Virus record (IMG/VR): IMGVR_UViG_3300035661_000004
Length of the DNA stretch: 64,000 nucleotides
Reading direction: 5' to 3' (one strand)
Origin: a virus
Lineage: Duplodnaviria > Caudoviricetes
Part shown: one piece after another, positions 1 through 64,000 of the stretch
Layout: every line of letters starts with the position of its first letter
Position numbering within the stretch: position 1 is the first letter of the stretch
The notes under the pieces: generated by a model
The model's input: the letters and a program-made list of their open reading frames with translations, nothing else
The model's database searches: none
What the model was told of the DNA's origin: nothing
Position numbers and translations under genes: made by a program

Positions 1-3000
1 ACAGTCGCGACTGCAAGCTCGCTGATGGCCACAGTTAGCGTGTCGCCTAGGTTCAAGCCGTCACGCGGCACAACGAGCTGGCATGTGGCATAGCCGTCGA
101 GGTGGATTGCATTTGCTGGGTAGAAAGCAAAGGCGAACGAGCCAACTTGCGAAACTCGCACGATGCTATTACGTGCGCTGGCGACCTCAATGAGGTAGGT
201 TACCGGCGTTGGTGGCGGCGCGATCATGGTGACCGTCAGGGATGTCGGCGTCAACGTCGTCCGATTGATGGGCTCGCCGTGAATCAGCGCGTCAACAATG
301 TGAGCCTTGCGGCCGAGAGGCCTGACAAGCTCGTAGCCGTCAACCTTGTCAAGCGGGTCACCCCAGCACAAGCTGATGAACTTCAGTGGGCTAAGCCTGA
401 AGTAGGTCTTGAGCTTTGACGTGACATACTCGAGAGTGTCTGTCCACATGGCCTCAATCGGGCCAAGCTCGCCGTAGTAGTAGCGGCGGTTAGGCGTCGG
501 CGGAGGAGCGATCATGAGCTGCTCGGCGTTGCCAAAAGCGTACGGCGGCAGCAGCTTACCATTGGTCGTGTCAACCGACAGCTGCACAGGCTTGCCCAGC
601 GAGTTAAGCTTCGCCTTGACATTGTCTTGCACGTCGATGCTTGTCCAGTAGCTGATGTCCCAGGTAGTCGTGCCTGGCGGAACGAAGCCTGCAACCACCA
701 GGTCATTCATAAAAGCGGCTTCAGACTCTTCAACCGAGATGTACGGGTAGAGGTCAGGACGCGACGTGCCGTAGACATACTGGTAGACGCCTTGCCAAGC
801 CGAGGCTGGACCCCAACCCGAGTTGTAGTAGGACCACGTGAACGGGTCTGCCGGGTTGTAGAGCGGATCGTATGGGTCAGGAATGCCGTACTTCGAGCAG
901 AAGCCCAAGAACTCCTTCTCCATCAACGGCATCCAACGCGATGAGCTTTCCAGCGGCGTGTAGCTGAAGGCTGTGCTGCTTGCCGGGCACGCATTGTAGA
1001 GCTCTGTCTCGAGCTCGAGCAACAACGCGGTCAAGGTCGACGCGAGGTCGAGCAGGCGCCATGGCGCCTCTTGCGCGTGCTGCTCTGAACCCAGGGCTAC
1101 CCAAGAGCCGTTCCACTGCCAGGTCTCACCCGTCAGCCGATTGTAGGAGAACTGTCCATTGAGCGCGGTAGCAGGCAGATCGCCGATGTCAGAGACCACG
1201 TCGAACAGGTAGAGATTCTCAGCTGACAGGTCGAGCCATAGCTGACGAGCAAACGGAGCTTGCGGCGGAACGGGACCACCCACAAATCCAGGCGTTTCTT
1301 GGCCGTTCGACCGCTTAAAACGCTTCGTTACCAGGCCCTTAAGCACCGAAAAGTCAATCGTTGGAAGGCTCGACTTGTGACCGTCATGATGCACTAACAT
1401 AGCCCTGTTCTGGTCAGGCTCTACGAGCACGCCAGGCGCTACTTTCGGCGCCAAGCCCAGGTACGGCGCTGTCAGCGTCAAGGCTTTCAGGCTCATGCTG
1501 TTAGTCATGAACGGCGAGTTAACCTCATCGTCCACGAGCGATTCGCTCGCATCTACCACGCTTGACCTGCGCTCGAGGTAAGCGCGCAGCTGCTTGTAAG
1601 TGTCGATGTCAACTGGGCCTGGAGCTGACAAGAAAGCGGCTGAACCTGCCGTCACACGGCTGATGAGCTCCTGCTCGACAAACTCACGAGTCCGGTTGAG
1701 CACGTTGACGTAAGCGTCGCGGCCAAAGTCAAGCAACGCAATAGGATCAGCCGAATCTTGGCACAGCATGCCCAAGAGGAGCTGAAGCCTGTCATTGAAG
1801 ATCTTCAGCAAGCCACCCTTGCTATAGTCCTTTGACAGGTTGCGCCAGTTGTTTCGGCTTGAAGCCAGACCTTCAAGGCCGGGTTGGGCTCCGATGATCG
1901 AGACAAAGTGCGAGTACAAGTCACCTTGCTTGAAGCTAGTCGAGAGCGTCGAGTCGAGGTTACCGAACATCGGCATCGGGCACTTCCAAGCGCCCGAGGC
2001 GCTTGCCGGGCTCACGCTTACTTGCCGATCCTCAAGAGCTGAGTTTGACAGGTAGCCAAGCGGGTCTGTCACGGTACGGTATGAGTCGCCCAGCTTGACA
2101 TACAAGCTAGCGCGCTTGAAAGCGCTCGACTTGATATCGAAGCTGAAGCGCGAGGTGGCGTCAAAGGCTGTGGTGCCCGAGACTACCGAGAAGGTCGTGC
2201 CGCCAACGGTGTACGGTGTGTCCACCGTCAATGTAGGCAGGGCTCCTAGCACGGTGCTGTACACGTCAAAGGTCGTGCCGCCAGCATGGCCGGTTAGCTG
2301 AATAACTTGCGGGAGCGCATTAGCGTCAACGTTGAGCGTCGAGAGCTGACCGTTGCCAGCGCCAATGTTCTCGTACTCGCGGATGAAGTACGGGAACGAG
2401 GTGCCGTCTGTAGCGTTGTCGTAGTAGCCTGTCAGCAGAGTCTGAGCGAAGCGGACGCCCCGCACCGTGCCAAGCAGGCTTGCTTGCTCAGCAGCCGTAG
2501 TCATGGCTCCCTTAGTCAGCTCGAGCTGATCAAGGTTAACAAACAGCGTGCCGCCTGTGTAAGCGTCCGTCAGCTTGTCATTGATGGTTGACGGTGGCAT
2601 GTACAAGCCGGTGCTCTCATCGTGAGCATATGTTCGGAAAGTAGGCAGCTGGCCGAGCGCCGTCTTCGCTCCTAGGAGCTGAGACTCTAGCTCAGCATTG
2701 AACTCGATGATGGGCCGTTGGGCTTGCAAGTAGTTGAGGCGCTCTGCCGTTGTCAGCTGGCTTGAGTGCTTCCACCGGTTGTCGAGCGACCAGCCGCTCG
2801 TTCCGCCAGCTTCGATGACCGTATATTCGGCTTGCCCGATAGGGTTGTAAGCCGGCAACGCACCGTCGGCAACGCCTGTCCAATAGTAGCTCTCGAAGTT
2901 TTGCAGCTTGTCAGCGTTGATTAGCGCGCCGGCTGTCTCATACTTGACGTACTCTTGGCCGATCAGCGCGGCCCCACGCCAGACGGAAGCCAGGCTAAAT

Positions 3001-4004
3001 GAGCCGCTAGCGTAACGCTTGAAGAACAGCGGACGGTCTTCGGTCGGCGAGGTGAAACTGTGGCCAAATGTCAGGTCGGCGGCAGCGTCTCGCACGATCC
3101 GCCTACCTAGGGCTGCGTCAATCGGCTGATCAGCGGCCTCCTTGTAGAAGAAGCCGCTCGAGATGTAAGCAGAGTGATCGCCGTTAGCGTAGTAGAGGTC
3201 GAACAACGGCGGTTGGTTAGGCGCGGTCTTGACTTGCGGACTAGGCGTACCGCTGTCGGCAGGCTCGCCCGTAGAGGTTGCGTAGAGGTTAAGCTTGAGG
3301 TTGCTCTCAAACTCGAGGATCGGCCGTAAAGCCTGCACGATGTCATTCGAGCTAAGGACCGGGTACGCCAGCTGGAAAGCCTGAGCGTCAGCCTTGTGGA
3401 GCCACATGTTGCCCAGAGCCCAGTCAGACCAGGCGCCCAGACCTGGGTAAGGGGCCACCGGCGTGTTGCCTGAAAGAGCCGAGCGAGCGATAACATAGTA
3501 GTCAGCAGCTTGTGTCGGGTTTGCGGCTTGCAAGGAGGCTACAGAGGCCGTAGTGAAGCCGATGTCGTTCCAAGGCAGCTCTGGGTGAGCAACCAACCAC
3601 TTGCCTACCCACACATACTCGTCAAAGTTAGCAAACTTGTCAAGGTCGATGAACGGGACAAAGTTGAGGCTCTCGACCGTCAGCCAGTCAGCGACGCTGT
3701 CATAGGGCACGTCTAACGTGACGAGGCGTTGCACGAGCTCGCGCCATGTAGTCAGGCGCTCTTCGGTGCCTTGCTTGCTGTAGAGGACAGGTGCGAGCTG
3801 ATTGACCTGCCGCTCGAGGTCAGCTTCGCGGATGTAGATGTCTGAGGACTGTGCTGCAGCTTCGCTGCCGACAAAGCCGTGGAGGATGACAGACTCGTCC
3901 TTGCTCAGGTGATTGTTGAACAAGGCCCTCATGAGGGTCGTGATCGTGCGGTTCTGGTACTGCTTAGGGAGCAGCGTTGCTAGATCAAGGTTCTTGTTTG
4001 CCAT
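1..4004 (-). CDS. Very large baseplate/tail structural protein, 5' part; runs off the left edge of the window
   Basis: ATG at 4004 (MANKNLDLATLLPKQYQNRTITTLMRALFNNHL...FIDLDKFANFDEYVW). Frame is open where I translated it (first ~135 codons and the last codons at the window edge); it is absent from the ORF track, consistent with no stop inside the window. TAAATA at 4027-4032; lies in the baseplate cluster. Confidence 0.8.
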   Translation of the reverse strand, partial: MANKNLDLATLLPKQYQNRTITTLMRALFNNHLSKDESVILHGFVGSEAAAQSSDIYIREADLERQVNQLAPVLYSKQGTEERLTTWRELVQRLVTLDVPYDSVADWLTVESLNFVPFIDLDKFANFDEYVWVGKWLVAHPELPWNDIGFTTASVASLQAANPTQAADYYVIARSALSGNTPVAPYPGLGAWSDWALGNMWLHKADAQAFQLAYPVLSSNDIVQALRPILEFESNLKLNLYATSTGEPADSGTPSPQVKTAPNQPPLFDLYYANGDHSAYISSGFFYKEAADQPIDAALGRRIVRDAAADLTFGHSFTSPTEDRPLFFKRYASGSFSLASVWRGAALIGQEYVKYETAGALINADKLQNFESYYWTGVADGALPAYNPIGQAEYTVIEAGGTSGWSLDNRWKHSSQLTTAERLNYLQAQRPIIEFNAELESQLLGAKTALGQLPTFRTYAHDESTGLYMPPSTINDKLTDAYTGGTLFVNLDQLELTKGAMTTAAEQASLLGTVRGVRFAQTLLTGYYDNATDGTSFPYFIREYENIGAGNGQLSTLNVDANALPQVIQLTGHAGGTTFDVYSTVLGALPTLTVDTPYTVGGTTFSVVSGTTAFDATSRFSFDIKSSAFKRASLYVKLGDSYRTVTDPLGYLSNSALEDRQVSVSPASASGAWKCPMPMFGNLDSTLSTSFKQGDLYSHFVSIIGAQPGLEGLASSRNNWRNLSKDYSKGGLLKIFNDRLQLLLGMLCQDSADPIALLDFGRDAYVNVLNRTREFVEQELISRVTAGSAAFLSAPGPVDIDTYKQLRAYLERRSSVVDASESLVDDEVNSPFMTNSMSLKALTLTAPYLGLAPKVAPGVLVEPDQNRAMLVHHDGHKSSLPTIDFSVLKGLVTKRFKRSNGQETPGFVGGPVPPQAPFARQLWLDLSAENLYLFDVVSDIGDLPATALNGQFSYNRLTGETWQWNGSWVALGSEQHAQEAPWRLLDLASTLTALLLELETELYNACPASSTAFSYTPLESSSRWMPLMEKEFLGFCSKYGIPDPYDPLYNPADPFTWSYYNSGWGPASAWQGVYQYVYGTSRPDLYPYISVEESEAAFMNDLVVAGFVPPGTTTWDISYWTSIDVQDNVKAKLNSLGKPVQLSVDTTNGKLLPPYAFGNAEQLMIAPPPTPNRRYYYGELGPIEAMWTDTLEYVTSKLKTYFRLSPLKFISLCWGDPLDKVDGYELVRPLGRKAHIVDALIHGEPINRTTLTPTSLTVTMIAPPPTPVTYLIEVASARNSIVRVSQVGSFAFAFYPANAIHLDGYATCQLVVPRDGLNLGDTLTVAISELAVAT

Positions 4005-4026
4005 CGTGAGGATCTTGTGGATCCTC

Positions 4027-4032
4027 TATTTA
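4027..4032 (-). promoter_or_regulatory. Late promoter TAAATA
   Basis: Matches the T4 late consensus core; upstream of a structural gene. Confidence 0.65.
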
Positions 4033-4059
4033 CCTAGTGCACCCATGGCTTGGAAAGCC

Positions 4060-4425
4060 TCAGTCAAACTCCCACTGGTCAACTTCGGTCTCGATCCACT
4101 TAGCGATGGCATCCTCGTCATCACCATGGACTACCGCGGGCAGCATCGTTGCGCCGCGGTGCTCGCTCTCGTTGCTGATCGCCCACTTGACGCCATGCTC
4201 AGCCACTATATCATGGTTGATATAGTACATGTAGTTGTCATTCGGTTGCAGCACGACTGTGTTTGCAACGGCCATGTCGGTTGATTGCAATGCAGGCGCC
4301 CAGCCGATGTAGCACCCATCTTGAGAGTAGACCTTGAACTCATGGTCTCGCTCAGCGATGTCTTGCTGGAACATCAGCATGAGCTTTTTCATGCTGATGT
4401 TCTCTAGCAGCGGCTGAATCCTCAC
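4060..4425 (-). CDS. QQ-motif family protein with MRIQPLLE leader (121 aa)
   Basis: GTG at 4425 overlaps the upstream TGA (GTGA); MRIQPLLEN...MLMFQQDIAERDHEFKV. The ORF-track start at 4524 overlaps the upstream gene. Confidence 0.7.
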   Translation of the reverse strand: MRIQPLLENISMKKLMLMFQQDIAERDHEFKVYSQDGCYIGWAPALQSTDMAVANTVVLQPNDNYMYYINHDIVAEHGVKWAISNESEHRGATMLPAVVHGDDEDAIAKWIETEVDQWEFD

Positions 4426-6311
4426 TCCTTCACCACCATGAAGTTGTGCGTGAAGATGTACCGGCCCGGCTCGTCGCCTGCGGCATAGCACTGGTTTAAG
4501 CAGTAGATCGTTGCTACCAACCAACGCCCTTGCGGCTCAACAGAAGTGATGGTCTCCCAGCGGAAGCCGCTGTTGTCCTGCACCGGCAGCTGCTTGCCTA
4601 GCACGTCGGTCGAGTTGCACATTGAGCCGTCGCGCAGAGTCATCGGCGTGTTGTCCGAGCAAGTCAACGTGATGCCAGACTCAGAGGTCAGCTTTAGCAC
4701 GTTTTGCTCGCTGATACGGTTCGTGACAACCTGCCCTGCCATAGAGGACTCGCGCTGGTTCGGTTCGAGCAGCATGAGCGGGTCACCAGCTTGGAGGTTG
4801 CCTGCTTGCTTCTCGGTGAACGGCATGTAGGCTGTCACCTTGACAGATCCGCCGCCACCCCCGCCACCTGGGCTTGGTGAGCCTCCGCCGAATGCGCCGT
4901 TGTAGTTGACTTGCACTTGGTTGCTGAGCGTGTAGCCGAAGTTGTTCCAGACAGCGGCTTGGTAATAGTAACCCGACCCGATTTGAGGGCCGCCGTTCAT
5001 GCTAGTGCTGCCGCCCGTAGCCGCGGAGCCAGCCGGGAAGCTGATGGCTGAGCTGTTGTACGCTGGCACCCACCATTGACCGCCACCCAAGCCTGACGGC
5101 CTGACATTGGTCTGTAGGCCATTAAGGTCAGCGCCTGCAAAAATCGGTGCGCCGGTAAGCGGGCCGTTAGACCAGCCGTAGCTGATCGGGCCTATGCCCG
5201 TAGCGGTCAGCGACAGCGTAACCGGAGTCGTCCAGTTGGTGCTGACGGAGGTTGGCTGCACCGTGATGACCGGCGCCGTACCTGACGTGCTGACAACGAT
5301 GGAGTCTGAGCGGATCGTGCCGGCCGGCGTGATGCCATAGACCTGTGCGGATAGCGAGTGCGTGCCAGTCGAAGTTGCGGTCACGTTGAACGCCAAGGTA
5401 CCCACGCCGCCTGTGATATTGAGCGAGCCTACAATCGCGTTGTCAAAGTCGCCCGAGAGCCCACCGCCTGGGTTAGTCAGGATAGTGTTGACGGTAACAG
5501 TTTGGTCAACAGCTGATGTGAAGTGCAGCGTGATGACAGCATTCTGACCCACGGAGTACGGGCCTGCTGCAAAGGTCGCCGACGTGTACGTGATAGCAGA
5601 ACCAACAGGAGTGCCTGGGGTCGGCGACGGCGTGGAGGCAACGACGGTGACATTAGCTGTACGTGAACCGCCGACGATGTTGCTGCCCGTAGCGGTCGCT
5701 AGCATCGGGTGGAAGCCCGTTGTGACCGTGTTGACCGTGTAGTTCAGATAGCCGATGCCACCAATGATCTGCACTACAGTAGAGTGAGGGCCGCCGGCTC
5801 CCGAGTTGAGACCACCGTCATTGTTGACCAGCGTGACGGTGACCGGCGCAACTTGATCCGTCGGCGACGTGAATGTCAGGGTCAGGGTCGTGCTGCCCCC
5901 GATAGTGACGGATGTAGGTGAAAACTCAAGCGCGGCGTAGGTCACGTCGGTGCTTGGAGATGGGGTAGGTGTTGGGGTAGGGCTTGGAGTCGGGCTCGGG
6001 CTCGGCGTGCTGAACTCAGGGTGTGGCCACATCACAACCCATTGAGCCCCTGTAGTGAACATCTTCAGCTCATCATTCACCGGATTATACCACACCTGGC
6101 CAGCTGTCGGGTGTGCAGGCGCAACGCCGCTCGAGAAACTCTCCAAGAGCTTCATCAGGTTTTCGACCAGATGCTCGCCCCAGTTCTCAACACCCCTGCC
6201 TGTCAATGCCAGCGAAGTGGTCGAGGTATCGATTGACCCAGCGGACAAGGTAAACGGCGCCTTAAGGGAGTCGTTTGACCAGTTGATGGTGTAGTTATTG
6301 AGAGTCGCCAT
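4422..6311 (-). CDS. Tail fibre/baseplate appendage protein with Pro/Thr linker, Ig-like beta repeats and C-terminal Hint (intein-like) domain
   Basis: N-terminal GxxxxNWGEHLVENLMKLLESF...PAHPTAGQVWY module typical of large-myovirus fibres; SPSPTPSPTPTP linker; GGGGGG-SV...YIFTHN Hint-like C-terminus. Confidence 0.75.
   Translation of the reverse strand: MATLNNYTINWSNDSLKAPFTLSAGSIDTSTTSLALTGRGVENWGEHLVENLMKLLESFSSGVAPAHPTAGQVWYNPVNDELKMFTTGAQWVVMWPHPEFSTPSPSPTPSPTPTPTPSPSTDVTYAALEFSPTSVTIGGSTTLTLTFTSPTDQVAPVTVTLVNNDGGLNSGAGGPHSTVVQIIGGIGYLNYTVNTVTTGFHPMLATATGSNIVGGSRTANVTVVASTPSPTPGTPVGSAITYTSATFAAGPYSVGQNAVITLHFTSAVDQTVTVNTILTNPGGGLSGDFDNAIVGSLNITGGVGTLAFNVTATSTGTHSLSAQVYGITPAGTIRSDSIVVSTSGTAPVITVQPTSVSTNWTTPVTLSLTATGIGPISYGWSNGPLTGAPIFAGADLNGLQTNVRPSGLGGGQWWVPAYNSSAISFPAGSAATGGSTSMNGGPQIGSGYYYQAAVWNNFGYTLSNQVQVNYNGAFGGGSPSPGGGGGGGSVKVTAYMPFTEKQAGNLQAGDPLMLLEPNQRESSMAGQVVTNRISEQNVLKLTSESGITLTCSDNTPMTLRDGSMCNSTDVLGKQLPVQDNSGFRWETITSVEPQGRWLVATIYCLNQCYAAGDEPGRYIFTHNFMVVKE
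5945..6010 (-). repeat. Pro/Thr/Ser linker repeat
   Basis: Encodes STPSPSPTPSPTPTPTPSPST. Confidence 0.8.
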
Positions 6312-6316
6312 AGAGC

Positions 6317-6322
6317 TATTTA
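6317..6322 (-). promoter_or_regulatory. Late promoter TAAATA, 5 nt before ATG
   Basis: TAAATA-gctct-ATG. Confidence 0.7.
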
Positions 6323-6534
6323 AGAGTTCCAGTTGTCCACAAACCCCTCAGCCCAACCTTTTACGTCACCGTGGCTTGTATCGGTTGAATACAAGTCATC
6401 ACATTTGACAAAGCGAGCGCACTGAAGCCATGAACAATCATCAGCTTTACGTCAGTTCCGTCTTCGATGAAGGCTTGTTGTAAAGCCAAAGCGAGCTTAC
6501 GGGTCATTGACTCAAGGAGATGTTGGAGCTTCAT
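6320..6534 (-). pseudogene. Frameshifted QQ-motif family gene with MKLQHLLE leader
   Basis: ATGA-coupled start at 6534: MKLQHLLESMTRKLALALQQAFIEDGTDVKL; stops at 6361 after 57 aa, but a one-base shift near 6415 gives ...FVKCDDLYSTDTSHGDVKGWAEGFVDNWNS* ending at 6320. Not in the ORF track. Confidence 0.65.
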
Positions 6535-6872
6535 AGCTTGCTAATGCCTCGTTTGGCTAGCTGTTGATTGCGGTCCGCGAGCATTAGGTTTTCGCTGAGG
6601 GTCTTAAGAATGTCAAACACCTCAGCAAGCGTGTGAGTAAACGTACCCATTGGCGGAGCCTTAGACGTGCCGAGCACGAAGAGGTAAACCTTGGGGTCAT
6701 CCTGGTCTTTAGGCTTCAGCACTTCTACTAGCTTGAGACGACAGTCAAGCAGCTTGATAGTCGAGCTCGTTAGCTGAAGCGTGAGGTTAAGCAGCATCTT
6801 GACATCGAGGTAGTCAAGACGCTCAATGAGCTCCTGCTGTACCTCGAGCAAGTCACGCCTGGTCGCTGTCAT
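6531..6872 (-). CDS. QQ-motif family protein (113 aa)
   Basis: MTATRRDLLEVQQELIERLDYLDVKM; starts 2 nt after the gp6-like stop. Confidence 0.75.
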   Translation of the reverse strand: MTATRRDLLEVQQELIERLDYLDVKMLLNLTLQLTSSTIKLLDCRLKLVEVLKPKDQDDPKVYLFVLGTSKAPPMGTFTHTLAEVFDILKTLSENLMLADRNQQLAKRGISKL

Positions 6873-6874
6873 GC

Positions 6875-9800
6875 TTACTTCTGCCTCAGCGTTGCACGGT
6901 CAAGGCCCTCTACAACGACAACGTCCTTCAGCTCAAGAGCCGAGACGAGAACCTCATCCTCGCCGGCCGAGATCTGCTGCAGGTCGCCGTAGTAGTTGGT
7001 CGGGAACTCAGGCACCAACACCGCAGCCGCAACATCAAGCGGCAGCTCCTTATGGATGACCGAAATCAGGCTCGTGGCGTAGAAGCTCGAGCTGAAGTCC
7101 AGGTTGTCGATCGAGAAGAAGTTGTTGACGATGTCGAGCACCTTTAGACGTAGCTGGTCATTTGCCAAGCGCGAGCTTGCCGTCTTGACTAGCTTGACCT
7201 TTGCGCGAAGCTCAGGCAGCGCCTTCGAGCCGAACAGCAGCTTGACCTTAGCTGGGTGAAGGATCGTCGTATCCGAGATCATCTTGTTTGTCAGCAGGCC
7301 GCGGTAGGTAGCGCGCAGCTCGAACGGAGTTGGCGGTACCGGCTCTACGGTTGACGTGCCTCGCACATAGTCCACAAGGCGCGAGTAGTAGCCACGCGTC
7401 AGCACAAACATGTCGATGATGTTGGACGGCGCTGGGTCAATCAAGCTCTCTTGAGCCGCATAGTGGATCCAGACAAAGTCGAGAGCCTCACGGCCGCGCT
7501 TCCGCACGATGCTGCCTGCGGTGTCATTGACGTACGTCAGGCTCTGCAGGTAAGCGGTCTTCGGTGCAGGCGTAAGCTTGCCGGTCACGCTGTCCGCGGT
7601 GAAGTACACGTAGCTGTTGTCCGCAACGAAGTCGAGGAAGAGGAAGGACGCATACGGCCTGCCGTCCGCAGCTGCAGCGGCTTCGTCAAGCACGGTAGGC
7701 GTTAGCAGCAGCGCTGAGTCATTGGTAGAACCGTCAGCGTTGATGAACGAGCCGACAGTCATGTACTTTTGGTCCACGCCCAGGGCTGCGGTGCCGTCCG
7801 CGGTCATGTTGGACTTCAGCAGCTTAACGGTGTCAAACACGCGCTTCTTCGTCTCAGGGTCAACGAGGTAGGTGCCTGGGCTGAACCAGAACTTTGAAGT
7901 CGGGCTTTCAAGGGCCAGCTTGTAGTTACGACGAGTCAGCCGCCACGAGTCAAGCGAGCCGTCAGCCGCGTCGACGCGCTCAACAATCATGATCCAGCTC
8001 TTGACGGAGTCGGACACGTCATACGGCAGCGCTTCAGCGTTGGCCGAGAGCGAAGCTTCGTTGATCAGCTCGAACTTGCCCAGCAAGTTCTTCTTATAGA
8101 TGGTCGGCATCATGACCGTGAACGAGTCGCGTTCCAGCTTGATGATGAAGGCGTCACCAACTACCAAGGTAGTTGACTGGCCGTTCGGGATTCCGAGAAC
8201 GAAGCTGATATAGCCGTTCGAGTAAGCTTCGCCTACAACGCCTGACGGCTGTAATCCGCGCTTCTTGCTGTAAACGCTGAATGTACCCACGTCAGCATCG
8301 ATGATTTCGATCGTGTACACATCCTCCAAGCCGCTTTGTGAGATGTTTGCCGCCGTGAGGAAGTCAGTCGAGGTCACGTTGACAGCGTTGGCCGGGTTGA
8401 TGACGAGCGCCGAAGCGAACGGACGGTCGGGCACAAACTTGACGCCAAAGCGCCGCTGACGGCTGACAAAGTTTTGAACGCTCGAGACCGCACCTGGCCA
8501 CGGAGCTAAGCTGTACGCGCTCGATGCATAGGTAACGAGCTTCAGGGCTGAGTCATAGACCCGCTTGTCGCTGTCAGCGTTGACTACGCCGAAGACGGAC
8601 TGAGGCGGCGTGGTCTCAGTCAGGTCAGGGCCCAGGTAGACCAGCCGTTCAGGCTCGCCGTACCAGTGCCTGTCGAGCGCGCCCTGGATGACCGTCTTCT
8701 CTTGCAAGCCTAGGCTATAGTCCTCGATGAAAGAGACGCGCGGCCGGATGTAAGCGTCAGACAGCGGGAATGACGACTGGCTAAAAGCGTAGCTGATTAG
8801 GTTGTAGATGCCTGGCTCTGAGAGCGCAGGTTCGAGAACCTGATCGATGAACGTCCGAGCCGATACCTTGTAGGAGGTAGCTTCAGCTCCGATGTCAAAG
8901 AAGATGCGGCCGTCATCACCGAACAGCTTGATGTTCTGGTACTTGGTGGAGGCGTCATTCCACTCGATGTACTTCGGCTGACCGGCAAAGGTCCGATTGA
9001 CAGCCTTCAGCTTGAGGATAGACGGGTCTTGCAGCAGGAAGTTGTTGTAATCCTGCCCGTTGACCATGCGGTCCTGGGTGTAGAAGTTACCAGGAGCCGC
9101 TTGCTTGATATGCTCGAAGTCCTCAGAGTCGGCCGAGTTTTGCAGCGCGGCTGTCAACGAGAAGGTCAACGTGCAGGTCTCACGGCGGCCCTGCTTCGAG
9201 TTGTAGACGAAGGTAGTCGAGCTGTCAACGATGTCGGTCTTTGAGACCGTCAGGCTACCACTGGTAGACGTGCGAGTCCAGATGTTGAACGAGCCGAGCG
9301 GGATCGCAGCATAGTCGCCCGAGCCGAAGACGAGCCGGATCTGGTCACGCTCGCGCGTCTCGACCTCGAACTTCTTCTGGTTGCTGATCGTGTTGAAGGC
9401 AAGGTTCGAGCCGTTAACGGCATCTACCTGCTCCCACTCGTAGAGGATGTTGCCTGCGGTGTCGACCTCATGCAGCCACACGTCAACGTCGTTGATATTC
9501 GGCAGGTCAACGTCGATGACACGGTTCGGCTGGAGGTCGGTGAAGGTGTACGGCAGCTTCTGCAGGACGCCTTGCTTCAAGTACATCAGGAAGCCGGTCA
9601 TGTCTGACGAGTCACCGTAGCCATCATCGCTGTAGACAAGCGAGAAGTGCTGATTCGGGTCAGGGCTGCGCTCGAAGACGCCGGAATCGTCCACGTCGGC
9701 AGGTACCAGCTCAAACTTGAGCTCTTGACCGTTGACGTTCACAGACAATGGCAGGGTGCCGTTCTCAAAGGAGGTGCCGTCGGCTTCAGCTTCGAGCAGG

Positions 9801-10354
9801 TTCAGCAGCTCATACTGCTGGATGATCATGTCATCAACCTGTGTCGACTTAAACGGCGCGCCAAGCTGAGTAGCCAGCAGGCGGTTCATGACGAGCTGGA
9901 ACTGCTCACGCCACAGCGGATTGTTCGGGTCAGCCCACTTGACAACCTTGTTGGTCAGGCTATTGCCTTGCGAGTCGACCAGGTTCTCTGAGCATGCAAC
10001 AGACGTCAGCTTAACAAAGCCACGCAGCGGCAGGTTACGTGACGCTGAGTAGGAGACGAGGTTGGCGAGGCGAAGGATATTCTGCTTCCGGCGGGCCGTC
10101 GGCAGCATGTTCTCATGTGCAGCCATGTCGACACGGTAAGCGTGCTGCTCGGCGACATAGGCAAACAGGTCGATGATGGCTACCAGCTCCGAGCTGTCAA
10201 TGTAGTCATTGAAGTTCTCGGGATAGTTCAGCTTCAGGTAGTCAAGCAGGGACTGCTTGACCGCATCGAAATCGTACGCGGTGAAGTTAATCTGCTCAAA
10301 AGCCTTATAGACTTTATCCCAGCTCTCAGCTGCGTACAAGAGTGTGTTAGTCAT
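6875..10354 (-). CDS. gp6: Baseplate wedge subunit, T4 gp6-like
   Basis: N-terminal YTAYDFD-type motif (NFTAYDFDAVKQSLLDYLK...FNDYIDSSE), DRMVNGQDY motif; next to gp25. Confidence 0.85.
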   Translation of the reverse strand: MTNTLLYAAESWDKVYKAFEQINFTAYDFDAVKQSLLDYLKLNYPENFNDYIDSSELVAIIDLFAYVAEQHAYRVDMAAHENMLPTARRKQNILRLANLVSYSASRNLPLRGFVKLTSVACSENLVDSQGNSLTNKVVKWADPNNPLWREQFQLVMNRLLATQLGAPFKSTQVDDMIIQQYELLNLLEAEADGTSFENGTLPLSVNVNGQELKFELVPADVDDSGVFERSPDPNQHFSLVYSDDGYGDSSDMTGFLMYLKQGVLQKLPYTFTDLQPNRVIDVDLPNINDVDVWLHEVDTAGNILYEWEQVDAVNGSNLAFNTISNQKKFEVETRERDQIRLVFGSGDYAAIPLGSFNIWTRTSTSGSLTVSKTDIVDSSTTFVYNSKQGRRETCTLTFSLTAALQNSADSEDFEHIKQAAPGNFYTQDRMVNGQDYNNFLLQDPSILKLKAVNRTFAGQPKYIEWNDASTKYQNIKLFGDDGRIFFDIGAEATSYKVSARTFIDQVLEPALSEPGIYNLISYAFSQSSFPLSDAYIRPRVSFIEDYSLGLQEKTVIQGALDRHWYGEPERLVYLGPDLTETTPPQSVFGVVNADSDKRVYDSALKLVTYASSAYSLAPWPGAVSSVQNFVSRQRRFGVKFVPDRPFASALVINPANAVNVTSTDFLTAANISQSGLEDVYTIEIIDADVGTFSVYSKKRGLQPSGVVGEAYSNGYISFVLGIPNGQSTTLVVGDAFIIKLERDSFTVMMPTIYKKNLLGKFELINEASLSANAEALPYDVSDSVKSWIMIVERVDAADGSLDSWRLTRRNYKLALESPTSKFWFSPGTYLVDPETKKRVFDTVKLLKSNMTADGTAALGVDQKYMTVGSFINADGSTNDSALLLTPTVLDEAAAAADGRPYASFLFLDFVADNSYVYFTADSVTGKLTPAPKTAYLQSLTYVNDTAGSIVRKRGREALDFVWIHYAAQESLIDPAPSNIIDMFVLTRGYYSRLVDYVRGTSTVEPVPPTPFELRATYRGLLTNKMISDTTILHPAKVKLLFGSKALPELRAKVKLVKTASSRLANDQLRLKVLDIVNNFFSIDNLDFSSSFYATSLISVIHKELPLDVAAAVLVPEFPTNYYGDLQQISAGEDEVLVSALELKDVVVVEGLDRATLRQK

Positions 10355-10359
10355 AGGGC

Positions 10360-11130
10360 TTATTTAGTCAGGTAGGCAATTGCGTTGTCAAGCGACTCTT
10401 GCCTGCCAGTCACGGCTTCATCTTCGATGAAGATTGGGCGCTTAGGGTAGTGCTTCGTCCAGTCACGCTTAAGCAGCTCCTCATACGTCTCGCCCCAGTG
10501 GAAGATCTCTACGTTAACAAGCTGCTCGACCTTGGAGCGAGGTTGACGACCGGGAACCATCAACGAGTCCTGGTCATCAATGATGATGACGACTTTCTGG
10601 TAGAGGGTAGAGAACCGATGACCATCATCCACAGGCGCAAGGACAAACACAAACCTGTCTGTTGTTGCGCCGTCTGCGGAAACACCTTTGGTCTTGATGA
10701 TGTTGCTGACAGTCTCGTAGTCAAGGTTCTCGAGGTCCTGCTGAAACTTCAAGATGCGCCGCTTTATTGGCACGACACCTTCATCCTCCTTGACCACGGG
10801 CGGCACGTAGGAGAGGCACTTAGGCAAGCGCTTGTACTTGTCCTTCAGCACAGCCACAAGCTCCTGCACGGTCCGGAACTTCTTCTCATGCTTCGAGTCA
10901 ACGAAGTAGGTGCTCGTGTCCTCCCAGCCAAACAGCGGCTTGTAGAGCTTGATCACGTCCCTGAGCCCATAGCCCTTGACCACGATGCAAAGCTTCGAGC
11001 GGTTTATAATTCCGGGTTTTGAGCTGGACTTGACTTCGGCCTCGAAGCCCTTTGCCTCGAGCTCCTTAGCGAAGCGAGACAGGGTTGTATGGGCGCTAGG
11101 GCCTGTATCGAGCAGTTCAAGTAGCTTCAT
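10360..11130 (-). CDS. Hypothetical protein with MKLLELLD leader and internal QQ motif (256 aa)
   Basis: ATGA-coupled start at 11130; internal RRILKFQQDLENLDYET. Confidence 0.75.
   Translation of the reverse strand: MKLLELLDTGPSAHTTLSRFAKELEAKGFEAEVKSSSKPGIINRSKLCIVVKGYGLRDVIKLYKPLFGWEDTSTYFVDSKHEKKFRTVQELVAVLKDKYKRLPKCLSYVPPVVKEDEGVVPIKRRILKFQQDLENLDYETVSNIIKTKGVSADGATTDRFVFVLAPVDDGHRFSTLYQKVVIIIDDQDSLMVPGRQPRSKVEQLVNVEIFHWGETYEELLKRDWTKHYPKRPIFIEDEAVTGRQESLDNAIAYLTK
10361..10366 (-). promoter_or_regulatory. Late promoter TAAATA, 6 nt before the gp6 ATG
   Basis: TAAATA-agccct-ATG. Confidence 0.6.
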
Positions 11131-11795
11131 GCTGGCATCGCCCAACGCTTAAGATTTGTTCCTGGCTTCAGCGTGACGCTGTGGATAAAGTTGGTATGCC
11201 CGGCCACTTTCTTGTGCTTGTTGCCTGGATCATCGACATACATGGCAACGCCCATGCTCATATCGTCTGGGAAATGGTAAGCAGTCGTCCAATGGTTGTC
11301 CGACTCTTTTCTTGCGAGCAACAGGATACCGCCCTCAACATCAGTCTCTTGATGCTTAATGACGGTTGGCCCGTAGTTGTGCCGCATCACCCACTTTGAC
11401 GCTTGAAGCTTTGTCTCGTAGTCCTCATCAATGAGGTACTGTTGAAATTCTAGCGCTTCTGACCGGGCGCTCTCTTTAAGCTCTTGTTGCTGCTCCACCC
11501 AGTTAGCCAATGGCTGCATCGTCATAAACTCATTTACGTCATTGCAAAATCCACGGCCGCTAGCCGCATTCGTGTCCCAATAAAACATCGCGACGGTTAT
11601 CTTGTTGTCGATGCATAAGGCCATGTTAGACAGCGGCTGACCTACATCCTTATCGTTGACCTCTTTCCAATAGCCTTGCGTTGGGTCAATCTTGACGATT
11701 CGAATGTCACTCTCAGGCAAGAGCTCGACGAGTTCTTGCTGAGCCTTTAGGATGGCTGACCGATCAGTTTCTTCAAGCAGTGACTGCAGCTTCAT
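11127..11795 (-). CDS. Tandem double QQ-motif protein with MKLQSLLE leader
   Basis: ILKAQQELVELLPESDIRI and ALEFQQYLIDEDYETKL; ATGA overlaps at both ends. Confidence 0.8.
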   Translation of the reverse strand: MKLQSLLEETDRSAILKAQQELVELLPESDIRIVKIDPTQGYWKEVNDKDVGQPLSNMALCIDNKITVAMFYWDTNAASGRGFCNDVNEFMTMQPLANWVEQQQELKESARSEALEFQQYLIDEDYETKLQASKWVMRHNYGPTVIKHQETDVEGGILLLARKESDNHWTTAYHFPDDMSMGVAMYVDDPGNKHKKVAGHTNFIHSVTLKPGTNLKRWAMPA

Positions 11796-12169
11796 CGCGA
11801 ACCCACCTCGATCCTCAAGTCCTTAGTGACATTGAACTCGATGTATTGGATCTTAGCCACGCAGATAAGCCGGTGGTTGTCCATGTCCGAGATGATGTCG
11901 CACTCTTGCAGCCGCACGCGGGGGTCACCGTTGATGACCTTCAGCACGTCCTCCTTCAAGATGTCCGCGGTGACGGTGTCGTTCGGCTCGAAGACCAGTA
12001 ACGGGATGCGCGTGCCGAAGTCAGGCTGCATGATTCGCTCACCCTTGACGGTGAACAACTCGTTGAAGAGGTCCTCTTGGATCAGCTCGACGTTGTAGAG
12101 GGTGAAGCCTTTGCCGACATTCTCGTAGCCTTTGGTGCTGAACCCACGGTAGAACTTGTACTGGCTCAT
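11792..12169 (-). CDS. gp25: Baseplate wedge subunit gp25-like
   Basis: LFTVKGERIMQPDFGTRIPLLVFEP...INGDPRV motif of the GPW/gp25 family. Confidence 0.9.
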   Translation of the reverse strand: MSQYKFYRGFSTKGYENVGKGFTLYNVELIQEDLFNELFTVKGERIMQPDFGTRIPLLVFEPNDTVTADILKEDVLKVINGDPRVRLQECDIISDMDNHRLICVAKIQYIEFNVTKDLRIEVGSR

Positions 12170-12456
12170 AAGTTATGCCCATGTGCGTAGTCAGCAAACT
12201 CTTGGCCGCTGTAAAAATAGACCGAGTGGAAGCTTCGAGTACGGTCATCGATGACGTTTCTAACGATGCATTCTCGCTCGTTGTACTTGAAGGCGTATAG
12301 CAGCATAGGAGCCCGCTCATCCCTGCTCACAGAGAGCTTGAACTTGTTGCCACCTAGGTGCTTGACATCAACCTCCCACCCAAGGTCAATCAGCTCCTGC
12401 TGAAATTTCAGCACGAAGGTACGGCGTTCATCTTCAAAGATGGCTACGAGCTTCAT
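12166..12456 (-). CDS. QQ-motif family protein with MKLVAIFE leader
   Basis: VLKFQQELIDLGWEVDVKH; ATGA overlaps on both sides. Confidence 0.8.
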   Translation of the reverse strand: MKLVAIFEDERRTFVLKFQQELIDLGWEVDVKHLGGNKFKLSVSRDERAPMLLYAFKYNERECIVRNVIDDRTRSFHSVYFYSGQEFADYAHGHNL

Positions 12457-13964
12457 CCAATGTATTTAAAATTGCGAGGCTCGTTCTTAGCAAAGGCTGA
12501 GTCCTCATCACGCACCCATGACTCATGCTCAGGCTTGACCATGCCGCCTGCTTTGCCCTGCTGAGGCATCTCGCCCATGTACGGCACAGAGAGGACTTTA
12601 TGACCGCTGTAAGCGCTGGACGAGCTCGCACCGCCTGTAACCACGATGGTAGAGTTATTGTCGGTGTCCTTGAGGTTCATGCTCGCACCGCTTTGCCAGT
12701 TGACGCTCGGGAACGCCAGGTTGACACTTGGGCCCTGCAAGTTGACGGAACCCGAAGACTTGACGTTGAAGCCCTCGCTGCCGCGCACCGTTAGCAACGT
12801 GCCTTGCTGGCTCACCGACTGGACCTTGCCGGCTGAATCAAGCTCGATGTTGCTCGTACCCGACCCGCCCTTCTCAGGCCAACGATAGATCACGTCGAGC
12901 GGGTTGCTTGTCTGGACAGTCTCAGCTCCGAGAGCGCCCGCTTGAGGGCCGTTGAAGGTCTTTAGCTTGAGGTCACGGCTTGCAGCGATCAACACGTCGG
13001 CGTTTGTAGACTTTAATGTCACATCGCACTTGGCGGTCACGTGAACCGAGCGCTCCTCGCTCTTGATGTGGACGCGCTTGTTCGCGACGATGTTGATGTT
13101 CTCGTCGGAGTACAAGTTGAGGTCATTCTTGGCTCGAATGCTGACCTTCGAGTCGGAGTAGACGTAGATCTTGCCGTTACCTTCGTCGAGCTCGATGTAG
13201 TTCTTACCTTCAGCCGTCGAGATGTAGATCCGCTCATTAGTGTCGTCGAGGATGATTTGAGAGCCGTTAGTGGTTTTCAGCCTGATACGGCAATGCTCAT
13301 CTACGTCCGACATCACGAACATGTGCCGGCCAGGCGAGGTTAGCGAGACGGCCTGTGAGTCAGCTTTAGCTGGCTCGAGAGGCTTAGGCGCATAGCCGTT
13401 GTCCGTAGGCTTGTTGTTGTTCTTGTTAGATGGGTGGCTGACAGATCGCTCATAGCCGCCTCGCGTTTTGAAGTGGGTTGACCCCTTCCACAAGCCTGCC
13501 TTCTGAAGCTTCTCTTGCGCGTGCGGGAAGTCCTTTTGCGGGTAGACACCCGATTCGTCAATCTCAGACGTAACGCCGTCAATGCCTGCAGGCAAGGTCC
13601 GGTTGTGCTCAGGAATGTAGACGCAACCGACCCAAAACCGGTTGTCAGGGTTGCCGTCAATGCAACCGACCAGCACCTGGGCGCTGTTCTTCGGGATCGC
13701 CCAGAAGCCGTAGGCTGAGATGCCTGGTAGGGTCTCCCCCTCTGGCCCCACAGCAAAGTTGGCTGTCACGCCGCCGAACGGCGACACGTATGTAGCCCAA
13801 GGCAAGTCAGCGACATTAAAGCTGTTTGCGTCATAGGCGGGCACGTAAATTTGCAGCCGTCCTTGCTGAGCAGGGTCAGCGTTATTCTTGACAATGCCTA
13901 AGGTCATGCCGTACTGCTTGCCGTAGCCCGGAATGCCTGAGGCGCCGTGGTTGATCTCTTTCAT
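12453..13964 (-). CDS. gp5: Baseplate hub/central spike, gp5/VgrG-like (OB-fold; no lysozyme domain seen)
   Basis: GIVKNNADPAQQGRLQIYVP...LPWA...YGFWAIPKNSAQVLVGCIDGNP OB-fold motif, followed by beta-helix-like repeats. Confidence 0.8.
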   Translation of the reverse strand: MKEINHGASGIPGYGKQYGMTLGIVKNNADPAQQGRLQIYVPAYDANSFNVADLPWATYVSPFGGVTANFAVGPEGETLPGISAYGFWAIPKNSAQVLVGCIDGNPDNRFWVGCVYIPEHNRTLPAGIDGVTSEIDESGVYPQKDFPHAQEKLQKAGLWKGSTHFKTRGGYERSVSHPSNKNNNKPTDNGYAPKPLEPAKADSQAVSLTSPGRHMFVMSDVDEHCRIRLKTTNGSQIILDDTNERIYISTAEGKNYIELDEGNGKIYVYSDSKVSIRAKNDLNLYSDENINIVANKRVHIKSEERSVHVTAKCDVTLKSTNADVLIAASRDLKLKTFNGPQAGALGAETVQTSNPLDVIYRWPEKGGSGTSNIELDSAGKVQSVSQQGTLLTVRGSEGFNVKSSGSVNLQGPSVNLAFPSVNWQSGASMNLKDTDNNSTIVVTGGASSSSAYSGHKVLSVPYMGEMPQQGKAGGMVKPEHESWVRDEDSAFAKNEPRNFKYIG

Positions 13965-15616
13965 TTGTTCTCTGCTTCAGGAACCGCTGCCACCGTCAAA
14001 TGCTGCTTGAACTGTCCGCCTGAGAAGACATTTTCAACCGTGATGACTTTGTAGTAGTTGGTGTAGTAAAATTGGCGCTTGCCACCCGGTGCTCGAGGGT
14101 CCAACATCCAGATGTTAACCTTGACCCACACGTTCTTTCCACCGTACAGGTCGCCGACTACGCTGCCGTCCGGATAGTAAGCCGTACAGTCAAGGAGGTC
14201 AAGGTTACCTCGAATCTCAAACTGCTGTTGGAACGAGATCGAGGTTTGGAAGTCGCCGATGGCGTCGGACGCGAGCCGATAAGACGGCGTGGCGCTATAA
14301 GGCGCATTTGTGTAGCCGATTCGGTCATTAGCCGTGACACGGGGCGGCATCCGTACATCATTCTTTTGAAAGCCAAGAGTCGAGCGTTGGACTTCGACTG
14401 TGGTGCCGTTCTGCGTCGTGTCATCTGTAACGATGCTCTCGCTGTAAACACGAGGCCGATCCTTGGGCATGTTCGCGCTCTGGTTGAACGTGTAGTCAAA
14501 GCCGCTTTCAATCTTGACGGGAGTCCACGCTCCTACATTTTGGAACTTGACCTCGTATGAGGTGATGTCGACATTTTTGCCGGCTTCAGCAAAGTAGTAG
14601 TCAAACACCCACGACTTCTGCATGCCACCCTTGTTGACAGCGATGTGATAGTGGATCAGCACCTGGTCATCCTTGTAAACGACACGAGGCTGAATCAACG
14701 GGATGAAGATGTTCGGATGGCCCTCCTTTTGGAGGCCTGGCTTTGATTCGCCGATCTTCTGCTGTAGCTTGGGAGAGGCTTGCAGGATCTTTTGGATAAA
14801 GGAGCCAATCTGCAGCTGAGGGTTCGAGGTAAACTGGCTCTTCTCACCCGGCGCATTTGAGTTCTTGTTAAGCGTCTCGATCGCACCCTTGATATCCGGG
14901 TCCCATGTGATCTTGTAGACGAGCGGGCGGCCTTGATCCGTGGTGCCTTCGGTCTTATAGATCTGGCCGTAGCCCTCATTGAGCCTCTTCTCGAGATTGC
15001 TCAATGCCTCCTCAACCGTGCCTGCGCTAAAGGAGACAGCGCGCTTCGTGTAAGCGTAGTTCATCGCCGCGCCGGAGAACGGGTCATCTGTCAAGCCTAG
15101 CGTCGCTGCCGTCGTAAAGGTCAGGCCATACTTGCCACCCATCTCTGAGAAGGTAGCCGTTACATTGGGCTGCATGACCATGGGAATCAGCTTAGCCGTG
15201 ATAGTCTCGATCGTGTTGTCAACCTTTCGACCGACAAAGAAGATCTTTAGCACGAACTTCAAGCTGTCAGTGGCAGCGGCTGTTACCTGATAGTTACTGC
15301 GCATTGCGCTCAGCTTCTCGATGAAGGAGAACCCGCCTGGCTCAGTGACTGTCATTGATAGCGCGCCGTAAGGGATCAGCATTTCGGTCTTAGCCGAAGC
15401 CTCAGACTGTGCTACAAAGTGCACGTCGTCAATTGACTGATGAGCGTCCTTTCGCGTGTTAATCAGCAACGTGCCGTTAGGCGTGAAGCTGTCGGTGGAC
15501 TTGTTCTCATCCTTCGTGGTTAGGTCCTGCAGCTTATCCCAGCTGGGATGAGCATGCAGCTCGAAGTGGTAGGTGTACGTGACGTACACATCGAGCGGAT
15601 TAGCCGGCACTGACAT
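13961..15616 (-). CDS. Putative baseplate hub protein (gp27-like position)
   Basis: 551-aa ORF between gp53-like and gp5-like genes; assignment is by synteny. Confidence 0.5.
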   Translation of the reverse strand: MSVPANPLDVYVTYTYHFELHAHPSWDKLQDLTTKDENKSTDSFTPNGTLLINTRKDAHQSIDDVHFVAQSEASAKTEMLIPYGALSMTVTEPGGFSFIEKLSAMRSNYQVTAAATDSLKFVLKIFFVGRKVDNTIETITAKLIPMVMQPNVTATFSEMGGKYGLTFTTAATLGLTDDPFSGAAMNYAYTKRAVSFSAGTVEEALSNLEKRLNEGYGQIYKTEGTTDQGRPLVYKITWDPDIKGAIETLNKNSNAPGEKSQFTSNPQLQIGSFIQKILQASPKLQQKIGESKPGLQKEGHPNIFIPLIQPRVVYKDDQVLIHYHIAVNKGGMQKSWVFDYYFAEAGKNVDITSYEVKFQNVGAWTPVKIESGFDYTFNQSANMPKDRPRVYSESIVTDDTTQNGTTVEVQRSTLGFQKNDVRMPPRVTANDRIGYTNAPYSATPSYRLASDAIGDFQTSISFQQQFEIRGNLDLLDCTAYYPDGSVVGDLYGGKNVWVKVNIWMLDPRAPGGKRQFYYTNYYKVITVENVFSGGQFKQHLTVAAVPEAENK

Positions 15617-15981
15617 TAGATGCTTCCCACCGCTGTTGTAGGCACGCCGCCGACCTTGGTGACGCCGAAGGCTGAAGTAACCTTGTCCTTTGACGGCATG
15701 AGCAACATATAACCCGTCACCAACTCAAGCGGGTCGAGGATATCATTGTACTGCATGATGAGCCAGCTTAAACGTGTATCGCCGTAGAAGGCAAAGGCGA
15801 GCAGGTCAGGCCGCCCGACATACTTCTCTTCGAGCACGTAGATGACGTCCGAGAGGTCATGGGCGTTGTCGACTCTCTCCCACCACTCGACAAAGCGAGC
15901 CGAGACCTCCGTCACGCCGCCGCGGGTATAGCGGCCGTTGCGTTGGTTGTATGTCGAGTCCTTGACGGTATAGTCAGCCAT
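15616..15981 (-). CDS. gp53: Baseplate wedge subunit gp53-like (LysM-like)
   Basis: YVGRPDLLAFAFYGDTRLSWLIMQYNDILDP motif. Confidence 0.8.
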   Translation of the reverse strand: MADYTVKDSTYNQRNGRYTRGGVTEVSARFVEWWERVDNAHDLSDVIYVLEEKYVGRPDLLAFAFYGDTRLSWLIMQYNDILDPLELVTGYMLLMPSKDKVTSAFGVTKVGGVPTTAVGSI

Positions 15982-16944
15982 TTAATCTCCTACGGGGCCG
16001 GGCGGCACCAGGGGCGTGTCACGGCCGAAGGCTGATGTCGAGCTAGGTTGTGTGACGGTTGACACGCTTTTGGTGACGGTCTTGCCTACTTCGCTAACCG
16101 CTACGTTGGCGCCTGACACGAAGATGTTCTTCAGCACCGGAGGCAAGCTGTTTGTAATCGCCCTGACCGCGGGACTATTTAGGGCGGCTGTTCCCAGCGT
16201 CCGAGCGATCGTGCCGGCGATCACGCCTGGCACTGTGACCTTGCCACCCCCTAAAGCCGACATCACGGAGGTAATGTTGCTCGCGCTAGGAAGAGAGGTC
16301 CGCAGCGGATCAGTTCGACCGTAGCCGTTGCCCGTAAGCTCGAACGAGCTTGAGCTCTCATTCTGGCTCTTGGAGAACTCGCCTTCGCCGCCCAAGCTAA
16401 GGCGCCAGGCCCCAGCTGTCACCTCTGCTGCCGAGTACACCTCCTCAACGGTTACGTCAAGCTGGCCGATGATTGGCATCGGCTGCTCTCCAGTGAAGAT
16501 GTAGTCAACCTCCTCAGGGAAGTTCCAGCCGTACTGACGGAGGACGACGCGCCGCCCGTCAATGTTGTCATTGCGGTAGCCATAGATTGTCAGGATCGGC
16601 GGCGTGGCGCCCGTGCCCCCAAAGTCAGGCAGGATCCAACGGCGGATCAGGTCAAGGTTACGCGCATTCTGTGTCGCCTCATCCGTGGTTCGCGAGATGA
16701 GCTTGCCTGTGATGGCAAAGGTCCGGCTCGAGGTCTGCTTGTAGCTAACCAAGGCCGTGGGCAGGTGGATGATGCCGTAGCCTTCATAGCCAGCTTGCCG
16801 TGACTCAGACAGCGGCGCGCTAGCTTCAAACACCACGTCGCCGCCGGGGCCGGACAAGCGGATCTTGTAGTCAGGCAGGTTGGAGCGCTTGCCGGTAATA
16901 ACTACCGGCTCTTCATTTTCGGTGATGATGTCGTCGTCCATCAA
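15982..16944 (-). CDS. Putative baseplate tail-tube initiator (gp48/gp54-like)
   Basis: Tube-like N-terminal half (FEASAPLSESRQAGYE...YKQTSSRTFAITGKL); position upstream of gp53. Confidence 0.45.
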   Translation of the reverse strand: MMDDDIITENEEPVVITGKRSNLPDYKIRLSGPGGDVVFEASAPLSESRQAGYEGYGIIHLPTALVSYKQTSSRTFAITGKLISRTTDEATQNARNLDLIRRWILPDFGGTGATPPILTIYGYRNDNIDGRRVVLRQYGWNFPEEVDYIFTGEQPMPIIGQLDVTVEEVYSAAEVTAGAWRLSLGGEGEFSKSQNESSSSFELTGNGYGRTDPLRTSLPSASNITSVMSALGGGKVTVPGVIAGTIARTLGTAALNSPAVRAITNSLPPVLKNIFVSGANVAVSEVGKTVTKSVSTVTQPSSTSAFGRDTPLVPPGPVGD

Positions 16945-17771
16945 CCTCTCCTGCTAGGCCGCTTCAGCGGCGTGTTGTGGTGATCAACTTCAAGCGGCTG
17001 GACCGGCTTACGAGTGATCAGCGTGTTGTTTGCTCGCGCGCCGACTACGAAGTCGCCGAACACGTCATGCTCGAACTGACCGTCATAGTCATCGCCGTAG
17101 CCTAAGCCGTCAACGCTGTCGGGATCATAGAACACATCAGTTGGAGCGAGCAGACGGCTATAGTAGTCATAGACCGGCAGGGTCGCGTTGCTCGCATGTG
17201 GGACATGCTGATCTACCAACGGTGGGGCGAGGTACAGCGATGCGTTTTCATGCTTTGAGAAGCGCAGCTTTGGCAGAATGACGTTTCCACGGGCGTCATA
17301 CTCTTGCCGTAGCGGCTTGCGAAGCTCGTCAAACTGCTGGCGATGCTGTCTGTGATCAACGCCGGCGCCGTGCTGGCGGAGGTCAATCTCAGAGACGAGC
17401 TTAACCGAACCCGAGGCGATGTCAGTCAACGCTACGGTGTGCCTATTAAGGTCAGGGTTGGAGCTTTCGAGAATGTCAAGGATGACAGAGACAGGCACGA
17501 CGCGGAAGCTAGGTAGCAGCCTGAAGACTACGTTCGTTTCAGACAGGCCATAACGGCCTTCGTCACGGTAGACGCCGATCAAGATTCGCTGGCCGAAGAG
17601 AGTCCACTGTCTCGCTCCAAGCTCCGGTGCAGGCTGCCAAAGCACCAAGCACTGGTAGTCGTCATGGTTGTCAGGCTCGTAGATCCAGCAACCTTTAGGT
17701 TGAGGCAGCTCCTCGCGAGGAGCGGACAGGTTGTCAAACTCCCCGCCTCCTCCTTCAGGGTCATAACTCAT
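16941..17771 (-). CDS. Hypothetical protein
   Basis: 276-aa ORF with ATGA overlaps at both ends; no recognised motif. Confidence 0.65.
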   Translation of the reverse strand: MSYDPEGGGGEFDNLSAPREELPQPKGCWIYEPDNHDDYQCLVLWQPAPELGARQWTLFGQRILIGVYRDEGRYGLSETNVVFRLLPSFRVVPVSVILDILESSNPDLNRHTVALTDIASGSVKLVSEIDLRQHGAGVDHRQHRQQFDELRKPLRQEYDARGNVILPKLRFSKHENASLYLAPPLVDQHVPHASNATLPVYDYYSRLLAPTDVFYDPDSVDGLGYGDDYDGQFEHDVFGDFVVGARANNTLITRKPVQPLEVDHHNTPLKRPSRRG

Positions 17772-18460
17772 GCCGCGTCCTTCTCAACCTTCTGCTTCGC
17801 CGACTCTTCAGGCGGCGGCTTGATCATCTTGATCTTGCTAACCAGCAGGTCGAGGATGTCATCATTGACCTTAGGTCCGTAGAACTTCTTAAAGGCTGCA
17901 ACCTGCTTGGCTTCGTCCTCGCCGGCGCGCTGGAAAGCTTCACGGATAGTCGTGCCGGACTGGTTACCGTCTCGAGCATTGCTGATCACATAGTAGGCGC
18001 CTGGAGGATCGGACTCGCCGGTCTTCAAGCCGGCGGCTGCATGCGCAAAGGGCACCGGCTTGCCTGACTTGGTCGGGTACTGCTCGAAGAACTTTGACGA
18101 CTCATAGCGCTCTACGTCCTTATCGCCGGCTACCATGACCATCACAGTAGGAGCCTTGTAGAGCTCAAGCACCTCCTTCGGAGCGAAAGCAGGGTTCTTG
18201 CACTCGATGATCTTCTCAGGCGAGATGCCGAACAGCTGAACCATGATCTCGACCCGCTCCTCAAAGGTGAACGGCGAGATGTCACCGTTGCCTGGGTCAA
18301 AGTTGGTCTTGTTGGAGGTCGCGATCCACACGGCACCTTCGCCGAACTGCTTGCACAGCTCACGGTAGACCGAGTAGTGACCCTTGTGGAAAGGCTGGAA
18401 CCGGCCGCCGTAGATGACGGCTAAGAGCTTGCGCTCTTCGAGGAGGACTGAGAGCTTCAT
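17768..18460 (-). CDS. HIGH-class nucleotidyl/cytidylyltransferase-like protein with MKLSVLLE leader
   Basis: YGGRFQPFHKGH (HxGH) motif and C-terminal SGTTIRE. Confidence 0.8.
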   Translation of the reverse strand: MKLSVLLEERKLLAVIYGGRFQPFHKGHYSVYRELCKQFGEGAVWIATSNKTNFDPGNGDISPFTFEERVEIMVQLFGISPEKIIECKNPAFAPKEVLELYKAPTVMVMVAGDKDVERYESSKFFEQYPTKSGKPVPFAHAAAGLKTGESDPPGAYYVISNARDGNQSGTTIREAFQRAGEDEAKQVAAFKKFYGPKVNDDILDLLVSKIKMIKPPPEESAKQKVEKDAA

Positions 18461-18807
18461 TGCTTGTTAAACCGATCTATTACTTCGCCCATCGTTTTTG
18501 TAAAAGCATCATCTAAGATAGTATCGTCGGGGGCTTGCAAAAACTGCTTGAACGGTGACATGATGTACACCGAATCTGCTCTAATTGCATATGTGACACT
18601 ATTGTACAAAGCGGTGCTCATGACAGCGTCAACGGTAGCTTTGTCAATCAGCGTTAGCTGCTTAACAAAGGCTGGATTACGCCCCGCGGTCACAGGTGAG
18701 ATGCGGGTTGCAATGTCACCGTGTTCAATTAATGCTTGCTGGCAGCGTAGCACCCACCGCCTCAGCATTAAGTCGAGTGATGATTCAAAGAGAGCCGTCA
18801 ACTTCAT
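18457..18807 (-). CDS. QQ-motif family protein with MKLTALFE leader
   Basis: RRWVLRCQQALIEHG; ATGA-coupled. Confidence 0.75.
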   Translation of the reverse strand: MKLTALFESSLDLMLRRWVLRCQQALIEHGDIATRISPVTAGRNPAFVKQLTLIDKATVDAVMSTALYNSVTYAIRADSVYIMSPFKQFLQAPDDTILDDAFTKTMGEVIDRFNKQ

Positions 18808-19169
18808 TTTCCGTCTCGCTTTACAGGGCGCGCCAGCTCACAGTCCTTGATCACGTAGTCGATGAACTTAGCTTCGTTGTCGAATTGTCTGCAAGCTAGC
18901 ATGCAATGTCCATCCTTGACATCGATTTCACCTGACGTGTATTCAGCGACGTAGATTCCTGGGACATAGCCTTCGTCAACGTGCGGTGCTTGAGACTCAA
19001 CCCAAATCATGTATGCCTTGATGATCGACCCGCCTGGGACAGGCAGGTACCGCGCCCTCGGCCTTAGCTTCAAGTCGCGGTGCGGCAACGCTTCAACGAG
19101 CAGCTGTTGAAAGCGAAGCGCTGTCTGCCTGAGCGCGAGAGGCTGTTCCAAGAGGGCATAAATACGCAT
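18804..19169 (-). CDS. QQ-motif family protein with MRIYALLE leader
   Basis: ALRFQQLLVEALPHRDLKL; TAAATA 4 nt upstream of the ATG. Confidence 0.75.
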   Translation of the reverse strand: MRIYALLEQPLALRQTALRFQQLLVEALPHRDLKLRPRARYLPVPGGSIIKAYMIWVESQAPHVDEGYVPGIYVAEYTSGEIDVKDGHCMLACRQFDNEAKFIDYVIKDCELARPVKRDGK

Positions 19170-19179
19170 GGACTATTTA
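19159..19179. promoter_or_regulatory. Inverted pair of TAAATA boxes
   Basis: TAAATA-9 nt-TATTTA; the minus-strand box is 4 nt before ATG 19169. Confidence 0.6.
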
Positions 19180-19292
19180 CCAACTCAGCTAGCATGGCAA
19201 AATGCCTCTAAACGGCAAGAGGTGGTAAGATCAACTTGTCTTAACACGGCCTGAGGGATAAGGCTGGTTACTTGCAATAGGAAACAGATTAC

Positions 19293-19874
19293 ATGGCAAC
19301 ACAGCCCACCGAAGGTAAAGTCTTTTACCTTAAGAATGCCGACCTTCTCGTTGAGGTCATTAAGTGCAAGGAGGTGGGCAAGATGAGCAATAAGCTCGCT
19401 TCGATGCTCCACATGCTAACCACACGTTACGCATCGAAGCCGAACTTCTCAGGCTACACGTACATCGATGACATGATCGCTGAGGCGCTCGCCGACCTCT
19501 GCAAGAATGCGCTGAAGTTTAAGCCTGAACGCTCATCCAACCCGTTTGCGTTCTACACCCAATGCATCCACAACTCGTTCCTCGGCTACCTCAACAATGA
19601 GAAGAAGCACCGTCGCATCCGTGACGCCATGCTGGTAGAGATCGGTGAGAACCCGTCCTTCAACTTCCAAGAGGAGTACCGTCAGAACTCAGGCGAAGGC
19701 TCTGAGGTCAGGAACGAGCTGCAAGAGCTGAGCGCTGAGATCGCCGAGGCTAAGATCCGCCGCGCTGCCGACGAGCAGAAGATTGCGGACGAGAAGGCCC
19801 TCGAAGCCATGGCGGCTGAATCACCTGCAGTTAGCCTGCTAACATTTGATGATGATGAACCTAAAGCAGCCTAA
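19293..19874 (+). CDS. gp55: Late-transcription sigma factor, T4 gp55-like
   Basis: YLKNADLL...NFSGYTYIDDMIAEA...FKPERSSNPFAFYTQCIHNSF...EKK motifs. Confidence 0.9.
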   Translation: MATQPTEGKVFYLKNADLLVEVIKCKEVGKMSNKLASMLHMLTTRYASKPNFSGYTYIDDMIAEALADLCKNALKFKPERSSNPFAFYTQCIHNSFLGYLNNEKKHRRIRDAMLVEIGENPSFNFQEEYRQNSGEGSEVRNELQELSAEIAEAKIRRAADEQKIADEKALEAMAAESPAVSLLTFDDDEPKAA

Positions 19875-20652
19875 CACGCCAACCTAAAGCAGGTCCGCTG
19901 GCTACAGGTTCTCCGCGGTTTTTCGCAGACATCAAGGTTTTAACAGGCAGACCTTGTTCTTCGCAGAAACGTCTTAGCGAACGCACGATGGTAACCTCTC
20001 CATTAGGCGAGGTTACTTCCCAAAGCTTTGAGCGGGCGAGTCGTTTTGCTTCAACGGATGGATGTAATGGATCATCTAGATTCCGGCGAACAAGCGTTGC
20101 ACGCAATGCTTCTTTCATGTGATGAGGCTTCGGTTTACCTTTTACAGCTAAGCTAATTGCGTCGCGTTGAGCTTGAGAAATGACTTTGCCTTTATGCAAC
20201 TTTGACATTTTTACTCTGAACTCGTCCGAGTGAGTTTTCCCATAGAACGAGTTGAACGGACCAGCTGAAAGCACATCTCGTCGGCCAGCGCCACCTGGTG
20301 TTAGGTTTGATAAAATGCCACCATCAATAGAACGACGGTAAAATGCTATCAGTTCTACCTCTTTCTCCTCTGCGGCTAAACTTGCAAGCTTGGTATGTAG
20401 TTGCACTATGATAGGCCTAAGACCTAACACATGAAGCTTTCGTAGCTTGTTTAGCTTGATAAGATTTGAGCGTCTTGCCTTGCATTCAGCCATTGAAGGT
20501 TCAGTCAAATACCATTCTAACTCTGTCATGTGATCATACATTCGTCGCCGTACACCTTTACCTACGTAAAACGGCTCATGTGTTAAGCCGTTAGGATCAT
20601 CGCTGATAGGCTTGCGCGGGTCAAGATAGACGTAGACATAGTAGTTATCCAT
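19861..20652 (-). mobile_element. Free-standing GIY-YIG homing endonuclease with NUMOD3-type C-terminus
   Basis: YYVYVYLDPRK...PFYVGKG...NLTPGG; NSFYGKTHSDEFRVKMS repeat. Likely start MDNYY at 20652. Confidence 0.85.
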
Positions 20653-20667
20653 AAGCAATATATTCTC

Positions 20668-21771
20668 ATGCTTCAGAAAATCAGTGGACCTGACGCGACC
20701 AAGATTGCAATGTTCACGGACATTCACTGGGGCGTACGTTCAAATTCGGTTCAACATAACCAGGATAACCTAGACTATGTCGATTGGTTTATCAAATCAC
20801 TCCCAAGTGATATTTCTCACATCGCATTTCTAGGTGACTGGTTTGAAAATCGTTCAGCGATCAATGTGCAAACGCTGTCGATGTCCGCTGAAGGCTTGCA
20901 AAAGTTAGATAAACTTGGAATCCCGATCATGTTCATCACCGGGAACCATGATCTTTACCGACGCACGACTCGTGACATCCACTCGCTCAGCGTATTCAGC
21001 TCGGTTAGAAATGTCACCATTGTCGAAGATGCTATTAGCCTAAATGGCAAACAGCTATTCTTGCCGTATCTGTTTGACCATGAATTTCTCGCGCTTGCTG
21101 ATATTATCAATGCGCATGAAACCGTCTACGGTCATTTTGAGTTCAATGATTTTGTGTTGACTGGTCATAGCACAATCATGGAGCGCGGTCAGGACAGGCG
21201 GCTCGTTAGTAAACCGAAAAAGATCTTCTCAGGCCACTTCCATAAACGACAAGTCATCGACAATATTTGCTACATCGGTAACACATTTCCGACTAATTTC
21301 GGTGATGCAGGCGATGACGCTCGTGGCATGGCAGTTTATGATGTAGCCGCCGACAAAGTTGAATTCAAGGACTGGGAAGACTGCCCAAAGTACTTGAAGG
21401 TCAAGCTGGGTGACGTGATCGCCAACAAGTGGTCCCCGAAAGCAAAGACGCGCGTCAAGTGCGTGGTGGACATCGACATCAGCTACACAGAGGCGCAAGA
21501 GCTCCGCGAAGCGTTGATCGAGGCCCACAACCTGCGCGACTTGGTCCTCGAAGAGGACCGAGAGGCAAAGCAAGGCTTGGTCGAAGGCGACTCATCCAAG
21601 GTGACCGAAGTGCATGACCTCAAGTTTGACAGTGTTGACGAGCTCGTGACCTCCCAGCTTGAAGCCGCCATTGATGACGGTGCCGCCAAAGGCAAGTATG
21701 ACCTCAAGCTGTTGCTTGAGATCTACAAGAGCCTCAAGATCGAAACAACAGACAAGGACGCAACAGCATGA
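20668..21771 (+). CDS. gp47: Mre11/SbcD-like recombination nuclease (T4 gp47)
   Basis: Metallophosphoesterase motifs DIH, GD, GNHD, GH, GHFH. Confidence 0.9.
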   Translation: MLQKISGPDATKIAMFTDIHWGVRSNSVQHNQDNLDYVDWFIKSLPSDISHIAFLGDWFENRSAINVQTLSMSAEGLQKLDKLGIPIMFITGNHDLYRRTTRDIHSLSVFSSVRNVTIVEDAISLNGKQLFLPYLFDHEFLALADIINAHETVYGHFEFNDFVLTGHSTIMERGQDRRLVSKPKKIFSGHFHKRQVIDNICYIGNTFPTNFGDAGDDARGMAVYDVAADKVEFKDWEDCPKYLKVKLGDVIANKWSPKAKTRVKCVVDIDISYTEAQELREALIEAHNLRDLVLEEDREAKQGLVEGDSSKVTEVHDLKFDSVDELVTSQLEAAIDDGAAKGKYDLKLLLEIYKSLKIETTDKDATA

Positions 21772-22531
21772 ATGAGGATGCTCAAATCGTGACAGCTGAC
21801 GCTCCGAATCGTTACGAAGCTAAACGTTCGGGGTACCGGCAGGAGCACAGTACGTGCTGGTAGTCAAGATTCAAAGCTCGCTTGCGCCTGACCAGGTCAA
21901 GCAAGGAGCTGTCATCGAGCCAGGTGAGAGCCTAACGGTCAACCTTGACTTCGAAACCGAAGTTCTCAACATCAGCCAGCATAGCATTGGCACACATGGA
22001 GCGGAAATGTTTAACGGTACCTCAGCATTAGACCTCAACACAGCCTTCTACCAAGAAGGCGCCTTCTACAAGCACAAGGACGGCGGCTTGTACAAGACCA
22101 CCGGCGTGGGCAAGAGTACGGCTGACGGGCAACGCTACGTCATCTATCAGCATGTCTTCCCGTTCGTTCACAGCATCTACCTTCGCCCGCTCGATGAGTG
22201 GACCCGGGACCGTTTTGAGCTGCTTGACTTCATGCAAGCCACCGAGTATCAAGGGCAAGATCGGTACGAACTGCAGACAGCTATTACCGCACGCCGTGAA
22301 ACTCGTAAAGCCGCACAGGTGCCCAAGCCTGACTTCACACAAAAAACAGACGTTGTGGCAACTATCGGTTATGATGGTCTGCTCGCTACCGGCTTCACGT
22401 TGCAGCATGTCGATGTCGACATTGAGCAGCTAAATGAGACGATTCGCGCTCACAATGAGTGGAGCCAAGAGCACAACAAGAGCACCTTTAGCGGCGACGC
22501 TGACGACATTCATTCAACCAACGGTGTTTGA
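21768..22531 (+). CDS. DUF1653-like domain protein, apparent frameshift near 21824
   Basis: ATGA-coupled MNEDAQIV...YEAK joins TFGVPAGAQYVLVVK if one A is added to AAA; GAFYKHKDGGLY...YVIYQH...YLRPLDEW is DUF1653-like. Confidence 0.6.
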
Positions 22532-22543
22532 CAGGATCTAGGC

Positions 22544-24427
22544 ATGAGCAAGGTTACGTTCGAGGACATGTGGTGGAAGAATTTCATGTCCTTCGGCAAC
22601 GTCATGACGACGGTCGATCTGACACGACCAGGTACCACCTTGATTGTCGGCGAGAACGCCGATGAAGGTGGCTCGTCCGGCGCCGGCAAGACCACGATCA
22701 TGAACGTGCTGTCCTACATCGTCTACGATAAGATCCCTCGTGATGATGTGAAGAAGGACAAGCTGATCAACAACATCAACAACGCCAAGACCATCACGAT
22801 GGAGGCGGGGCTCAACCTAACAGTGGGCGTTGACAAGTATAAGCTAGAGCGCCGGCGTGGGTATAACGCCGGCGTCGGGATGTGGAAGAACGGCGTCGAC
22901 ATCACGCCTGACTCGGTCGCCAACTTCAACCTGGCAGCTGAAGAGCTGATCGGCTTCTCCTACAACCTCTTTAGTCAGATCATCCTCTTCAACGGCAGCT
23001 CAACTCCTTTCCTGAGCCTGTCAGGACCCGAGCAGCGCTCGCTGATCGAGGAGCTCCTGCGGATCACCCTGCTGTCGCGCAAGGCTGAAGCTTTGAAGCT
23101 GCTCATGTCAGCGACCGAGAGCGAGCTGAAGATCAACTTAGCCTTGATCGAGCAGCAGAAGAAGCACGCCGAACGGCACCAGCAGATGATCGCCGCCGCA
23201 GAGAAGCGCGTCTCAGACTGGAACATCCAGCACGTCGCGGATATCCGAGCGCAGGAGGTCAAGCTTGAAACTCTGATGTCGGTTGACTTTGACGCCGAGG
23301 AGCAGATCCATGCTATGATCAAGGAGCTGCAAGAGAAGATCGCGCCTATCGACAGCGCAATTAGCCAGCATGCGGCTCTGATTCGGGCCGAGCGAGCTAA
23401 AACTTACCCAGGCAGCAGCAAGATCGCAGTCATGCGGCGCGACCTCGCCGCTTTGAAGAGCGAGAAGGCTAAGTATGAGGCTGAGCTGGGTCACCTCGCT
23501 GACGCCAAGTGCCCGTACTGCTTGCAAAAGTTCGAGGACGCTGCGAGTAAGATCGCTGAGCTGCAGGTCAATCTCGACTCCGCTACCATCGCTCTAGCTA
23601 CCTTGTCTAACGGGTTGCAGCTTGAAGTAGACTCTCAGGTCATGTTTGAAACCCAACGCGACAATGTCGCCGGCAACATGGAGCTGGACCTTGAAGCGAT
23701 GCGGGAGAGCAAGGTCAGCCTAGCTGGAGAGCTGGCTGACTACCAAGCCGTCCTGACCTACAAGACCTACAAGGACCACGTCAACGCCGCGTCGATGGCA
23801 GGCACGCTTGCTGACAAGATCGACAAGCTAAAGGATGAGGTCAATCCCCACCTTGACGCGCATGCGGCTTTGAAGAATGATCCAGGCGTACAGCTCGACA
23901 CCACCAAGGTTGACGAGCTGACCAAGCTGAAGGAGCACCAGAAGGTTCTCCACAAGCTGCTGACTGACAAGAACAGCTACATCCGCAAGGGCATCATCAG
24001 CAAGACGCTGCCGTTCCTCAACAAGCGGATCGCCTACTACACCGAGCGGTTGGGCCTGCCGCATGTTGTGCTCTTCCAGCCTGACATGTCTTGCGAGATC
24101 GCTAAGATGGGTCTAGAGCTTAGTCACGGAAACCTGTCCAACGGCGAGCAGAAGCGCTTGAACCTTGGCCTGTGCTTCGCCTTCCGGGACGCGCTAACTT
24201 ACCTGCACTCCAAGGTCAACGTCCTGCTAACCGACGAGGTCGACGGCGGCTCGCTCGATGAGCAAGCGGTGACAGCGATGATCTCGCTGCTGAAGCACAA
24301 AGCGTGGGACGACAAGATCGGCATCTTCATCATCTCGCACCGCCCCGAGTTTGACGGCAAGTGCGACCGGAACCTGATCGTCCGCAAGGAGTGCGGGTTC
24401 TCCTCGCTGATCAAGCAGGTTGACTAA
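22544..24427 (+). CDS. gp46: Rad50/SbcC-like recombination ATPase (T4 gp46)
   Basis: Walker A GAGKT, zinc hook CPYC, signature LSNGE, Walker B LLTDE, H-loop ISHR. Confidence 0.92.
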   Translation: MSKVTFEDMWWKNFMSFGNVMTTVDLTRPGTTLIVGENADEGGSSGAGKTTIMNVLSYIVYDKIPRDDVKKDKLINNINNAKTITMEAGLNLTVGVDKYKLERRRGYNAGVGMWKNGVDITPDSVANFNLAAEELIGFSYNLFSQIILFNGSSTPFLSLSGPEQRSLIEELLRITLLSRKAEALKLLMSATESELKINLALIEQQKKHAERHQQMIAAAEKRVSDWNIQHVADIRAQEVKLETLMSVDFDAEEQIHAMIKELQEKIAPIDSAISQHAALIRAERAKTYPGSSKIAVMRRDLAALKSEKAKYEAELGHLADAKCPYCLQKFEDAASKIAELQVNLDSATIALATLSNGLQLEVDSQVMFETQRDNVAGNMELDLEAMRESKVSLAGELADYQAVLTYKTYKDHVNAASMAGTLADKIDKLKDEVNPHLDAHAALKNDPGVQLDTTKVDELTKLKEHQKVLHKLLTDKNSYIRKGIISKTLPFLNKRIAYYTERLGLPHVVLFQPDMSCEIAKMGLELSHGNLSNGEQKRLNLGLCFAFRDALTYLHSKVNVLLTDEVDGGSLDEQAVTAMISLLKHKAWDDKIGIFIISHRPEFDGKCDRNLIVRKECGFSSLIKQVD

Positions 24428-24689
24428 GGCTGCCAGGGTACGCGTCAACATGCTTGACGATCATGGCTGCAAACTGCGCTCGGGTGCTCATTCTCCAATA
24501 CTGATAGCCACCGACAGCTCGCCATGAGATGGTGGCGTCAGTTGTCGAGCTAACATACACATATGTGTTGTCAGGTAGCCTGACCTCCAAGCATGGCTCA
24601 ATCAAACCTCGCCAGAGCTTGACCTGAACACAGTCGGGTAGCTCAGCAACGAGCCATTGCTCAAGAGCAAACAGTTCGATCCTAGTCAT
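24411..24689 (-). CDS. Hypothetical protein, divergent QQ-family member
   Basis: MTRIELFALEQWLVAELPDCVQVKL; TTTACA-16-TACAAT promoter 7 nt upstream. Confidence 0.55.
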   Translation of the reverse strand: MTRIELFALEQWLVAELPDCVQVKLWRGLIEPCLEVRLPDNTYVYVSSTTDATISWRAVGGYQYWRMSTRAQFAAMIVKHVDAYPGSLSQPA

Positions 24690-24696
24690 CCTACGG

Positions 24697-24726
24697 ATTG
24701 TACACCCTTGGGCCACCGTGTAAATA
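24697..24726. promoter_or_regulatory. Overlapping leftward sigma70-type promoter and rightward late promoter
   Basis: Minus TTTACA-16-TACAAT; plus TAAATA 24721-24726. Confidence 0.55.
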
Positions 24727-24731
24727 GGTGC

Positions 24732-25547
24732 ATGAGCGTTGAAAACGCATATGCTGTGCTTCGCCGGCAGATTGAGGAGCTCAAGCTCTTTGACTCGCGT
24801 GGCAGGTTTCAGCCCAAGGCTCCCACGCCTCCTGACTTTGTAACCGCTTGCTTTGCGGCCACCTCAGAGTGCAAGTCTCTCGAGCTGAGAGACCGCATCT
24901 ACTGGGTGGTCAACGACCTCCGTTCTCACCCAACCTGCAAGTCGTGCGGGGCTCAGCTCTCGATACCTAAGAACTTCAGCCAACGGTCAAGGGATAAGCA
25001 GTACTGTCCCGGTGGCTGCCACGCTAAGAGCGAGGAGGTCAAGGCCAGGATGCGCGAAACCTGCCGCAGGCGCTACGGAATTGACAATGTAGGTGAGATA
25101 CCCGAAGTCAAGTCAAAGATGCGTAGGACCTGCCTTGCAAGGTACGGGGTGCCTCATCCTATGCAGGACTCCGCTGTGTTCGAGCGTCATCAGCGCGCCA
25201 GCGTTAAGCTCAAGACGTTCACCACGCCCAGCGGCAACATGCTTCGATACCAGGGCTATGAGGACGTGGCTCTCAGACTGTTGTTCGAGATGAAGCTCAA
25301 CGAGGCTGACATTATGGTCAGCCGAAGCAACATGCCCCGTATCCTCTACTTCAAAGGGGCGCGGCGAGCACGGTACTATCCCGACATCTACGTGCCTAGC
25401 CTGAACCTGCTCCTCGAAGTCAAGAGCGTCTATACCTTCAATCGAGAGCGGGACCTGACCTTTGCCAAGCAGGACGCCTGCGTCAAGCAGGGCTATAAGC
25501 ACCTGATCGTCATCTGTGACAAGCGACACGTGCTTGAGATTTTGTGA
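24732..25547 (+). CDS. Zn-ribbon plus PD-(D/E)XK-type endonuclease, probably mobile
   Basis: CKSCG and YCPGGC motifs; RYQGYE...YYPDIYVPSLNLLLEVKS nuclease motif; ATG at 24732 lies 5 nt after TAAATA. Confidence 0.7.
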   Translation: MSVENAYAVLRRQIEELKLFDSRGRFQPKAPTPPDFVTACFAATSECKSLELRDRIYWVVNDLRSHPTCKSCGAQLSIPKNFSQRSRDKQYCPGGCHAKSEEVKARMRETCRRRYGIDNVGEIPEVKSKMRRTCLARYGVPHPMQDSAVFERHQRASVKLKTFTTPSGNMLRYQGYEDVALRLLFEMKLNEADIMVSRSNMPRILYFKGARRARYYPDIYVPSLNLLLEVKSVYTFNRERDLTFAKQDACVKQGYKHLIVICDKRHVLEIL

Positions 25548-25551
25548 CTGC

Positions 25552-25557
25552 TAAATA
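25552..25557 (+). promoter_or_regulatory. Late promoter TAAATA, 6 nt before ATG
   Basis: TAAATA-agctca-ATG. Confidence 0.65.
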
Positions 25558-25563
25558 AGCTCA

Positions 25564-26124
25564 ATGACTGATACACAAATCAACGAGCTGAAGCCCGCTC
25601 GCAAGAAGGCCGTCAACGGTCGCGCTAAAGGCGCGGGCTTCGAGCTGACCATGGCGAAGCTCCTCTCAACTACCTTCGCGCCGCTGAACTTCAAGCGGAC
25701 ACAGTCGAGCGGCGCGATCGTCGGCGGCAGGAACTCCTGGCAAACCCAGCTCTACAGCCAGCACATGCTGTCGGCCTTTGTCGGCGACATCTTCCCAGTC
25801 AATGAGGAGGACATAGCCAAGGCAGAGGGCTGGAAGTTCCGATTCACCGTCGAGTGCAAGTTTTATCAGTCACAGGATGCGTTTGCGACATTGTTCAAAA
25901 ATCCTCAGCTATTGACATGGTGGGCACAAGCTAAGAGAGACGCTGCTAAGATCCCAGACCGCGAGCCATTGCTTATTTGCAAATTCAACTTCACAGATAC
26001 ATACGTTGGGTTTGAATGCGACCCTCCCAAAACTGTTTCTCGCGTTGTACAGATCGACGATGTGAAATTTTGTCTGATGAATGAAGCCTTAAAGGATCTT
26101 AATTGGTGGAAAGCAAAGCTGTAG
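25564..26124 (+). CDS. Holliday junction resolvase (Hjc-like)
   Basis: NGRAKGAGFE...R..SSGA...GDI...VECK motif. Confidence 0.8.
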   Translation: MTDTQINELKPARKKAVNGRAKGAGFELTMAKLLSTTFAPLNFKRTQSSGAIVGGRNSWQTQLYSQHMLSAFVGDIFPVNEEDIAKAEGWKFRFTVECKFYQSQDAFATLFKNPQLLTWWAQAKRDAAKIPDREPLLICKFNFTDTYVGFECDPPKTVSRVVQIDDVKFCLMNEALKDLNWWKAKL

Positions 26125-26463
26125 TCTACATGTACATTGATCCCAAGACCGATACGCCTCGCTATCGGTAAAGGGCTTCCTCATAGACTATTTGATCATC
26201 TTAAGTGGTCTCATAATGTCATGCTTCACAATCTCATTAAGAGAAGGCTACAGCATGACACCGACAATATAGACTGTCAAGGATGATGCTACAGCTCAAG
26301 TCATTGAAAGATTTTGGTAGCTGTCTATGGTCGCGCTGACTTAAACACAGGAACGCTATTCAATCACACTGATGGAGGTGATGGTGCTTCAAATCTCTCA
26401 GAGATCACGCTACAGCGCATGTCAGACGCCCAAAGGGCCACGTGGGGGAGATCCAGAGATTAG
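26125..26463 (+). pseudogene. Degenerate GIY-YIG homing endonuclease
   Basis: Fragments in different frames: VYMYIDPKTDTPRY / GKGLPHRLFDHLK / VYGRADLNTGTLFNHTDGGDG; no start codon, several frameshifts and stops. Confidence 0.8.
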
Positions 26464-26552
26464 AGCAAAGAAGCCAGCAGGGATTAAGGATGCATGGGCG
26501 GATCCAACTGGTAAATAGCCACCCGAGGACCTGCTGATATACTATACACGAG

Positions 26553-26680
26553 ATGAATACGCTGGCCGTTGGAATTCTCATCTCTTCCTGCGGTTCCTCG
26601 TCGGGCGCCGCATCATCCTCATGATCGTTGATGCATACGACCCCCGCAATCACAAACTACCTGGACAAACGATATGGGCC
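26553..26680 (+). pseudogene. Possible small membrane-protein gene with frameshift near 26582
   Basis: MNTLAVGILI continues as LFLRFLVGRRIILMIVDAYD if one C is added; 3' end uncertain. Confidence 0.35.
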
Positions 26681-27033
26681 ACAAGGCAGCCAAGAAGGCG
26701 CGCAAGCTCCTCAATACCCTCCAAGCTCAAACCGGCGATAAGGACAGCTGGACGGAGCACGTCTATGTCGAGAACGAGAATCGGCGGAAGAAGCAGCTCG
26801 TTGAGCTGAAGACCGGCGAGGAGAAGGAGATCACCGTCTCCCTGGGTCAGCTGACCCTTAAGCCTGGCTCCGGACGCGCGGTCTACAAGGTCATCAAGCG
26901 CGCGATGCAGGGCAAGGCCTCAGGCGTCAACAGCAAGCCGTTGACCAACTTCCCAGTCGCGACCGCTGGCTTGCCTGTACAGCAGAAGCTGCTGCCCGTC
27001 GCCGAACCCACCTTCATCGAAACCGAAGAGTGA
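26674..27033 (+). CDS. Hypothetical basic protein
   Basis: 119-aa ORF with phage-like codon usage, GTGA-coupled to the next gene. Confidence 0.7.
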   Translation: MGHKAAKKARKLLNTLQAQTGDKDSWTEHVYVENENRRKKQLVELKTGEEKEITVSLGQLTLKPGSGRAVYKVIKRAMQGKASGVNSKPLTNFPVATAGLPVQQKLLPVAEPTFIETEE

Positions 27034-27401
27034 TCATCGACTTAGAGCGGAAAGACGCTCTAGCCCAGGCGATTGTAATGGCTCACGACAATGAGATCAT
27101 TGACATCGCCTGCCGCACGCTTGACACGTCGTACAAGCAAGTCAGCCATGTTTGGGTTGGCCCGAAACGAGCTCTCCACATGACGCTCTCGCTCATTGTA
27201 GGCTCTAAGGCCCGCATCGAGCATGAGTACATCATCACGGGTGTGACAGGCGTCAAGCCTGGCTACAAATACTGCATGCTACGTCGCCATGTCGGCGACT
27301 ACACGTCCACGCCACTTAAAGAGGCCTTTGAAGCATTTGCCTACGCGCGAGTGAAGCAGGGCCTTTGGCAAACCGAGTCCGCAATCAGCGGCTCTTCATA
27401 A
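27030..27401 (+). CDS. Hypothetical protein
   Basis: 123-aa ORF with coupled GTG start. Confidence 0.6.
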   Translation: MIIDLERKDALAQAIVMAHDNEIIDIACRTLDTSYKQVSHVWVGPKRALHMTLSLIVGSKARIEHEYIITGVTGVKPGYKYCMLRRHVGDYTSTPLKEAFEAFAYARVKQGLWQTESAISGSS

Positions 27402-27414
27402 AGCTCATAATGGT

Positions 27415-27714
27415 AAGGTCCCGAAGCACCTAGTATGACGCCGCTCTTTGGTTGAACTTCAGAAAAGAGGAGCGGGCTGAGGCGTCCCAGATTCGCCTTT
27501 CCCTGTGTTAGAGGCCCGGGGATGGAGCATGTACGAGCATGCCCGATAAACAGCTATGCCTAAGTCATCTTTGCAGATAGCGGTACTCCGCGGCTGATAA
27601 CTCGTTGCAAGGCAGGAGGGTGATGGCTCCTGACCAACTGTAACACTCGTCATGGAATCCCAACGGTTAAGGGGTGGGAACCATGGGTGTGCCTGCTGTC
27701 TACATCCCCCGGAC
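27415..27714 (-). ncRNA. Candidate structured non-coding RNA (~300 nt), family unknown
   Basis: TAAATA at 27720-27725 puts +1 at G27714; closing stem GUCCGGGG(G)AUG/CAUCCCCGGGC, at least seven further stems, GCAA and cUUCGg tetraloops on the minus strand; no credible ORF. Confidence 0.6.
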
Positions 27715-27719
27715 GGTAC

Positions 27720-27725
27720 TATTTA
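27720..27725 (-). promoter_or_regulatory. Late promoter TAAATA in front of the candidate ncRNA
   Basis: cATAAATAg with no downstream CDS. Confidence 0.6.
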
Positions 27726-27744
27726 TGGGCGCACAAACCTGCAT

Positions 27745-27970
27745 CTAAATGCAATAGGACACATGGCTTGGCAACCGCCAACACCTTCGTTCTAAGCATA
27801 TGATGAGGTATGGGCCTCCTAAGCCTTCCGTCAGCTGTTGCTTAGTACTGGAGGTCGGGATCACGTCGTTTGAGCTCCACGTGACCTTGCCCGCATTGGT
27901 GTGAAGGTAGAGCTGCCCGTTCTTCTGGCTCAGCTTGATGTCAGTAGGTGCTGTTGCAGCTTAAGGAGCT
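27745..27970 (-). pseudogene. Frameshifted QQ-domain remnant at the 3' end of the HNH gene
   Basis: HNH ORF ends LLKLQQHLLTSS*; another frame continues DIKLSQKNGQLYLHTNAGKVTW to TAG at 27745. Confidence 0.5.
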
Positions 27971-28400
27971 TTTGCGCTCGGCGCTCATCGAGAATCTCCC
28001 GTTCACCGATGCTCTTCTCCTGGTTGCAAGGATAGCACATCGTTGTGGTGTTGGTCAGGTCATCCCTGCCGCCGAGCGAGCGAGCGAGGGTGTGGTCATG
28101 AGTGAACAGGACCTCCTCTTGCGTTTCAGGGTGAACGCCGTAGAGGTTGGCGTGCGGGTTGTCATTGCCCGGATTGTTCGTTTGGCGCTCGACGCCAAAG
28201 TGCGTGGCTTGCAAGCCGCACTTAACACAGCAGAGCCGTGCACGGTCACGCCCAAACGTACGCATGCGGAGCGAGACCACGCCGATGCTGTACCCTTCGA
28301 AGAGCACGCGCCCCTTCCTGAGGCCCATGTGCTCCTTGATCGCGTCTAAGACAGGCTCAAGGGGTATGTTGGCCAAGCGTGTGTAGAGCTGTGCTGTCAT
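27930..28400 (-). CDS. HNH endonuclease
   Basis: CVKC...HDHTLARSLGGRDDLTNTTTMCYPCN. Confidence 0.85.
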   Translation of the reverse strand: MTAQLYTRLANIPLEPVLDAIKEHMGLRKGRVLFEGYSIGVVSLRMRTFGRDRARLCCVKCGLQATHFGVERQTNNPGNDNPHANLYGVHPETQEEVLFTHDHTLARSLGGRDDLTNTTTMCYPCNQEKSIGEREILDERRAQKLLKLQQHLLTSS

Positions 28401-28601
28401 CGTTTGTATCTTTGGAAAAGTTCAAGCGTGACTTCGGCTATCGTGTCAGCCTCCTTGTCACACGTGTGGGTTGACTGCCAGATGCGAGAAGATCTTGTAG
28501 TAGGCCGTTGCGGTGCTTGTGTCACCTCGCTTGCGCTCCTCCGTCGGCCACTTGAAAAGGGTCTCGACCATGACCAATGTTTCAATGTGCTCGGGGCTCA
28601 T
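28397..28601 (-). pseudogene. Small hypothetical gene with apparent +1 frameshift near 28469
   Basis: ATGA-coupled MSPEHIETL...LAVN joins HTCDKEADTIAEVTLELFQRYKR* (ATGA-coupled to the HNH gene) if one C is removed. Confidence 0.55.
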
Positions 28602-28933
28602 GCTTGCACGCTAGCCACAAGAGCGACGGGCAGCTTGGCCAGGAAGTCAACCATGTCGGTAGCGGTCTCGCCGCAAGCCTTGGTAGCTTCCATCCACTTC
28701 AGCGGGCTCACGCCCTTGTTGGGCATGTTGAGGAAGGCGTTGATTGCCGTGCCCTTGACCTTGCCTGCTTCGAAAGCCTGATCGAGAGCGAGCGCGTCGG
28801 CGTCTTTGACGTTCTTTTGGCTTGCTGAAATCTTCCCGCCGCTGAAGCTGCGGGTCAAGTTCAGCCGATGGCCAGCGGCTGACACAACAGTAACGCGGAT
28901 GTAGTCGTGCTGCGAAGTGTAGAGTGTCTTCAT
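28598..28933 (-). CDS. Hypothetical early protein
   Basis: AAGGA-type RBS; sigma70-like promoter upstream. Confidence 0.75.
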   Translation of the reverse strand: MKTLYTSQHDYIRVTVVSAAGHRLNLTRSFSGGKISASQKNVKDADALALDQAFEAGKVKGTAINAFLNMPNKGVSPLKWMEATKACGETATDMVDFLAKLPVALVASVQA

Positions 28934-28969
28934 TGCGAGTCCTTAAGTTTACCGATTGCCGATATGATG

Positions 28970-28999
28970 ATTGTACATCATCACGGACCACGGTGAAAC
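28970..28999 (-). promoter_or_regulatory. Sigma70-type early promoter
   Basis: TTTCAC-18-TACAAT. Confidence 0.45.
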
Positions 29000-29020
29000 A
29001 AGAACTTACAAAAAGACGGT

Positions 29021-29047
29021 CACGAAGCTGGCTCAGCTTCGTGTTTT
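29021..29047. terminator. Hairpin/probable terminator
   Basis: CACGAAGCTG-gct-CAGCTTCGTG with flanking T/A runs. Confidence 0.55.
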
Positions 29048-29050
29048 ACC

Positions 29051-29287
29051 TTACCAGAAGACAGGGACCTGCTTCTTAATGAGGTCATTGACCTCCTTGA
29101 ACCGGTCATTCAAGAACTCAACCGCACGGTCACGTTCCATCGGCGACATGGCCCACACGTCATTACGTGTGTAGTGGCCACGGAAGTAGTAACCCATTGA
29201 CGTGAGCGATTTAACCAACGCTTCATTCTCAGTCTCGAAGGACTTGAACACTCGGGTGATGACCTGTTGGTCACCGGAGCCAATCAC
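29051..29287 (-). CDS. Baseplate hub assembly protein, gp51-like
   Basis: LTSMGYYFRGHYTRNDVWAMSPMERD motif; directly after the gp26-like gene. Confidence 0.6.
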   Translation of the reverse strand: MIGSGDQQVITRVFKSFETENEALVKSLTSMGYYFRGHYTRNDVWAMSPMERDRAVEFLNDRFKEVNDLIKKQVPVFW

Positions 29288-30102
29288 CCGTAGAAGAAAG
29301 AAATTGGGTTCAGGTCGAGCGGGTGAGGGAATGTCTCACCGCAGTCCTTGCATACCAGCTTAGCGGTGTAGTCGTAGCCCCAGCTGTCCGTTCGGCTGAT
29401 GCCAGCCATCAGCTCATTGAGGAGCTTCTTGGACACGCAGCGAAGCCACTCAACCAGCTTAGACCTGTCAGTGATCGGCGTTGACGTGGCGTCATTTTGG
29501 ACACTCTCGATCACATTTAGCAGGTCATCAATAGCTACTCGCTCGAGGTCATCATCTGACGGCTTATGACCGTCATTCTCAGCTCGATCCATCTCCATGC
29601 GCATGTGCATGATGCGCAGCGAGTCCTCATAGGTGTTCGGCTTGATGTTGACCACCTGCTCGTTTGACAGGGTAACCTTGTAGAGGGTGTCCTTGTGCTT
29701 AAGCACGCCATTGTTAGGCTGTGACAGCAGATGCTCGATGTTTAGCTCGTACGAGTGCTGCTTAGCGTTCTCGCAGTCATGCTGCGTGCTGAGCTGCATG
29801 ACTGGGCCGTAGGTAGCGACTCGTAGGAAGGTGAACAGCGCGTCCACGTCCTTGCTGATCAGCAAGCCAGGCTTCAGGATCTCGGGTGCGCATTCGGCGC
29901 AGATGTCCTTGATGATCTTGCCTGAGTAGAGCAAGTCAGCTGAGCGAACCTTCATCTCCATCAATGCTGACATGGGTGACACGTGCACTTCGCCGTTCTT
30001 AACGGACTCGGCGAGCACGCCAGGCCCGTAGAAGACGCCCATTGACGGCAGCGCGAAGACGCGACCTGGGAGCTTGACTTTGCTTAGGAGAGGATTTGTC
30101 AT
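29284..30102 (-). CDS. Baseplate hub subunit, gp26-like
   Basis: NPL...LPSMGVFY; DVDALFTFLRVATYG; two Cys pairs including C-terminal CKDCG. Confidence 0.7.
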   Translation of the reverse strand: MTNPLLSKVKLPGRVFALPSMGVFYGPGVLAESVKNGEVHVSPMSALMEMKVRSADLLYSGKIIKDICAECAPEILKPGLLISKDVDALFTFLRVATYGPVMQLSTQHDCENAKQHSYELNIEHLLSQPNNGVLKHKDTLYKVTLSNEQVVNIKPNTYEDSLRIMHMRMEMDRAENDGHKPSDDDLERVAIDDLLNVIESVQNDATSTPITDRSKLVEWLRCVSKKLLNELMAGISRTDSWGYDYTAKLVCKDCGETFPHPLDLNPISFFYG

Positions 30103-30515
30103 TTGCGTTTTTTTGAGGATGCTTTATTGATGCTGCCTGGCTGCGACTGCTGCCTGACAGTTTGAATCTTGGGAGGCTTCATGACCTTGTCTCGAGTCAT
30201 CGCTAGCGACTTGATAGGCATCTTGATCAGCTTCCAAATGGGGCACATGCGAGCGAGCTCGTAAGTCATGAGCGGTTCATCACCGTTGATCATGCGTGAC
30301 TCGTTGGCCTGCATCATCCACCGAAGGAAGACCTCCTTGAACGGGATCGGCTTGACAGGAAGGTTGTCAAGGTCGAGCACAAGCATCTGCATGTTGGTAG
30401 ACAGCGGCAGCAGCGGGATGGCGCGGTACCGCTCATAAGCGGCTTCGAGCAAGCCAGATGACTTCAGCATGATGCCTAGCGTCTTGAGGGTCTTAGCGTC
30501 TATCTCGGTGTTCAT
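30099..30515 (-). CDS. Hypothetical protein
   Basis: 138-aa ORF with late promoter upstream, coupled to the gp26-like gene. Confidence 0.65.
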   Translation of the reverse strand: MNTEIDAKTLKTLGIMLKSSGLLEAAYERYRAIPLLPLSTNMQMLVLDLDNLPVKPIPFKEVFLRWMMQANESRMINGDEPLMTYELARMCPIWKLIKMPIKSLAMTRDKVMKPPKIQTVRQQSQPGSINKASSKKRK

Positions 30516-30516
30516 A

Positions 30517-30538
30517 ATAAATAGTCAAAGCTATTTAT
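30517..30538. promoter_or_regulatory. Face-to-face late promoters forming a perfect 8-bp inverted repeat
   Basis: ATAAATAG-tcaaag-CTATTTAT between divergent structural genes. Confidence 0.7.
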
Positions 30539-30558
30539 CACCTCCTGGAGTCCACTCA

Positions 30559-33500
30559 GTGGCCGACAACAAAGACAGCGCGCTAAAAGATGTAGAAAAC
30601 CTGACGCGAGGCCTTAGGGCGGCCGCGACGGAGGCTACGCGTCTGGCACGCGCTACAGCCAGGCTTGAGAAGAACATGGACGAGGCGAGCAATGTCGTCT
30701 TGGACAAGACAGCGAGCGCTCTGACGGCCCTAGCTAAGCAGTCAGGCCTGTTAGAAGACTCGATCAAGGAGCAGATCAAGGCTCACAAGCATTCGCCTCG
30801 CGAGCTAGCCAAAGTCATTGACCGGCTTGAGCAAAAGGGTGACTCGCTTGTCAAGGCTCAAGAGGCTTACAAGAAGAGCCTGAATGAGATCAAGCACAAG
30901 CATAAGCAAGCTATCAAGGCCGCCAACGGCAATACTGCTGCTGAAGCTAAGTCTCGCAGCGCAACGGTCAAGGCCGCATCAAGGGCCCACAGCGTCTTCA
31001 GGAATCAGCTCAACGATCTAGGTATCTCAGCCGGAGTTGCGTCAAAGAATATTGATGCGTTGGTCGCTGAGGCTAAGGCCAACAAGGCTGCCATCATCCG
31101 CGCGTCCCAAGACCTCGCAAAGCCGTCGGCTCGCATCGGCAAGGCTCTCGAGGGTATGCACTCAAAGGTGCAGGACAGCATCGGCGGCTTTGGCAAGTTC
31201 AGCATCGCGCTCGACCTGGCCAAGAAGGCTGTGGGTGAGCTTTGGGGTCAAAGCATCCGTCTAGCTAACAAGGGCCTTGTCGGTTCAATGGCTCAGATGA
31301 ACATTTCAGCTCTTAAGCTACGGATGACGGCTGAAGAGTTTGAAGGGTTGGTTAGCGCAAACCGTGACATGATCGCTGTCATGGGCGGCGGCGCTGAAGG
31401 CATTGCTAAGTTTGAGTCGGTCTTGTCGGCGTCATCCGTTGGGCTCGAGTACTTGGGCAAGGAGGGCAAGAAGGCTGCGGCTGTGATCCTCTCAGGCTTC
31501 TCAAAAGCCGGCTTTGGCATGATGAGCGCCAACAAAGATGTTTCGGACGCCTATACCTCAAACATCAAGGCTTTGAACAAGCAGTTCAAGCTGTTCAACG
31601 GCGCGTTCGGCGATACAGCTGAAGAGTTCGCTAACCTCTATGAGCAACAGCTGAAGAGCGAAGGCTTGCAAGCACGGCTGATCAGCGGCGACACGAAGAC
31701 GATCGGTTTGCAAATGCAAGAGATCATGACTCGGACCCAAACGCTGAAGTTGATGGGTCTGAACAATGACCAGATCGTAGAGATGACCAAGCGGGTCGAC
31801 GCAACATTTAATCCTCAGCAGAACAGGCAGGCTGATGCACAGATGGAGCGCGCTGCGGCTCGACAAGCAATTGCATCGGGCGCGCAGGCCGTTCAAGGCA
31901 CCGACCCTGACATCTCTAAAAAGTTGATGGACTTTGTGTCATCAGGTGAGATGGAGCGGCTCCAAAAAATGAGCACGCAAGATCAAAGCACTTACATGGT
32001 TAACAACGTCGAGCTGTTTAAGTCGATGGCCAAGATGCGAGACATCATTACTGCCCAGCGTGACGCGGATGGTACAGACGCGAGCTTTAAGGGCAATGTA
32101 TTCGTTGACCGAGCAGCCGCAGCGGGTAAAGAGCTCGAAAAGTACATGGGCTTAGGTAAGGATGCAAATAGCGCTCAAGCTCGAGGCTTCGACCAGTCAA
32201 AGGCTGGCCAAGACAAACTCGCGGCTGCGTCATATAGCAATACGCTGTCAGGCGCCAACGGCGAGACGACCGAGCTAGGTAAGGCATTTGGCCGGCTGCG
32301 AGACGCTGTTGACGGTGTAACAGCCGTGATGGGCAACCCGTTCACGTCAGCTGTCTCAGCGTTTGGCGCTGCGATGCTTGCTACCAGCTCAACCGTGCGC
32401 GGCGCTGTGCAGAACGTAGCAGGTAAGATGTTAAAGTCGGCAACGTCCTTCTCTACAGGTGTAGGAGGCTTGCTTAAGAACGTCCTAGGCGGCGTGATGC
32501 GCTGGGTCATGGCCTTCGGCCTTGACAAGGTCTTAGGTTTGGCTGGTGTCGGTGATAACAAGATTGATGAAACCCAGGATGACGCCAACTGGAACCAGAT
32601 GACTGCGTGGGAGAAGATGCAGTCAGGTACGGGTCGTGGCATTGAGAAGGTTGGCTCGTTCTTCGGGCTTGAGAACATCACCAACTCTGCTCAAGCAGGC
32701 CGTATCGACAAGGAGAGCGCTTGGCTAAAGAGCCAAGGCCGAGGCGCCACGCCGACATCAGTGCCGCAAGTCTCTGCACCGCCAGCCGCAGCCACACCGA
32801 CTCAAAGCAGTGCGACAAATAAGACAAACGAAGCTCTGATGCTGAAGGCGCTCGCCGACAAGGGCATCACCGATCCTCGTCAGCAAGCGATGTTGATGGG
32901 TCAGCTCTCGCACGAGTCGGGCGGCTTCAGCAAGCTGTTTGAAGGCGGCGCTGCCTCCTACTTTAGCAAGTATGAAGGGCGCACGGACCTGGGTAACACA
33001 ACGTCAGGTGACGGCTACAAGTTTCGCGGTCGTGGGTTCATACAGCTGACGGGTAAGTCGAACTATGAGCAGGCCTCAAAAGCGCTCGGAATTGACCTCG
33101 TGGGCAACCCAGACATGGCGTCTGATCCACAGATCGCCGCACAGATCGCCGCATGGTATGTGACGAAGGACCGCGAGGGTGGTTCATCAGCCGACCTCGC
33201 CGCCAATGGTGACTTCAACGGGTTGACTAAGTCGATCAACGGTGGCTTCAACGGCGTAGAGGATCGTTCAAACCGGACGATGCAGTACTTAGCCCAAGTA
33301 CAAGCAGGCAACATGCCGTTGGTCACGCCAGGTCAGGCTACCGTCACTACGCCTGTACCGGCTTCCGCGCCTGTAAGCGGCACGTCGTCGGCTCCAGTCA
33401 TGACCGGCTCGCGCCAGGTTTCAAGCAACAACCCGACGCTAGATGAGCTGCAAAAGCATACCTCCCTGCTTAGCTCGCTGGTCAACCTCCTCGGTAAGTC

Positions 33501-33561
33501 ACCTGGCTCACGCCGTGGCTACCAGATGGACCCACAAGCCGGAGCAAATGTAGCGCCTTAA
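30559..33561 (+). CDS. Tape-measure-like protein with C-terminal GH19 (chitinase/lysozyme-fold) peptidoglycan hydrolase domain
   Basis: GTG at 30559 with GGAG RBS; long Ala-rich helical region; MGQLSHESGGF...YKFRGRGFIQLTGKSNY GH19 motif. Confidence 0.75.
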   Translation: MADNKDSALKDVENLTRGLRAAATEATRLARATARLEKNMDEASNVVLDKTASALTALAKQSGLLEDSIKEQIKAHKHSPRELAKVIDRLEQKGDSLVKAQEAYKKSLNEIKHKHKQAIKAANGNTAAEAKSRSATVKAASRAHSVFRNQLNDLGISAGVASKNIDALVAEAKANKAAIIRASQDLAKPSARIGKALEGMHSKVQDSIGGFGKFSIALDLAKKAVGELWGQSIRLANKGLVGSMAQMNISALKLRMTAEEFEGLVSANRDMIAVMGGGAEGIAKFESVLSASSVGLEYLGKEGKKAAAVILSGFSKAGFGMMSANKDVSDAYTSNIKALNKQFKLFNGAFGDTAEEFANLYEQQLKSEGLQARLISGDTKTIGLQMQEIMTRTQTLKLMGLNNDQIVEMTKRVDATFNPQQNRQADAQMERAAARQAIASGAQAVQGTDPDISKKLMDFVSSGEMERLQKMSTQDQSTYMVNNVELFKSMAKMRDIITAQRDADGTDASFKGNVFVDRAAAAGKELEKYMGLGKDANSAQARGFDQSKAGQDKLAAASYSNTLSGANGETTELGKAFGRLRDAVDGVTAVMGNPFTSAVSAFGAAMLATSSTVRGAVQNVAGKMLKSATSFSTGVGGLLKNVLGGVMRWVMAFGLDKVLGLAGVGDNKIDETQDDANWNQMTAWEKMQSGTGRGIEKVGSFFGLENITNSAQAGRIDKESAWLKSQGRGATPTSVPQVSAPPAAATPTQSSATNKTNEALMLKALADKGITDPRQQAMLMGQLSHESGGFSKLFEGGAASYFSKYEGRTDLGNTTSGDGYKFRGRGFIQLTGKSNYEQASKALGIDLVGNPDMASDPQIAAQIAAWYVTKDREGGSSADLAANGDFNGLTKSINGGFNGVEDRSNRTMQYLAQVQAGNMPLVTPGQATVTTPVPASAPVSGTSSAPVMTGSRQVSSNNPTLDELQKHTSLLSSLVNLLGKSPGSRRGYQMDPQAGANVAP

Positions 33562-33569
33562 GCGGCGCC

Positions 33570-33575
33570 TAAATA
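33570..33575 (+). promoter_or_regulatory. Late promoter TAAATA upstream of HNH/portal
   Basis: A second TAAATA lies at 33593-33598. Confidence 0.6.
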
Positions 33576-33591
33576 GCTCCATTGATCGTGG

Positions 33592-34197
33592 ATAAATAAG
33601 TATAGCCGTTGCTACAATGCTATCATCGATTCAGCTCGACATCGCATTTTAGATGGCTATGCTGAACGTCATCATGTGCTTCCCAAATCATTGGGCGGGA
33701 CTGATGACCAGAGTAATGTGGTTAGCTTAACAACACGTGAGCATTTTATCTGTCACGCCTTGCTTGTGAAGATGACCGAAGGGAAGGATAAGTACAAGAT
33801 GGTACTTGCCTTAGCCAAAATGAAATGCTTTAGCCCTGATCATGAGCGATATGTGAATGCACGGTTATTTGAGTTTGCTCGACAGCAGCATAGCATAATG
33901 CAACGAGATCCGGTGCTTGATGTTGAGCGTCGAAAGAACATTTCTGCTGGTTGGGCAGCAAGGACTAAGAAAAAGATTCTCTCGGCTGAGCATAAGCGTA
34001 AGATCGCTGAAGCTGGTCAAGGTCGGTTACATACCGATGAGTATAAGGCGCATATGTCTCATAGCAAATCCCAATACTGGGCCGATAAGAAGGCCTCAGG
34101 TGAGTTTTACTCAACACGTGTATGCCCTTGCGGTATAAGCGGTCGAGGCCCTAACATGTCTCGTTATCACTTTGCAAATTGCAAGGGAGCAAAATAA
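33592..34197 (+). mobile_element. Free-standing HNH homing endonuclease with NUMOD3-like repeats; atypical start
   Basis: NKYSRCYNAII...YAERHHVLPKSLGGTDDQSN...REHFICH; the conserved N-terminus begins at ATA 33592, upstream of the track's GTG 33676. Confidence 0.75.
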
Positions 34198-35873
34198 TGG
34201 CTGGTCAATTTGTAGACTTCTGGAGGATTGTCAAGCCCTCCGCACCGAAGACCAGCTACGTTGGTGACCCTGACGACTTCAAGCTCTACAGCAACTTCAG
34301 CTGGTATAGCAAGGTCATGAAGGGTGCGGGTAGCCGCTTCCAAAAGTACTCGCAGTACAAGAACATGGACGGCGACGTGTTCGTCTCTCGCGCGCTTGAT
34401 CAGATTGCGGCTGAGATGACGAGCGAGGACACAAAGACCAACCTCCCTTTCAAGATTACGTATCAGTCTGAGGCCAATGAGGAGGTGCCTGAGAACATCG
34501 TTGTGACCGTGCGCGCTGCCCTGCGGCACTGGTGTGACATGCAGAACCTGTATAAGCTAAGCTTTGACATCGCTCGCATGACGGTCAAGTTCGGCGACTG
34601 CTTCTTCCGCAAAACCTCTGACTTCAAACTGTGGGAGTATGTTGACCCGTCCGACGTGATCGGCATCCACTTGGACAAGGAAACGGGCAAGCCCCAGTTT
34701 TACCAAGTGCGTAAGGGCGACAGCTCTGACAAGAACTCCTTCGGTGACGCTGAGATCGTGCCTGCTGCAGGCATGGTCCACTTCTCGCTGTCTTCGGGCA
34801 TCGGCGACAATGGACCGTTCGGCGAGTCCGTCCTCTTTCCGGTCATCAAGGCGTTCCGCCACTTGAGCTTGCTGCAAGACTCGGTCATCATCTACCGAAT
34901 CGTGCGAGCCCCTGAACGTCGCGTCTTCTCGATTGACGTGGGCAACATGCCGCCCCAGCGCGCTAAGGCCTACCTCGAAGCGATCAAAAACGAGATCAAG
35001 CAGAAGCGCATGCCTAACGAGTCGGGCGGTCAAGAGAAGATCGACAGCGTCTACAACCCGATGTCCATGGTCGAAGATTACTTCTTCATGCAAACGGCCG
35101 ACGGCCGAGGCTCAAAGGTTGACACGCTCTCCGGCGGTGAGAACCTCGGCGAGATCAAGGACCTGAACTACTTCCAGAACATCTTCCTGCAAGGCCTGCG
35201 GATCCCATCGAGCTACATGCGCGGTTCGGATGACAACGGCTCGCAGGTGCAGGACGGTAAGGTCGGCGTCGCCTACATGGAGGAGCGCAACTTCTTCAAG
35301 TACGTGCAGCGGCTGCAGCGCAACCTATGCCCGTCCTACGACCGCGAGTTCAAGGCTTACCTCAAGTCAGCAGGCATCCGTGTCGACTCGAACCTGTTCA
35401 AGATTGAGCTCACCGACCCGCAAAACTTCGACGTGTACAAGCAGGCCGAAGTCGATGAGAAGTTGATGTCCAACTTCAACAATATCAAGGACGTTGAGTT
35501 CATCGCCGGGCGCGTTAAGCTGTCGCGCTACCTGGGTTGGTCAGAAGACGAGATCCAAATGAACGAAGAGATTCTCAAGAAGGAGCTTGGCCTGCCTGCC
35601 GATGACATCGACGAGCGCCTGACCATCATCCGCATGATGTACGACAAGAACTGGATCGAGCATCGCCCTGAGCCGAAGGTTGACGAGTCGTGGGACAACC
35701 ACGTAGCGGCCTCGAAGCAGCAGGTAGCCCCAGAGGAACAAGAGCCGGCTGAAGACGAAGCCGCGCCGGAGGAGGAAGCTGAAGAAGGCGGCGAAGAGGA
35801 AGCTCCGGATGACGAAGCAGAAGCAGGCGCTGACCTGCCATCCGTCGATGACATGAAGAAGACCTTAGGATGA
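34197..35873 (+). CDS. gp20: Portal vertex protein
   Basis: SVIIYRIVRAPERRVFSIDVGNMP...EDYFF...GRGSKVDTLSGGENLGE motif; TAATG-coupled start. Confidence 0.95.
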   Translation: MAGQFVDFWRIVKPSAPKTSYVGDPDDFKLYSNFSWYSKVMKGAGSRFQKYSQYKNMDGDVFVSRALDQIAAEMTSEDTKTNLPFKITYQSEANEEVPENIVVTVRAALRHWCDMQNLYKLSFDIARMTVKFGDCFFRKTSDFKLWEYVDPSDVIGIHLDKETGKPQFYQVRKGDSSDKNSFGDAEIVPAAGMVHFSLSSGIGDNGPFGESVLFPVIKAFRHLSLLQDSVIIYRIVRAPERRVFSIDVGNMPPQRAKAYLEAIKNEIKQKRMPNESGGQEKIDSVYNPMSMVEDYFFMQTADGRGSKVDTLSGGENLGEIKDLNYFQNIFLQGLRIPSSYMRGSDDNGSQVQDGKVGVAYMEERNFFKYVQRLQRNLCPSYDREFKAYLKSAGIRVDSNLFKIELTDPQNFDVYKQAEVDEKLMSNFNNIKDVEFIAGRVKLSRYLGWSEDEIQMNEEILKKELGLPADDIDERLTIIRMMYDKNWIEHRPEPKVDESWDNHVAASKQQVAPEEQEPAEDEAAPEEEAEEGGEEEAPDDEAEAGADLPSVDDMKKTLG

Positions 35874-36442
35874 AGCTATCTAACCTGCTCGAAGGAGCTG
35901 TCCCCCGGCAACAGCTCTTGAAGTTCCAGCAAGAGTTGGTTGATCAGCTTGATGATGACTTCAACGTGCAGGTTAGCAGCGACAAGATCCTAATTCGACA
36001 CCCTTCCCTGAAGCAGCCGATGAAGCTCGACATGAAGGACCCGGAGCATGTCAGATTTTACGCTCAGAAATGCAGCATTAACCATCCGCTGTTCATTCAC
36101 GGTGTAGTCGAGATCATCAATGAGCGAATGGCTATTCCTAAGATGAAGGCGTGGCTGCTCGCGCATGGCTTTAAGCAGCTCACAAATGATGAGAAAGCTG
36201 AGCTGTGCGCAAGGCATAACGTGACACTGTATTCAGCTGGCTCGAAGATGGAGAACTTCCATCATGAAGCACACGGCAGCGAGCCTCCGATCATCGTGAT
36301 GCTTGGTTATGACAGCTATAAGAACGTGCATATGAATTACATGCTGTTGCCATTTGATAAGATGCCTCAAAATAAGTTTCTCCAAGGCCATGACTTTGAG
36401 GGCTATGATGACATGGTCAAGAAGCTCGAGAAGATAGTATGA
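35870..36442 (+). CDS. QQ-motif family protein with MKLSNLLE leader
   Basis: RQQLLKFQQELVDQLD; lies between portal and protease. Confidence 0.8.
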   Translation: MKLSNLLEGAVPRQQLLKFQQELVDQLDDDFNVQVSSDKILIRHPSLKQPMKLDMKDPEHVRFYAQKCSINHPLFIHGVVEIINERMAIPKMKAWLLAHGFKQLTNDEKAELCARHNVTLYSAGSKMENFHHEAHGSEPPIIVMLGYDSYKNVHMNYMLLPFDKMPQNKFLQGHDFEGYDDMVKKLEKIV

Positions 36443-36945
36443 AGCTGACTAACCTGCTTGAGCAAACCGTTACCTCGAAGGATATGCTCACTGTTCAACA
36501 AGCTGTTGTGGATGACTTGCATGATGACAGCTGGGAGATTAGCTTGTCAAAGGGTGCATTGACAATGAAAAAGGGCGACGTCAAAGTAACATTCAACTTT
36601 GAGAGCCGTACTATCACCTCAGCTCAGCCTAAGCTCGTCTACGAGGTTGACTTTGCTGACCATCCCGAAGCGGCCTTGCTATCAGTGGCTGCCCTACTTG
36701 ACCTGAAGCATGAGTTGGTTAAAAGCTTAAAAGGCTACAAATACAGCTTCATCATCAATGACGGCGACGGGACGATTTTGCTAATCGCTGAGAAGCGCAT
36801 CCACCCATCGACATTTGAAGTACGCTTTGAGTTTGAGTATGACGGTGAGTGGATAGCTAATCATGCTGATAAGTCAGGTGACCGAACAGCTAGTTTTACC
36901 TCACTTGAAGACACCATGGTGTGGGTCGAAGAGTGGGAAGGATGA
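36439..36945 (+). CDS. QQ-motif family protein with MKLTNLLE leader
   Basis: KDMLTVQQAVVDDLHD; ATGA-coupled. Confidence 0.8.
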   Translation: MKLTNLLEQTVTSKDMLTVQQAVVDDLHDDSWEISLSKGALTMKKGDVKVTFNFESRTITSAQPKLVYEVDFADHPEAALLSVAALLDLKHELVKSLKGYKYSFIINDGDGTILLIAEKRIHPSTFEVRFEFEYDGEWIANHADKSGDRTASFTSLEDTMVWVEEWEG

Positions 36946-36984
36946 AGCTCTTCACGGATTAGCCTTCACTAGCATTTTGCTCGG

Positions 36985-36990
36985 TAAATA
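36985..36990 (+). promoter_or_regulatory. Late promoter TAAATA for gp21
   Basis: Intergenic, upstream of gp21. Confidence 0.7.
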
Positions 36991-37016
36991 GCACAGTTAC
37001 TCCCCAAGGGATCCCA

Positions 37017-37652
37017 ATGTCTGACAAGCTCGTTCTCATCGAAAGCATCCACCCGTCGAACGCACGGCTGATTGTCGAGGAGCATGACTCTACGAAGTCC
37101 TCCTACCTCAGCGGCATCTTCATGCAAGCTGACCTCGTCAACGGCAACGGTCGTGTGTACCCGCTGGAGGAGATCGCCGCTTCGGTGAACTCGATCAACC
37201 AGCGTATCGCTGAAGGCCAGACGGTCTACGGCGAGCTGAACCACCCCGACAACCTGACGATCGACCTCAACAACGTGTCGCACATCATCACCGAGATGAA
37301 GATGGACGGCGCAAACGCGATCGGCAAGGCACGCATCATCGAAGGTCACCCGAAGGGTCAGATCGTTAAGGCTATCTTGAACGCTGGCGGCAAGCTGGGC
37401 GTCTCCTCGCGCGGCTCGGGTAACGTGGTCGAAGGCCGCGTGTCAGGCTTCTCGCTAGTAACCGTTGACGTAGTTGCAACTCCGTCCGCACCGAATGCAT
37501 TCCCTGGCCATGTCATGGAAGCGCTGACAGAAAATAAGAAGATCATGACCCTCGCTGAAGCGATGGTCCACAGCAATGACGCCCAGAAGTACTTCGCGAA
37601 GGAGCTCGCCTTCTTCTTCGAAAAGCTCACTGGCCAACAGCTCAGGAAGTAA
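37017..37652 (+). CDS. gp21: Prohead core protease
   Basis: GIFMQAD..NGNGRVYP, GELNHP, GVSSRGSG, VDVVATPSAP. Confidence 0.95.
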   Translation: MSDKLVLIESIHPSNARLIVEEHDSTKSSYLSGIFMQADLVNGNGRVYPLEEIAASVNSINQRIAEGQTVYGELNHPDNLTIDLNNVSHIITEMKMDGANAIGKARIIEGHPKGQIVKAILNAGGKLGVSSRGSGNVVEGRVSGFSLVTVDVVATPSAPNAFPGHVMEALTENKKIMTLAEAMVHSNDAQKYFAKELAFFFEKLTGQQLRK

Positions 37653-37654
37653 TC

Positions 37655-38161
37655 ATGGAACTCGAACTTTTGAAGTCCCTCGTCATCCTCACGGAGTCGA
37701 AGGCTAAACCTAAGGTAAAGAAGGAGCCTGAAATTGCTGCAGATGATGCAGCTGTAGCTCCTCCTGAAGGTGATACAAGCCTCGCGCCGAATAAGACAGC
37801 GTTCTTCTTCCGTCCGAAGTTTGACATCTACACAAACCTCGAACAAACCGAGAATCAAGACCTTCGTCGCGAGACGAAGCGCGTCTACGCAATCTTCGGT
37901 CGTGAGCATGAACGTGCTGCCGTCTACGGCGTCACCTCAGGCTCTGAGCGCGAGTTCAAGCGTGCCGCACGTGCCCTGGGCATCTCAACGGACGGCGAAG
38001 TTACCCTGGAGCGTGTCAAGCGTGCAGGCTTCACCCTCACTGGCCGTATCGGCATCAAGCGCTTGATGAAGCGCGGCGACTTCGTTGTGTCCCTTGTGGG
38101 CCCGAATGATGACGCAGCGCCGATCACTTTCTACACGGCAAAGCCGATTGAGGAGCAATAA
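37655..38161 (+). CDS. Hypothetical head-cluster protein
   Basis: 168-aa ORF between gp21 and gp22. Confidence 0.7.
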   Translation: MELELLKSLVILTESKAKPKVKKEPEIAADDAAVAPPEGDTSLAPNKTAFFFRPKFDIYTNLEQTENQDLRRETKRVYAIFGREHERAAVYGVTSGSEREFKRAARALGISTDGEVTLERVKRAGFTLTGRIGIKRLMKRGDFVVSLVGPNDDAAPITFYTAKPIEEQ

Positions 38162-38482
38162 ATGTTGGACGTAAAACGCACTGGATATGATAACCTCTGG
38201 CTCGTAGTTGGCCATGACTGGCAAGCGCGTATGCTCGCCCACGGTTTTGCCGGCGATGCATGGCAAGCTGAAGCAAAACGCCTGACGGACAACTTCGCCA
38301 AGCTGGACAAGAAGGACGTTGTTGAAGTTGCTAAGTGGGAGAACGAAGTCCTCCACGCTTGCGGCATGCATGGCAAGCCGCTGCCAGCCGTTAAGCAGCC
38401 TGAAAAAGTTGTCAAGGCTGTGGCAGTTGAAGAGGTTAAGGCTGAGCCTGTTAAGGCCGCTGAAGCTCCTAAAACTGAGTAA
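38162..38482 (+). CDS. Hypothetical head-cluster protein with Ala/Glu/Lys-rich tail
   Basis: 106-aa ORF immediately after the previous stop; terminator follows. Confidence 0.7.
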   Translation: MLDVKRTGYDNLWLVVGHDWQARMLAHGFAGDAWQAEAKRLTDNFAKLDKKDVVEVAKWENEVLHACGMHGKPLPAVKQPEKVVKAVAVEEVKAEPVKAAEAPKTE

Positions 38483-38544
38483 CACTGAAGCGGCTTAGCG
38501 ACAAAAGCTCGCTAAACCAGCCCTTCCAAGAGGGCGCAATCAAG

Positions 38545-38582
38545 GGCCGAAGCATCATAACGGCGATGCTTCGGCCTTTTTT
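38545..38582 (+). terminator. Rho-independent terminator
   Basis: GGCCGAAGCATC-8-GATGCTTCGGCC-TTTTTT. Confidence 0.9.
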
Positions 38583-38617
38583 ATCATCAAAAAGTAGCAT
38601 ATTTTTCAGAATGCTAG

Positions 38618-38623
38618 TAAATA
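38618..38623 (+). promoter_or_regulatory. Late promoter TAAATA for gp22-gp23
   Basis: Directly after a terminator, upstream of the scaffold gene. Confidence 0.7.
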
Positions 38624-38674
38624 TCCTCTGTCAAAGATTGATTTGACAGCAACTCTAAACCGGAGACAACACGA

Positions 38675-39583
38675 ATGGATGAAATCCTCAAAAAGCTGCT
38701 TGAGTCAGACTTGCTGAGCGAAGAAACCAAGGCCACGTTGGCGGAGCAGTTCAAGACTGCCACCGACACTTTCCTGGCCGAGGAACGCGCCAAGCTCGAG
38801 ACTGAAGTCAACGCACGCCTGACGGAGGAGTTTGTCAAGGCCCGTGAAGAACTCGTTGAAAGCCTGAACATTAAGCTCGACGAAACCATCAAGGGCGAAT
38901 TTGACGAACTCAAGGGCGACATCGAACAGTTCCGTGACCTCGAAGTTGAGTTTGCCGAAAAGCTCGTTGAAGAGAAGGAACAGCTTGCTGTCCGCTTCGG
39001 CGAAGAGATGGAGATGCTTGTTGACAAGCTCGACCTCTTCCTCGAGTCCCGCGTTGACGCGGAGTTCGAAGAGCTCAAGGAAGACATCGCTGAGGTCAAG
39101 AAGCTCGAACTCGGTCGCAAGATCGTTGAAGCGTTCGGCGTTGAGTACAAGAAGATCTTCAAGGAAGACACTTCGAAGACTGAACGTGAACTCACTGAAG
39201 CACAAGACAAGCTTGCAGACGCTACCAAGCGCCTGGCTGACATCGAACGCCAACGCGTCGCTGAAGCCCGCCAAAGCAAGCTGGACGAGCTGCTCACTCC
39301 GCTGACGGGTTCCACCCGCGAGCAGATGAAGCTCATCCTCAACAATGTATCCACTGAGAAGCTGGACGAAGCGTACAAGGTTTACCTCGCACGCGTTCTG
39401 AAGGAATCGACTGTGGCTACCCCGGTGACTGCAAAGCCGGAAGCTGTTGTACAACTGACCGAAAGCAAGGTTGTCACCGGTAACGAAGGCGAAACTGAAC
39501 AAGTTCAGAAAGTCGATGCAATCACAGACCCAACCGCCGCAGCTTGGCTTTCGCGTCAGCGTAAGCTTGCTGGCATGGCATAA
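38675..39583 (+). CDS. gp22: Prohead scaffold protein
   Basis: Glu/Lys-rich coiled coil immediately upstream of the MCP; GGAG RBS. Confidence 0.85.
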   Translation: MDEILKKLLESDLLSEETKATLAEQFKTATDTFLAEERAKLETEVNARLTEEFVKAREELVESLNIKLDETIKGEFDELKGDIEQFRDLEVEFAEKLVEEKEQLAVRFGEEMEMLVDKLDLFLESRVDAEFEELKEDIAEVKKLELGRKIVEAFGVEYKKIFKEDTSKTERELTEAQDKLADATKRLADIERQRVAEARQSKLDELLTPLTGSTREQMKLILNNVSTEKLDEAYKVYLARVLKESTVATPVTAKPEAVVQLTESKVVTGNEGETEQVQKVDAITDPTAAAWLSRQRKLAGMA

Positions 39584-39606
39584 CCCTACTCCCTGGAGAC
39601 ACTCAA

Positions 39607-40962
39607 ATGCAATTTCTGAAAGAAGCAAAGGTTTGGGGCGAAGCCAAGTCCGCTCTGCTCGAAAACCTTGACCCGACCAAGACGCGTATCGTCGACCTCG
39701 CGCTGGAAAACCAGCGCAAGTACCTCCTGGAAACTGCTGGCGCTGACGTCGTTTCGACCGGCAACGTCGCTAACTTCCAGAAGATCATGATGCCTATGAT
39801 CCGCCGGATCATCCCTGGCACCATCGGTACCGAAATCGTTGGCGTTCAACCGCTGACTGGCCCAACCGGTCTGATCTTCTCCATGCGCTACGTTTACAAG
39901 AACGCAGCAACCACGGCTGAAACCACGGCTGGCGACATCGCAGTTGATGACGAAGCTTTCGGCAATACGTCTGCTTCGGCACCGTACGCTGGCAAGATGC
40001 GTCGCTTCTACTCCGGTGGCGTGACTCCTGGTGCTTCGGGCGGCCTGTACAACGCTTCTGGCGTTGCAAACGGCGGCGCGTTCACACCGGCTGGCGCGTT
40101 CTCGCTGTCTAGCTCCCCACTGTCTGGCAACGCCGGCGATGTCATCGACATGGAAGCCTTCCCAGGCCGTTCCATGGGCATCCAAGTGCTGCGTCAGGCT
40201 GTTGAAGCCAAGACCCGCAAGCTGCAAGCTAAGTGGTCGATCGAAGCTATGCAGGACCTGTCCTCGCAGCACGGTCTCGACCTCGAAGCTGAGATCACGC
40301 AGGCTCTGTCTGCCGAAATCGTGCACGAAATCGATAACGAAATCGTTACCGACCTGATCCGTCTGGCTGGTACGACTGAGCTGTTCGATATGGCTGGTTC
40401 CTTCACGGGCACCCCGCACTACATCGGTGACCGCCACGCTGTTCTCGGCGTGCTGATCAACAAGGTGGCAAACGACATCGGCGCTAAGACACGTCGCGGC
40501 ATGGCGAACTTCGCTGTGGTCAACCCGCAAATCGTGTCGGTGCTGCAGTCCGCTGCAAAGTCCGTCTTCGCACCTGCCGTTTCTGGCTCGTTCGAAGGTC
40601 CGAACAACACCAAGCTGGTTGGTACACTGAACGGCGCGATCAAGGTTTACTCCTTCCTGTTCGATGCATCGTTCGGTACTGTGGCAGCTGCTTCGGCAGT
40701 CCCAGGTGGCGCAGGCGCTTCGTCGCAGATCGTTCTGATCGGCTACAAGGGCGGCAACGGCGAAACGGACGCAGGTTACTTCTACTGCCCGTACATCCCG
40801 CTGATGACCAGCAACACCGTTGTGGATCCACAGACCTACAACAACCAAATCGCGGTCATGACCCGCTACGGCAAGGCAACGTTCACTTCGAGCGCTTCCT
40901 CCCTGGCGAACTCGGCCGACTACTACGGCAAGATCGTCGTCAACAACCTCACGTTCCTGTAA
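39607..40962 (+). CDS. gp23: Major capsid protein
   Basis: VGVQPLTGPTGLIFSMR, TRKLQAKWSIE, FYCPYIPL, MTRYG motifs. Confidence 0.97.
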   Translation: MQFLKEAKVWGEAKSALLENLDPTKTRIVDLALENQRKYLLETAGADVVSTGNVANFQKIMMPMIRRIIPGTIGTEIVGVQPLTGPTGLIFSMRYVYKNAATTAETTAGDIAVDDEAFGNTSASAPYAGKMRRFYSGGVTPGASGGLYNASGVANGGAFTPAGAFSLSSSPLSGNAGDVIDMEAFPGRSMGIQVLRQAVEAKTRKLQAKWSIEAMQDLSSQHGLDLEAEITQALSAEIVHEIDNEIVTDLIRLAGTTELFDMAGSFTGTPHYIGDRHAVLGVLINKVANDIGAKTRRGMANFAVVNPQIVSVLQSAAKSVFAPAVSGSFEGPNNTKLVGTLNGAIKVYSFLFDASFGTVAAASAVPGGAGASSQIVLIGYKGGNGETDAGYFYCPYIPLMTSNTVVDPQTYNNQIAVMTRYGKATFTSSASSLANSADYYGKIVVNNLTFL

Positions 40963-41010
40963 TCCAGGAAGCCGTCGCAAGGCGGTGTTGTTTACGGCTC
41001 AAGCCAACTC

Positions 41011-41035
41011 AGGCCACCCGCGGGTGGCCTTTTTC
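41011..41035 (+). terminator. Rho-independent terminator after the MCP gene
   Basis: AGGCCACC-cgcg-GGTGGCCT-TTTT. Confidence 0.9.
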
Positions 41036-41118
41036 TTGCTTGAAGTTTTCTACTCATGGAAAATGTAAGCTGCGAAAGGCTGTGTTTTAAGATCCGCCTC
41101 TCATAACGGATCTTCGTC

Positions 41119-41373
41119 ATGGCATTCAATAAGTTAGCAGCCTTCAAGAAGCCTAAGGCGTTAAAGTCAGCTGATGTTGAGTATGAAAGGAACAACATCT
41201 TCAAGATGGTTAGTCTCCTGACACCTAAGCCTCCTAAGCCGACATTTAAGCGTTGGGAAGATCCGCTTCACAAGCTTGCCATCACAGCTGCTCCTCCTTC
41301 TGCTTGGCAAGAAGCCGAGTATAAAGATCGGCAAGATCGGCAAGTTCGGGCGATTGAAGACGCGCTTAGCTAG
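41119..41373 (+). CDS. Hypothetical basic protein
   Basis: 84-aa ORF after the MCP terminator. Confidence 0.5.
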   Translation: MAFNKLAAFKKPKALKSADVEYERNNIFKMVSLLTPKPPKPTFKRWEDPLHKLAITAAPPSAWQEAEYKDRQDRQVRAIEDALS

Positions 41374-41402
41374 TTTACATGCATCGGCGGACTGAATAAA
41401 AT
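41374..41402 (+). promoter_or_regulatory. Sigma70-type early promoter
   Basis: gTTTACA-17-TAAAAT, resembling T4 early GTTTAC -35. Confidence 0.65.
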
Positions 41403-41408
41403 CCGTAC

Positions 41409-41792
41409 ATGGCGCACGCTAGCATCCCATTCTTCCTCAAGCTGCAAGCTGCGCTCATCGACAACATCGATGATTGCAAGACTAGGCTTAAACGGGAACA
41501 GGATGAGCCTTGCCTCATCTATCATGACCCGGCCCTCGGCCGCTTGTACTTTAGGCATATCGGAAAGTCCATCACTGTTAGCATAGGCCGAGACGGCAAC
41601 CGCGAACGTGTGACCAGGCTGCCCAGCCCGATCTCAGCAGCAATTGGGTCAGAGCTGTTTGAGGAGAACATGAGCTCGATCGGCATTGCGGTGACCCACA
41701 TTGTCTATCGTCGTGCCCGCGCTCGGGACACGTTGGATAACACCAATACCTATAGCGAACTGGTCTTCGATAAGTTCTATGCTGTCGTATAA
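41409..41792 (+). CDS. QQ-family-like protein without leader
   Basis: FFLKLQAALIDNIDDCK; GTTTACA-17-TAAAAT promoter 6 nt upstream. Confidence 0.65.
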   Translation: MAHASIPFFLKLQAALIDNIDDCKTRLKREQDEPCLIYHDPALGRLYFRHIGKSITVSIGRDGNRERVTRLPSPISAAIGSELFEENMSSIGIAVTHIVYRRARARDTLDNTNTYSELVFDKFYAVV

Positions 41793-41958
41793 GCGTTTCC
41801 TGCTTGAGGTTCAACAGCTTCTGCTATCGAGCGATGAGGCCATTGGGGCTCTCAAGGTGCCTAGCACGACCGTGCACTCGGTGCGGATCATTTCTCCTAG
41901 CGACCGTAACTTCCTGAACGGCGACGAAGTCACCTTTGGCGGCTGGGACATCCCGTGA
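41779..41958 (+). CDS. Short QQ-motif protein (59 aa)
   Basis: MLSYKRFLLEVQQLLLSSD; overlaps the previous gene by 14 nt. Confidence 0.55.
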   Translation: MLSYKRFLLEVQQLLLSSDEAIGALKVPSTTVHSVRIISPSDRNFLNGDEVTFGGWDIP

Positions 41959-41996
41959 CTTCAAAAGAGAGATGGGTAGCTGGCCATAAGCCCTGG

Positions 41997-42002
41997 TAAA
42001 TA
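41997..42002 (+). promoter_or_regulatory. Late promoter TAAATA, 5 nt before ATG
   Basis: TAAATA-gatgc-ATG, inside a hairpin. Confidence 0.7.
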
Positions 42003-42007
42003 GATGC

Positions 42008-42247
42008 ATGAGCATCTTTACCACCCTCCTCGAGAACGACGAGACCGCCAAGCTAGAGGCTTGGAAGGCTGGCGTTAAGAAGGCGCATCCTGACTATGCG
42101 TCCAAGATCCAGTTCAAGGGCCGTACTGAGCCTGGCAAAGACGGCAAGTCACGGAACCTCATCAATGCTGAGGTGCCAGGTCTCGACCGTTCTTTCGGCG
42201 TCTTCAACCTTGATGACCCCGATGACAACGAAGTCCTAGGCGACTGA
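42008..42247 (+). CDS. Small late protein with MSIFTTLLE leader
   Basis: TAAATA 5 nt upstream; phage-like codon usage. Confidence 0.7.
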   Translation: MSIFTTLLENDETAKLEAWKAGVKKAHPDYASKIQFKGRTEPGKDGKSRNLINAEVPGLDRSFGVFNLDDPDDNEVLGD

Positions 42248-42785
42248 AAACCAAGTAGGCTGTTCGCGCTTGGTCCACTTGGCCAAGTGCTGCTTGCACT
42301 TGACATAGTACCTACGGTAGGCTTCGACAGCATTCGAGCCTCGTAGCTCCTCGGGCATCGCCTGAGCGGGTTCGGTGAACCCGATGTCATCAAGACCTTT
42401 AGGCGCCTTTGCAAGGAACTCACCTAGTTCTCTGACTGTTTTCCCTACGCCTGGTGTAAAACGGCACTGCCGCTCGATATCGAGCTCTATCATTAACTGA
42501 TAGAGCCTTGCTACGTCTAACCCAGACGGCGCACGGGTGGTTGACGTGCGTCGCAACATAGCATATACGATTTGCGATGGTAAGGCGCTGAGCATCTAAG
42601 TTAAAGACAGCATCCTCGCCTGCCAGCTTCAAGATCCGCTTTCCCTTGTGCTCGACGTAGCTGCCATTGAGCAGCCTGTGAGTGCTTAGCATCTGTGCTG
42701 ATTCAAGGACCATCTCGACCACATGCTTGTCAGCGTGTTGTTGGGCTGCTAACGCTGGGTCATCTGCTAGCATGAAGATGTTCAT
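42236..42785 (-). pseudogene. Pyrimidine-dimer DNA glycosylase-like gene broken by an out-of-frame deletion
   Basis: MNIF...DKHVV.M.LESAQMLST...THVNHPCAVWVR in one frame; LYQL...AQAMP...AYRRYY..K...W..R..P.W in another; the usual NYxW segment is missing near 42507. Confidence 0.8.
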
Positions 42786-42825
42786 GTCGCCATCATAACC
42801 GCTCGGCAACAGATAGTAAACACGC

Positions 42826-42853
42826 AAAGAAAAGGCCGCTCATCGAGCGGCCT
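42826..42853 (-). terminator. Rho-independent terminator
   Basis: AGGCCGCTC/GAGCGGCCT followed by TTTTCTTT on the minus strand. Confidence 0.85.
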
Positions 42854-42872
42854 CGTCGCTAACCTGCTAGGA

Positions 42873-43160
42873 TTAGCTGATTGTCTTCAGGGCGCCGATG
42901 GCAGCCTTGATAGCAGCAGCGGTAGCTGCAACAGTGGTGGTGTTCGCTGGCGTGAGGTTGTCAACGATCACGGTCGGGAACGTGACGAGCTCGTCGCCTG
43001 AACCGGCTGTCGAATTGGTCGTCAGGTCATACTCGACGCCTTCGAGAGCGAAACCCTCGATGACGACTTGCAGGTTGGACAGGGCCAGGGCGCCTGCCGA
43101 GTTGATTGCAACGACGCGGCCGCGAACGGCGAAGTCGAACTGTTTCTTAGCAATTGCCAT
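42873..43160 (-). CDS. Small late, probably structural protein
   Basis: Own TAAATA promoter and terminator; strongly biased codons; Ala/Thr/Val-rich. Confidence 0.75.
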   Translation of the reverse strand: MAIAKKQFDFAVRGRVVAINSAGALALSNLQVVIEGFALEGVEYDLTTNSTAGSGDELVTFPTVIVDNLTPANTTTVAATAAAIKAAIGALKTIS

Positions 43161-43194
43161 GGTGAGGGGGTCTCCGCAAAAAGGTTAGCGGATG

Positions 43195-43200
43195 TATTTA
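43195..43200 (-). promoter_or_regulatory. Late promoter TAAATA
   Basis: Upstream of 42873-43160. Confidence 0.65.
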
Positions 43201-43351
43201 CCTGGCCGGGCGGCTGGAAGCCAGCCCAGGAATGGCAATTGACACGGTGAACAATGTTCCAAAAAGATGTCAAGATGTCTAAAACCGTGATATATATCAT
43301 ACAATTGATGTTTCAAACATTGGTAAGAGGTTAAAGAGTGTAACTTGGTAG

Positions 43352-43380
43352 TTTACAAAGCTCGAGTATGGGATTAAATT
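43352..43380 (+). promoter_or_regulatory. Sigma70-type early promoter
   Basis: gTTTACA-17-TAAATT. Confidence 0.6.
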
Positions 43381-43453
43381 CAAACCCGTGAACAGCAACG
43401 GCAACCGCCAAACAACGAGTTCACTTCCACCAACACCTCTGGAGTAGTACCAA

Positions 43454-43858
43454 ATGAACACCGCAACCACCCCCGTTTCCACAGCCGCAGCCGCACCTGC
43501 ACCCGCCCAGACCGCCTTCATCATGAAGGACGGGGACAAGTTCGCCTGCGTGGTGAACAACGAGCGGGTAGCGACCTCGAAGCATGCCGACTACGTCGAA
43601 TACCATCTCCGCCGCGGCGACGTCAAGGTGCTCACCGAGCTGTCGATTAACAACATCGCCTACGTCGATGACAACGGCGTGGTCACGAAGATCGTGGCGG
43701 CTGAACGCACCCCGCGCCGTCAGCAACAGCGCGCCCAGAAGGCAGCAACGGCCGCCGGCGCCCCGATCGCGGTTCCGCAGGTACAGTCGAAGATCCCGGT
43801 CGCCGTCAGCCGCGCCGCCAAGGCTGCCGTCAAGCTGTTGGCGCCCGCCACACATTGA
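43454..43858 (+). CDS. Hypothetical early protein
   Basis: GTTTACA-17-TAAATT promoter and GGAG RBS. Confidence 0.75.
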   Translation: MNTATTPVSTAAAAPAPAQTAFIMKDGDKFACVVNNERVATSKHADYVEYHLRRGDVKVLTELSINNIAYVDDNGVVTKIVAAERTPRRQQQRAQKAATAAGAPIAVPQVQSKIPVAVSRAAKAAVKLLAPATH

Positions 43859-43929
43859 ACGGCCAGCAACTTTTCTAACCTTCCCCTAAGCCCCCGGCTT
43901 TTTGTAAGCCACCCGATTGGGTGGCTTAC

Positions 43930-44337
43930 TCATTTCCAGGCTGATTTCCAGGCTGAGAGCTTCTTACCAGTCAGCATCCTGGCCATTGCCTTGCGCTGCT
44001 TCTCATGCTCCGCAAAGACAAAGGGTAGCTGTCCTACAATCAGCGGTACCAGCTTCTCAAAGCTGATGATTGGTGAGTCAAAGATGCCAAACCAACCATC
44101 GCCGGCTCCGTACACGGCCCCTGCGCCCACGTAGATTTCAGCTGAGTCGCGCTCGCTTCTCGCTATCACAAGCTTTACGGTCTCTTCGTCATGCTTGACC
44201 GTCCCTGTATTGGTGATCAGCTCGCGCTTGATCGTGTGATGCTTGCGGGCCAGCTTGATATCGAGGTCAGCGTCAAACTCGACCAACGCTTGCTGGAGCT
44301 TCAGCGCACGTTGCACTGCGTTGTCGGGCGTGCTCAT
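43930..44337 (-). CDS. QQ-motif family protein without leader
   Basis: MSTPDNAVQRALKLQQALVEFDADLDIKL. Confidence 0.7.
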   Translation of the reverse strand: MSTPDNAVQRALKLQQALVEFDADLDIKLARKHHTIKRELITNTGTVKHDEETVKLVIARSERDSAEIYVGAGAVYGAGDGWFGIFDSPIISFEKLVPLIVGQLPFVFAEHEKQRKAMARMLTGKKLSAWKSAWK

Positions 44338-45517
44338 ATACGGTCTCCACGAGAACTTCAACCTTGCAGCGGGACAGCACCGTTTGCTTGACGCCCTTGT
44401 ACGTGTCGTGCTCGACGATCGTGCCGGTCACCTTGACGCTGTCCTCCTTGTGTAGGAGGTTACCTGCCGAGGTCTTCTTCCACTTGAAGGTCCGACCTTC
44501 GATGTCCCTCATGATCACCAAATAGTCATAGGTGTCATGGTAGTAATTGCTGGTGATCGGATGCACGAGCGTGACGGTCAGCTCCAGGTCTCGAGCGCGG
44601 TCACCGACAACGCCGTAGAACTCGTTGAGTGTCTTCGCCTTGCCAGGCAGCGAGCCATGAGCCTTGTGGTAGGTGTAGACGCTCGAGACGACGTAGTTCA
44701 GGTGGCGAGCTTCAACCTCGTTGGCGATCAGCATGATCGAGAGGTTCTTGAAGTAGTCCGAGTCGTAGCGCCGAGCCAGGATATAGGCGATGATCTTGTC
44801 TGCCAGCTCGTGGTCTTGGTCATCGATTGACTTGGCCTGGCCGTTAAACATCAGCTCCCACACATAATTGGTCGTGCCACGGGTATCTTCCGAGCAGAAC
44901 TCGTACTTGCCACGCTCACGCACCACCTGGCAAGCGTAGGAGACAGCGAGCGCCGCAAGCAGCGTCACCGGCTTGTAGTCATGCCGTTGGCTGTTGTGAT
45001 ATGTGGGCTCGCGCTTGGCCAGGTCATTCAGGTAGTCAGACAGGGCCTTCAGAGAGGACATCCACCACGCAACGGCCTTCTCGGGGCTCTTGGCGCTGAG
45101 GAAGTCATCCATGCAGCTCGAGCCGACCTGCTTGTAAGCACCGTCATCGTGCTGCAGCAGCCAGGTGAACTTGCGCTTGCGGTTCTGCCCGCAGTGCTCG
45201 CACAGGTAGGCTGAGCTCTTGCGGTAGCTGTCAGGCGCGTTCTCGCCGGGCACCCCGAAGATCAGGTTGTCCTGGCCTTCAACCGCTTCGATGCGGCCGA
45301 GGAAGCGCCAGCCATTGAGCTTGATCGGCTCGCCGAACACCTCGATGTCAATGACCTCGTCAACTTGGTTGTTGCGGTTTGAGCGGAGGTAGGTGTCGGA
45401 AACCGTGTGAGCCAGCGGCTGGCAGCCCAGCTTTGTCGCCTTCTTGTTGAGCTTCTCCAGCTCAAGCACCAGCAGCGGCACGCACTCGGGAATGATGGTT
45501 GCTTTCAGCAGGCTCAT
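44273..45517 (-). CDS. Zn-ribbon plus C-terminal OB-fold protein
   Basis: CEHCG...VGSSC; C-terminal GVVGDR...GRTFKWK...VTGTIVEHDTYKGVKQTVLSR; start MSLLK at 45517 with GAGG RBS. Confidence 0.7.
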   Translation of the reverse strand: MSLLKATIIPECVPLLVLELEKLNKKATKLGCQPLAHTVSDTYLRSNRNNQVDEVIDIEVFGEPIKLNGWRFLGRIEAVEGQDNLIFGVPGENAPDSYRKSSAYLCEHCGQNRKRKFTWLLQHDDGAYKQVGSSCMDDFLSAKSPEKAVAWWMSSLKALSDYLNDLAKREPTYHNSQRHDYKPVTLLAALAVSYACQVVRERGKYEFCSEDTRGTTNYVWELMFNGQAKSIDDQDHELADKIIAYILARRYDSDYFKNLSIMLIANEVEARHLNYVVSSVYTYHKAHGSLPGKAKTLNEFYGVVGDRARDLELTVTLVHPITSNYYHDTYDYLVIMRDIEGRTFKWKKTSAGNLLHKEDSVKVTGTIVEHDTYKGVKQTVLSRCKVEVLVETVYEHARQRSATCAEAPASVGRV

Positions 45518-45662
45518 TTTGTCACCTCGACAAACAGCAGTTGCAGGCCGCATTCTTTTGCGATGCGGATGGCACGAGCGCGTTCCAGCGGAGCCTTGGA
45601 ATCCCACAGCACAGGCTCTCCGACTTCGTTGATGAATCCAACGCTTCGATCTTCAGCTCCAT
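45514..45662 (-). pseudogene. Small gene with apparent frameshift near 45644
   Basis: MELKIE joins VGFINEVGEPVLWDSKAPLERARAIRIAKECGLQLLFVEVTK* (ATGA-coupled) if one base is added. Confidence 0.55.
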
Positions 45663-45921
45663 GTTGCTCTCCTCAAGCATTTGTTGCAGCCAAGGCAGCC
45701 TGCTTCGTACCCAGCGGCCCAACCGCCTTGCCAAGCAGATGCTTCATAGTGGTTGTAGTAGCAAGGCGCTTTTCAGGCTCAACAGGCTCGATGATCACTT
45801 CGTCCTGCACGTCGGCTGCCCAAGCGGGAACCGGGTCGTGCTTGAACTAGCGAAACCGAACAGGCTTGGCGGAGGTGTCATTGCAATGACGATACGTGAT
45901 CGTTGCGCCAATGTCTGCCAT
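45653..45921 (-). pseudogene. Early gene with in-frame TAG and a frameshift
   Basis: AAGGAG RBS; MADIG...VRFR-TAG-FKHDPVPAW...EKR, then shifted PCYYNHYEASAWQGGWAAGYEAG. Confidence 0.55.
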
Positions 45922-45958
45922 GATGCTCTCCTTAAGTATCTGTTGAACGATTGATTTG

Positions 45959-45989
45959 ATTATACACTTGATATAGCTCCTTGTAAATA
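45959..45989. promoter_or_regulatory. Overlapping leftward sigma70-type promoter and rightward TAAATA
   Basis: Minus TTTACA-18-TATAAT; plus TAAATA 45984-45989. Confidence 0.6.
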
Positions 45990-46050
45990 GGCACGAGACA
46001 TCCTATGTGAGGAAAACTTCGGAAGAGGCATCTCCCTGGCTATCTCGTCA

Positions 46051-46056
46051 TAAATA
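46051..46056 (+). promoter_or_regulatory. Late promoter TAAATA for the sheath gene
   Basis: cATAAATAc upstream of an AGGAG RBS. Confidence 0.7.
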
Positions 46057-46090
46057 CACAGTCTAAGAAATTGACAGGAGACACCCTACC

Positions 46091-47662
46091 ATGCCAACTC
46101 TCGTCTCACCAGGCGTTAGCGTTACCATCATCGACGAGTCGTTCTACGTCGCCGCTTCTGCGCCTTGCGTGCCGTTGTTCTTCGTCGCAACGCGCGAGGA
46201 CAAGAAGAAGGCCGACGGTACGACGGATGCACCTGGCGCCAAGGAATCCAGCGTCGTTCGAACCATCACATCCCTGAACCAGTCTGTGGACACCTACGGT
46301 GTTCCATACTTCCGTGCGGACAACACCGGCGCTCAGCTGCACGGTGACGCTCGCAATGAGTACGGCCTCTTTGCGCTCAACCAGTATCTGTCCGTTGGCA
46401 ACCGCGCTTATGTCGTGCGCGCCGACGTTGACCTGGCTGATGCACCGGTCGTAACTCTGACCCCAGGCTCCCCAACCTTCACCGGTGCGGGTAACGGTGC
46501 AATGACTTCGGTCGCTGTGAACCAGACAACTGGTCACGCTGAAACTTGGACCGTCACGGCTACCAGCTCGACGAACTTCTCGGTCTCTGGTTTTGTGTCA
46601 GGCGGTCAACCGACAGCCATTGTAGGTACGCCTTACAACAACGGCATCATCTCCTTCACGATCAATGCGGGTTCTACTCCGTTCTCGGCAGGCGATGTCT
46701 TCACGGTCGTAGTCACGTCTTCGACAGCCGCAAACCCGCTGGGCGCCAATGACGCTGCCAAGCGCGTTACGATTGTCACGGCTCTGGCCGCTGAGATCAA
46801 CACGAACTCTGACGTGCGTTCGGACTACTACGAGTACAACATCATCCTGTGCCCTGGCTACCCAGAGGTCATCGACGAGCTGTTGAACCTGAACCTGTCC
46901 ATCAACGAAGAGGCGTTCATCATCGCTGACACGCCGATGAACAAGAGCCCAGAGGATACGGCAACGTGGTCAATGACTTCGGCGCGCTTCCGCTCGCAGA
47001 ACGTTGCGTACTACTACCCGCACGTCTTGGCCTCCAACCTCGACGGCGTTGACGTGCTGGCTTCGGCTTCGGGCGCTGCGCTCAAGACCTTCGCCTACAC
47101 AGCGAACGTTGCTGAAGTTTGGTACCCACCTGCAGGCTTCCGCCGGGGCGTGCTGACTGGTATCTCGAATGTCGGTTACGTCACCGGCACGTTGGGTACG
47201 CCGACAACCTTCGTTCAGTCTCCGCTGAACCAAGGCCAACGCGACGTACTCTATGAGTATCAGAAGAACGTCAACATCATCCCGTACTTCCCGGGTCGTG
47301 GCTTCGTGGTCTTCGGTCAGAAGACCTCCTACAGCCTGACATCGGCGCTTGACCGGGTCAACGTCATGCTGCTGCTGCAAAAGCTGAAGCGCGAGATCCG
47401 CAAGGCCTCGATGGCTTACCTGTTTGAGCTGAATGACCGCATCACGCGCGACTCGATCAAGACGATGATCGATGACTACCTGAATGACATCATGGTCCGC
47501 CGTGGCCTGTATGATTACCTGGTAGTCTGCGATGACAGCAATAACACGCCGACTCGCATTGACCGTAACGAGCTGTGGGTTGACATCCTCGTCAAGCCGC
47601 CGAAGTCGGTCGAGTTCATCTACATCCCAATCCGGGTTGTTGCAACGGGTACTTCGATCTAA
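46091..47662 (+). CDS. gp18: Contractile tail sheath protein
   Basis: LVSPGVSVTIIDES start; WYPPAGFRRG, GQKT, ALDRVNV, IDRNELWVDI.VKPPKSVEFI motifs. Confidence 0.95.
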   Translation: MPTLVSPGVSVTIIDESFYVAASAPCVPLFFVATREDKKKADGTTDAPGAKESSVVRTITSLNQSVDTYGVPYFRADNTGAQLHGDARNEYGLFALNQYLSVGNRAYVVRADVDLADAPVVTLTPGSPTFTGAGNGAMTSVAVNQTTGHAETWTVTATSSTNFSVSGFVSGGQPTAIVGTPYNNGIISFTINAGSTPFSAGDVFTVVVTSSTAANPLGANDAAKRVTIVTALAAEINTNSDVRSDYYEYNIILCPGYPEVIDELLNLNLSINEEAFIIADTPMNKSPEDTATWSMTSARFRSQNVAYYYPHVLASNLDGVDVLASASGAALKTFAYTANVAEVWYPPAGFRRGVLTGISNVGYVTGTLGTPTTFVQSPLNQGQRDVLYEYQKNVNIIPYFPGRGFVVFGQKTSYSLTSALDRVNVMLLLQKLKREIRKASMAYLFELNDRITRDSIKTMIDDYLNDIMVRRGLYDYLVVCDDSNNTPTRIDRNELWVDILVKPPKSVEFIYIPIRVVATGTSI

Positions 47663-47680
47663 AGGCATAAACGCCTCTTC

Positions 47681-47705
47681 AAAAGCCGCCTTCGGGCGGC
47701 TTTTT
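47681..47705 (+). terminator. Rho-independent terminator after the sheath gene
   Basis: AAAAGCCGCC-TTCG-GGCGGCTTTTT. Confidence 0.9.
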
Positions 47706-47787
47706 CATGCGTGACTCCTGGACCTGAGGTGCATTGCGCCTCATCAACTTGGTAATTTTGTAATAAGCAACTGGCATACTGTGCTGG

Positions 47788-47817
47788 TTTACATTTGAGT
47801 CTCTTTTGGTTTAAGAT
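47788..47817 (+). promoter_or_regulatory. Sigma70-type early promoter
   Basis: gTTTACA-18-TAAGAT. Confidence 0.55.
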
Positions 47818-47848
47818 TCTACATGTAGACTTTTGTAGGATCCCTTAA

Positions 47849-48202
47849 ATGGAACTAGCTCAACGACCTGGGACCAGGCTTGAGCGGATCAAGTATTACT
47901 GCGACATCCGCCGTAAGACCTTCATTCGCAATGCTTTGGTCGATGATGACCTCGAGGTCAGGCGCGCCCTGTCCGACGTGGTGCTCTCCCTACGCACGGA
48001 CAATGACACCGGGTTCCAGCAAGTGCTGGTCAAGACCATCCGCGGCTTTACGGTAGGCCATGGCAACGGCCTGTCGTCGTCGCTACCGGGCTTGCTCTTC
48101 GGCAAGGAGCACTCGCGCCGTAGGCGCGTTGACCCAACGAAGCTCTGGGACTTCACGCGCGAAGCATGGGGCCTCAAGGCTCCTGAGAAGCTGGCGGCCT
48201 GA
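47849..48202 (+). CDS. Hypothetical early protein
   Basis: GTTTACA-18-TAAGAT promoter upstream. Confidence 0.65.
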   Translation: MELAQRPGTRLERIKYYCDIRRKTFIRNALVDDDLEVRRALSDVVLSLRTDNDTGFQQVLVKTIRGFTVGHGNGLSSSLPGLLFGKEHSRRRRVDPTKLWDFTREAWGLKAPEKLAA

Positions 48203-48203
48203 C

Positions 48204-48440
48204 ATGGTGCCCATCATCTTCTTTGGCGGCCTTGCCTTCATCATCTCTACTTTGAGACGCAAACGCTGCTCATCACAGGAATCGCGTTTGTGATAGCTTT
48301 CTTGCTGGGCAGCATGCATACTCGCTCAAAGCAATGACGTGAGTTCTTGCATGGAGCTCAGTTGCGGCGCCTTCATGGTTTTCATCTTGGGCGCTGGCCT
48401 CAAGGAAGTTGTGTCGTGGGTGAGGTTGATTTTTGCTTAA
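48204..48440 (+). pseudogene. Two small membrane-protein genes, each with an apparent one-base deletion
   Basis: MVPIIFFGGLAFII+LYFETQTLLITGIAFVIAFLLG (48204-48337) and ATGA-coupled M..+MELSCGAFMVFILGAGL (48334-48440). Confidence 0.45.
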
Positions 48441-48490
48441 CTGAGCCTTTAGATGGTGTATAATCCATCTCAACACAACAGGGATACTTT

Positions 48491-48973
48491 ATGGCCAGCG
48501 ATGACCGCCTCAAGCACCTAGCACAGACAGTTGCGAATGCCATAGCGAAGCAGTACAACGCCCGAGGCGCTCGCATTCCGGTCCCGGTCCCGATGACGTT
48601 CGAGCTTGAGTTCGAACATCCAAAGTATGCGGGCTTGGCTACAACTGTGACAATACTGGATGGTCATGGCCTCAGGATCATCACCGAGCAGCACATCGCT
48701 CTGAGCATGACCGTGTTCCGGGACAACGTGCAGGCCTTCTTGAATACGGTCGTGCCGCACGAAGTGGCCCACCTCGACCAAAACTGGAAGGACTTCTTCT
48801 CCCAGTCTCAGTCCCAGCCGCACGGCTACGTGTGGCAGGGCTCAATGCGCGCCATGGCACAGCTGCCTAAGGCGACAATCGATCTCGATTACTCCAAGGC
48901 GGAGAAGGCCTGTCGAGAGCACAAGGCCGCAAAGAAGAAAGCGGCAAAGAAACTTCAACCGAAGGAAGCATGA
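48491..48973 (+). CDS. SprT-like zinc metalloprotease
   Basis: TVVPHEVAH...HGYVW motif. Confidence 0.8.
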   Translation: MASDDRLKHLAQTVANAIAKQYNARGARIPVPVPMTFELEFEHPKYAGLATTVTILDGHGLRIITEQHIALSMTVFRDNVQAFLNTVVPHEVAHLDQNWKDFFSQSQSQPHGYVWQGSMRAMAQLPKATIDLDYSKAEKACREHKAAKKKAAKKLQPKEA

Positions 48974-49923
48974 TGGCAACACCCCGGAAAGCTGCACCTG
49001 CAAAGGTCAACTACAGCCTGTTGAAGGCGGTCGAAGCTCAGTTTGGTGCTCGTAAGCGCGTTGACTGGACACCCGACGAGAAGGTCAAGGTCTGGAAGGC
49101 CTACCTGCTCGAGCTGAACGTTGACGGCAACAAGAAGGCCGCGTTGGAGCGTGCCTGCCAGCTGCTCGACGAGAAGCGCCGCCGCTCGCTGATCAATGTC
49201 TACCCGGTCATCGACATGCTGCAGCAGTTTGCCCAGGACAACATGGGCCTGTTCCGCAAGGAGAAGAAGCCCAAGGTTGCTGCCAAGAAGCGGCTCGCCA
49301 AGCCCAAGTTGACGGTCGTCAAGCCTCGCCTCAGGGGCGATGAGGATCCGCACGCTGAAGAGCCGGTCTTCAAGCCGGCGCCCGAGGGGGTCATGCCCCC
49401 TACGTTGCAGCGCCCGACCATGCTCGTTGTCCCCAAGGAACACATGGACAAGGTCATGGCTGAGCTGCTGGCCAAGCTCATCAAGGAAGCGGATGACCGG
49501 CAGCTGGCTACCGTGCAGTTGATCCTCGAGCAGCTGGACACGAAGCTTTCGACGCTGACGCGCACGTTCGAGGCCTGCCTGGACGCCGCTGTCAAGAGCA
49601 TCGAGGCCCGCATTGACACGTTTAAGCCGCCCAAAGGCCGCAAGCCTACGGTGCTGATCCTCGGCGGCCTGGACGCTCAGCGCGGGCAGCTGCAGCAACG
49701 CTTTCCCTGGCTGATCATCGAGAACAACAATGGCCAGAACTTGAAGGCGCTCGCCGACAAGGGCTACTATGACCTGATCATTCAGTGGACCACGTTCGCC
49801 AACCACTCGATGGAGAACATGCTCAAGGCCAAGTACGGCAATGACGGCTTCATCACGATGAAGCCTGGCCAAGGCCTGAGCACCCTCTTCGACATCATCT
49901 CGCAAAGGTTCCCCAAAGCATGA
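48970..49923 (+). CDS. Hypothetical protein with DUF2325-like C-terminal domain
   Basis: VLILGG...YDLIIQWTTFANH resembles DUF2325; by eye only. Confidence 0.5.
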   Translation: MMATPRKAAPAKVNYSLLKAVEAQFGARKRVDWTPDEKVKVWKAYLLELNVDGNKKAALERACQLLDEKRRRSLINVYPVIDMLQQFAQDNMGLFRKEKKPKVAAKKRLAKPKLTVVKPRLRGDEDPHAEEPVFKPAPEGVMPPTLQRPTMLVVPKEHMDKVMAELLAKLIKEADDRQLATVQLILEQLDTKLSTLTRTFEACLDAAVKSIEARIDTFKPPKGRKPTVLILGGLDAQRGQLQQRFPWLIIENNNGQNLKALADKGYYDLIIQWTTFANHSMENMLKAKYGNDGFITMKPGQGLSTLFDIISQRFPKA

Positions 49924-51008
49924 ACACGCACTACTCCTTCCCAAACATCGACCAGTTTCGCGGCGTCATCCGGACCGTCAAGGACCGTTGCACCTTCAGC
50001 AACATCGGCCTGCCGAAGCTCAGCTTCCACGGCACGATCAAGCTGCACGGCATGAACGTGTCCGTCATTGTCGGCGAAGACGCCAGCTTCTACTGCCAGT
50101 CCCGGTCTAACGTCCTGACACCGGGCGATGACAACGCTGGCTTTGCCGCCTACGTCCACGGCAACGATGACGTGCGTCAGTTCCTGCTGAGGTTCGCATC
50201 GCTGGCCAAGGCGTCCTTCTTCAGCCGTGACTACGAGACACCGTTCAAGTGCCTGGTCGGTATCTACGGCGAGTGGTGCGGCGGCAACATCCAGAAGGGC
50301 GTTGCGCTCAACCAGCTGCCGAAGCAGTTCGTCATCTTCGGCGTGCGGCTCATCAGTCTCGAGAGCGAGCGTTCGCTTTGGCTGATGCCCTGGGAGGTCG
50401 AGTCGATCTATGATTCAGCAGCTGCTGCGACCAACGGCAGCACGGTCAAGTGCATCGAGAAGTACCGTACCTGGCAGCTGACCATTGACATGGCCAATCC
50501 GGCTGCGGCTCAGAACGAGCTGGTTCGCCTGACCACCGAGGTGGAGGAGCTCTGCCCATTCGGCTCGGCGCACAACGTCTCGGGCGTCGGCGAAGGCATC
50601 GTCTGGACCTGCGTCGGCGGTCAGGACGTCGGCGGCCTGCGCATCTCCGACCTGGTCTTCAAGGTCAAGGGTGAGAAGCACTCGGACACGAAGGTCACCA
50701 CCGTGGCCGCCGTGGACATCGAGCGGCTCAACTCGATCAAGGAGCTTGCTCAAGCCGTGACCACGGAGCACCGTCTCGAGAAGGCCGTCGCTTTCTTGCA
50801 GGAGACGATGCACTGCGAGGACGTGTTCGATATTCGCAACATGGGCCCGTTCCTTAAGTGGGTGGGCACGGACATCGTCAAGGAAGAGACCGACACTATT
50901 GTCGGCAACGGCTTCGAGGTGAAGGAGGTGACCAAGGCGGTCAACAACATCGCCAAGGCCTGGTTCCTCGAGCAAGCCAACAACTCAGCCGGCCTCAAGG
51001 CCGCTTAA
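49920..51008 (+). CDS. RNA ligase, Rnl2-like
   Basis: Nucleotidyltransferase motifs KLHGMN, YGEW, GEGIVW, FKVK. Confidence 0.8.
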   Translation: MNTHYSFPNIDQFRGVIRTVKDRCTFSNIGLPKLSFHGTIKLHGMNVSVIVGEDASFYCQSRSNVLTPGDDNAGFAAYVHGNDDVRQFLLRFASLAKASFFSRDYETPFKCLVGIYGEWCGGNIQKGVALNQLPKQFVIFGVRLISLESERSLWLMPWEVESIYDSAAAATNGSTVKCIEKYRTWQLTIDMANPAAAQNELVRLTTEVEELCPFGSAHNVSGVGEGIVWTCVGGQDVGGLRISDLVFKVKGEKHSDTKVTTVAAVDIERLNSIKELAQAVTTEHRLEKAVAFLQETMHCEDVFDIRNMGPFLKWVGTDIVKEETDTIVGNGFEVKEVTKAVNNIAKAWFLEQANNSAGLKAA

Positions 51009-51023
51009 GCGACCTGCACCAAC

Positions 51024-51048
51024 AAGCCGACCTTAGGGTCGGCTTTTT
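51024..51048 (+). terminator. Rho-independent terminator between convergent genes
   Basis: AAGCCGACC-ttag-GGTCGGCTTTTT. Confidence 0.85.
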
Positions 51049-51053
51049 CATGC

Positions 51054-52421
51054 TCAGCCCCACATGCTAAAGTTCATGTCGATCTTGAACGGCGTGATGC
51101 GGCCACCTTCAAGCACGAGGCGGATCGTCATCTTGCTAGGCCAGGCTCCGTGCTTGAGGAAGATGTCTGTGGCCTGGCCCTTGACCTTCTCCTTAGCCCA
51201 CGCAAGCTTGTAGCGGCTTTCGGCGCGCTTCTCGTCATCAGCCTCGTCCTCGTCCTTGACCCATGAAGGGAGCTCTTGGTCATGCTGACTCGAGACCTGC
51301 TTGACAAGCTCCTCGTACTCATCGTTCGCCGCCTTGATCTTTGGGTCACCGTAGCTAAGAGCAGTCTCGCACTTGTACTCGACGTAGGTGTCGCCCGTGC
51401 CGCGCTCCCTCTTCATCAGGTCGTCAAGGCTGATCCGGCTGTCTGTCAGGTTGTAGGTTTTCCCCATGAAGTTGAGCTTCTTTACGTAGCCCTCCCTGAT
51501 GACGTGCTCGAGCATGTCAGCCGTGTTATCAAAGCCTGCAGCGCGCTTGTTGCGTAGCGCATTAGCCTTGTACTTTAACTGGCCCACCAGCTTCTGGATG
51601 TAAGCGTTGTGGCTTGAGATCAGCACTGACGTGTGGGTGATCGACCTGGCAATGCCAAGCGTCTTAGGAACCGGCACCATATCCTTGCGCGCCTCAACTC
51701 GGTCAGCATGCTTCTGCTCGCGTTCTTTGTCAAACTTGATGATCAGCAGGTCGAGCTCAGGGAACTTGTCGTCCTTAGCCATCACCTTAGCCGCCGGGTT
51801 GGCCATAGCCCATTGATGTTGAGCGAAGAGCCGCAACAACTCTTCGACCTTCTTCACCTCTTGAAGCGTTCCCGCCTTTGGGCCGCTCTTGGTGATCCTC
51901 ACGAACTCAGACATGAAGGTCTTCTTCGTGCCAGGGAAGAACGGGGCGTCGGACTTGAAGCTACGGAAGAACTCAGACGTGCCTCGCCAAGCGAATGCTA
52001 GCGATTCCTTGTAGCCAGGTTTGCGAGCGCCTGTGCTGATCGCGTCCTGAAGGGTAATGATGAACACCTGCTTACCGTCGAGCATGTAAATGAGAGCGCC
52101 GACATCATCATGAGAGAACTCAGCAGCGGCGGCGTCAAACTTAAGCTTAGCCGGGTCAACGGCTGAGCCTCGGCCGATCTTGCTGTAGACAGTATTTGTC
52201 GTACGGTCAACGCCGTCCTTCCATTCTTCAGCCTTGCCCGCTGGAACGCCGGGCCGAGTCTTATACTCGCTCCTCTTGAAGCCGCGCCCGATCGTGGCTC
52301 CTGGCGACCTGGCGCGCCTGACCAAGGTAGTGGCAAGCTCCTTGTCAACCGCGTCTAAGTTGCCCAAGTGCTCGTCGAGTTGTTGTGGGGTGTCGTCTTG
52401 CAGCAATCCGAATAGCTTCAT
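51054..52421 (-). CDS. Hypothetical late protein with MKLFGLLQD...LDE leader
   Basis: 455-aa ORF with TAAATA at 52444-52449 and AGGAGA RBS. Confidence 0.8.
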   Translation of the reverse strand: MKLFGLLQDDTPQQLDEHLGNLDAVDKELATTLVRRARSPGATIGRGFKRSEYKTRPGVPAGKAEEWKDGVDRTTNTVYSKIGRGSAVDPAKLKFDAAAAEFSHDDVGALIYMLDGKQVFIITLQDAISTGARKPGYKESLAFAWRGTSEFFRSFKSDAPFFPGTKKTFMSEFVRITKSGPKAGTLQEVKKVEELLRLFAQHQWAMANPAAKVMAKDDKFPELDLLIIKFDKEREQKHADRVEARKDMVPVPKTLGIARSITHTSVLISSHNAYIQKLVGQLKYKANALRNKRAAGFDNTADMLEHVIREGYVKKLNFMGKTYNLTDSRISLDDLMKRERGTGDTYVEYKCETALSYGDPKIKAANDEYEELVKQVSSQHDQELPSWVKDEDEADDEKRAESRYKLAWAKEKVKGQATDIFLKHGAWPSKMTIRLVLEGGRITPFKIDMNFSMWG

Positions 52422-52443
52422 GTAACCTTCTCCTGGTCGTGTC

Positions 52444-52466
52444 TATTTAGTTAGCCGTCATAAATA
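52444..52466. promoter_or_regulatory. Back-to-back divergent late promoters
   Basis: TATTTA 52444-52449 and TAAATA 52461-52466. Confidence 0.7.
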
Positions 52467-52491
52467 GTTTATCTAGATAGGGGGAAAGGGC

Positions 52492-54270
52492 ATGACAGCC
52501 GTAAACTCACTGACGAACTACGTTGACGCTGAAGGCCGCGAGCTGCAAGTCCGGCTAACGCGCTTGAGCTCGACATCGGTCAAGATCTCATGGAACGTGC
52601 CTGAGAAGCCGTACGTCTACGCTGGCGCGATCGTGCTGGCATCGCTCACTGAGCTCAACCCGTCCAACTTTCCGACTGACAGCGTGCGTTACAGCGCATC
52701 AGCTGACTTCAACGTGCCTGCTGATCGTGTTGGCTCTGCCCACGTTGTCGGCGCTTACTATGACGACATGGTCTCGAATGAGGTTACGATCACAAACCTG
52801 CCCGAGAATGACCCGGTCTATGTCGCGGTCCACCTCGCAACGAATGTCTACACCTACTATGGCATCGGCGTTAGGTCATATCCAGACACGCAGCTTAGCT
52901 CAGCTTGGGCTCCGCACGTAGAGAACATCTACGGCCCGCCTGACAACCCTGAGCCTGGCCAGGTCTACTACGACCCGACCCAGCGGATGATGTTTGCGTG
53001 GAACGGCACCGCATGGCTGCCGTCTACCGCTCATACGGTCATCACCGGCGAGGTTGATCCAACAGCTCAGCTGCAGATCTACTCAGCTGAGTACTCTGGC
53101 TTGGGCGACGGTGGCATCCACTCATCAGCTGTAGGCACCACCGCGATCGAAGAGCAGGTGTGGACGATCATGGCCGTCTCACCGACTATCTTCACGGTGA
53201 CAGGCTCGACGCTGAGCATCAAGCCGTCGGCTATCGTAGGCGTTCCGTACAGCAACGGTTACATCAGCTTCCTGATTGAAGCAGGCCCAACTGCATACAT
53301 CCCAGGTGACACGTACACTGTCACCGTGAAGTCAGTGCCACTAACTAAGGGCTTGCCTACCGGCTACCCGAAGCAGGGTGACTTCTTCTATAACTCCCGT
53401 GATCGGCGCTTGAAGTGCTGGTCTGGCACTGCATGGGTCGAGTCGGAGGAGCCGAAGAAGGGCGTTCCGACTTACCAGCGCATCAACATCGGTGACAACG
53501 GTGAGCCAGGTCCTCGCGATACAATCAAGGACATCCTGAAGCGTCAGCTCGGTTACCCAAAGGTCTGTGTCGAGCTTGACGAAGAGCAGTTTGACATCGC
53601 GCTCAACAACGCACTGCAAGAGCTGCGCCGCCGCGTGGATTCGGCTTACTACAAGCAGTACTTCTTCTTGACGATCGTCCCAGGTCAGCAGCTGTACTAC
53701 CTGAACGACCCGACCAAAGGCCTAGATGGCATTGTAGACGTGCTGAAGATCCACCGCCTCAACATGCTTGGCTTGGTCAACTTTGGCCCCGACAACCTAT
53801 ATGCGCAGCAGTTCCTCAACCAGTTCTACTCGCCAGGCGTCGGCTATGACCTGGTCTCGATCCACCTAATCCACTCGCTGTCTGAGACCTACACCCAGCT
53901 GTTTGCGGGTGACATCGCATTCAACTGGCGCGAGGCGCGCCGCGAGCTGACCACCTACCGTACCTTCGGCCACATGGAGAAAGTGCTGGTAGAGTGCTCG
54001 ATGGAAAAGACCGAGCAGGAGCTGCTCATCGATCGGTGGACTCAGCAGTGGATTCAGCAGTGGGCCGAGTCTGAGCTCATGTTTATGCTGGCGCACATTC
54101 GCGGCAAGTTCTCGAGCCTTCCAGGCCCTGGTGGCGGTTTGTCCTTGAACGCTGACATGCTGATGTCTGAAGGCCAACGCTTGCAAGAGGACTGCGTCAA
54201 CCAGGTCAAGAACTACGAAGTCGGTCAGAATGGCCCCGATAACTTCCACATGCCTTTCGTGATCGGCTAA
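52492..54270 (+). CDS. gp13: Neck protein gp13-like with long N-terminal extension
   Basis: C-terminal ILKRQLGYPKVCVELDEEQFD...RGKFSSLPGPGGGLSLN neck motif. Confidence 0.85.
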   Translation: MTAVNSLTNYVDAEGRELQVRLTRLSSTSVKISWNVPEKPYVYAGAIVLASLTELNPSNFPTDSVRYSASADFNVPADRVGSAHVVGAYYDDMVSNEVTITNLPENDPVYVAVHLATNVYTYYGIGVRSYPDTQLSSAWAPHVENIYGPPDNPEPGQVYYDPTQRMMFAWNGTAWLPSTAHTVITGEVDPTAQLQIYSAEYSGLGDGGIHSSAVGTTAIEEQVWTIMAVSPTIFTVTGSTLSIKPSAIVGVPYSNGYISFLIEAGPTAYIPGDTYTVTVKSVPLTKGLPTGYPKQGDFFYNSRDRRLKCWSGTAWVESEEPKKGVPTYQRINIGDNGEPGPRDTIKDILKRQLGYPKVCVELDEEQFDIALNNALQELRRRVDSAYYKQYFFLTIVPGQQLYYLNDPTKGLDGIVDVLKIHRLNMLGLVNFGPDNLYAQQFLNQFYSPGVGYDLVSIHLIHSLSETYTQLFAGDIAFNWREARRELTTYRTFGHMEKVLVECSMEKTEQELLIDRWTQQWIQQWAESELMFMLAHIRGKFSSLPGPGGGLSLNADMLMSEGQRLQEDCVNQVKNYEVGQNGPDNFHMPFVIG

Positions 54271-54272
54271 GC

Positions 54273-54968
54273 ATGCATATCCGCCCCCTGCTTGAGCGCC
54301 CAGTCAACGTGCACGTCAACGGTCAGCTAACTGTCCTGGTCGACTTGATCAAGCGTGACTTTGGCTCCGAGCTCCGAGCAATTCCGTTCGACCAACGTTG
54401 TATGACAGCTCAAGTCGCGTACGTGTTAAGCGCCCGAACTCAAGTTCCGCTCACGGATTTGCTGAAGATCTTTGCTACCGCTTACAACAAGAAGCTTGAT
54501 CGTCAGGCGCGCTACAAGGTTGACGCTTACGGTGTTACGCCGCAACAGCTGTTCGACGCTTATGACGGGTTCAAGCTGGTAATCAAAGATAAGCCCTATA
54601 AGCTAAAGCTTAGCTTTGACCACTATACATCGGTTGAAGAGATCGTGAGCGCGGTTAAGGAAGGTCACCCTGTAATTGTCCCTTACAATTCATACGGGCG
54701 GTTTAGCAATGGTGCTAATCACCACTCTAATGAGGGGAAGTTTCATCAAAAATTCATTGATCGCCGTGGCGTTCGTGACCCGCACAGCAGCTATTATCAC
54801 GCGCTGCTTGCTGTAGGCGTTGACGAAGGCTCTAAAGAGGTAATCCTGCGAGACATTCGCTCGCTGTACCTGTTTAAAGGCTATGTCAAGGTGCCGTACA
54901 AGGCGATGCGTAACTACATCAAGATGGCGTTCACCTTTGACGCCGACTTAGAGCCGGTGCAGCCATGA
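54273..54968 (+). CDS. Papain-like (C39-type) cysteine peptidase with MHIRPLLE leader
   Basis: DQRC catalytic Cys region, KEGHPVIV, HALLAVGVD...ILRD. Confidence 0.6.
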   Translation: MHIRPLLERPVNVHVNGQLTVLVDLIKRDFGSELRAIPFDQRCMTAQVAYVLSARTQVPLTDLLKIFATAYNKKLDRQARYKVDAYGVTPQQLFDAYDGFKLVIKDKPYKLKLSFDHYTSVEEIVSAVKEGHPVIVPYNSYGRFSNGANHHSNEGKFHQKFIDRRGVRDPHSSYYHALLAVGVDEGSKEVILRDIRSLYLFKGYVKVPYKAMRNYIKMAFTFDADLEPVQP

Positions 54969-55324
54969 AGCTTCAACGCGTGCTAGAAGCTGTGCTGGTG
55001 CAAGTCGTGCCTAAGCCAAACTCGCCCTCCTACTTGCGTAAGCAGGCACTTGAAATGCAACAGCTGCTGGTCGATGATGACTGGGACACGAAAGTCCAGT
55101 TCACGACTACCAACACAAACATACCGTGCGTCATTATCTCGTGCACGAAAGAAGCGAGTGAGATGGACACGCCGCATGCTGATAAGGTGATCGGTTATTA
55201 CATCGCTGAGGGCTCTCATCATAATGTTAAAGGCCACGAGTATGTCAACTGGGAAGTCCACAGCCATGGCGGCTATATGACCATGTCAGACATTGTCGCT
55301 TGGCTGCATAGGACATACGCATGA
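54965..55324 (+). CDS. QQ-motif family protein with MKLQRVLE leader
   Basis: RKQALEMQQLLVDDDWDTKV. Confidence 0.75.
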   Translation: MKLQRVLEAVLVQVVPKPNSPSYLRKQALEMQQLLVDDDWDTKVQFTTTNTNIPCVIISCTKEASEMDTPHADKVIGYYIAEGSHHNVKGHEYVNWEVHSHGGYMTMSDIVAWLHRTYA

Positions 55325-55348
55325 AGCTGCAAACATTGGAGACGACTA

Positions 55349-56959
55349 ATGGCTGATGAGATTACACCTACAGGCCCAGCACCGCTTGACTGCAGTCCGC
55401 CGAACCCAAAGTTCGCATACGACACGGCGCCTGCCGTATACAAGCCGCCTGAGGTCTGCATCGGCACGGTTGACTACTCGACATCAGAGTGCGCTGACAA
55501 CGAAGCCAACTACATCGCCAGCCTCCAGGCTGAAGCGCTGGAGATGGCCGCTGGCCCCGTCAATGTTTTCCCGATGCTTGGCGTTCACAGTCAAGGCTCA
55601 ACCGTTGACATGGTCACGTCGGCAGGCTATCCGCTGTCCTCGGGCGCGCCGTCAGGCTACAACGCGCTCGACACCTTCAACGTCAATGACGCTTCGTGGC
55701 GCTCTGTTCAGCAAGGTGCTGATGTCATTAGCGCGCCCGCATTCATCGGCTTCTCATTCGGCACGAAGAAGGCGTGGGACAAGCTGGGCGCGCCGCAAGA
55801 GCGGTACTTCACACCTGAGCCTGTTCGAAAGCAGGTAGGCTCGTTCAAGATCAGGCAGGGTGTGGTCGCCGAAAACCGTGCTACGAAAGCTCGAGTGGAA
55901 GCGAGCGATGACGGTCTCGAGTGGAAGCGTGTAGGAATCGTTTCCTTGCCTGACACTAGTGACCTAGTCACTGTAGGCGTGCCATCGAATGCAATGTACA
56001 ACCAGTGGCGCCTGGTGCCAATCTTCTTCAACGGTGTTTCGACCAACTCTCAGTGGGAGGTCATCGAGCTACACCTGCTTGAGGCTACAGCTACCAGCAT
56101 TGACAACATTCAGGACTTCTTCCTGATGGAGAACCGTGACAGGTCCTACAACCGTCAGTCTACTCTCCTCAAGTGTCAATATGACCTGCTTGACGTGCAG
56201 TCTGAGCTAGCAAAGTTCGGCATCAGCTTGCCACAGACCTACATCTTCACTTGCAGCTTCGCCGTCATGGTCCAGAAGCTAGGACGCCCGATCGTGGTCG
56301 GTGACGTGGTCGAGCTGCCCGGCGAGGTACAGTATGACGCCTTCTTGAAGCCTGTACGTAAGTGGCTCGAGGTGACAGACACAGCCTGGGCGACCGAAGG
56401 CTATGCATTCAACTGGAAACCGCAGCTGTTCAAATTCTATGCCCAGCCGATCATGCCATCGGTCGAGCATCGTGACCTGCTAGGCACACCAGGCAAGATC
56501 AACCAAGCGCAAGCCGATGACGACTTCTTGCTGGGCGCGCTGCAGAATGACCAAGCCTATAAGTCGACTGAAGCTATCATCCAGAAGAGCAAGGATGACG
56601 TGCCTCAAGTCGGCGGTGACCCGGCTAACATCATGTCAGGCAAGGCTATGGGCAAGCCGCCTGGCTCCTATGACGGGCGTGACCCGTATGTGCAAGACGC
56701 CTTACCTGCTGATGGTCAAGCGTTCACGTCGGGCGACGCCCTGCCGCCAGGCAACACGATCACAGCAGGCCATTTCCACCGTCAGACCTACACAAACCTC
56801 CCTGCTAGCCTGCGACCGCCTGATCGGCTGCTGAAGTGGAACGGCTCCCGCTGGAACGTGATCGAAGTCAACACGCGTGACAAGTACTCGTCGCACAAGC
56901 GGACCATCGACAAGGTGCTCGCTTCGCCGAACAAGGTTAACCTGGACAAGAAGCTATGA
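55349..56959 (+). CDS. gp14: Neck protein gp14-like with inserted discoidin (F5/8 type C)-like domain
   Basis: IQDFFLMENRDRSY...LSKFG-type segment...LGRPIVVGDVVELP; insert has VEASDDGLEW...YNQWRL...WEVIEL. Confidence 0.75.
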   Translation: MADEITPTGPAPLDCSPPNPKFAYDTAPAVYKPPEVCIGTVDYSTSECADNEANYIASLQAEALEMAAGPVNVFPMLGVHSQGSTVDMVTSAGYPLSSGAPSGYNALDTFNVNDASWRSVQQGADVISAPAFIGFSFGTKKAWDKLGAPQERYFTPEPVRKQVGSFKIRQGVVAENRATKARVEASDDGLEWKRVGIVSLPDTSDLVTVGVPSNAMYNQWRLVPIFFNGVSTNSQWEVIELHLLEATATSIDNIQDFFLMENRDRSYNRQSTLLKCQYDLLDVQSELAKFGISLPQTYIFTCSFAVMVQKLGRPIVVGDVVELPGEVQYDAFLKPVRKWLEVTDTAWATEGYAFNWKPQLFKFYAQPIMPSVEHRDLLGTPGKINQAQADDDFLLGALQNDQAYKSTEAIIQKSKDDVPQVGGDPANIMSGKAMGKPPGSYDGRDPYVQDALPADGQAFTSGDALPPGNTITAGHFHRQTYTNLPASLRPPDRLLKWNGSRWNVIEVNTRDKYSSHKRTIDKVLASPNKVNLDKKL

Positions 56960-57771
56960 GGCTAACTGAAGGCATGATCAAGCTTCCATCCGTTACTGCT
57001 GAGATGCGGACTGTGATGCTTGAGTGGTACTTTGCCTATGTCGAGCGGGTCATCACGAAGCGGATGACCGGCTCTGACTTATCTGATGCTACACGGCTTA
57101 TTAGAGCGGTCGAGACTCGTCACGGCGTTAAGCTAACGCTTGCTGACATTGAGAACGGCCACCAACGGTTTCGCACTCGAAGCTTCGTCATTGATGAGAC
57201 CTTCTACGGCGTCCCCGTGGACATCACGGTAGCCATGCGGCTGATCTTTGATAAGGATGAGAAGCTCGGTCGCAGCGGGGGCATGTATGACGAGGATGAC
57301 GGCCCGTTCATCCGCTTGTCCCCGTTCAACTTACGGATGACAGGCCCGTCAATCGGCACGCTTGACTCGCTAAAAGCTTCGCTGTCCAAGGTCCCGATGC
57401 TCATCAAGATGCTTGAGCATGAGCTGACCCACCTAGTGCAGTACCAATCATTGCACTACAAGCATGGCAAGCAGACGCGCATGCACTCAGACTACGAAGC
57501 TGAGTCTGACGACTACAACCTGAGTGACATCGAGTTTGACCCGCTGATCAAGTCGGCGGTCGGGCGCTTGAAGCACCTGCAAGCAAAGTACAAGACCATC
57601 CCAGGTTACACCGAGCGCGCCCTAACCGACGCATACGTGCTCGCGGCTGACCCGCCAGAGTGGATGAACCCTGCTGATACCAGCAACTTCTTCGACACGC
57701 TCTATAACCGGGCGCCTATGAAGTGGAAGAAGGCCGTTAAGCTCTTCATGCACGAGCTTTCGGTTTCCTAA
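56956..57771 (+). CDS. HExxH metallopeptidase-like protein
   Basis: LEHELTHLVQY motif; MRLTE leader. Confidence 0.6.
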   Translation: MRLTEGMIKLPSVTAEMRTVMLEWYFAYVERVITKRMTGSDLSDATRLIRAVETRHGVKLTLADIENGHQRFRTRSFVIDETFYGVPVDITVAMRLIFDKDEKLGRSGGMYDEDDGPFIRLSPFNLRMTGPSIGTLDSLKASLSKVPMLIKMLEHELTHLVQYQSLHYKHGKQTRMHSDYEAESDDYNLSDIEFDPLIKSAVGRLKHLQAKYKTIPGYTERALTDAYVLAADPPEWMNPADTSNFFDTLYNRAPMKWKKAVKLFMHELSVS

Positions 57772-57774
57772 ATA
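57769..57774 (+). promoter_or_regulatory. Late promoter TAAATA overlapping a TAA stop
   Basis: Upstream of 57790. Confidence 0.55.
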
Positions 57775-57789
57775 GCTCCGGAGGCAATC

Positions 57790-58107
57790 ATGTCCTACAC
57801 ACTCACTACCGTTACGGTCAAGTCAACTTCAGCAGGCAAGTTCGTTAAGGACCTACCGCTGTCTAACAAGCTGCGCAAGCAAGCTTTGGCCTTGATCGAG
57901 CTCAAGAAAGTCGCGCCTGGTTTTATCTCTCGGGACCATGTGAGCGTGTCGGAGGATGGCCTGACTCTTACAACCGTTGAGGAATGGGAGACCAAGGAGG
58001 CATTTCGCGCCTTCAAGGCTGAACATCCTGAGCTCGAAGCCTACCGCGATGCGGCCCGCGAGTTCAATGCCAAGCAAGGCAACACCGTCACTATCACTAC
58101 AGCGTAA
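57790..58107 (+). CDS. ABM/dimeric alpha-beta-barrel-like small protein
   Basis: APGFISR...VEEWETKEAF pattern; GGAGG RBS; TAAATA upstream. Confidence 0.55.
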   Translation: MSYTLTTVTVKSTSAGKFVKDLPLSNKLRKQALALIELKKVAPGFISRDHVSVSEDGLTLTTVEEWETKEAFRAFKAEHPELEAYRDAAREFNAKQGNTVTITTA

Positions 58108-58113
58108 AGCCAC

Positions 58114-58317
58114 ATGAAGATCAGCAAATTTCTTGACATTGATGCGGTGCGTGAGCCCATCACCCAGCCTAAGGTCGTGCCTGTCGTTGAAGACGCTCCG
58201 GCACCCGACCCGGTCGAGTCCGTCATCTTCCCGGCGTCTGATCGCTTCAAGCACATGTTGAGTTTAATCGCTCGAGACAACAAAGAGTTGTATAATCGTA
58301 TTGTCGGGTTGGAGTAA
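58114..58317 (+). CDS. Small hypothetical protein
   Basis: 67 aa, MKISKFLD start. Confidence 0.55.
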   Translation: MKISKFLDIDAVREPITQPKVVPVVEDAPAPDPVESVIFPASDRFKHMLSLIARDNKELYNRIVGLE

Positions 58318-58320
58318 ACA

Positions 58321-60996
58321 ATGGCGCAAGGTAAAAAGTTCTCTGTCTCGTCTGTCGTTCCTGAAAAGCGGCTAGACTACCTTGAGTCGGTGTTTGCTGA
58401 CATGAAGGCCAAGATGCACCAGACGGTCAAGGGCGGCTTGCTGCTTGCCGGCGACCCTGGTGTGGGTAAGACCTCATTCGTGCGCCAGCTGGCACAGCTC
58501 GCCGGCATCAAGCTTGTGCTGATTGAAACTCCGCACTTGGTTGAAGAGCACATCATCAACATCCCGTTCATCGTCTATCACCCTGAGTCGAACACGAGCA
58601 CCGAAGGCAAGATCGAGGCTCACAAGGCCAAGTTCGACGTTAAGCTGGCTGACTCCGACCTGTATAACCAGGTCATGCACTCCAAGATTGTGCCTGAGTC
58701 CCAGGTGCTTGCTTCGATCAAGCGCTCTCCGGCTATCAAGCACCTACACGAAGCGCTCGGCGGCACGGATGACACCTTCTCAGAAGAGGTGCAGGAGCTG
58801 CGTGAGCACTTCAACTGCATCTTGTTCCTGGACGAGTACTACCGCGAAACCTCGATGTCTATCCGCAATATCTTGCGGGGCATCCTGAACGGCAACCTTG
58901 GCTTGCATCAGCTGCCGAAGACCTGCTACGTGGTTTATGCGTCAAACATGAACGACGAGGGCGTGGAAGGAATCGCGCTCAACCAAGACTACAGCAAGCT
59001 TGAGTTTGACAATCCTGGCAAGGCGGAGTGGTTCTCTTGGTTCGTCAAGAAGTTCCAAGACAACCCGCGCGTTAAGCTGAACATGCAGCTCGTCGACAAG
59101 TTCTTTGACGCGCTTGATGACGCTGACCTCTCGCACGATGACGCCAACGCTGACGTTCGGACATCGCCACGCCGGTGGGAACAGCTGTTGCTGCTCATCA
59201 ACGCCAGCATGCCTGTCAAGAGCGAGAAGGACGCCAAGGTGCTGATGAGCCAGGTTCACACCAACTTCCGTAACTACACGACCGGCGCCAAGTCACAGCT
59301 TGCACAGAAGGTCGCTACGGCTGTCGCTGAGCTGATCAAAGACCAGTCAGGCATCGAAGTCGAGTCGAGCTGGTCGGTCGGCGGCGGCCAAAAGGGCCTG
59401 CACCCGGTTGAGCACTGGCGCGACGTGCTGAAGCACCAGCTCGAAGTCAAGATGAAGCTGGCTGAGCATCGCAGCTACGTGCCAGTCATCTCTGGCTTGC
59501 CTGGCATCGGCAAGACCTCGCACATCATCGACGTTGCTCTCGAGCTCGGCTTGGTGCCTGTCATGATTCCAACCGATACCCTTTCACCAGAAGACATCAT
59601 CGGCTTGCCGCTGTCGGACGAGAATGAAAAGGGCTCGCTGTCTGTCAAGTTCTCCGAGCCTGGCCTCTACAAAATCATCAAGAACAAGATCAAAGAAGGC
59701 GAAGGCTGGCTCAAGGAGCACCTGAAGGAGTATCACCTGGGCTCTCAAGAGCACGGCGCGGGCGCTAAGCGTTCTGAAGGCTCTGACCCGGACATCGACT
59801 GGAAAGAGTTCGAAGGCCGTGAGCACAAGTACCTGATCTTCTTCGATGAGCTGAACCGGACCTCTACCAAGGTCTTCAACGCGCTGCGTCGGATTCTCCT
59901 CGACAAGACGTTCGTGGGTGAGCCTGGTCATGAAGGCTCGCTCGAGCTGCCTAAAGGCTCGATCGTGGTCGCCGCTATCAACCCGAATGACCAAGGCACG
60001 ACTGAGCTAACCAAGCACATGCGCGACGTCCTGGACATCATCCCGGCTGGAGCTAGCTGGAACCAGACGGTCACCTTCCTCAAGACAAAGACTGAGCCGA
60101 AGCTTGCCAAGGTGCTGAAGAACCCAGAGATCGCCAAGGCTGTCTTCGAGATCACGTCGGCCTTCTACGACAAGTTCAAGGACGCTCGCAATGAGGGCAA
60201 GCATGACGGCGACAACACTGAGTTCCACTTGAACCTAGGCAGCAGCAACATCTACGTGTCGCCGCGCGAGTTCGAGGACATGTACTCGGGTGTTTGCCAC
60301 AACATGGACCCGAAAGTGTCCCGTTTCAAGCGCGAAGCGCATGATACCGACGACGCTGCAGCCGTTGACAAGATGGCGCACAAGCTGAAGCAGAAGGTCT
60401 ACGAGGCGTTTAAGCAGAAGCTCAGCTTCATCATCGAAGACAAGCACGGCATCCGCTCGCCTGACTTCTGGAATGACTTGGAGGAGTGGTTCATGACCGC
60501 CCCTGAGGCTGACCGTCTCGACCTCATTAGCAAGAAAGCGAAGGTCATGACCTTCGAGGACATCGCTGAGAAGACCTTCCGTGACACGGACTTCGTGCTG
60601 GCCAACAACATCGCCTTCACGAACTACATCCAGAACATCGATCCGGGCATCTTCAAGCAGGACTTGAACGAGTTCCTCTCGAATCGTGGCGCCCACGATC
60701 AGAAGTTCCTGATCGACGCGACCCACCTGATGCGCGAGCTGGCCGATGACAAGATCACGATCAAGCACATCGCGAACGGCCCGAAGGTTTCTCACTTCGA
60801 GTACTTCTTGCGAGAGCTCGTCCACGCTATCATGATCCACGGCTTGTCACGAGAGTTCATCCCACCGCTGAAGGAAGCTCTGCTGACCTTCCTCGGCAGC
60901 GATGCCATCAGCGATGATGAGTATGACGCCCTGGGCGACATCAATCAGCGCATGACGAAGTACATCAAGCAGCTGCTAAGCAAAGGCGTAAAGTAA
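58321..60996 (+). CDS. MoxR-like ATPase with two tandem AAA+ domains
   Basis: GDPGVGKT/LFLDE and GLPGIGKT/IFFDELNR...VAAINP. Confidence 0.85.
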   Translation: MAQGKKFSVSSVVPEKRLDYLESVFADMKAKMHQTVKGGLLLAGDPGVGKTSFVRQLAQLAGIKLVLIETPHLVEEHIINIPFIVYHPESNTSTEGKIEAHKAKFDVKLADSDLYNQVMHSKIVPESQVLASIKRSPAIKHLHEALGGTDDTFSEEVQELREHFNCILFLDEYYRETSMSIRNILRGILNGNLGLHQLPKTCYVVYASNMNDEGVEGIALNQDYSKLEFDNPGKAEWFSWFVKKFQDNPRVKLNMQLVDKFFDALDDADLSHDDANADVRTSPRRWEQLLLLINASMPVKSEKDAKVLMSQVHTNFRNYTTGAKSQLAQKVATAVAELIKDQSGIEVESSWSVGGGQKGLHPVEHWRDVLKHQLEVKMKLAEHRSYVPVISGLPGIGKTSHIIDVALELGLVPVMIPTDTLSPEDIIGLPLSDENEKGSLSVKFSEPGLYKIIKNKIKEGEGWLKEHLKEYHLGSQEHGAGAKRSEGSDPDIDWKEFEGREHKYLIFFDELNRTSTKVFNALRRILLDKTFVGEPGHEGSLELPKGSIVVAAINPNDQGTTELTKHMRDVLDIIPAGASWNQTVTFLKTKTEPKLAKVLKNPEIAKAVFEITSAFYDKFKDARNEGKHDGDNTEFHLNLGSSNIYVSPREFEDMYSGVCHNMDPKVSRFKREAHDTDDAAAVDKMAHKLKQKVYEAFKQKLSFIIEDKHGIRSPDFWNDLEEWFMTAPEADRLDLISKKAKVMTFEDIAEKTFRDTDFVLANNIAFTNYIQNIDPGIFKQDLNEFLSNRGAHDQKFLIDATHLMRELADDKITIKHIANGPKVSHFEYFLRELVHAIMIHGLSREFIPPLKEALLTFLGSDAISDDEYDALGDINQRMTKYIKQLLSKGVK

Positions 60997-63008
60997 TGGC
61001 GCGGCGCAAGCTCAACGAGGCTGATGACGACATCGTCGTTCAGTCTCATAAGGTTGAAGTCCCGCTGCTCAAGACAACGTTCAATGATCCGCACATCAAG
61101 CAGATCATTGACCACGTCACCGGCGGCGACCCAGACAAGATTCAAGCGATCAAGGATGAGGTAGCTGAGCGCCTCAAGCAAATCGACTGTGTCGCTCAGA
61201 TTTCACCGGTGCTTTACGAAGCGGCGGCTGACAACATGATCGAGACGATCTTGTTTGACAAGTTCTGGGACCGCAAGGGCCCTCCGCCGAAAGAGAACAA
61301 GCCTCCTGAAGGCGAAGATGCAGCGCCAACGGAGGAAGAGCGGAAGAAGGGGGGCAAGAAGGACGTTGTCAGCGACAATCCCATCGAGGATAAGGACGTT
61401 GACATCGAGGAGATCATCCGTAGGTTGACCGTCTCGCCGCACTTTGTTAAGCGTGCGCCGCCGGTCAAGACGGCTCCAAAGTTCAGCCCGATCATCTTCA
61501 GCAAGTTGATTAGCAAGATCAAGGCTGAGTCCCGTTCGTTCTTCCCGTTGCGGAACATGATTGACTTCCACGTCATTCATCACCCCGAGATCAAGCTGGT
61601 CGGCGACGGCTTAAATGAGAAGAACGAGAAGCGCTTCGGCGGCATCGACACCGCTGCTGCTACCTCAGACGGCACGTTCATCTTCAACGTCAAGTTTTGC
61701 CAGAGCCTGATCGACTTCGCCCATCTGAAGCAGCTCAAGCCTAAGGATAACCGCTACGGCAAGAAGTACGTCTCCAACGGCGGCGAGATTCCTGACGAGT
61801 ATGAGTACATCGAGTTCCTGATTCGTCACGAGTTCATGCACTATACGTACTCGGACTTCCACTATCGGAAAGTGATTCCCGACGCGTCTAACATGCTGAT
61901 CAACTGGGTGGGCGACTTCCGCACCAACCACCGGCTCGTGCAGCAAGGTTTCACCCAGCTGCCGATGGGCTTGTTTAGCTCATATGTCAACTTCCACAAG
62001 CAAGGCTCGTACCAGGAGATGTACAACCTGGTCAAGAACGAGTTCGCTAAGCTGAAGGACAAGTGCAAGAAGGAGCTCGGCGACACGCTTGACCGGATGG
62101 GTGATGACCACTCTGAAGGGGGTAGCAACACCGACGGCACCGAGAAGGCCGCTGAACGCAAGCTGAAGCCCGAAGACGTTGACAAGTGGAACAAGAAGGT
62201 TAAGGATAAGCAGGCCGACGAGGATGACTCCCCGCCGCCTGACTACGAGAACAAGCCGCCTGAAGACCGCGCCGTGGGCAACTCAAAGGGCGAGAAGACT
62301 CCGATTGACTACACGCAAGCCAACCCACGTTACAAGTGGGACGCGCTGCTGAAGAAGATGATCGGCGAGACCACGTTCACGCTTGACCAGTCTTACCAAA
62401 AGGTCAGCCATCGAGCCATTGGCACGATGCAGCAGGTCATCAAGACAAACCGCGGCGCTATCAAGCCTGGTGATGTTAAGAACCCGAACAAGAAGAAGAT
62501 CAAGCTGGCTGTCATCATCGACTCGTCAGGCTCGATGTCCTATGTCATTCACACCGTCATGGCTAACTTGGACAAGCTGCTTGTCCAACGGCAAGGCCTG
62601 ACAGGCGTTCAGGACGACTTCTACCTCTTCATCTTCAGCGGCGACTACGACATCTATGAGTGCTCGCCTGGTAAGCATGGCCACGCCAACAACATCACCG
62701 ACATTGACAGCGGTAAGCCTGGCCCTCTAGGTAAGTCAAAGCTGCAACATGTGCTGTCGAATCACAAGTCCGGCGGTACAGTTTTCAGCTCAAGCCTCGC
62801 CAGCCAGATCAAAAAGCTGGCTTCTAGAGGGTATAATTGCCTTGTAGTCTCAGACGGTGATTTGCTGTGGGGTGAGAACCTAACCCACTTCCGCGACTTG
62901 TACAACTCGTACCGCAAGCATGTCTGGCTCCTCTTGGACAGCAAAGAGACCTTCTCGAAGTTTTGCACTACGATGAAGGAAATTTCCAACAACGCATCGC
63001 ACATGTGA
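60996..63008 (+). CDS. DUF2201-type metallopeptidase plus VWA domain protein
   Basis: TAAAT...HEFMH...D..TN and MIDAS DSSGS. Confidence 0.85.
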   Translation: MARRKLNEADDDIVVQSHKVEVPLLKTTFNDPHIKQIIDHVTGGDPDKIQAIKDEVAERLKQIDCVAQISPVLYEAAADNMIETILFDKFWDRKGPPPKENKPPEGEDAAPTEEERKKGGKKDVVSDNPIEDKDVDIEEIIRRLTVSPHFVKRAPPVKTAPKFSPIIFSKLISKIKAESRSFFPLRNMIDFHVIHHPEIKLVGDGLNEKNEKRFGGIDTAAATSDGTFIFNVKFCQSLIDFAHLKQLKPKDNRYGKKYVSNGGEIPDEYEYIEFLIRHEFMHYTYSDFHYRKVIPDASNMLINWVGDFRTNHRLVQQGFTQLPMGLFSSYVNFHKQGSYQEMYNLVKNEFAKLKDKCKKELGDTLDRMGDDHSEGGSNTDGTEKAAERKLKPEDVDKWNKKVKDKQADEDDSPPPDYENKPPEDRAVGNSKGEKTPIDYTQANPRYKWDALLKKMIGETTFTLDQSYQKVSHRAIGTMQQVIKTNRGAIKPGDVKNPNKKKIKLAVIIDSSGSMSYVIHTVMANLDKLLVQRQGLTGVQDDFYLFIFSGDYDIYECSPGKHGHANNITDIDSGKPGPLGKSKLQHVLSNHKSGGTVFSSSLASQIKKLASRGYNCLVVSDGDLLWGENLTHFRDLYNSYRKHVWLLLDSKETFSKFCTTMKEISNNASHM

Positions 63009-63015
63009 GGACAGT

Positions 63016-63533
63016 ATGTCATTCAAAAAAGTTCCTGACCGAAGAGCCTGTTCCCCACTTTGACGGGTGGCAACAGCTTTATGACCATTCGTTGTCGTCG
63101 CTGAGCGACAACGCTGAGTTCACAGAGTACCTTGCAGCCGTTGAGCCGAAGCAATTCTTTCATGACCTGTGTGACTTCTTGGCCTCACATGCGCATGACC
63201 AAGCGTTCGTGACAGACGCCGTCGAGCTCGTGCACGAGCTCGACTCCGACTTCAAGCGCGTCAACCCGAAGCACGTCGCGGACTTGGGGCATGACAAGCT
63301 GACCGGGTTTGAAGGTTTCATCCGAAACATCGCCCGTGCACTCAAGGATCATGACGCGTCTGCTCAAAAGGTTGCGGCCTTGAAGGGAGCGATCATGTTT
63401 GTCTTGGGTCACCTCCCCGACCATAAGTACGGCCATGGCCGGCGCGCTCAACCACGCTGTCATTACGTACATGAAGCGAGACTTGGGCCTGACCACTGAC
63501 CGTGGCGGGTTCAATGTCTGGGATTCACATTGA
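63016..63533 (+). pseudogene. Gene with two apparent +1 frameshifts (MSFKKFLTEE leader when corrected)
   Basis: Removing one A from A6 (63025-63030) and one G (63431-63432) gives a continuous 171-aa protein ending YAMAGALNHAVITYMKRDLG...H*. Confidence 0.55.
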
Positions 63534-63563
63534 CGTTTAATTTAACCGTTGAGCTATGCGGCC

Positions 63564-63569
63564 TAAATA
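63564..63569 (+). promoter_or_regulatory. Late promoter TAAATA, 5 nt before the gp15 ATG
   Basis: In the loop of an ATGCGGC/GCCGCAT hairpin. Confidence 0.7.
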
Positions 63570-63574
63570 GCCGC

Positions 63575-64000
63575 ATGCTCAATAGCTACTACTACAATCA
63601 GCAGCTCAAGAAGGCGACCATCGTCTTCGCCAATATCTTCGCCAACATGCGTGTCCGCACAGGACAAAATGCGTGCGGCGAGATTGACGAGCTGGTAGTG
63701 CCGATCCGTTACGGCTCGTCGGATCGGGTAGCCGCGGCTATTGCGACGCGCAACACGCAAAACGCCTTGCACACTCTCCCGATCATGTCCTGCTACCTGA
63801 CCGGCATCGAGATGGCGCCTGAGCGTAAGCACGGTCACGGCACTCATGACCGTAAGTCATATCTCGAGCAGGGTGGCGTCTTTCCGCAGGATGTCAAGTT
63901 CATCAAGCGGACCATGCCGACGCCGTACAACCTGACCTACGAGCTGTCGATTTACGCCTCCAACACCGACCAGGCTTATCAGATCATCGAGCAGATTCTG
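63575..64000 (+). CDS. gp15: Tail terminator/completion protein, 5' part
   Basis: YYYNQQLKK...F..IF...VPIRYG...LPIMS...MPTPYNLTYELSIY; runs off the right edge. Confidence 0.9.
   Translation, partial: MLNSYYYNQQLKKATIVFANIFANMRVRTGQNACGEIDELVVPIRYGSSDRVAAAIATRNTQNALHTLPIMSCYLTGIEMAPERKHGHGTHDRKSYLEQGGVFPQDVKFIKRTMPTPYNLTYELSIYASNTDQAYQIIEQIL

Follow-up and report, generated by a model that had tools for sequence, protein, structure and literature searches.

Phage T4 sends diverse internal proteins to the prohead core with a 10-residue N-terminal capsid-targeting sequence (CTS) that is cut at I-x-E, and its Alt protein loses 6 residues at ITE-6 (PMC9026906, PMC5694885, PMC3012670). Strongly diverged paralogs in the giant phages SPN3US (gp53/gp54) and phiKZ (gp93 family) keep an N-terminal propeptide with protease motifs (PMC5694885). 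Here we describe a family of small proteins, named QQ proteins for a shared motif, encoded by a jumbo myovirus that resembles Rak2 and XacN1, is uncultured and possesses a T4-type (S77) head protease. The window analysed is a 64-kb stretch of this genome, and genes are named by the position of their start codon within it. The QQ proteins resemble the ejection proteins of SPN3US and phiKZ in being diverged paralogs with a conserved, protease-motif N-terminus. The latter, however, come from another phage lineage, are large, carry an A/S-x-E motif for an S80 protease and have been shown in virions by mass spectrometry.

The family also shares several features with the gp21-processed T4 proteins IPI, IPII, IPIII and Alt: a short N-terminal leader ending in L/I-x-E on diverse small proteins, an S77 protease encoded nearby, late expression, and gene content that varies between related phages. 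The two groups differ in that no sequence similarity was found between them (PHROG and Pfam searches, E<=0.1), in copy number (at least 13 in the 64-kb window versus 3 to 4 in T4), in conservation that here reaches past the leader into the helix and strand of a shared domain, and in the tandem, possibly polyprotein, forms.

A new family in late structural operons

The QQ-motif family is confirmed as real, expanded, new and unnamed, with about 13 to 15 copies in the window. Six-frame translation yields 12 instances of the strict motif h-L-x-x-Q-Q-x-h-h-[DE], compared with a mean of 0.03 and a maximum of 1 in 100 dinucleotide-preserving shuffles; under the same null a looser form occurs 18 times with 1.18 expected. 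An initial annotation had listed these motifs by start codon and strand, all of which were found in place, and its proposal that they are mutually related is borne out by leave-one-out profile HMMs. These pick up 12 domains, spread over 11 ORFs, with scores of 20.6 to 43.5 bits each (E 3e-5 to 2e-12, 1403 six-frame pieces) versus a top score of 10.3 bits for 200 shuffles of any member. Eight of the ORFs lie on the minus strand (starts 4425, 6534, 6872, 11795 with two copies, 12456, 18807, 19169 and 44337) and three on the plus strand (35870, 36439 and 54965). A profile built from external metagenomic homologues alone recovers the same set, plus 24689 (E 9e-4). Of the roughly 16 domains first proposed, 12 are firm; two more ORFs are probable members, 41409 and 41779 are marginal, and 27950 is not significant as read.

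Most copies sit in baseplate operons rather than head operons. Gene 4425 (4060..4425, minus strand; 121 aa, leader MRIQPLLE; leave-one-out 20.6 bits, E 2.8e-5) has a GTG start overlapping the stop of an upstream 629-aa structural gene (GTGA). The truncated copy 6534 (6361..6534, minus; 57 aa, MKLQHLLE; 43.5 bits, E 2e-12) is in ATGA overlap with gene 6872 (6531..6872, minus; 113 aa, without MKL leader; 25.7 bits, E 7.6e-7; external-only HMM E 1.5e-7), which itself starts 2 nt past the stop of a gp6-like baseplate wedge gene. Gene 12456 (12166..12456, minus; 96 aa; 34.4 bits), the member used for structure modelling, is flanked by a gp5-like hub gene and gp25, each joined to it by an ATGA overlap, and gene 11795 (11127..11795, minus; 222 aa) encodes two tandem copies scoring 35.5 and 27.3 bits. 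Genes 18807 (18457..18807, minus; 116 aa, MKLTALFE; 26.7 bits, E 3.4e-7) and 19169 (18804..19169, minus; 121 aa, MRIYALLE; 30.6 bits) are neighbors, the latter opening a late baseplate operon. TAAATA stands 4 nt ahead of the ATG of 19169 and 6 nt ahead of that of 12456, and within the same 4 to 6 nt in homologues P0016 and P0012. The last firm minus-strand gene, 44337 (43930..44337; 135 aa, without MKL leader; 29.4 bits, E 5e-8; homologue P0011), has an alternative GTG start at 44316 that gives 128 aa.

On the plus strand, gene 35870 (35870..36442; 190 aa, MKLSNLLE; 40.7 bits) is in ATGA overlap with the portal gene, and gene 36439 (36439..36945; 168 aa, MKLTNLLE; 34.9 bits) is directly upstream of the head protease gene. 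Gene 54965 (54965..55324; 119 aa, MKLQRVLE; 36.0 bits) overlaps a leader-bearing gene starting at 54273 (ATGA).

ORFs 11130 and 24689 are further probable members, backed by outside homologues and synteny. The 11130 protein (10360..11130, minus; 256 aa, MKLLELLD; in-window E 0.016) has two degenerate copies (a FAKEL helix and ILKFQQDLEN). Its 375-aa homologue P0024 carries a clear N-terminal copy along with the same two degenerate ones and is likewise downstream of gp25, with a homing-endonuclease-like gene in between. The divergent 24689 protein (24411..24689, minus; 92 aa) has EQ in place of QQ and is without leader or TAAATA; the window-only profile gives it 3.1 bits (not found), but it shares an SbcC/PDDEXK junction and its orientation to flanking genes with clear members in relatives L005 and L023. 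ORFs 41409 (41409..41792, plus; 127 aa, FLKLQAALID; E 0.06 with the external profile to 3.9), in the variable region past the capsid gene, and 41779 (41779..41958, plus; 59 aa, LLEVQQLLL; E 0.18 to 0.24) are marginal candidates, not established members. A possible remnant at 27747..27990 (minus; E 0.8 to 2.7 as it stands) involves an HNH ORF (27930-28400; HNH domain, Pfam) whose C-terminal end reads LLKLQQHLL before a stop, with PTDIKL and beyond continuing in another frame. Read across the frameshift with X at the break, E improves to 0.014 to 0.07; fusion of a frameshifted copy to the HNH gene is a plausible origin.

The insertion of these genes between core genes, usually with start/stop coupling, had also been noted at the outset and is upheld, with an ATGA or GTGA overlap with the upstream gene in 9 of 15 family ORFs. 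ATGA coupling ties QQ genes to portal, hub, gp25 and neck-region genes. In these late structural operons the QQ genes are insertions specific to the lineage; 18807 and 19169, for example, are missing upstream of the orthologous operon in L023.

That no named family could be recognized agrees with our searches. Members gave no Pfam or PHROG family at E<=0.1, no significant PDB-sequence match and no cultured-phage match, and Pfam found nothing in fused or tandem external members, including P0013, in which an unrelated N-terminal part is fused to two QQ copies. Megablast of 16 kb against phages matched nothing, and tblastn of the 11795 protein and P0008 against 50,697 phage records returned nothing relevant. 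Among 1.84 billion representative proteins, searches brought up only about 25 relatives. Profile matches to the ankyrin-repeat protein P0017 and the repeat protein P0041 were put down to chance, as was, judging from the match table, that to the 4801-aa P0034 (36.5 bits spread over 8 stretches).

Leader, prohead protease and predicted processing

Most members share an N-terminal MKLxxLLE, a feature absent from the initial annotation. The pattern h-[LF]-E falls at positions 5-10 in 11 of 15 family ORFs, typically as MKLxxLLE-8, and is followed by a linker of variable length (9 to 23 residues, the longest in the 54965 protein), often with G or P, before the QQ helix. The ATGA overlap in part dictates lysine at position 2, and L-x-E tripeptides are frequent in helices. 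The leader is missing from 6872, 44337 and 24689, all of them solid or probable members. Leader positions are modelled with low pLDDT, and in the 35870 model the leader is a separate short helix; by position, linker variation and model confidence it is an element separate from the QQ domain.

The leader is also portable between unrelated proteins. Of 50 proteins outside the family, 4 to 5 carry it, with 0.47 expected (P about 1e-4): a cytidylyltransferase, a scaffold-like protein, and the products of genes starting at 42008 and 54273. The cytidylyltransferase-like enzyme (17768..18460, minus strand) starts MKLSVLLEE, ahead of a catalytic domain whose Pfam CTP_transf_like match begins at residue 16, and its ortholog in L023 starts MKISTLLEE. 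In the head module of relative L014, small non-QQ genes start MLLKELLE and MKLQDVLFE.

A T4 gp21-type prohead protease is encoded at 37017..37652 on the plus strand (Pfam Peptidase_S77 96.6 bits; phrog_207 3e-60); its N-terminus, MSDKLVLIE, has LIE-9 as in T4 gp21 (PMC9026906). In the gp23-type major capsid protein (39607..40962, plus; Pfam Gp23 307 bits, profile from residue 54), YLLE42/T aligns with the T4 cleavage sites LTE65/A of gp23 and LRE10/S of gp24 (MAFFT), and capsid proteins of relatives have YLTE and HLME at the aligned site. The scaffold-like protein, a putative scaffold by position and composition, has 16 [LI]xE sites in 302 residues and no significant BLASTP match to T4 gp22. 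From these sequences the phage's S77 protease would be specific for L/I-x-E, a site that the MKLxxLLE leader fits.

Internal copies of tandem proteins are preceded by a similar pattern. In the 11795 protein, ELKE stands ahead of the second copy, 10 residues before QQ, and [LIV]xE occurs 8 to 16 residues before QQ in 7 of 8 internal copies (P about 6e-6). This h-x-E could partly stem from common descent of duplicated units.

The initial annotation had compared the family with the variable T4 internal proteins, and the comparison gains circumstantial support from the fit between leader and S77 site. With a probability of roughly 0.45, the QQ proteins may be T4-style internal proteins, targeted to the capsid and trimmed by protease; head packaging and injection with the DNA are proposed because most members start with a T4-like capsid-loading tag. 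The small late proteins of this family, duplicated and specific to the lineage, are built from a unit that joins the MKLxxLLE leader (about 8 residues) to a 9-23-residue linker and a small alpha+beta domain whose first helix bears the invariant QQ and whose first strand bears D-x-K. Targeting, cleavage and injection, along with an anti-defence role for the mature domains if there is one, are inferred as follows. The leader would act like the T4 CTS and take the protein into the prohead core, where the S77 protease would clip it off behind L-x-E. Cuts at the h-x-E preceding each copy would resolve tandem forms to single domains, and the mature domains would remain in the head until they pass into the host along with the DNA. 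Against this reading, conservation passes well beyond the leader, into the QQ helix and first strand, which the T4 CTS model leaves unexplained; the frequency of L-x-E in helices, the partly forced lysine, the leaderless members and the location of most copies in baseplate operons also count against it. More doubtful is an enlarged version of T4 cargo loading, in which the MKLxxLLE tag would load at least 13 diversifying QQ proteins together with cytidylyltransferase-type enzymes, the tandems would be S77-cut polyproteins, and the QQ helix and strand would form a second docking or retention element with no T4 counterpart.

Predicted fold of the QQ domain

AlphaFold2 modelled the 12456 protein with pLDDT 91.5 and pTM 0.80 as a compact domain made up of helix 4-24, five strands and helix 84-93. 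The 35870 model is poor overall (pLDDT 53.8) and uninterpretable in its C-terminal half; residues 13-98, in the N-terminal half, form a helix, five strands and a helix, the same topology as in 12456. ESM Atlas models of the 54965 and 19169 proteins have pLDDT of about 0.6 and no usable neighbors, so the shared topology is limited to the 12456 and 35870 models.

Foldseek found no match to the 12456 model at E<=0.001 in PDB or BFVD (best afdb_clusters E 0.055), and an atlas shape search gave no significant or informative match. The best hit of a wide VIA-align search, Z 6.8, is within aligner noise. The Med17 C-terminal domain, the PI31/Fbxo7 FP domain, the aaRS anticodon-binding domain and the T4 MotA C-terminal domain share the order of helix, antiparallel sheet and helix, yet these two-layer alpha+beta sandwiches have no sequence signal in common with the QQ domain, and their Z of 5.3 to 6.8 over 77 to 96 aligned residues is what such common arrangements would give even when unrelated. 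Class II aaRS domains are likewise in the noise range (VIA-align Z 5.5 for ThrRS, 4.7-5.0 for HisRS-like), and an HGTP_anticodon fragment has an atlas TM of 0.69-0.70 over 83 residues. The helix, five-strand sheet, helix arrangement predicted for the one confidently modelled member is a generic one.

The family had been pictured as a conserved docking helix plus strand carrying highly variable C-terminal parts. The division into conserved and variable parts survives, as hhalign detects similarity over no more than the first 24 to 50 residues. A separate docking element with unrelated effector parts is not borne out: the QQ helix is integral to the compact 12456 model (pLDDT 96-98). This integration agrees with an alternative in which the QQ proteins are late accessory proteins that stay in the cytoplasm, never packaged, and serve the infection there as regulators, inhibitors or adaptors, with MKLxxLLE and the QQ helix together forming the structural or oligomerization core of a fast-evolving domain. 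About 35 conserved residues, longer than a T4-type CTS, and the three leaderless members point the same way. We nonetheless consider it unlikely, in that it leaves unexplained why unrelated proteins bear the same leader, kept in the cytidylyltransferase ortholog, why a variable G/P-containing linker separates leader from helix, and why the leader matches the aligned cleavage site of the capsid protein.

Other possible roles and significance of the family

Genomic position brings up an assembly role, with the QQ proteins as accessories or consumable components of the prohead core or baseplate, like gp67/gp68 or chaperones, that are degraded or discarded after morphogenesis. Eight copies are translationally coupled to baseplate genes, and genes 35870 and 36439 lie exactly at the T4 gp67/gp68 position between portal and protease, with similar ATGA overlaps and N-termini with L/I-x-E within the first 6 to 10 residues. 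However, no sequence similarity to T4 gp67, gp68 or gp22 was found; family HMMs score gp67 and gp68 at 0 bits or below. Neither RsoM2USA, the nearest cultured relative, nor any of five related phages from metagenomes (L009, L012, L014, L015 and L016) has the pair between portal and protease. The complete RsoM2USA genome is without any member by the family profile, which gave just a 13-bit match containing stop codons. Close relatives build the same virion without the portal-to-protease and operon-start copies, so these are not essential parts, and an assembly role is improbable.

Least probable of all is selfish expansion, without benefit to the phage, of a nucleic-acid-binding module spread by mobile elements with homing endonucleases or enzymes, a reading drawn from the HNH ORF whose terminal QQ helix is followed by its remainder in another frame, the homing-endonuclease-like gene adjoining P0024 in L003, the P0013 fusion and a weak resemblance to the T4 MotA C-terminal DNA-binding and aaRS anticodon-binding domains (Z about 5.3 to 5.5, within the aligner noise), but set against net charges that are mostly neutral or acidic, the absence of an endonuclease neighbor for most copies, and paralogs so far apart at the DNA level that the spread is not recent.

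Whatever their role, the QQ proteins provide a compact domain, modelled with confidence, on which structural and binding work could build. Should the tag prove not to be a targeting signal, they would be just another of the unannotated paralog families that are common in jumbo phages. In T4, IPI* is a counter-defence protein that acts at the start of infection. If the MKLxxLLE leader truly is a capsid address, infection by this phage would begin with the injection of many small proteins in a changeable repertoire. The mechanism of three or four T4 proteins would then extend to a whole jumbo-phage gene family, and the leader would supply a rule by which injected cargo could be predicted from metagenomic sequences.

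Extent and relatives of the QQ family

The motifs listed in the initial annotation were all present at their respective start codons, and the strict QQ motif occurred 12 times in the window versus 0.03 expected from 100 dinucleotide-preserving shuffles. Mutual similarity of the domains was borne out against shuffled controls. When each domain was scored against a profile built from the remaining domains, 12 domains in 11 ORFs gave 20.6 to 43.5 bits (E 3e-5 to 2e-12 for 1403 six-frame pieces), with a maximum of 10.3 bits among 200 shuffles of any member. The QQ proteins thus form a real family. A profile made solely from external homologues recovered the same set plus ORF 24689 (E 9e-4), which lies at the SbcC/PDDEXK junction in an orientation, relative to its flanks, that matches clear members in the related metagenomic phage loci L005 and L023. 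ORF 11130 is weak by itself (E 0.016) and, judging from its metagenomic homologue P0024, is a probable multi-copy member with degenerate helices. ORFs 41409 and 41779 are marginal. At 27950, the proposed remnant proved to be where an HNH endonuclease ORF (27930-28400, minus strand) terminates. This C-terminal end carries a QQ-type helix, and another frame carries on with the expected D-I-K-L strand. When the break is bridged with X, the read-through scores E 0.014 to 0.07, so the region (27747-28400) may represent a frameshifted QQ copy. The HNH endonuclease gene looks to have been fused to, or inserted into, a QQ member that is now frameshifted. The original estimate of about 16 domains therefore resolves into 11 solid ORFs and 2 probable ones, with 2 marginal and 1 possible remnant.

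As in the initial annotation, no named family was recognized: searches of Pfam, PHROG and PDB sequences gave no match. When 1.84 billion representative proteins were searched with the profile, 41 matches came back: approximately 10 of the window's own proteins, 3 false positives and approximately 25 small proteins from metagenomes, whose consensus is MKLxxLLE..R..LLxLQQxLIDxLPDDyDV. Some external members are tandem proteins (P0008, P0012, P0016 and P0026). Among cultured phages, no family member was found in 50,697 phage records by tblastn or in the complete genome of Ralstonia phage RsoM2USA by family profile.

Similarity between members was detectable by BLAST and hhalign over the first 24 to 50 residues and not beyond. 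Most members begin with MKLxxLLE or MRIxxLLE, a leader that had been overlooked and that is absent from three members. The linker between this leader and the QQ helix spans 9 to 23 residues and in many cases includes Gly or Pro.

An AlphaFold2 model of the 96-aa protein 12456, built on a 23-sequence alignment, had a pLDDT of 91.5 and a pTM of 0.80, with the first ten residues averaging only 62 pLDDT. The predicted topology is a QQ helix (residues 4-24), five antiparallel strands and a helix at 84-93. On the basis of this model, the QQ helix of at least one member is predicted to belong to a compact domain rather than to serve as the free docking helix originally envisaged. A shared alpha-beta core is possible: residues 13-98 of protein 35870 have the same order of elements, but this protein modeled poorly overall, with its leader as a separate, low-confidence short helix. 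Fold searches gave only weak, generic matches, the best to the Med17 C-terminal domain (Z 6.8) and another to an anticodon-binding fragment (TM 0.69).

Genomic setting and late promoters

The window belongs to a jumbo myovirus that is uncultured. In the gp6-like baseplate wedge protein (6875-10354, minus strand), identity to the counterpart in RsoM2USA is 43%, with more distant matches in XacN1, Xoo-sp13, PA5oct, CBB and Atu_ph07. No nucleotide-level match to the window was found among 50,697 phage records, and near-identical contigs come from sediment and microbial-mat metagenomes. Core genes identified include baseplate genes (gp5-like hub, gp25, gp53 and gp6), head genes (T4-type portal, Peptidase_S77 head protease and Gp23-type capsid protein), and those for sheath, neck adaptor and SbcCD.

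QQ genes sit within operons of late structural genes, where most overlap a neighboring gene by ATGA or GTGA, and their insertion between core genes, noted at the outset, is evident in three clusters. The baseplate cluster runs from 19169, 18807 and a cytidylyltransferase gene on to gp53, a 551-aa protein, the hub, 12456 and gp25, then 11795, 11130, gp6, 6872, 6534, a 629-aa protein, 4425 and a giant gene. The head cluster reads portal, 35870, 36439, protease, and the neck cluster reads neck adaptor, 54273, 54965. In RsoM2USA and five related metagenomic phages the portal gene leads directly to the protease gene with no QQ genes between, and the QQ pair that precedes the cytidylyltransferase gene is absent from the related locus L023. 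By this comparison of gene order, the QQ copies are lineage-specific insertions.

Several other features of these regions were observed. The giant 2843-aa ORF (1-4004, minus strand) extends beyond the window start (12308-20839 in locus L019), and its position equals that of a 2540-aa gene after gp6 in RsoM2USA. A GIY-YIG/NUMOD3 homing-endonuclease-like gene (19861-20727, minus strand) lies between divergent operons. A DUF7487 gene (24732-25547, plus strand) is inserted at the SbcC/PDDEXK junction, adjoining decayed copy 24689; at that junction, L005 and L023 instead carry QQ genes that are intact and have late promoters. In two related phages, L009 (2373-5294, 973 aa) and L014 (3-2888, 961 aa), the portal gene is approximately 400 codons longer than the 558-aa version, through an insert, absent from the window, at the point equivalent to 35064. 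With a below-cutoff match to Pfam Intein_splicing (32 bits), this insert is probably an intein.

TAAATA, the T4-type late promoter core, was counted 25 times over both strands of the window, mostly just 5' of gene starts, with sites at 19179(-), 12468(-), 10366(-), 6322(-), 41997(+), 25552(+), 24721(+) and 63564(+). It precedes the ATG of genes 19169, 12456, 42008, gp6 and the 629-aa gene by 4 to 6 nt, and that of P0016 and P0012, homologues from other phages, by 4 nt. Sites in relatives include L023 at about 3115-3128 and L005 at about 671-684. Because the 4-6 nt gap in many late genes would not fit a Shine-Dalgarno sequence, the arrangement suggests late mRNAs that are leaderless or nearly so.

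The leader as a putative capsid-targeting signal

In T4, a 10-residue capsid-targeting sequence carries diverse internal proteins to the prohead core before being cut off; gp21 cleaves after Glu in L/I-x-E, and Alt is shortened by six residues at ITE-6 (PMC3012670, PMC5694885, PMC9026906). The head protease of the window belongs to the gp21 family (Peptidase_S77, 96.6 bits) and has LIE-9 at its N-terminus, likewise T4 gp21 (PMC9026906). The family leader, MKLxxLLE-8, offers L-x-E, as gp21 sites do. YLLE42|T of the window capsid protein aligns with LTE65|A of T4 gp23 and LRE10|S of gp24, and relatives have YLTE or HLME at this position. The 302-residue scaffold-like protein begins MDEILKKLLE and contains 16 [LI]xE sites.

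Leader-like starts extend to other proteins. The leader is portable. Among 50 proteins outside the family, 4 to 5 have h-[LF]-E at positions 5-10, versus 0.47 expected (P about 1e-4). One of them, the cytidylyltransferase-like enzyme (17768-18460, minus strand; GGRFQPFHKGH motif), begins MKLSVLLEE, with its catalytic domain starting only at residue 16. Since the L023 ortholog (8433-9191) retains MKISTLLEE, this enzyme may be packaged like Alt of T4. Three further non-QQ proteins, all on the plus strand and with no Pfam or PHROG match, start with MHIRPLLE (54273-54968), MSIFTTLLE (42008-42247) and MELELLKSLVILTE (37655-38161). In the related phage L014, the head module includes small non-QQ genes that begin MLLKELLE and MKLQDVLFE.

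Internal copies in tandem proteins are preceded by [LIV]xE, 8 to 16 residues before QQ, in 7 of 8 cases (P about 6e-6). This pattern fits polyprotein cutting, and common descent of the duplicated units could also be its source. The 518-aa metagenomic protein P0013 begins MTFRNFLAE, close to the T4 capsid-targeting sequence MKTYQEFIAE, and continues through an unrelated part of approximately 280 residues to two QQ domains, with ISE and LTE ahead of them. Its layout makes it a candidate leader-enzyme-QQ-QQ polyprotein.

Possible roles of QQ proteins

We favor, with a probability of roughly 0.45, QQ proteins as capsid cargo in the manner of T4 internal proteins. The leader would act like the T4 capsid-targeting sequence, with the S77 protease cutting after L-x-E, and tandem proteins would be polyproteins cut before each internal copy; the mature domains would be injected. 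Unlike the T4 sequence, conservation in the QQ family covers the QQ helix and the first strand as well, which the T4 model does not explain; this stretch may serve as a second docking element or may just be the structural core. A cytoplasmic role for non-packaged QQ proteins is an unlikely alternative, and one as assembly or core accessories is more improbable still. A mobile nucleic-acid-binding module is the most doubtful reading of the domain.

The QQ protein family is new, and in literature on the capsid targeting sequence we found no such expansions in Rak2-like phages. As cargo, QQ proteins would follow the logic of T4, which the window phage would apply to a family that has been duplicated, includes tandem forms and is conserved over a longer N-terminal part.

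What the first reader, a model, noticed from the sequence alone, without database searches (positions are those of the whole stretch)
27415..27725. Candidate novel ~300-nt structured late ncRNA
Seen on the minus strand: TAAATA (27725-27720) plus the usual 5-nt spacer puts +1 at G27714, the first base of a stem GUCCGGGG(G)AUG pairing with CAUCCCCGGGC (27524-27514). UAGACAGC (27702-27695) pairs with GCUGUUUA (27554-27547), making a junction with hairpin GCAUG-CUCGUA-CAUGC. Inner hairpins: CAUGG/UCCCA (27685-27651), CAGGAG/CUCCUG (27632-27613), GCGG-AGUA-CCGC, AUCU-GCAA-AGAU (GNRA loop). Downstream: AGGCG/CGCCU, CCGCUC/GAGCGG and GGUGC-UUCG-GGACC (cUUCGg loop). Both stable tetraloops read correctly only on the promoter's strand. 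No RBS-led, codon-biased ORF. It lacks the hallmark motifs I know for tRNA, tmRNA, RNase P, SRP and hammerhead RNAs.
Basis: partly seen in the sequence, partly recalled or inferred. Interest (0 to 1): 0.8.

Follow-up and report, generated by a model that had tools for sequence, protein, structure and literature searches.

The report
New structured RNA in giant phages
The gap holds a real, conserved RNA-like element of about 410 bases with many compensating base-pair changes and no match to any catalogued RNA family, shared by a small group of uncultured giant T4-like phages; it is longer and folds differently than first proposed, and which strand is read is still open.

Summary
There is a real feature here, but it is not quite the one described. 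The conserved element spans about 27413-27823 (411 nt), not 27415-27725.

I recovered three further lineages beside homologues of the neighbouring 119-aa gene (L015, L016/L017/L019, L025). Four near-identical variants came from unrelated sequencing runs.

The element is better conserved than its flanking genes. Its hairpins show many compensatory changes: 18 of 66 pairs on the fitted alignment, against 7.2 in shuffles and 0-2 in slid controls.

Rfam 15 matches nothing in any lineage, and ARAGORN finds nothing.

The two long-range stems that closed his "domain" at G27714 (P1, P2) show only uncompensated mismatches. Covariation supports different long-range pairings instead:
- 27818-27812 with 27511-27517
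- 27710-27707 with 27671-27674
- 27650-27646 with the loop 27533-27537

The strand is unresolved. TAAATA and an invariant cUUCGg favour the minus strand. Gene context in L016 and RsoM2USA, consensus folding energy and wobble patterns favour the plus strand. I lean towards plus, at about 60%.

A weak candidate homologue lies in an unannotated gap of the cultured Ralstonia phage RsoM2USA.

The function is unknown. My best guess is a stable, trans-acting scaffold or ribozyme-like RNA made late in infection.

The parts
27413..27823 (.). Whole conserved structured element (411 nt). The strand that is read is not settled. The numbering of the helices below follows the minus-strand reading.
   Evidence: The ends of conservation are seen in alignments A2 and A3 of four lineages, in the nhmmer hit 27415-27822 and in contigs from unrelated runs covering 27404-27818.
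27812..27818 (.). H1, first strand (GAGGCCC). Pairs with 27511-27517.
   Evidence: 7 base pairs, all canonical in every sequence. G27816:C27513 becomes A:U in L015, L016 and L025. Stacks of at least 7 bp with a double change: 0.00 expected in column shuffles.
27511..27517 (.). H1, second strand (GGGCCUC).
27726..27811 (.). Variable long hairpin domain. In the window it carries a ~35-60-nt insertion with two small hairpins (UUGGC-GGUU-GCCAA and GCAU-UUAG-AUGC).
   Evidence: The same outer helix is predicted in all four lineages, with a length difference of 35-50 nt. The loops vary in X6 and X7.
27720..27725 (-). TAAATA late-promoter-like motif inside the element.
   Evidence: 25 copies in the window against 6 expected. 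Kept in L015, L025, X6, X7 and X17. It reads TGTAGA in the L016 lineage.
27707..27710 (.). H2, first strand (GGGG). Pairs with the loop CCCC at 27671-27674, forming a pseudoknot.
   Evidence: G:C becomes A:U at 27707:27674 in L025 and L016, and at 27710:27671 in L016. Stacks with at least 2 double changes: 0.12 expected, 3 seen.
27651..27685 (.). P3 hairpin (CAUGG...CCAUG). Its loop holds the H2 partner, 27671-27674.
   Evidence: 7 of 11 pairs changed on both sides on the fitted alignment (helix 4). G27682:C27654 becomes A:U in X6.
27646..27650 (.). Pseudoknot strand ACGAG. Pairs with the P6 loop at 27533-27537.
   Evidence: A27650:U27533 becomes G:C in X6, X17, L015, L025 and L016.
27604..27644 (.). 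H4 (27644-27639 with 27604-27609) enclosing the P4 hairpin 27611-27635. The P4 loop is CAYCACC.
   Evidence: H4 has two pairs with double changes (27643:27605 and 27639:27609). P4 has 5 pairs changed on both sides (helix 5). The same shape is predicted in five sequences.
27551..27596 (.). H5 (27596-27592 with 27551-27555) enclosing the hairpins GCGG/CCGC (27580-27591) and UAUCU/AGAUG (27566-27579).
   Evidence: 27592:27555 is C:G in the run variants, U:A in the L lineages and C.A in the window. A paired deletion of 27575 and 27570 is seen in X7.
27525..27544 (.). P6 hairpin (GGGCAUG-CUCGUA-CAUGCUC).
   Evidence: 4 pairs changed on both sides, 100% of cells paired (helix 9).
27480..27498 (.). 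H8 hairpin (AGGCG/CGCCU).
   Evidence: Kept in all lineages, with G:C to U:A in L015. On the plus strand it is followed by a U-rich run and scored as terminator-like in L016.
27441..27475 (.). H7 hairpin (CCGCUC/GAGCGG) with an invariant 14-nt loop, CUGAAGUUCAACCA (27449-27462).
   Evidence: 3-5 pairs changed on both sides. The loop is identical in all four lineages.
27417..27430 (.). Terminal hairpin with invariant GCUUCGG. On the minus strand this reads as cUUCGg.
   Evidence: The stem changes from U:A to C:G between lineages, while the loop is invariant.
27930..28400 (-). Neighbouring free-standing HNH endonuclease gene. It is not part of the element.
   Evidence: Pfam HNH_5 at 2e-07 and PHROG HNH families. 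It is absent beside the element in L016 and L025. Another HNH gene flanks the equivalent gap in a relative whose DNA could not be read.
26674..27033 (+). 119-aa gene used as the synteny anchor. The element always lies downstream of it.

Best explanation
Window 27413-27823 encodes a member of a previously uncatalogued family of structured RNAs, 360-410 nt long. The family is carried by a small clade of uncultured giant T4-like phages.

**Shown**
- The sequence is better conserved than the neighbouring genes.
- About a dozen helices keep their pairing through compensatory changes.
- These include one helix that joins the two ends of a ~300-nt block and two loop-to-strand pseudoknots.
- Several unpaired stretches are invariant: CUGAAGUUCAACCA, GCUUCGG, UAGCUGUUUAUCGG, CAUCCCCGGGC and CGAGUUAUCAGC.

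**Inferred**
- It is a stable RNA made late in infection. It folds into a compact, pseudoknotted body and presents the invariant loops to a partner, either a protein or another RNA. It therefore acts as a scaffold or a ribozyme-like RNA, not as an antisense regulator.
- It is more likely (about 60%) read from the plus strand, as part of the late PDDEXK/119-aa transcript and then probably trimmed out, than from the minus strand.
- The TAAATA inside it may in addition start a shorter minus-strand transcript.
For: **Conservation**
- Unrelated runs hold 27404-27818 at 88-95% identity, while the flanks fall below 80%.
- Between lineages the element is 84-89% identical, against 73-78% nt and 39-51% aa for the adjacent gene.

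**Homologues**
- They lie at a syntenic place in four lineages.

**Covariation**
- 18 of 66 pairs are changed on both sides, against 7.2 +/- 1.9 in shuffles (0 of 500 reach it). Slid controls give 0-2.
- Against column shuffles, stacks of at least 7 bp with a double change are 0.00 expected and 3 seen. Stacks with at least 2 double changes are 0.12 expected and 3 seen.

**No known family**
- Rfam gives nothing at gathering score or at E <= 10 in four lineages. ARAGORN gives nothing.

**Not coding**
-.

**Plus-strand lean**
- In L016 both flanking genes are on the plus strand. A late promoter lies upstream (3317) and another directly after the element (4811). There is no minus-strand TAAATA in the 3.6 kb beyond it.
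- In the RsoM2USA candidate, a TAAATA 170 nt away reads through it in that sense into gene 82.
- Consensus folding energy is -100.9 (plus) against -84.4 (minus). Summed by region it is -87.7 against -74.8.
- Mean z over the lineages is -1.95 against -1.0.

**Late timing**
- All promoters in reach are of the TAAATA type.

**Context with other stable RNAs**
- A permuted tmRNA gene lies 90 nt away in L019 and 900 nt away in L016.
Against: - No expression data could be laid for any strand.
- Only four lineages are in hand, so many 'events' are single.
- Strand evidence conflicts:
  - G:U and A.C cells in the supported helices are 22 against 23.
  - The formal pair counts are alike on both strands.
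  - TAAATA on the minus strand is unlikely by chance and is kept in three lineages.
  - cUUCGg is invariant and reads as a stable tetraloop only on the minus strand.
  - The P6 hairpin and the UAUCU hairpin keep wobble pairs only on the minus strand.
- The RsoM2USA match is weak: 15.5 bits, E 0.024.
- Function is inferred from anatomy alone.
Confidence: 0.55

Rival explanations
1. This is a stand-alone minus-strand late ncRNA. Either it starts about 6 nt after TAAATA at G27714 (~300 nt), or it starts upstream of 27818 and is processed. It ends at the cUUCGg hairpin next to the stop codon of the convergent gene.
For: - TAAATAG fits the phage's late-promoter consensus, and the motif is four-fold enriched. 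It is kept in L015, L025, X6, X7 and X17.
- cUUCGg is invariant.
- The minus-strand core folds at z = -3.15 against -1.30 for plus.
- Wobble pairs in P6, in the UAUCU hairpin and in UUGUG/CAUAA are standard only on the minus strand.
- The L015 whole-element z favours minus.
Against: - The stems that begin at G27714 (P1, P2) are not supported by covariation.
- The 100 nt upstream of the proposed start are conserved and tied to the rest by H1.
- The L016 lineage has lost TAAATA and has no minus-strand late promoter within 3.6 kb.
- There is no terminator-like U run after the hairpin.
- The P3, H4, H5, H8 and H7 wobble patterns favour the other strand.
Confidence: 0.3
2. It is a cis-acting part of the plus-strand late mRNA and not an independent RNA. 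It could be a long structured 3' UTR or leader that ends, insulates or stabilises the transcript of the PDDEXK/119-aa operon, or that controls the next gene.
For: - It starts 2-10 nt after the stop codon of the upstream plus-strand gene in the window, L016 and L015.
- On the plus strand, H8 is followed by a U-rich run and is scored as terminator-like in L016.
- In RsoM2USA the candidate sits in the leader of gene 82.
Against: - What lies downstream differs in every lineage: a convergent HNH gene, a convergent baseplate operon, a new promoter plus a gene, a tmRNA, or gene 82. No single regulated target is kept.
- 400 nt with pseudoknots and invariant loops is far more than a terminator or stabiliser needs.
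- The element is better conserved than the genes it would serve.
Confidence: 0.15
3. It acts as DNA. Possible roles are a replication origin, a packaging or recombination site, or simply the conserved target next to which homing endonuclease genes insert. On this view the hairpins form in single-stranded DNA.
For: - There is no preference between G:U and A.C cells, 22 against 23, and the pair statistics are equal on both strands.
- HNH genes flank it in two relatives.
- The region is rich in homing-endonuclease-like genes.
Against: - Long-range helices across 300 nt and loop pseudoknots with compensatory changes are typical of folded RNA and not known for phage origins or pac sites.
- There are no repeats or iterons.
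- The element has one copy per genome stretch examined.
Confidence: 0.05

Closest known systems
GOLLD and ROOL RNAs (large ornate non-coding RNAs often found in phages and prophages next to tRNA genes; knowledge of the families is from memory, their absence here is from Rfam)
   Same: It is a large, intricately folded RNA with no ORF. It is phage-borne and lies close to a stable-RNA gene in some relatives (tmRNA 90 nt away in L019). Its function is unknown.
   Different: There is no sequence or structure match to either Rfam model, even at E <= 10. It is smaller, at 360-410 nt. It occurs in Gram-negative-type giant T4-like phages.
Bacterial RNase P RNA and tmRNA (stable RNAs of 350-400 nt with pseudoknots)
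   Same: The size class is the same. It has helices joining distant segments and two pseudoknots. Its unpaired stretches are invariant. It is carried by phages that also encode tRNAs and a tmRNA.
   Different: There is no Rfam or ARAGORN match. It has no tRNA-like end, no tag reading frame and no recognisable P4-type conserved regions.
Group I introns of T4-like phages with HNH or GIY-YIG endonuclease genes
   Same: It is a structured RNA of a few hundred nucleotides lying beside an HNH endonuclease gene in a T4-like phage.
   Different: There is no Intron_gpI match. No split host gene or exons are present: the flanks differ between lineages and are on the other strand or are whole genes. The HNH gene is absent in most lineages.
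T4 late promoters (TATAAATA) and late transcripts
   Same: The phage uses a shortened TAAATA(G) motif a few bases before gene starts, and one copy lies inside the element.
   Different: The full TATAAATA never occurs in the window. The copy inside the element is lost in one lineage, and half of it can be read as part of a hairpin.

Membership tests
Any Rfam 15 family (4227 models, including tRNA, tmRNA, RNase P, SRP, 6S, group I and II introns, GOLLD, ROOL, HEARO, OLE, riboswitches) | Covariance-model score at or above the family's gathering score. | tested here: not met
   There were no matches in the window at gathering score. Nothing relevant appeared at E <= 10 in 26000-30500, nor in L015, L019 or L025. 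In one search the only real hit was the neighbouring tmRNA.
tRNA / tmRNA | tRNA-like acceptor and T arm; for tmRNA, also a tag reading frame. | tested here: not met
   ARAGORN found no gene in the window and none inside the element in L015, L016, L019 or L025.
Group I intron | Conserved P3-P8 core recognised by the family model. | tested here: not met
   No Intron_gpI hit at E <= 10.
Group I intron | Interrupts a gene, with exons on the same strand on both sides. | tested here: not met
   The flanks are complete genes. They are on the opposite strand or differ between lineages.
Conserved structured RNA (generic criterion) | Base pairs kept through compensatory changes beyond what controls give. 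| tested here: met
   18 of 66 pairs changed on both sides, against 7.2 in shuffles (0 of 500 reach it) and 0-2 in slid controls. The caveats are that only four lineages were available and that the alignment was fitted to the model.
Conserved structured RNA (generic criterion) | A defined transcript from one strand. | not testable with these tools
   Only small, unlaid shares were found in RNA runs.
T4-type late transcription unit | Late-promoter motif at the right distance upstream of the 5' end. | tested here: inconclusive
   TAAATAG is present at 27725-27719 and in three lineages, and is lost in L016. The conserved structure extends 100 nt upstream of it.
GOLLD / ROOL-type ornate phage RNAs | Match to the family models. 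| tested here: not met

The most novel reading that the evidence does not exclude
It is a new class of phage-encoded catalytic or assembly RNA. The most specific form of this idea is an RNA that processes or partners the phage's own tRNA and permuted-tmRNA transcripts, or that assembles into a higher-order RNA particle. It would be conserved across a clade of giant phages and testable in the cultured Ralstonia phage RsoM2USA.
Probability: 0.2. Interest if true: 0.9.

Novelty: new member of a known kind. Interest (0 to 1): 0.68.

Why it matters
Large, pseudoknotted RNAs with invariant loops are rare. Historically they have turned out to be ribozymes, ribonucleoprotein scaffolds or self-assembling particles.

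This one is absent from Rfam 15, from 50,697 deposited phage genomes at the DNA level, and from IMG/VR by pattern scans. It is nevertheless kept at 84-95% identity in giant phages from sediment, microbial mats, wastewater and bioreactors.

It adds a candidate stable RNA to the set of translation-related RNAs (tRNAs, tmRNA) that giant phages carry. If the weak match in RsoM2USA is real, the family can be studied in a cultured phage-host pair.

Tried and rejected
**Searches that found nothing or only noise**
- blastn of the gap against the 'phages' and 'plasmids' collections: no match.
- An exact 20-mer scan of viral, genome and metagenome contigs: only chance 20-nt hits.
- Three further conserved-block patterns in IMG/VR: nothing.
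- The search for related loci with three neighbouring proteins in IMG/VR: nothing.
- The 64-aa ORF inside the element has no homologues.
- The plus-strand ORF 27030-27401 is an orphan.
- The 1.4-kb gap after the baseplate-hub gene of RsoM2USA shares no similarity with the element.
- The single-sequence model R1 found nothing in RsoM2USA or pf16.
- The four-lineage model R3 found nothing in XacN1, Xoo-sp13, Atu_ph07 or RAS14.
- Relatives with the 105-aa and 84-aa homologues (L021, L022, L024) lack the element.
- There is no second copy in the window.

**Expression**
- No RNA holder was listed with more than a small share.
- The X17 contig (27513-27724) comes from a library that is probably DNA.

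**Tests of strand that did not decide**
- Counts of G:U against A.C cells.
- Composition of unpaired positions.
- Shuffle z-scores.
- Matched covariance models on each strand.

**Readings rejected**
- A decayed coding gene. Stops occur in all frames and indels between lineages are 1-2 nt.
- A small conserved peptide at 27799-27719. It is kept in frame in X6 but not in L015.
- A mobile element. Organism-B contigs also match the neighbouring genes at about 80%, so these runs hold relatives of the phage.
- A terminal helix between 27818-27812 and 27430-27423, proposed by RNAalifold. The pairing with 27511-17 and the local 3' hairpin both have compensatory changes instead.

**Literature**
- Searches by topic and by the invariant sequence strings found nothing relevant.

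Full report
**Setting.** The finding lies in a 528-nt gap (27402-27929). On one side is the end of a plus-strand gene (27030-27401, an orphan). On the other is the end of a minus-strand HNH endonuclease gene (27930-28400). The window belongs to an uncultured giant T4-like phage. Its baseplate-hub protein is 40% identical to that of Ralstonia phage RsoM2USA, and more distantly related to XacN1, Atu_ph07 and the RaK2-like jumbo phages. No whole genome is held for the window.

**The observation.** TAAATA is a real signal in this phage. It occurs 25 times against 6.0 expected. Most copies sit 5-40 nt before gene starts in the right orientation, with consensus TAAATAG. The full T4 octamer TATAAATA never occurs.

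Folding energy by itself is unimpressive:
- z = -3.15 for the 205-nt 'closed' core on the minus strand, against -1.30 on the plus strand.
- About -1.7 on both strands for the whole element.

Rfam 15 gives nothing at gathering score or at E <= 10. ARAGORN gives nothing.

**Finding relatives.** Direct DNA searches failed. Two indirect routes worked.

The first was laying contigs of four unrelated runs on the region. This showed that 27404-27818 is held at 88-95% identity in wastewater and other samples, while the flanks drop below the 80% threshold. In one organism's runs, short contigs also match the neighbouring genes at about 80%. These runs therefore hold relatives of the phage, and the element is its best-conserved part.

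The second route used homologues of the neighbouring 119-aa protein, which led to contigs. A covariance model of the window's core found the element on these contigs at the same relative place and orientation:
- L015, 141 bits.
- L016/L017/L019, 97 bits.
- L025, 95 bits.

That gives four lineages of 357-411 nt. They are 84-89% identical to each other, while the anchor gene is 39-51% identical in protein.

**Is it structured?** Yes. On that alignment 18 of 66 pairs have changes on both sides. Shuffles give 7.2 +/- 1.9 and none of 500 reach 18. Sliding the partners by 1-3 columns gives 0-2.

The support sits in the local hairpins:
- P3: 7 pairs.
- P4: 5 pairs.
- P6: 4 pairs.
- In the 3' part, H7: 3-5 pairs.
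- H8 and the terminal hairpin: 1 pair each.

The run variants add recent events:
- U27539:A27530 to C:G.
- G27682:C27654 to A:U.
- A27650:U27533 to G:C.
- U27643:A27605 and A27639:U27609 both to G:C.
- A paired deletion of 27575 and 27570.

**What does not hold.** A scan of all column pairs gives other partners:
- G27710-G27707 pairs with C27671-C27674 in the P3 loop, with two G:C to A:U changes in L016 and L025.
- GCUG at 27554-27551 pairs with CAGC(C/U) at 27596-27592.
- ACGAG at 27650-27646 pairs with the P6 loop.
- GAGGCCC at 27818-27812 pairs with GGGCCUC at 27517-27511, with G:C to A:U.

Against 60 column shuffles, stacks of at least 7 bp with a double change are expected 0.00 times and seen 3 times. 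Stacks with at least two double changes are expected 0.12 times and seen 3 times.

The last of these helices ties the 100 nt upstream of the proposed start to the rest. The unit is therefore about 27823-27413. The GCAA loop is not conserved. The UUCG loop is invariant.

**Strand.** This is the weak point.

For the minus strand:
- TAAATA inside the element is kept in the window, L015, L025 and the run variants.
- cUUCGg is invariant.
- P6, the UAUCU hairpin and UUGUG/CAUAA keep wobble pairs that are standard only on the minus strand.

For the plus strand:
- The L016 lineage has TGTAGA in place of TAAATA. It sits between two plus-strand genes, with late promoters before and after it and none on the minus strand for 3.6 kb.
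- P3, H4, H5, H8 and H7 fold better, and keep their wobble pairs, on the plus strand in all four lineages.
- Consensus energies favour plus: -100.9 against -84.4, and -87.7 against -74.8 summed by region.

Counts of G:U against A.C cells are 22 against 23. A matched model built on the plus strand gives almost the same statistics: 14 of 59 pairs, score 0.331 against 0.316. I put the plus strand at about 60%. A sense RNA plus a shorter antisense RNA from TAAATA is possible.

**A cultured relative.** A four-lineage model gives one weak full-length hit in RsoM2USA, at MG752970.1 58526-58723 (15.5 bits, E 0.024). Sequence-only nhmmer finds the same place (E 0.003).

The hit lies in an unannotated 567-nt gap. 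It keeps:
- the P6 hairpin;
- AGCCGUUUAUCG;
- the CACCAC loop on a wholly different P4 stem;
- H5, with an A:U to G:C change.

RsoM2USA also uses TAAATA before its genes. One copy, 170 nt away, reads through the candidate in the window's plus sense into gene 82. XacN1, Xoo-sp13, Atu_ph07, RAS14 and pf16 have no match.

**What it is.** It is not a decayed gene, an intron, a tmRNA, an RNase P RNA or any catalogued family. What lies downstream differs in each lineage: a convergent HNH gene, a convergent baseplate operon, a new promoter and gene, a tmRNA, or gene 82. This argues against a cis-regulatory role and for an RNA that works on its own.

Its size, its two pseudoknots and its invariant unpaired stretches are the anatomy of a scaffold or ribozyme-like RNA. 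That step is inference. In the L016 lineage a permuted tmRNA gene lies 90-900 nt away. The same genome was noted earlier to carry tRNA arrays and a tmRNA under TAAATA. A role connected with stable-RNA or translation functions is therefore one concrete guess.

HNH genes beside it in two relatives fit a well-conserved sequence that serves as a landing place for homing endonucleases.

**Verdict.** This is a genuine new structured-RNA family. It is wrong in extent and in the two closing stems, and it is unproven in strand and promoter.

Noticed in passing
L019 1357-1588 (+) and L016 5686-6010 (+): A circularly permuted tmRNA gene sits directly behind a TAAATA motif. Rfam tmRNA_permuted scores 83.6 bits. 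The ARAGORN tag is ANDSTFAMAA. It lies 90 nt (L019) or about 900 nt (L016) from the element.
   Followed up: partly
window 6317-6322, 10361-10366, 25552-25557, 57769-57774 and others: Many TAAATA motifs lie only 5-12 nt before the ATG, so a number of late mRNAs would be leaderless or nearly so.
   Followed up: no
window 26124-26674: A second stretch of about 550 nt has no ORF over 50 aa on the plus strand. It carries a TAAATA at 26512 (+) and has no Rfam match beyond a chance snoRNA-like hit.
   Followed up: no
L031 245-322 (minus strand) = MG752970.1 about 55744-55821: ARAGORN calls a tRNA with anticodon CUA (an amber-reading type, labelled Pyl) in RsoM2USA. It overlaps the annotated CDS RsoM2USA_79.
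   Followed up: no
L007 8790-10190 = MG752970.1 about 251624-253024: A 1.4-kb stretch after the baseplate-hub gene of RsoM2USA has no annotated gene. It has no similarity to the element.
   Followed up: partly
Logan contig of SRR23617242 (no DNA served): Another relative has the same layout as the window: a 113-aa homologue, a 478-nt gap without genes, then a convergent HNH gene.
   Followed up: no
window 27745-27960 (-): Downstream of the HNH stop, another frame continues open with ...DIKLSQKNGQLYLH.... It ends where the conserved element begins.
   Followed up: no
L031 3932-4978 (-) = RsoM2USA_84: The gene beside the RsoM2USA candidate is a PP-loop ATPase of the TilS/QueC type (Pfam ATP_bind_3, 2e-36), that is, a tRNA-modification-type enzyme.
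   Followed up: no
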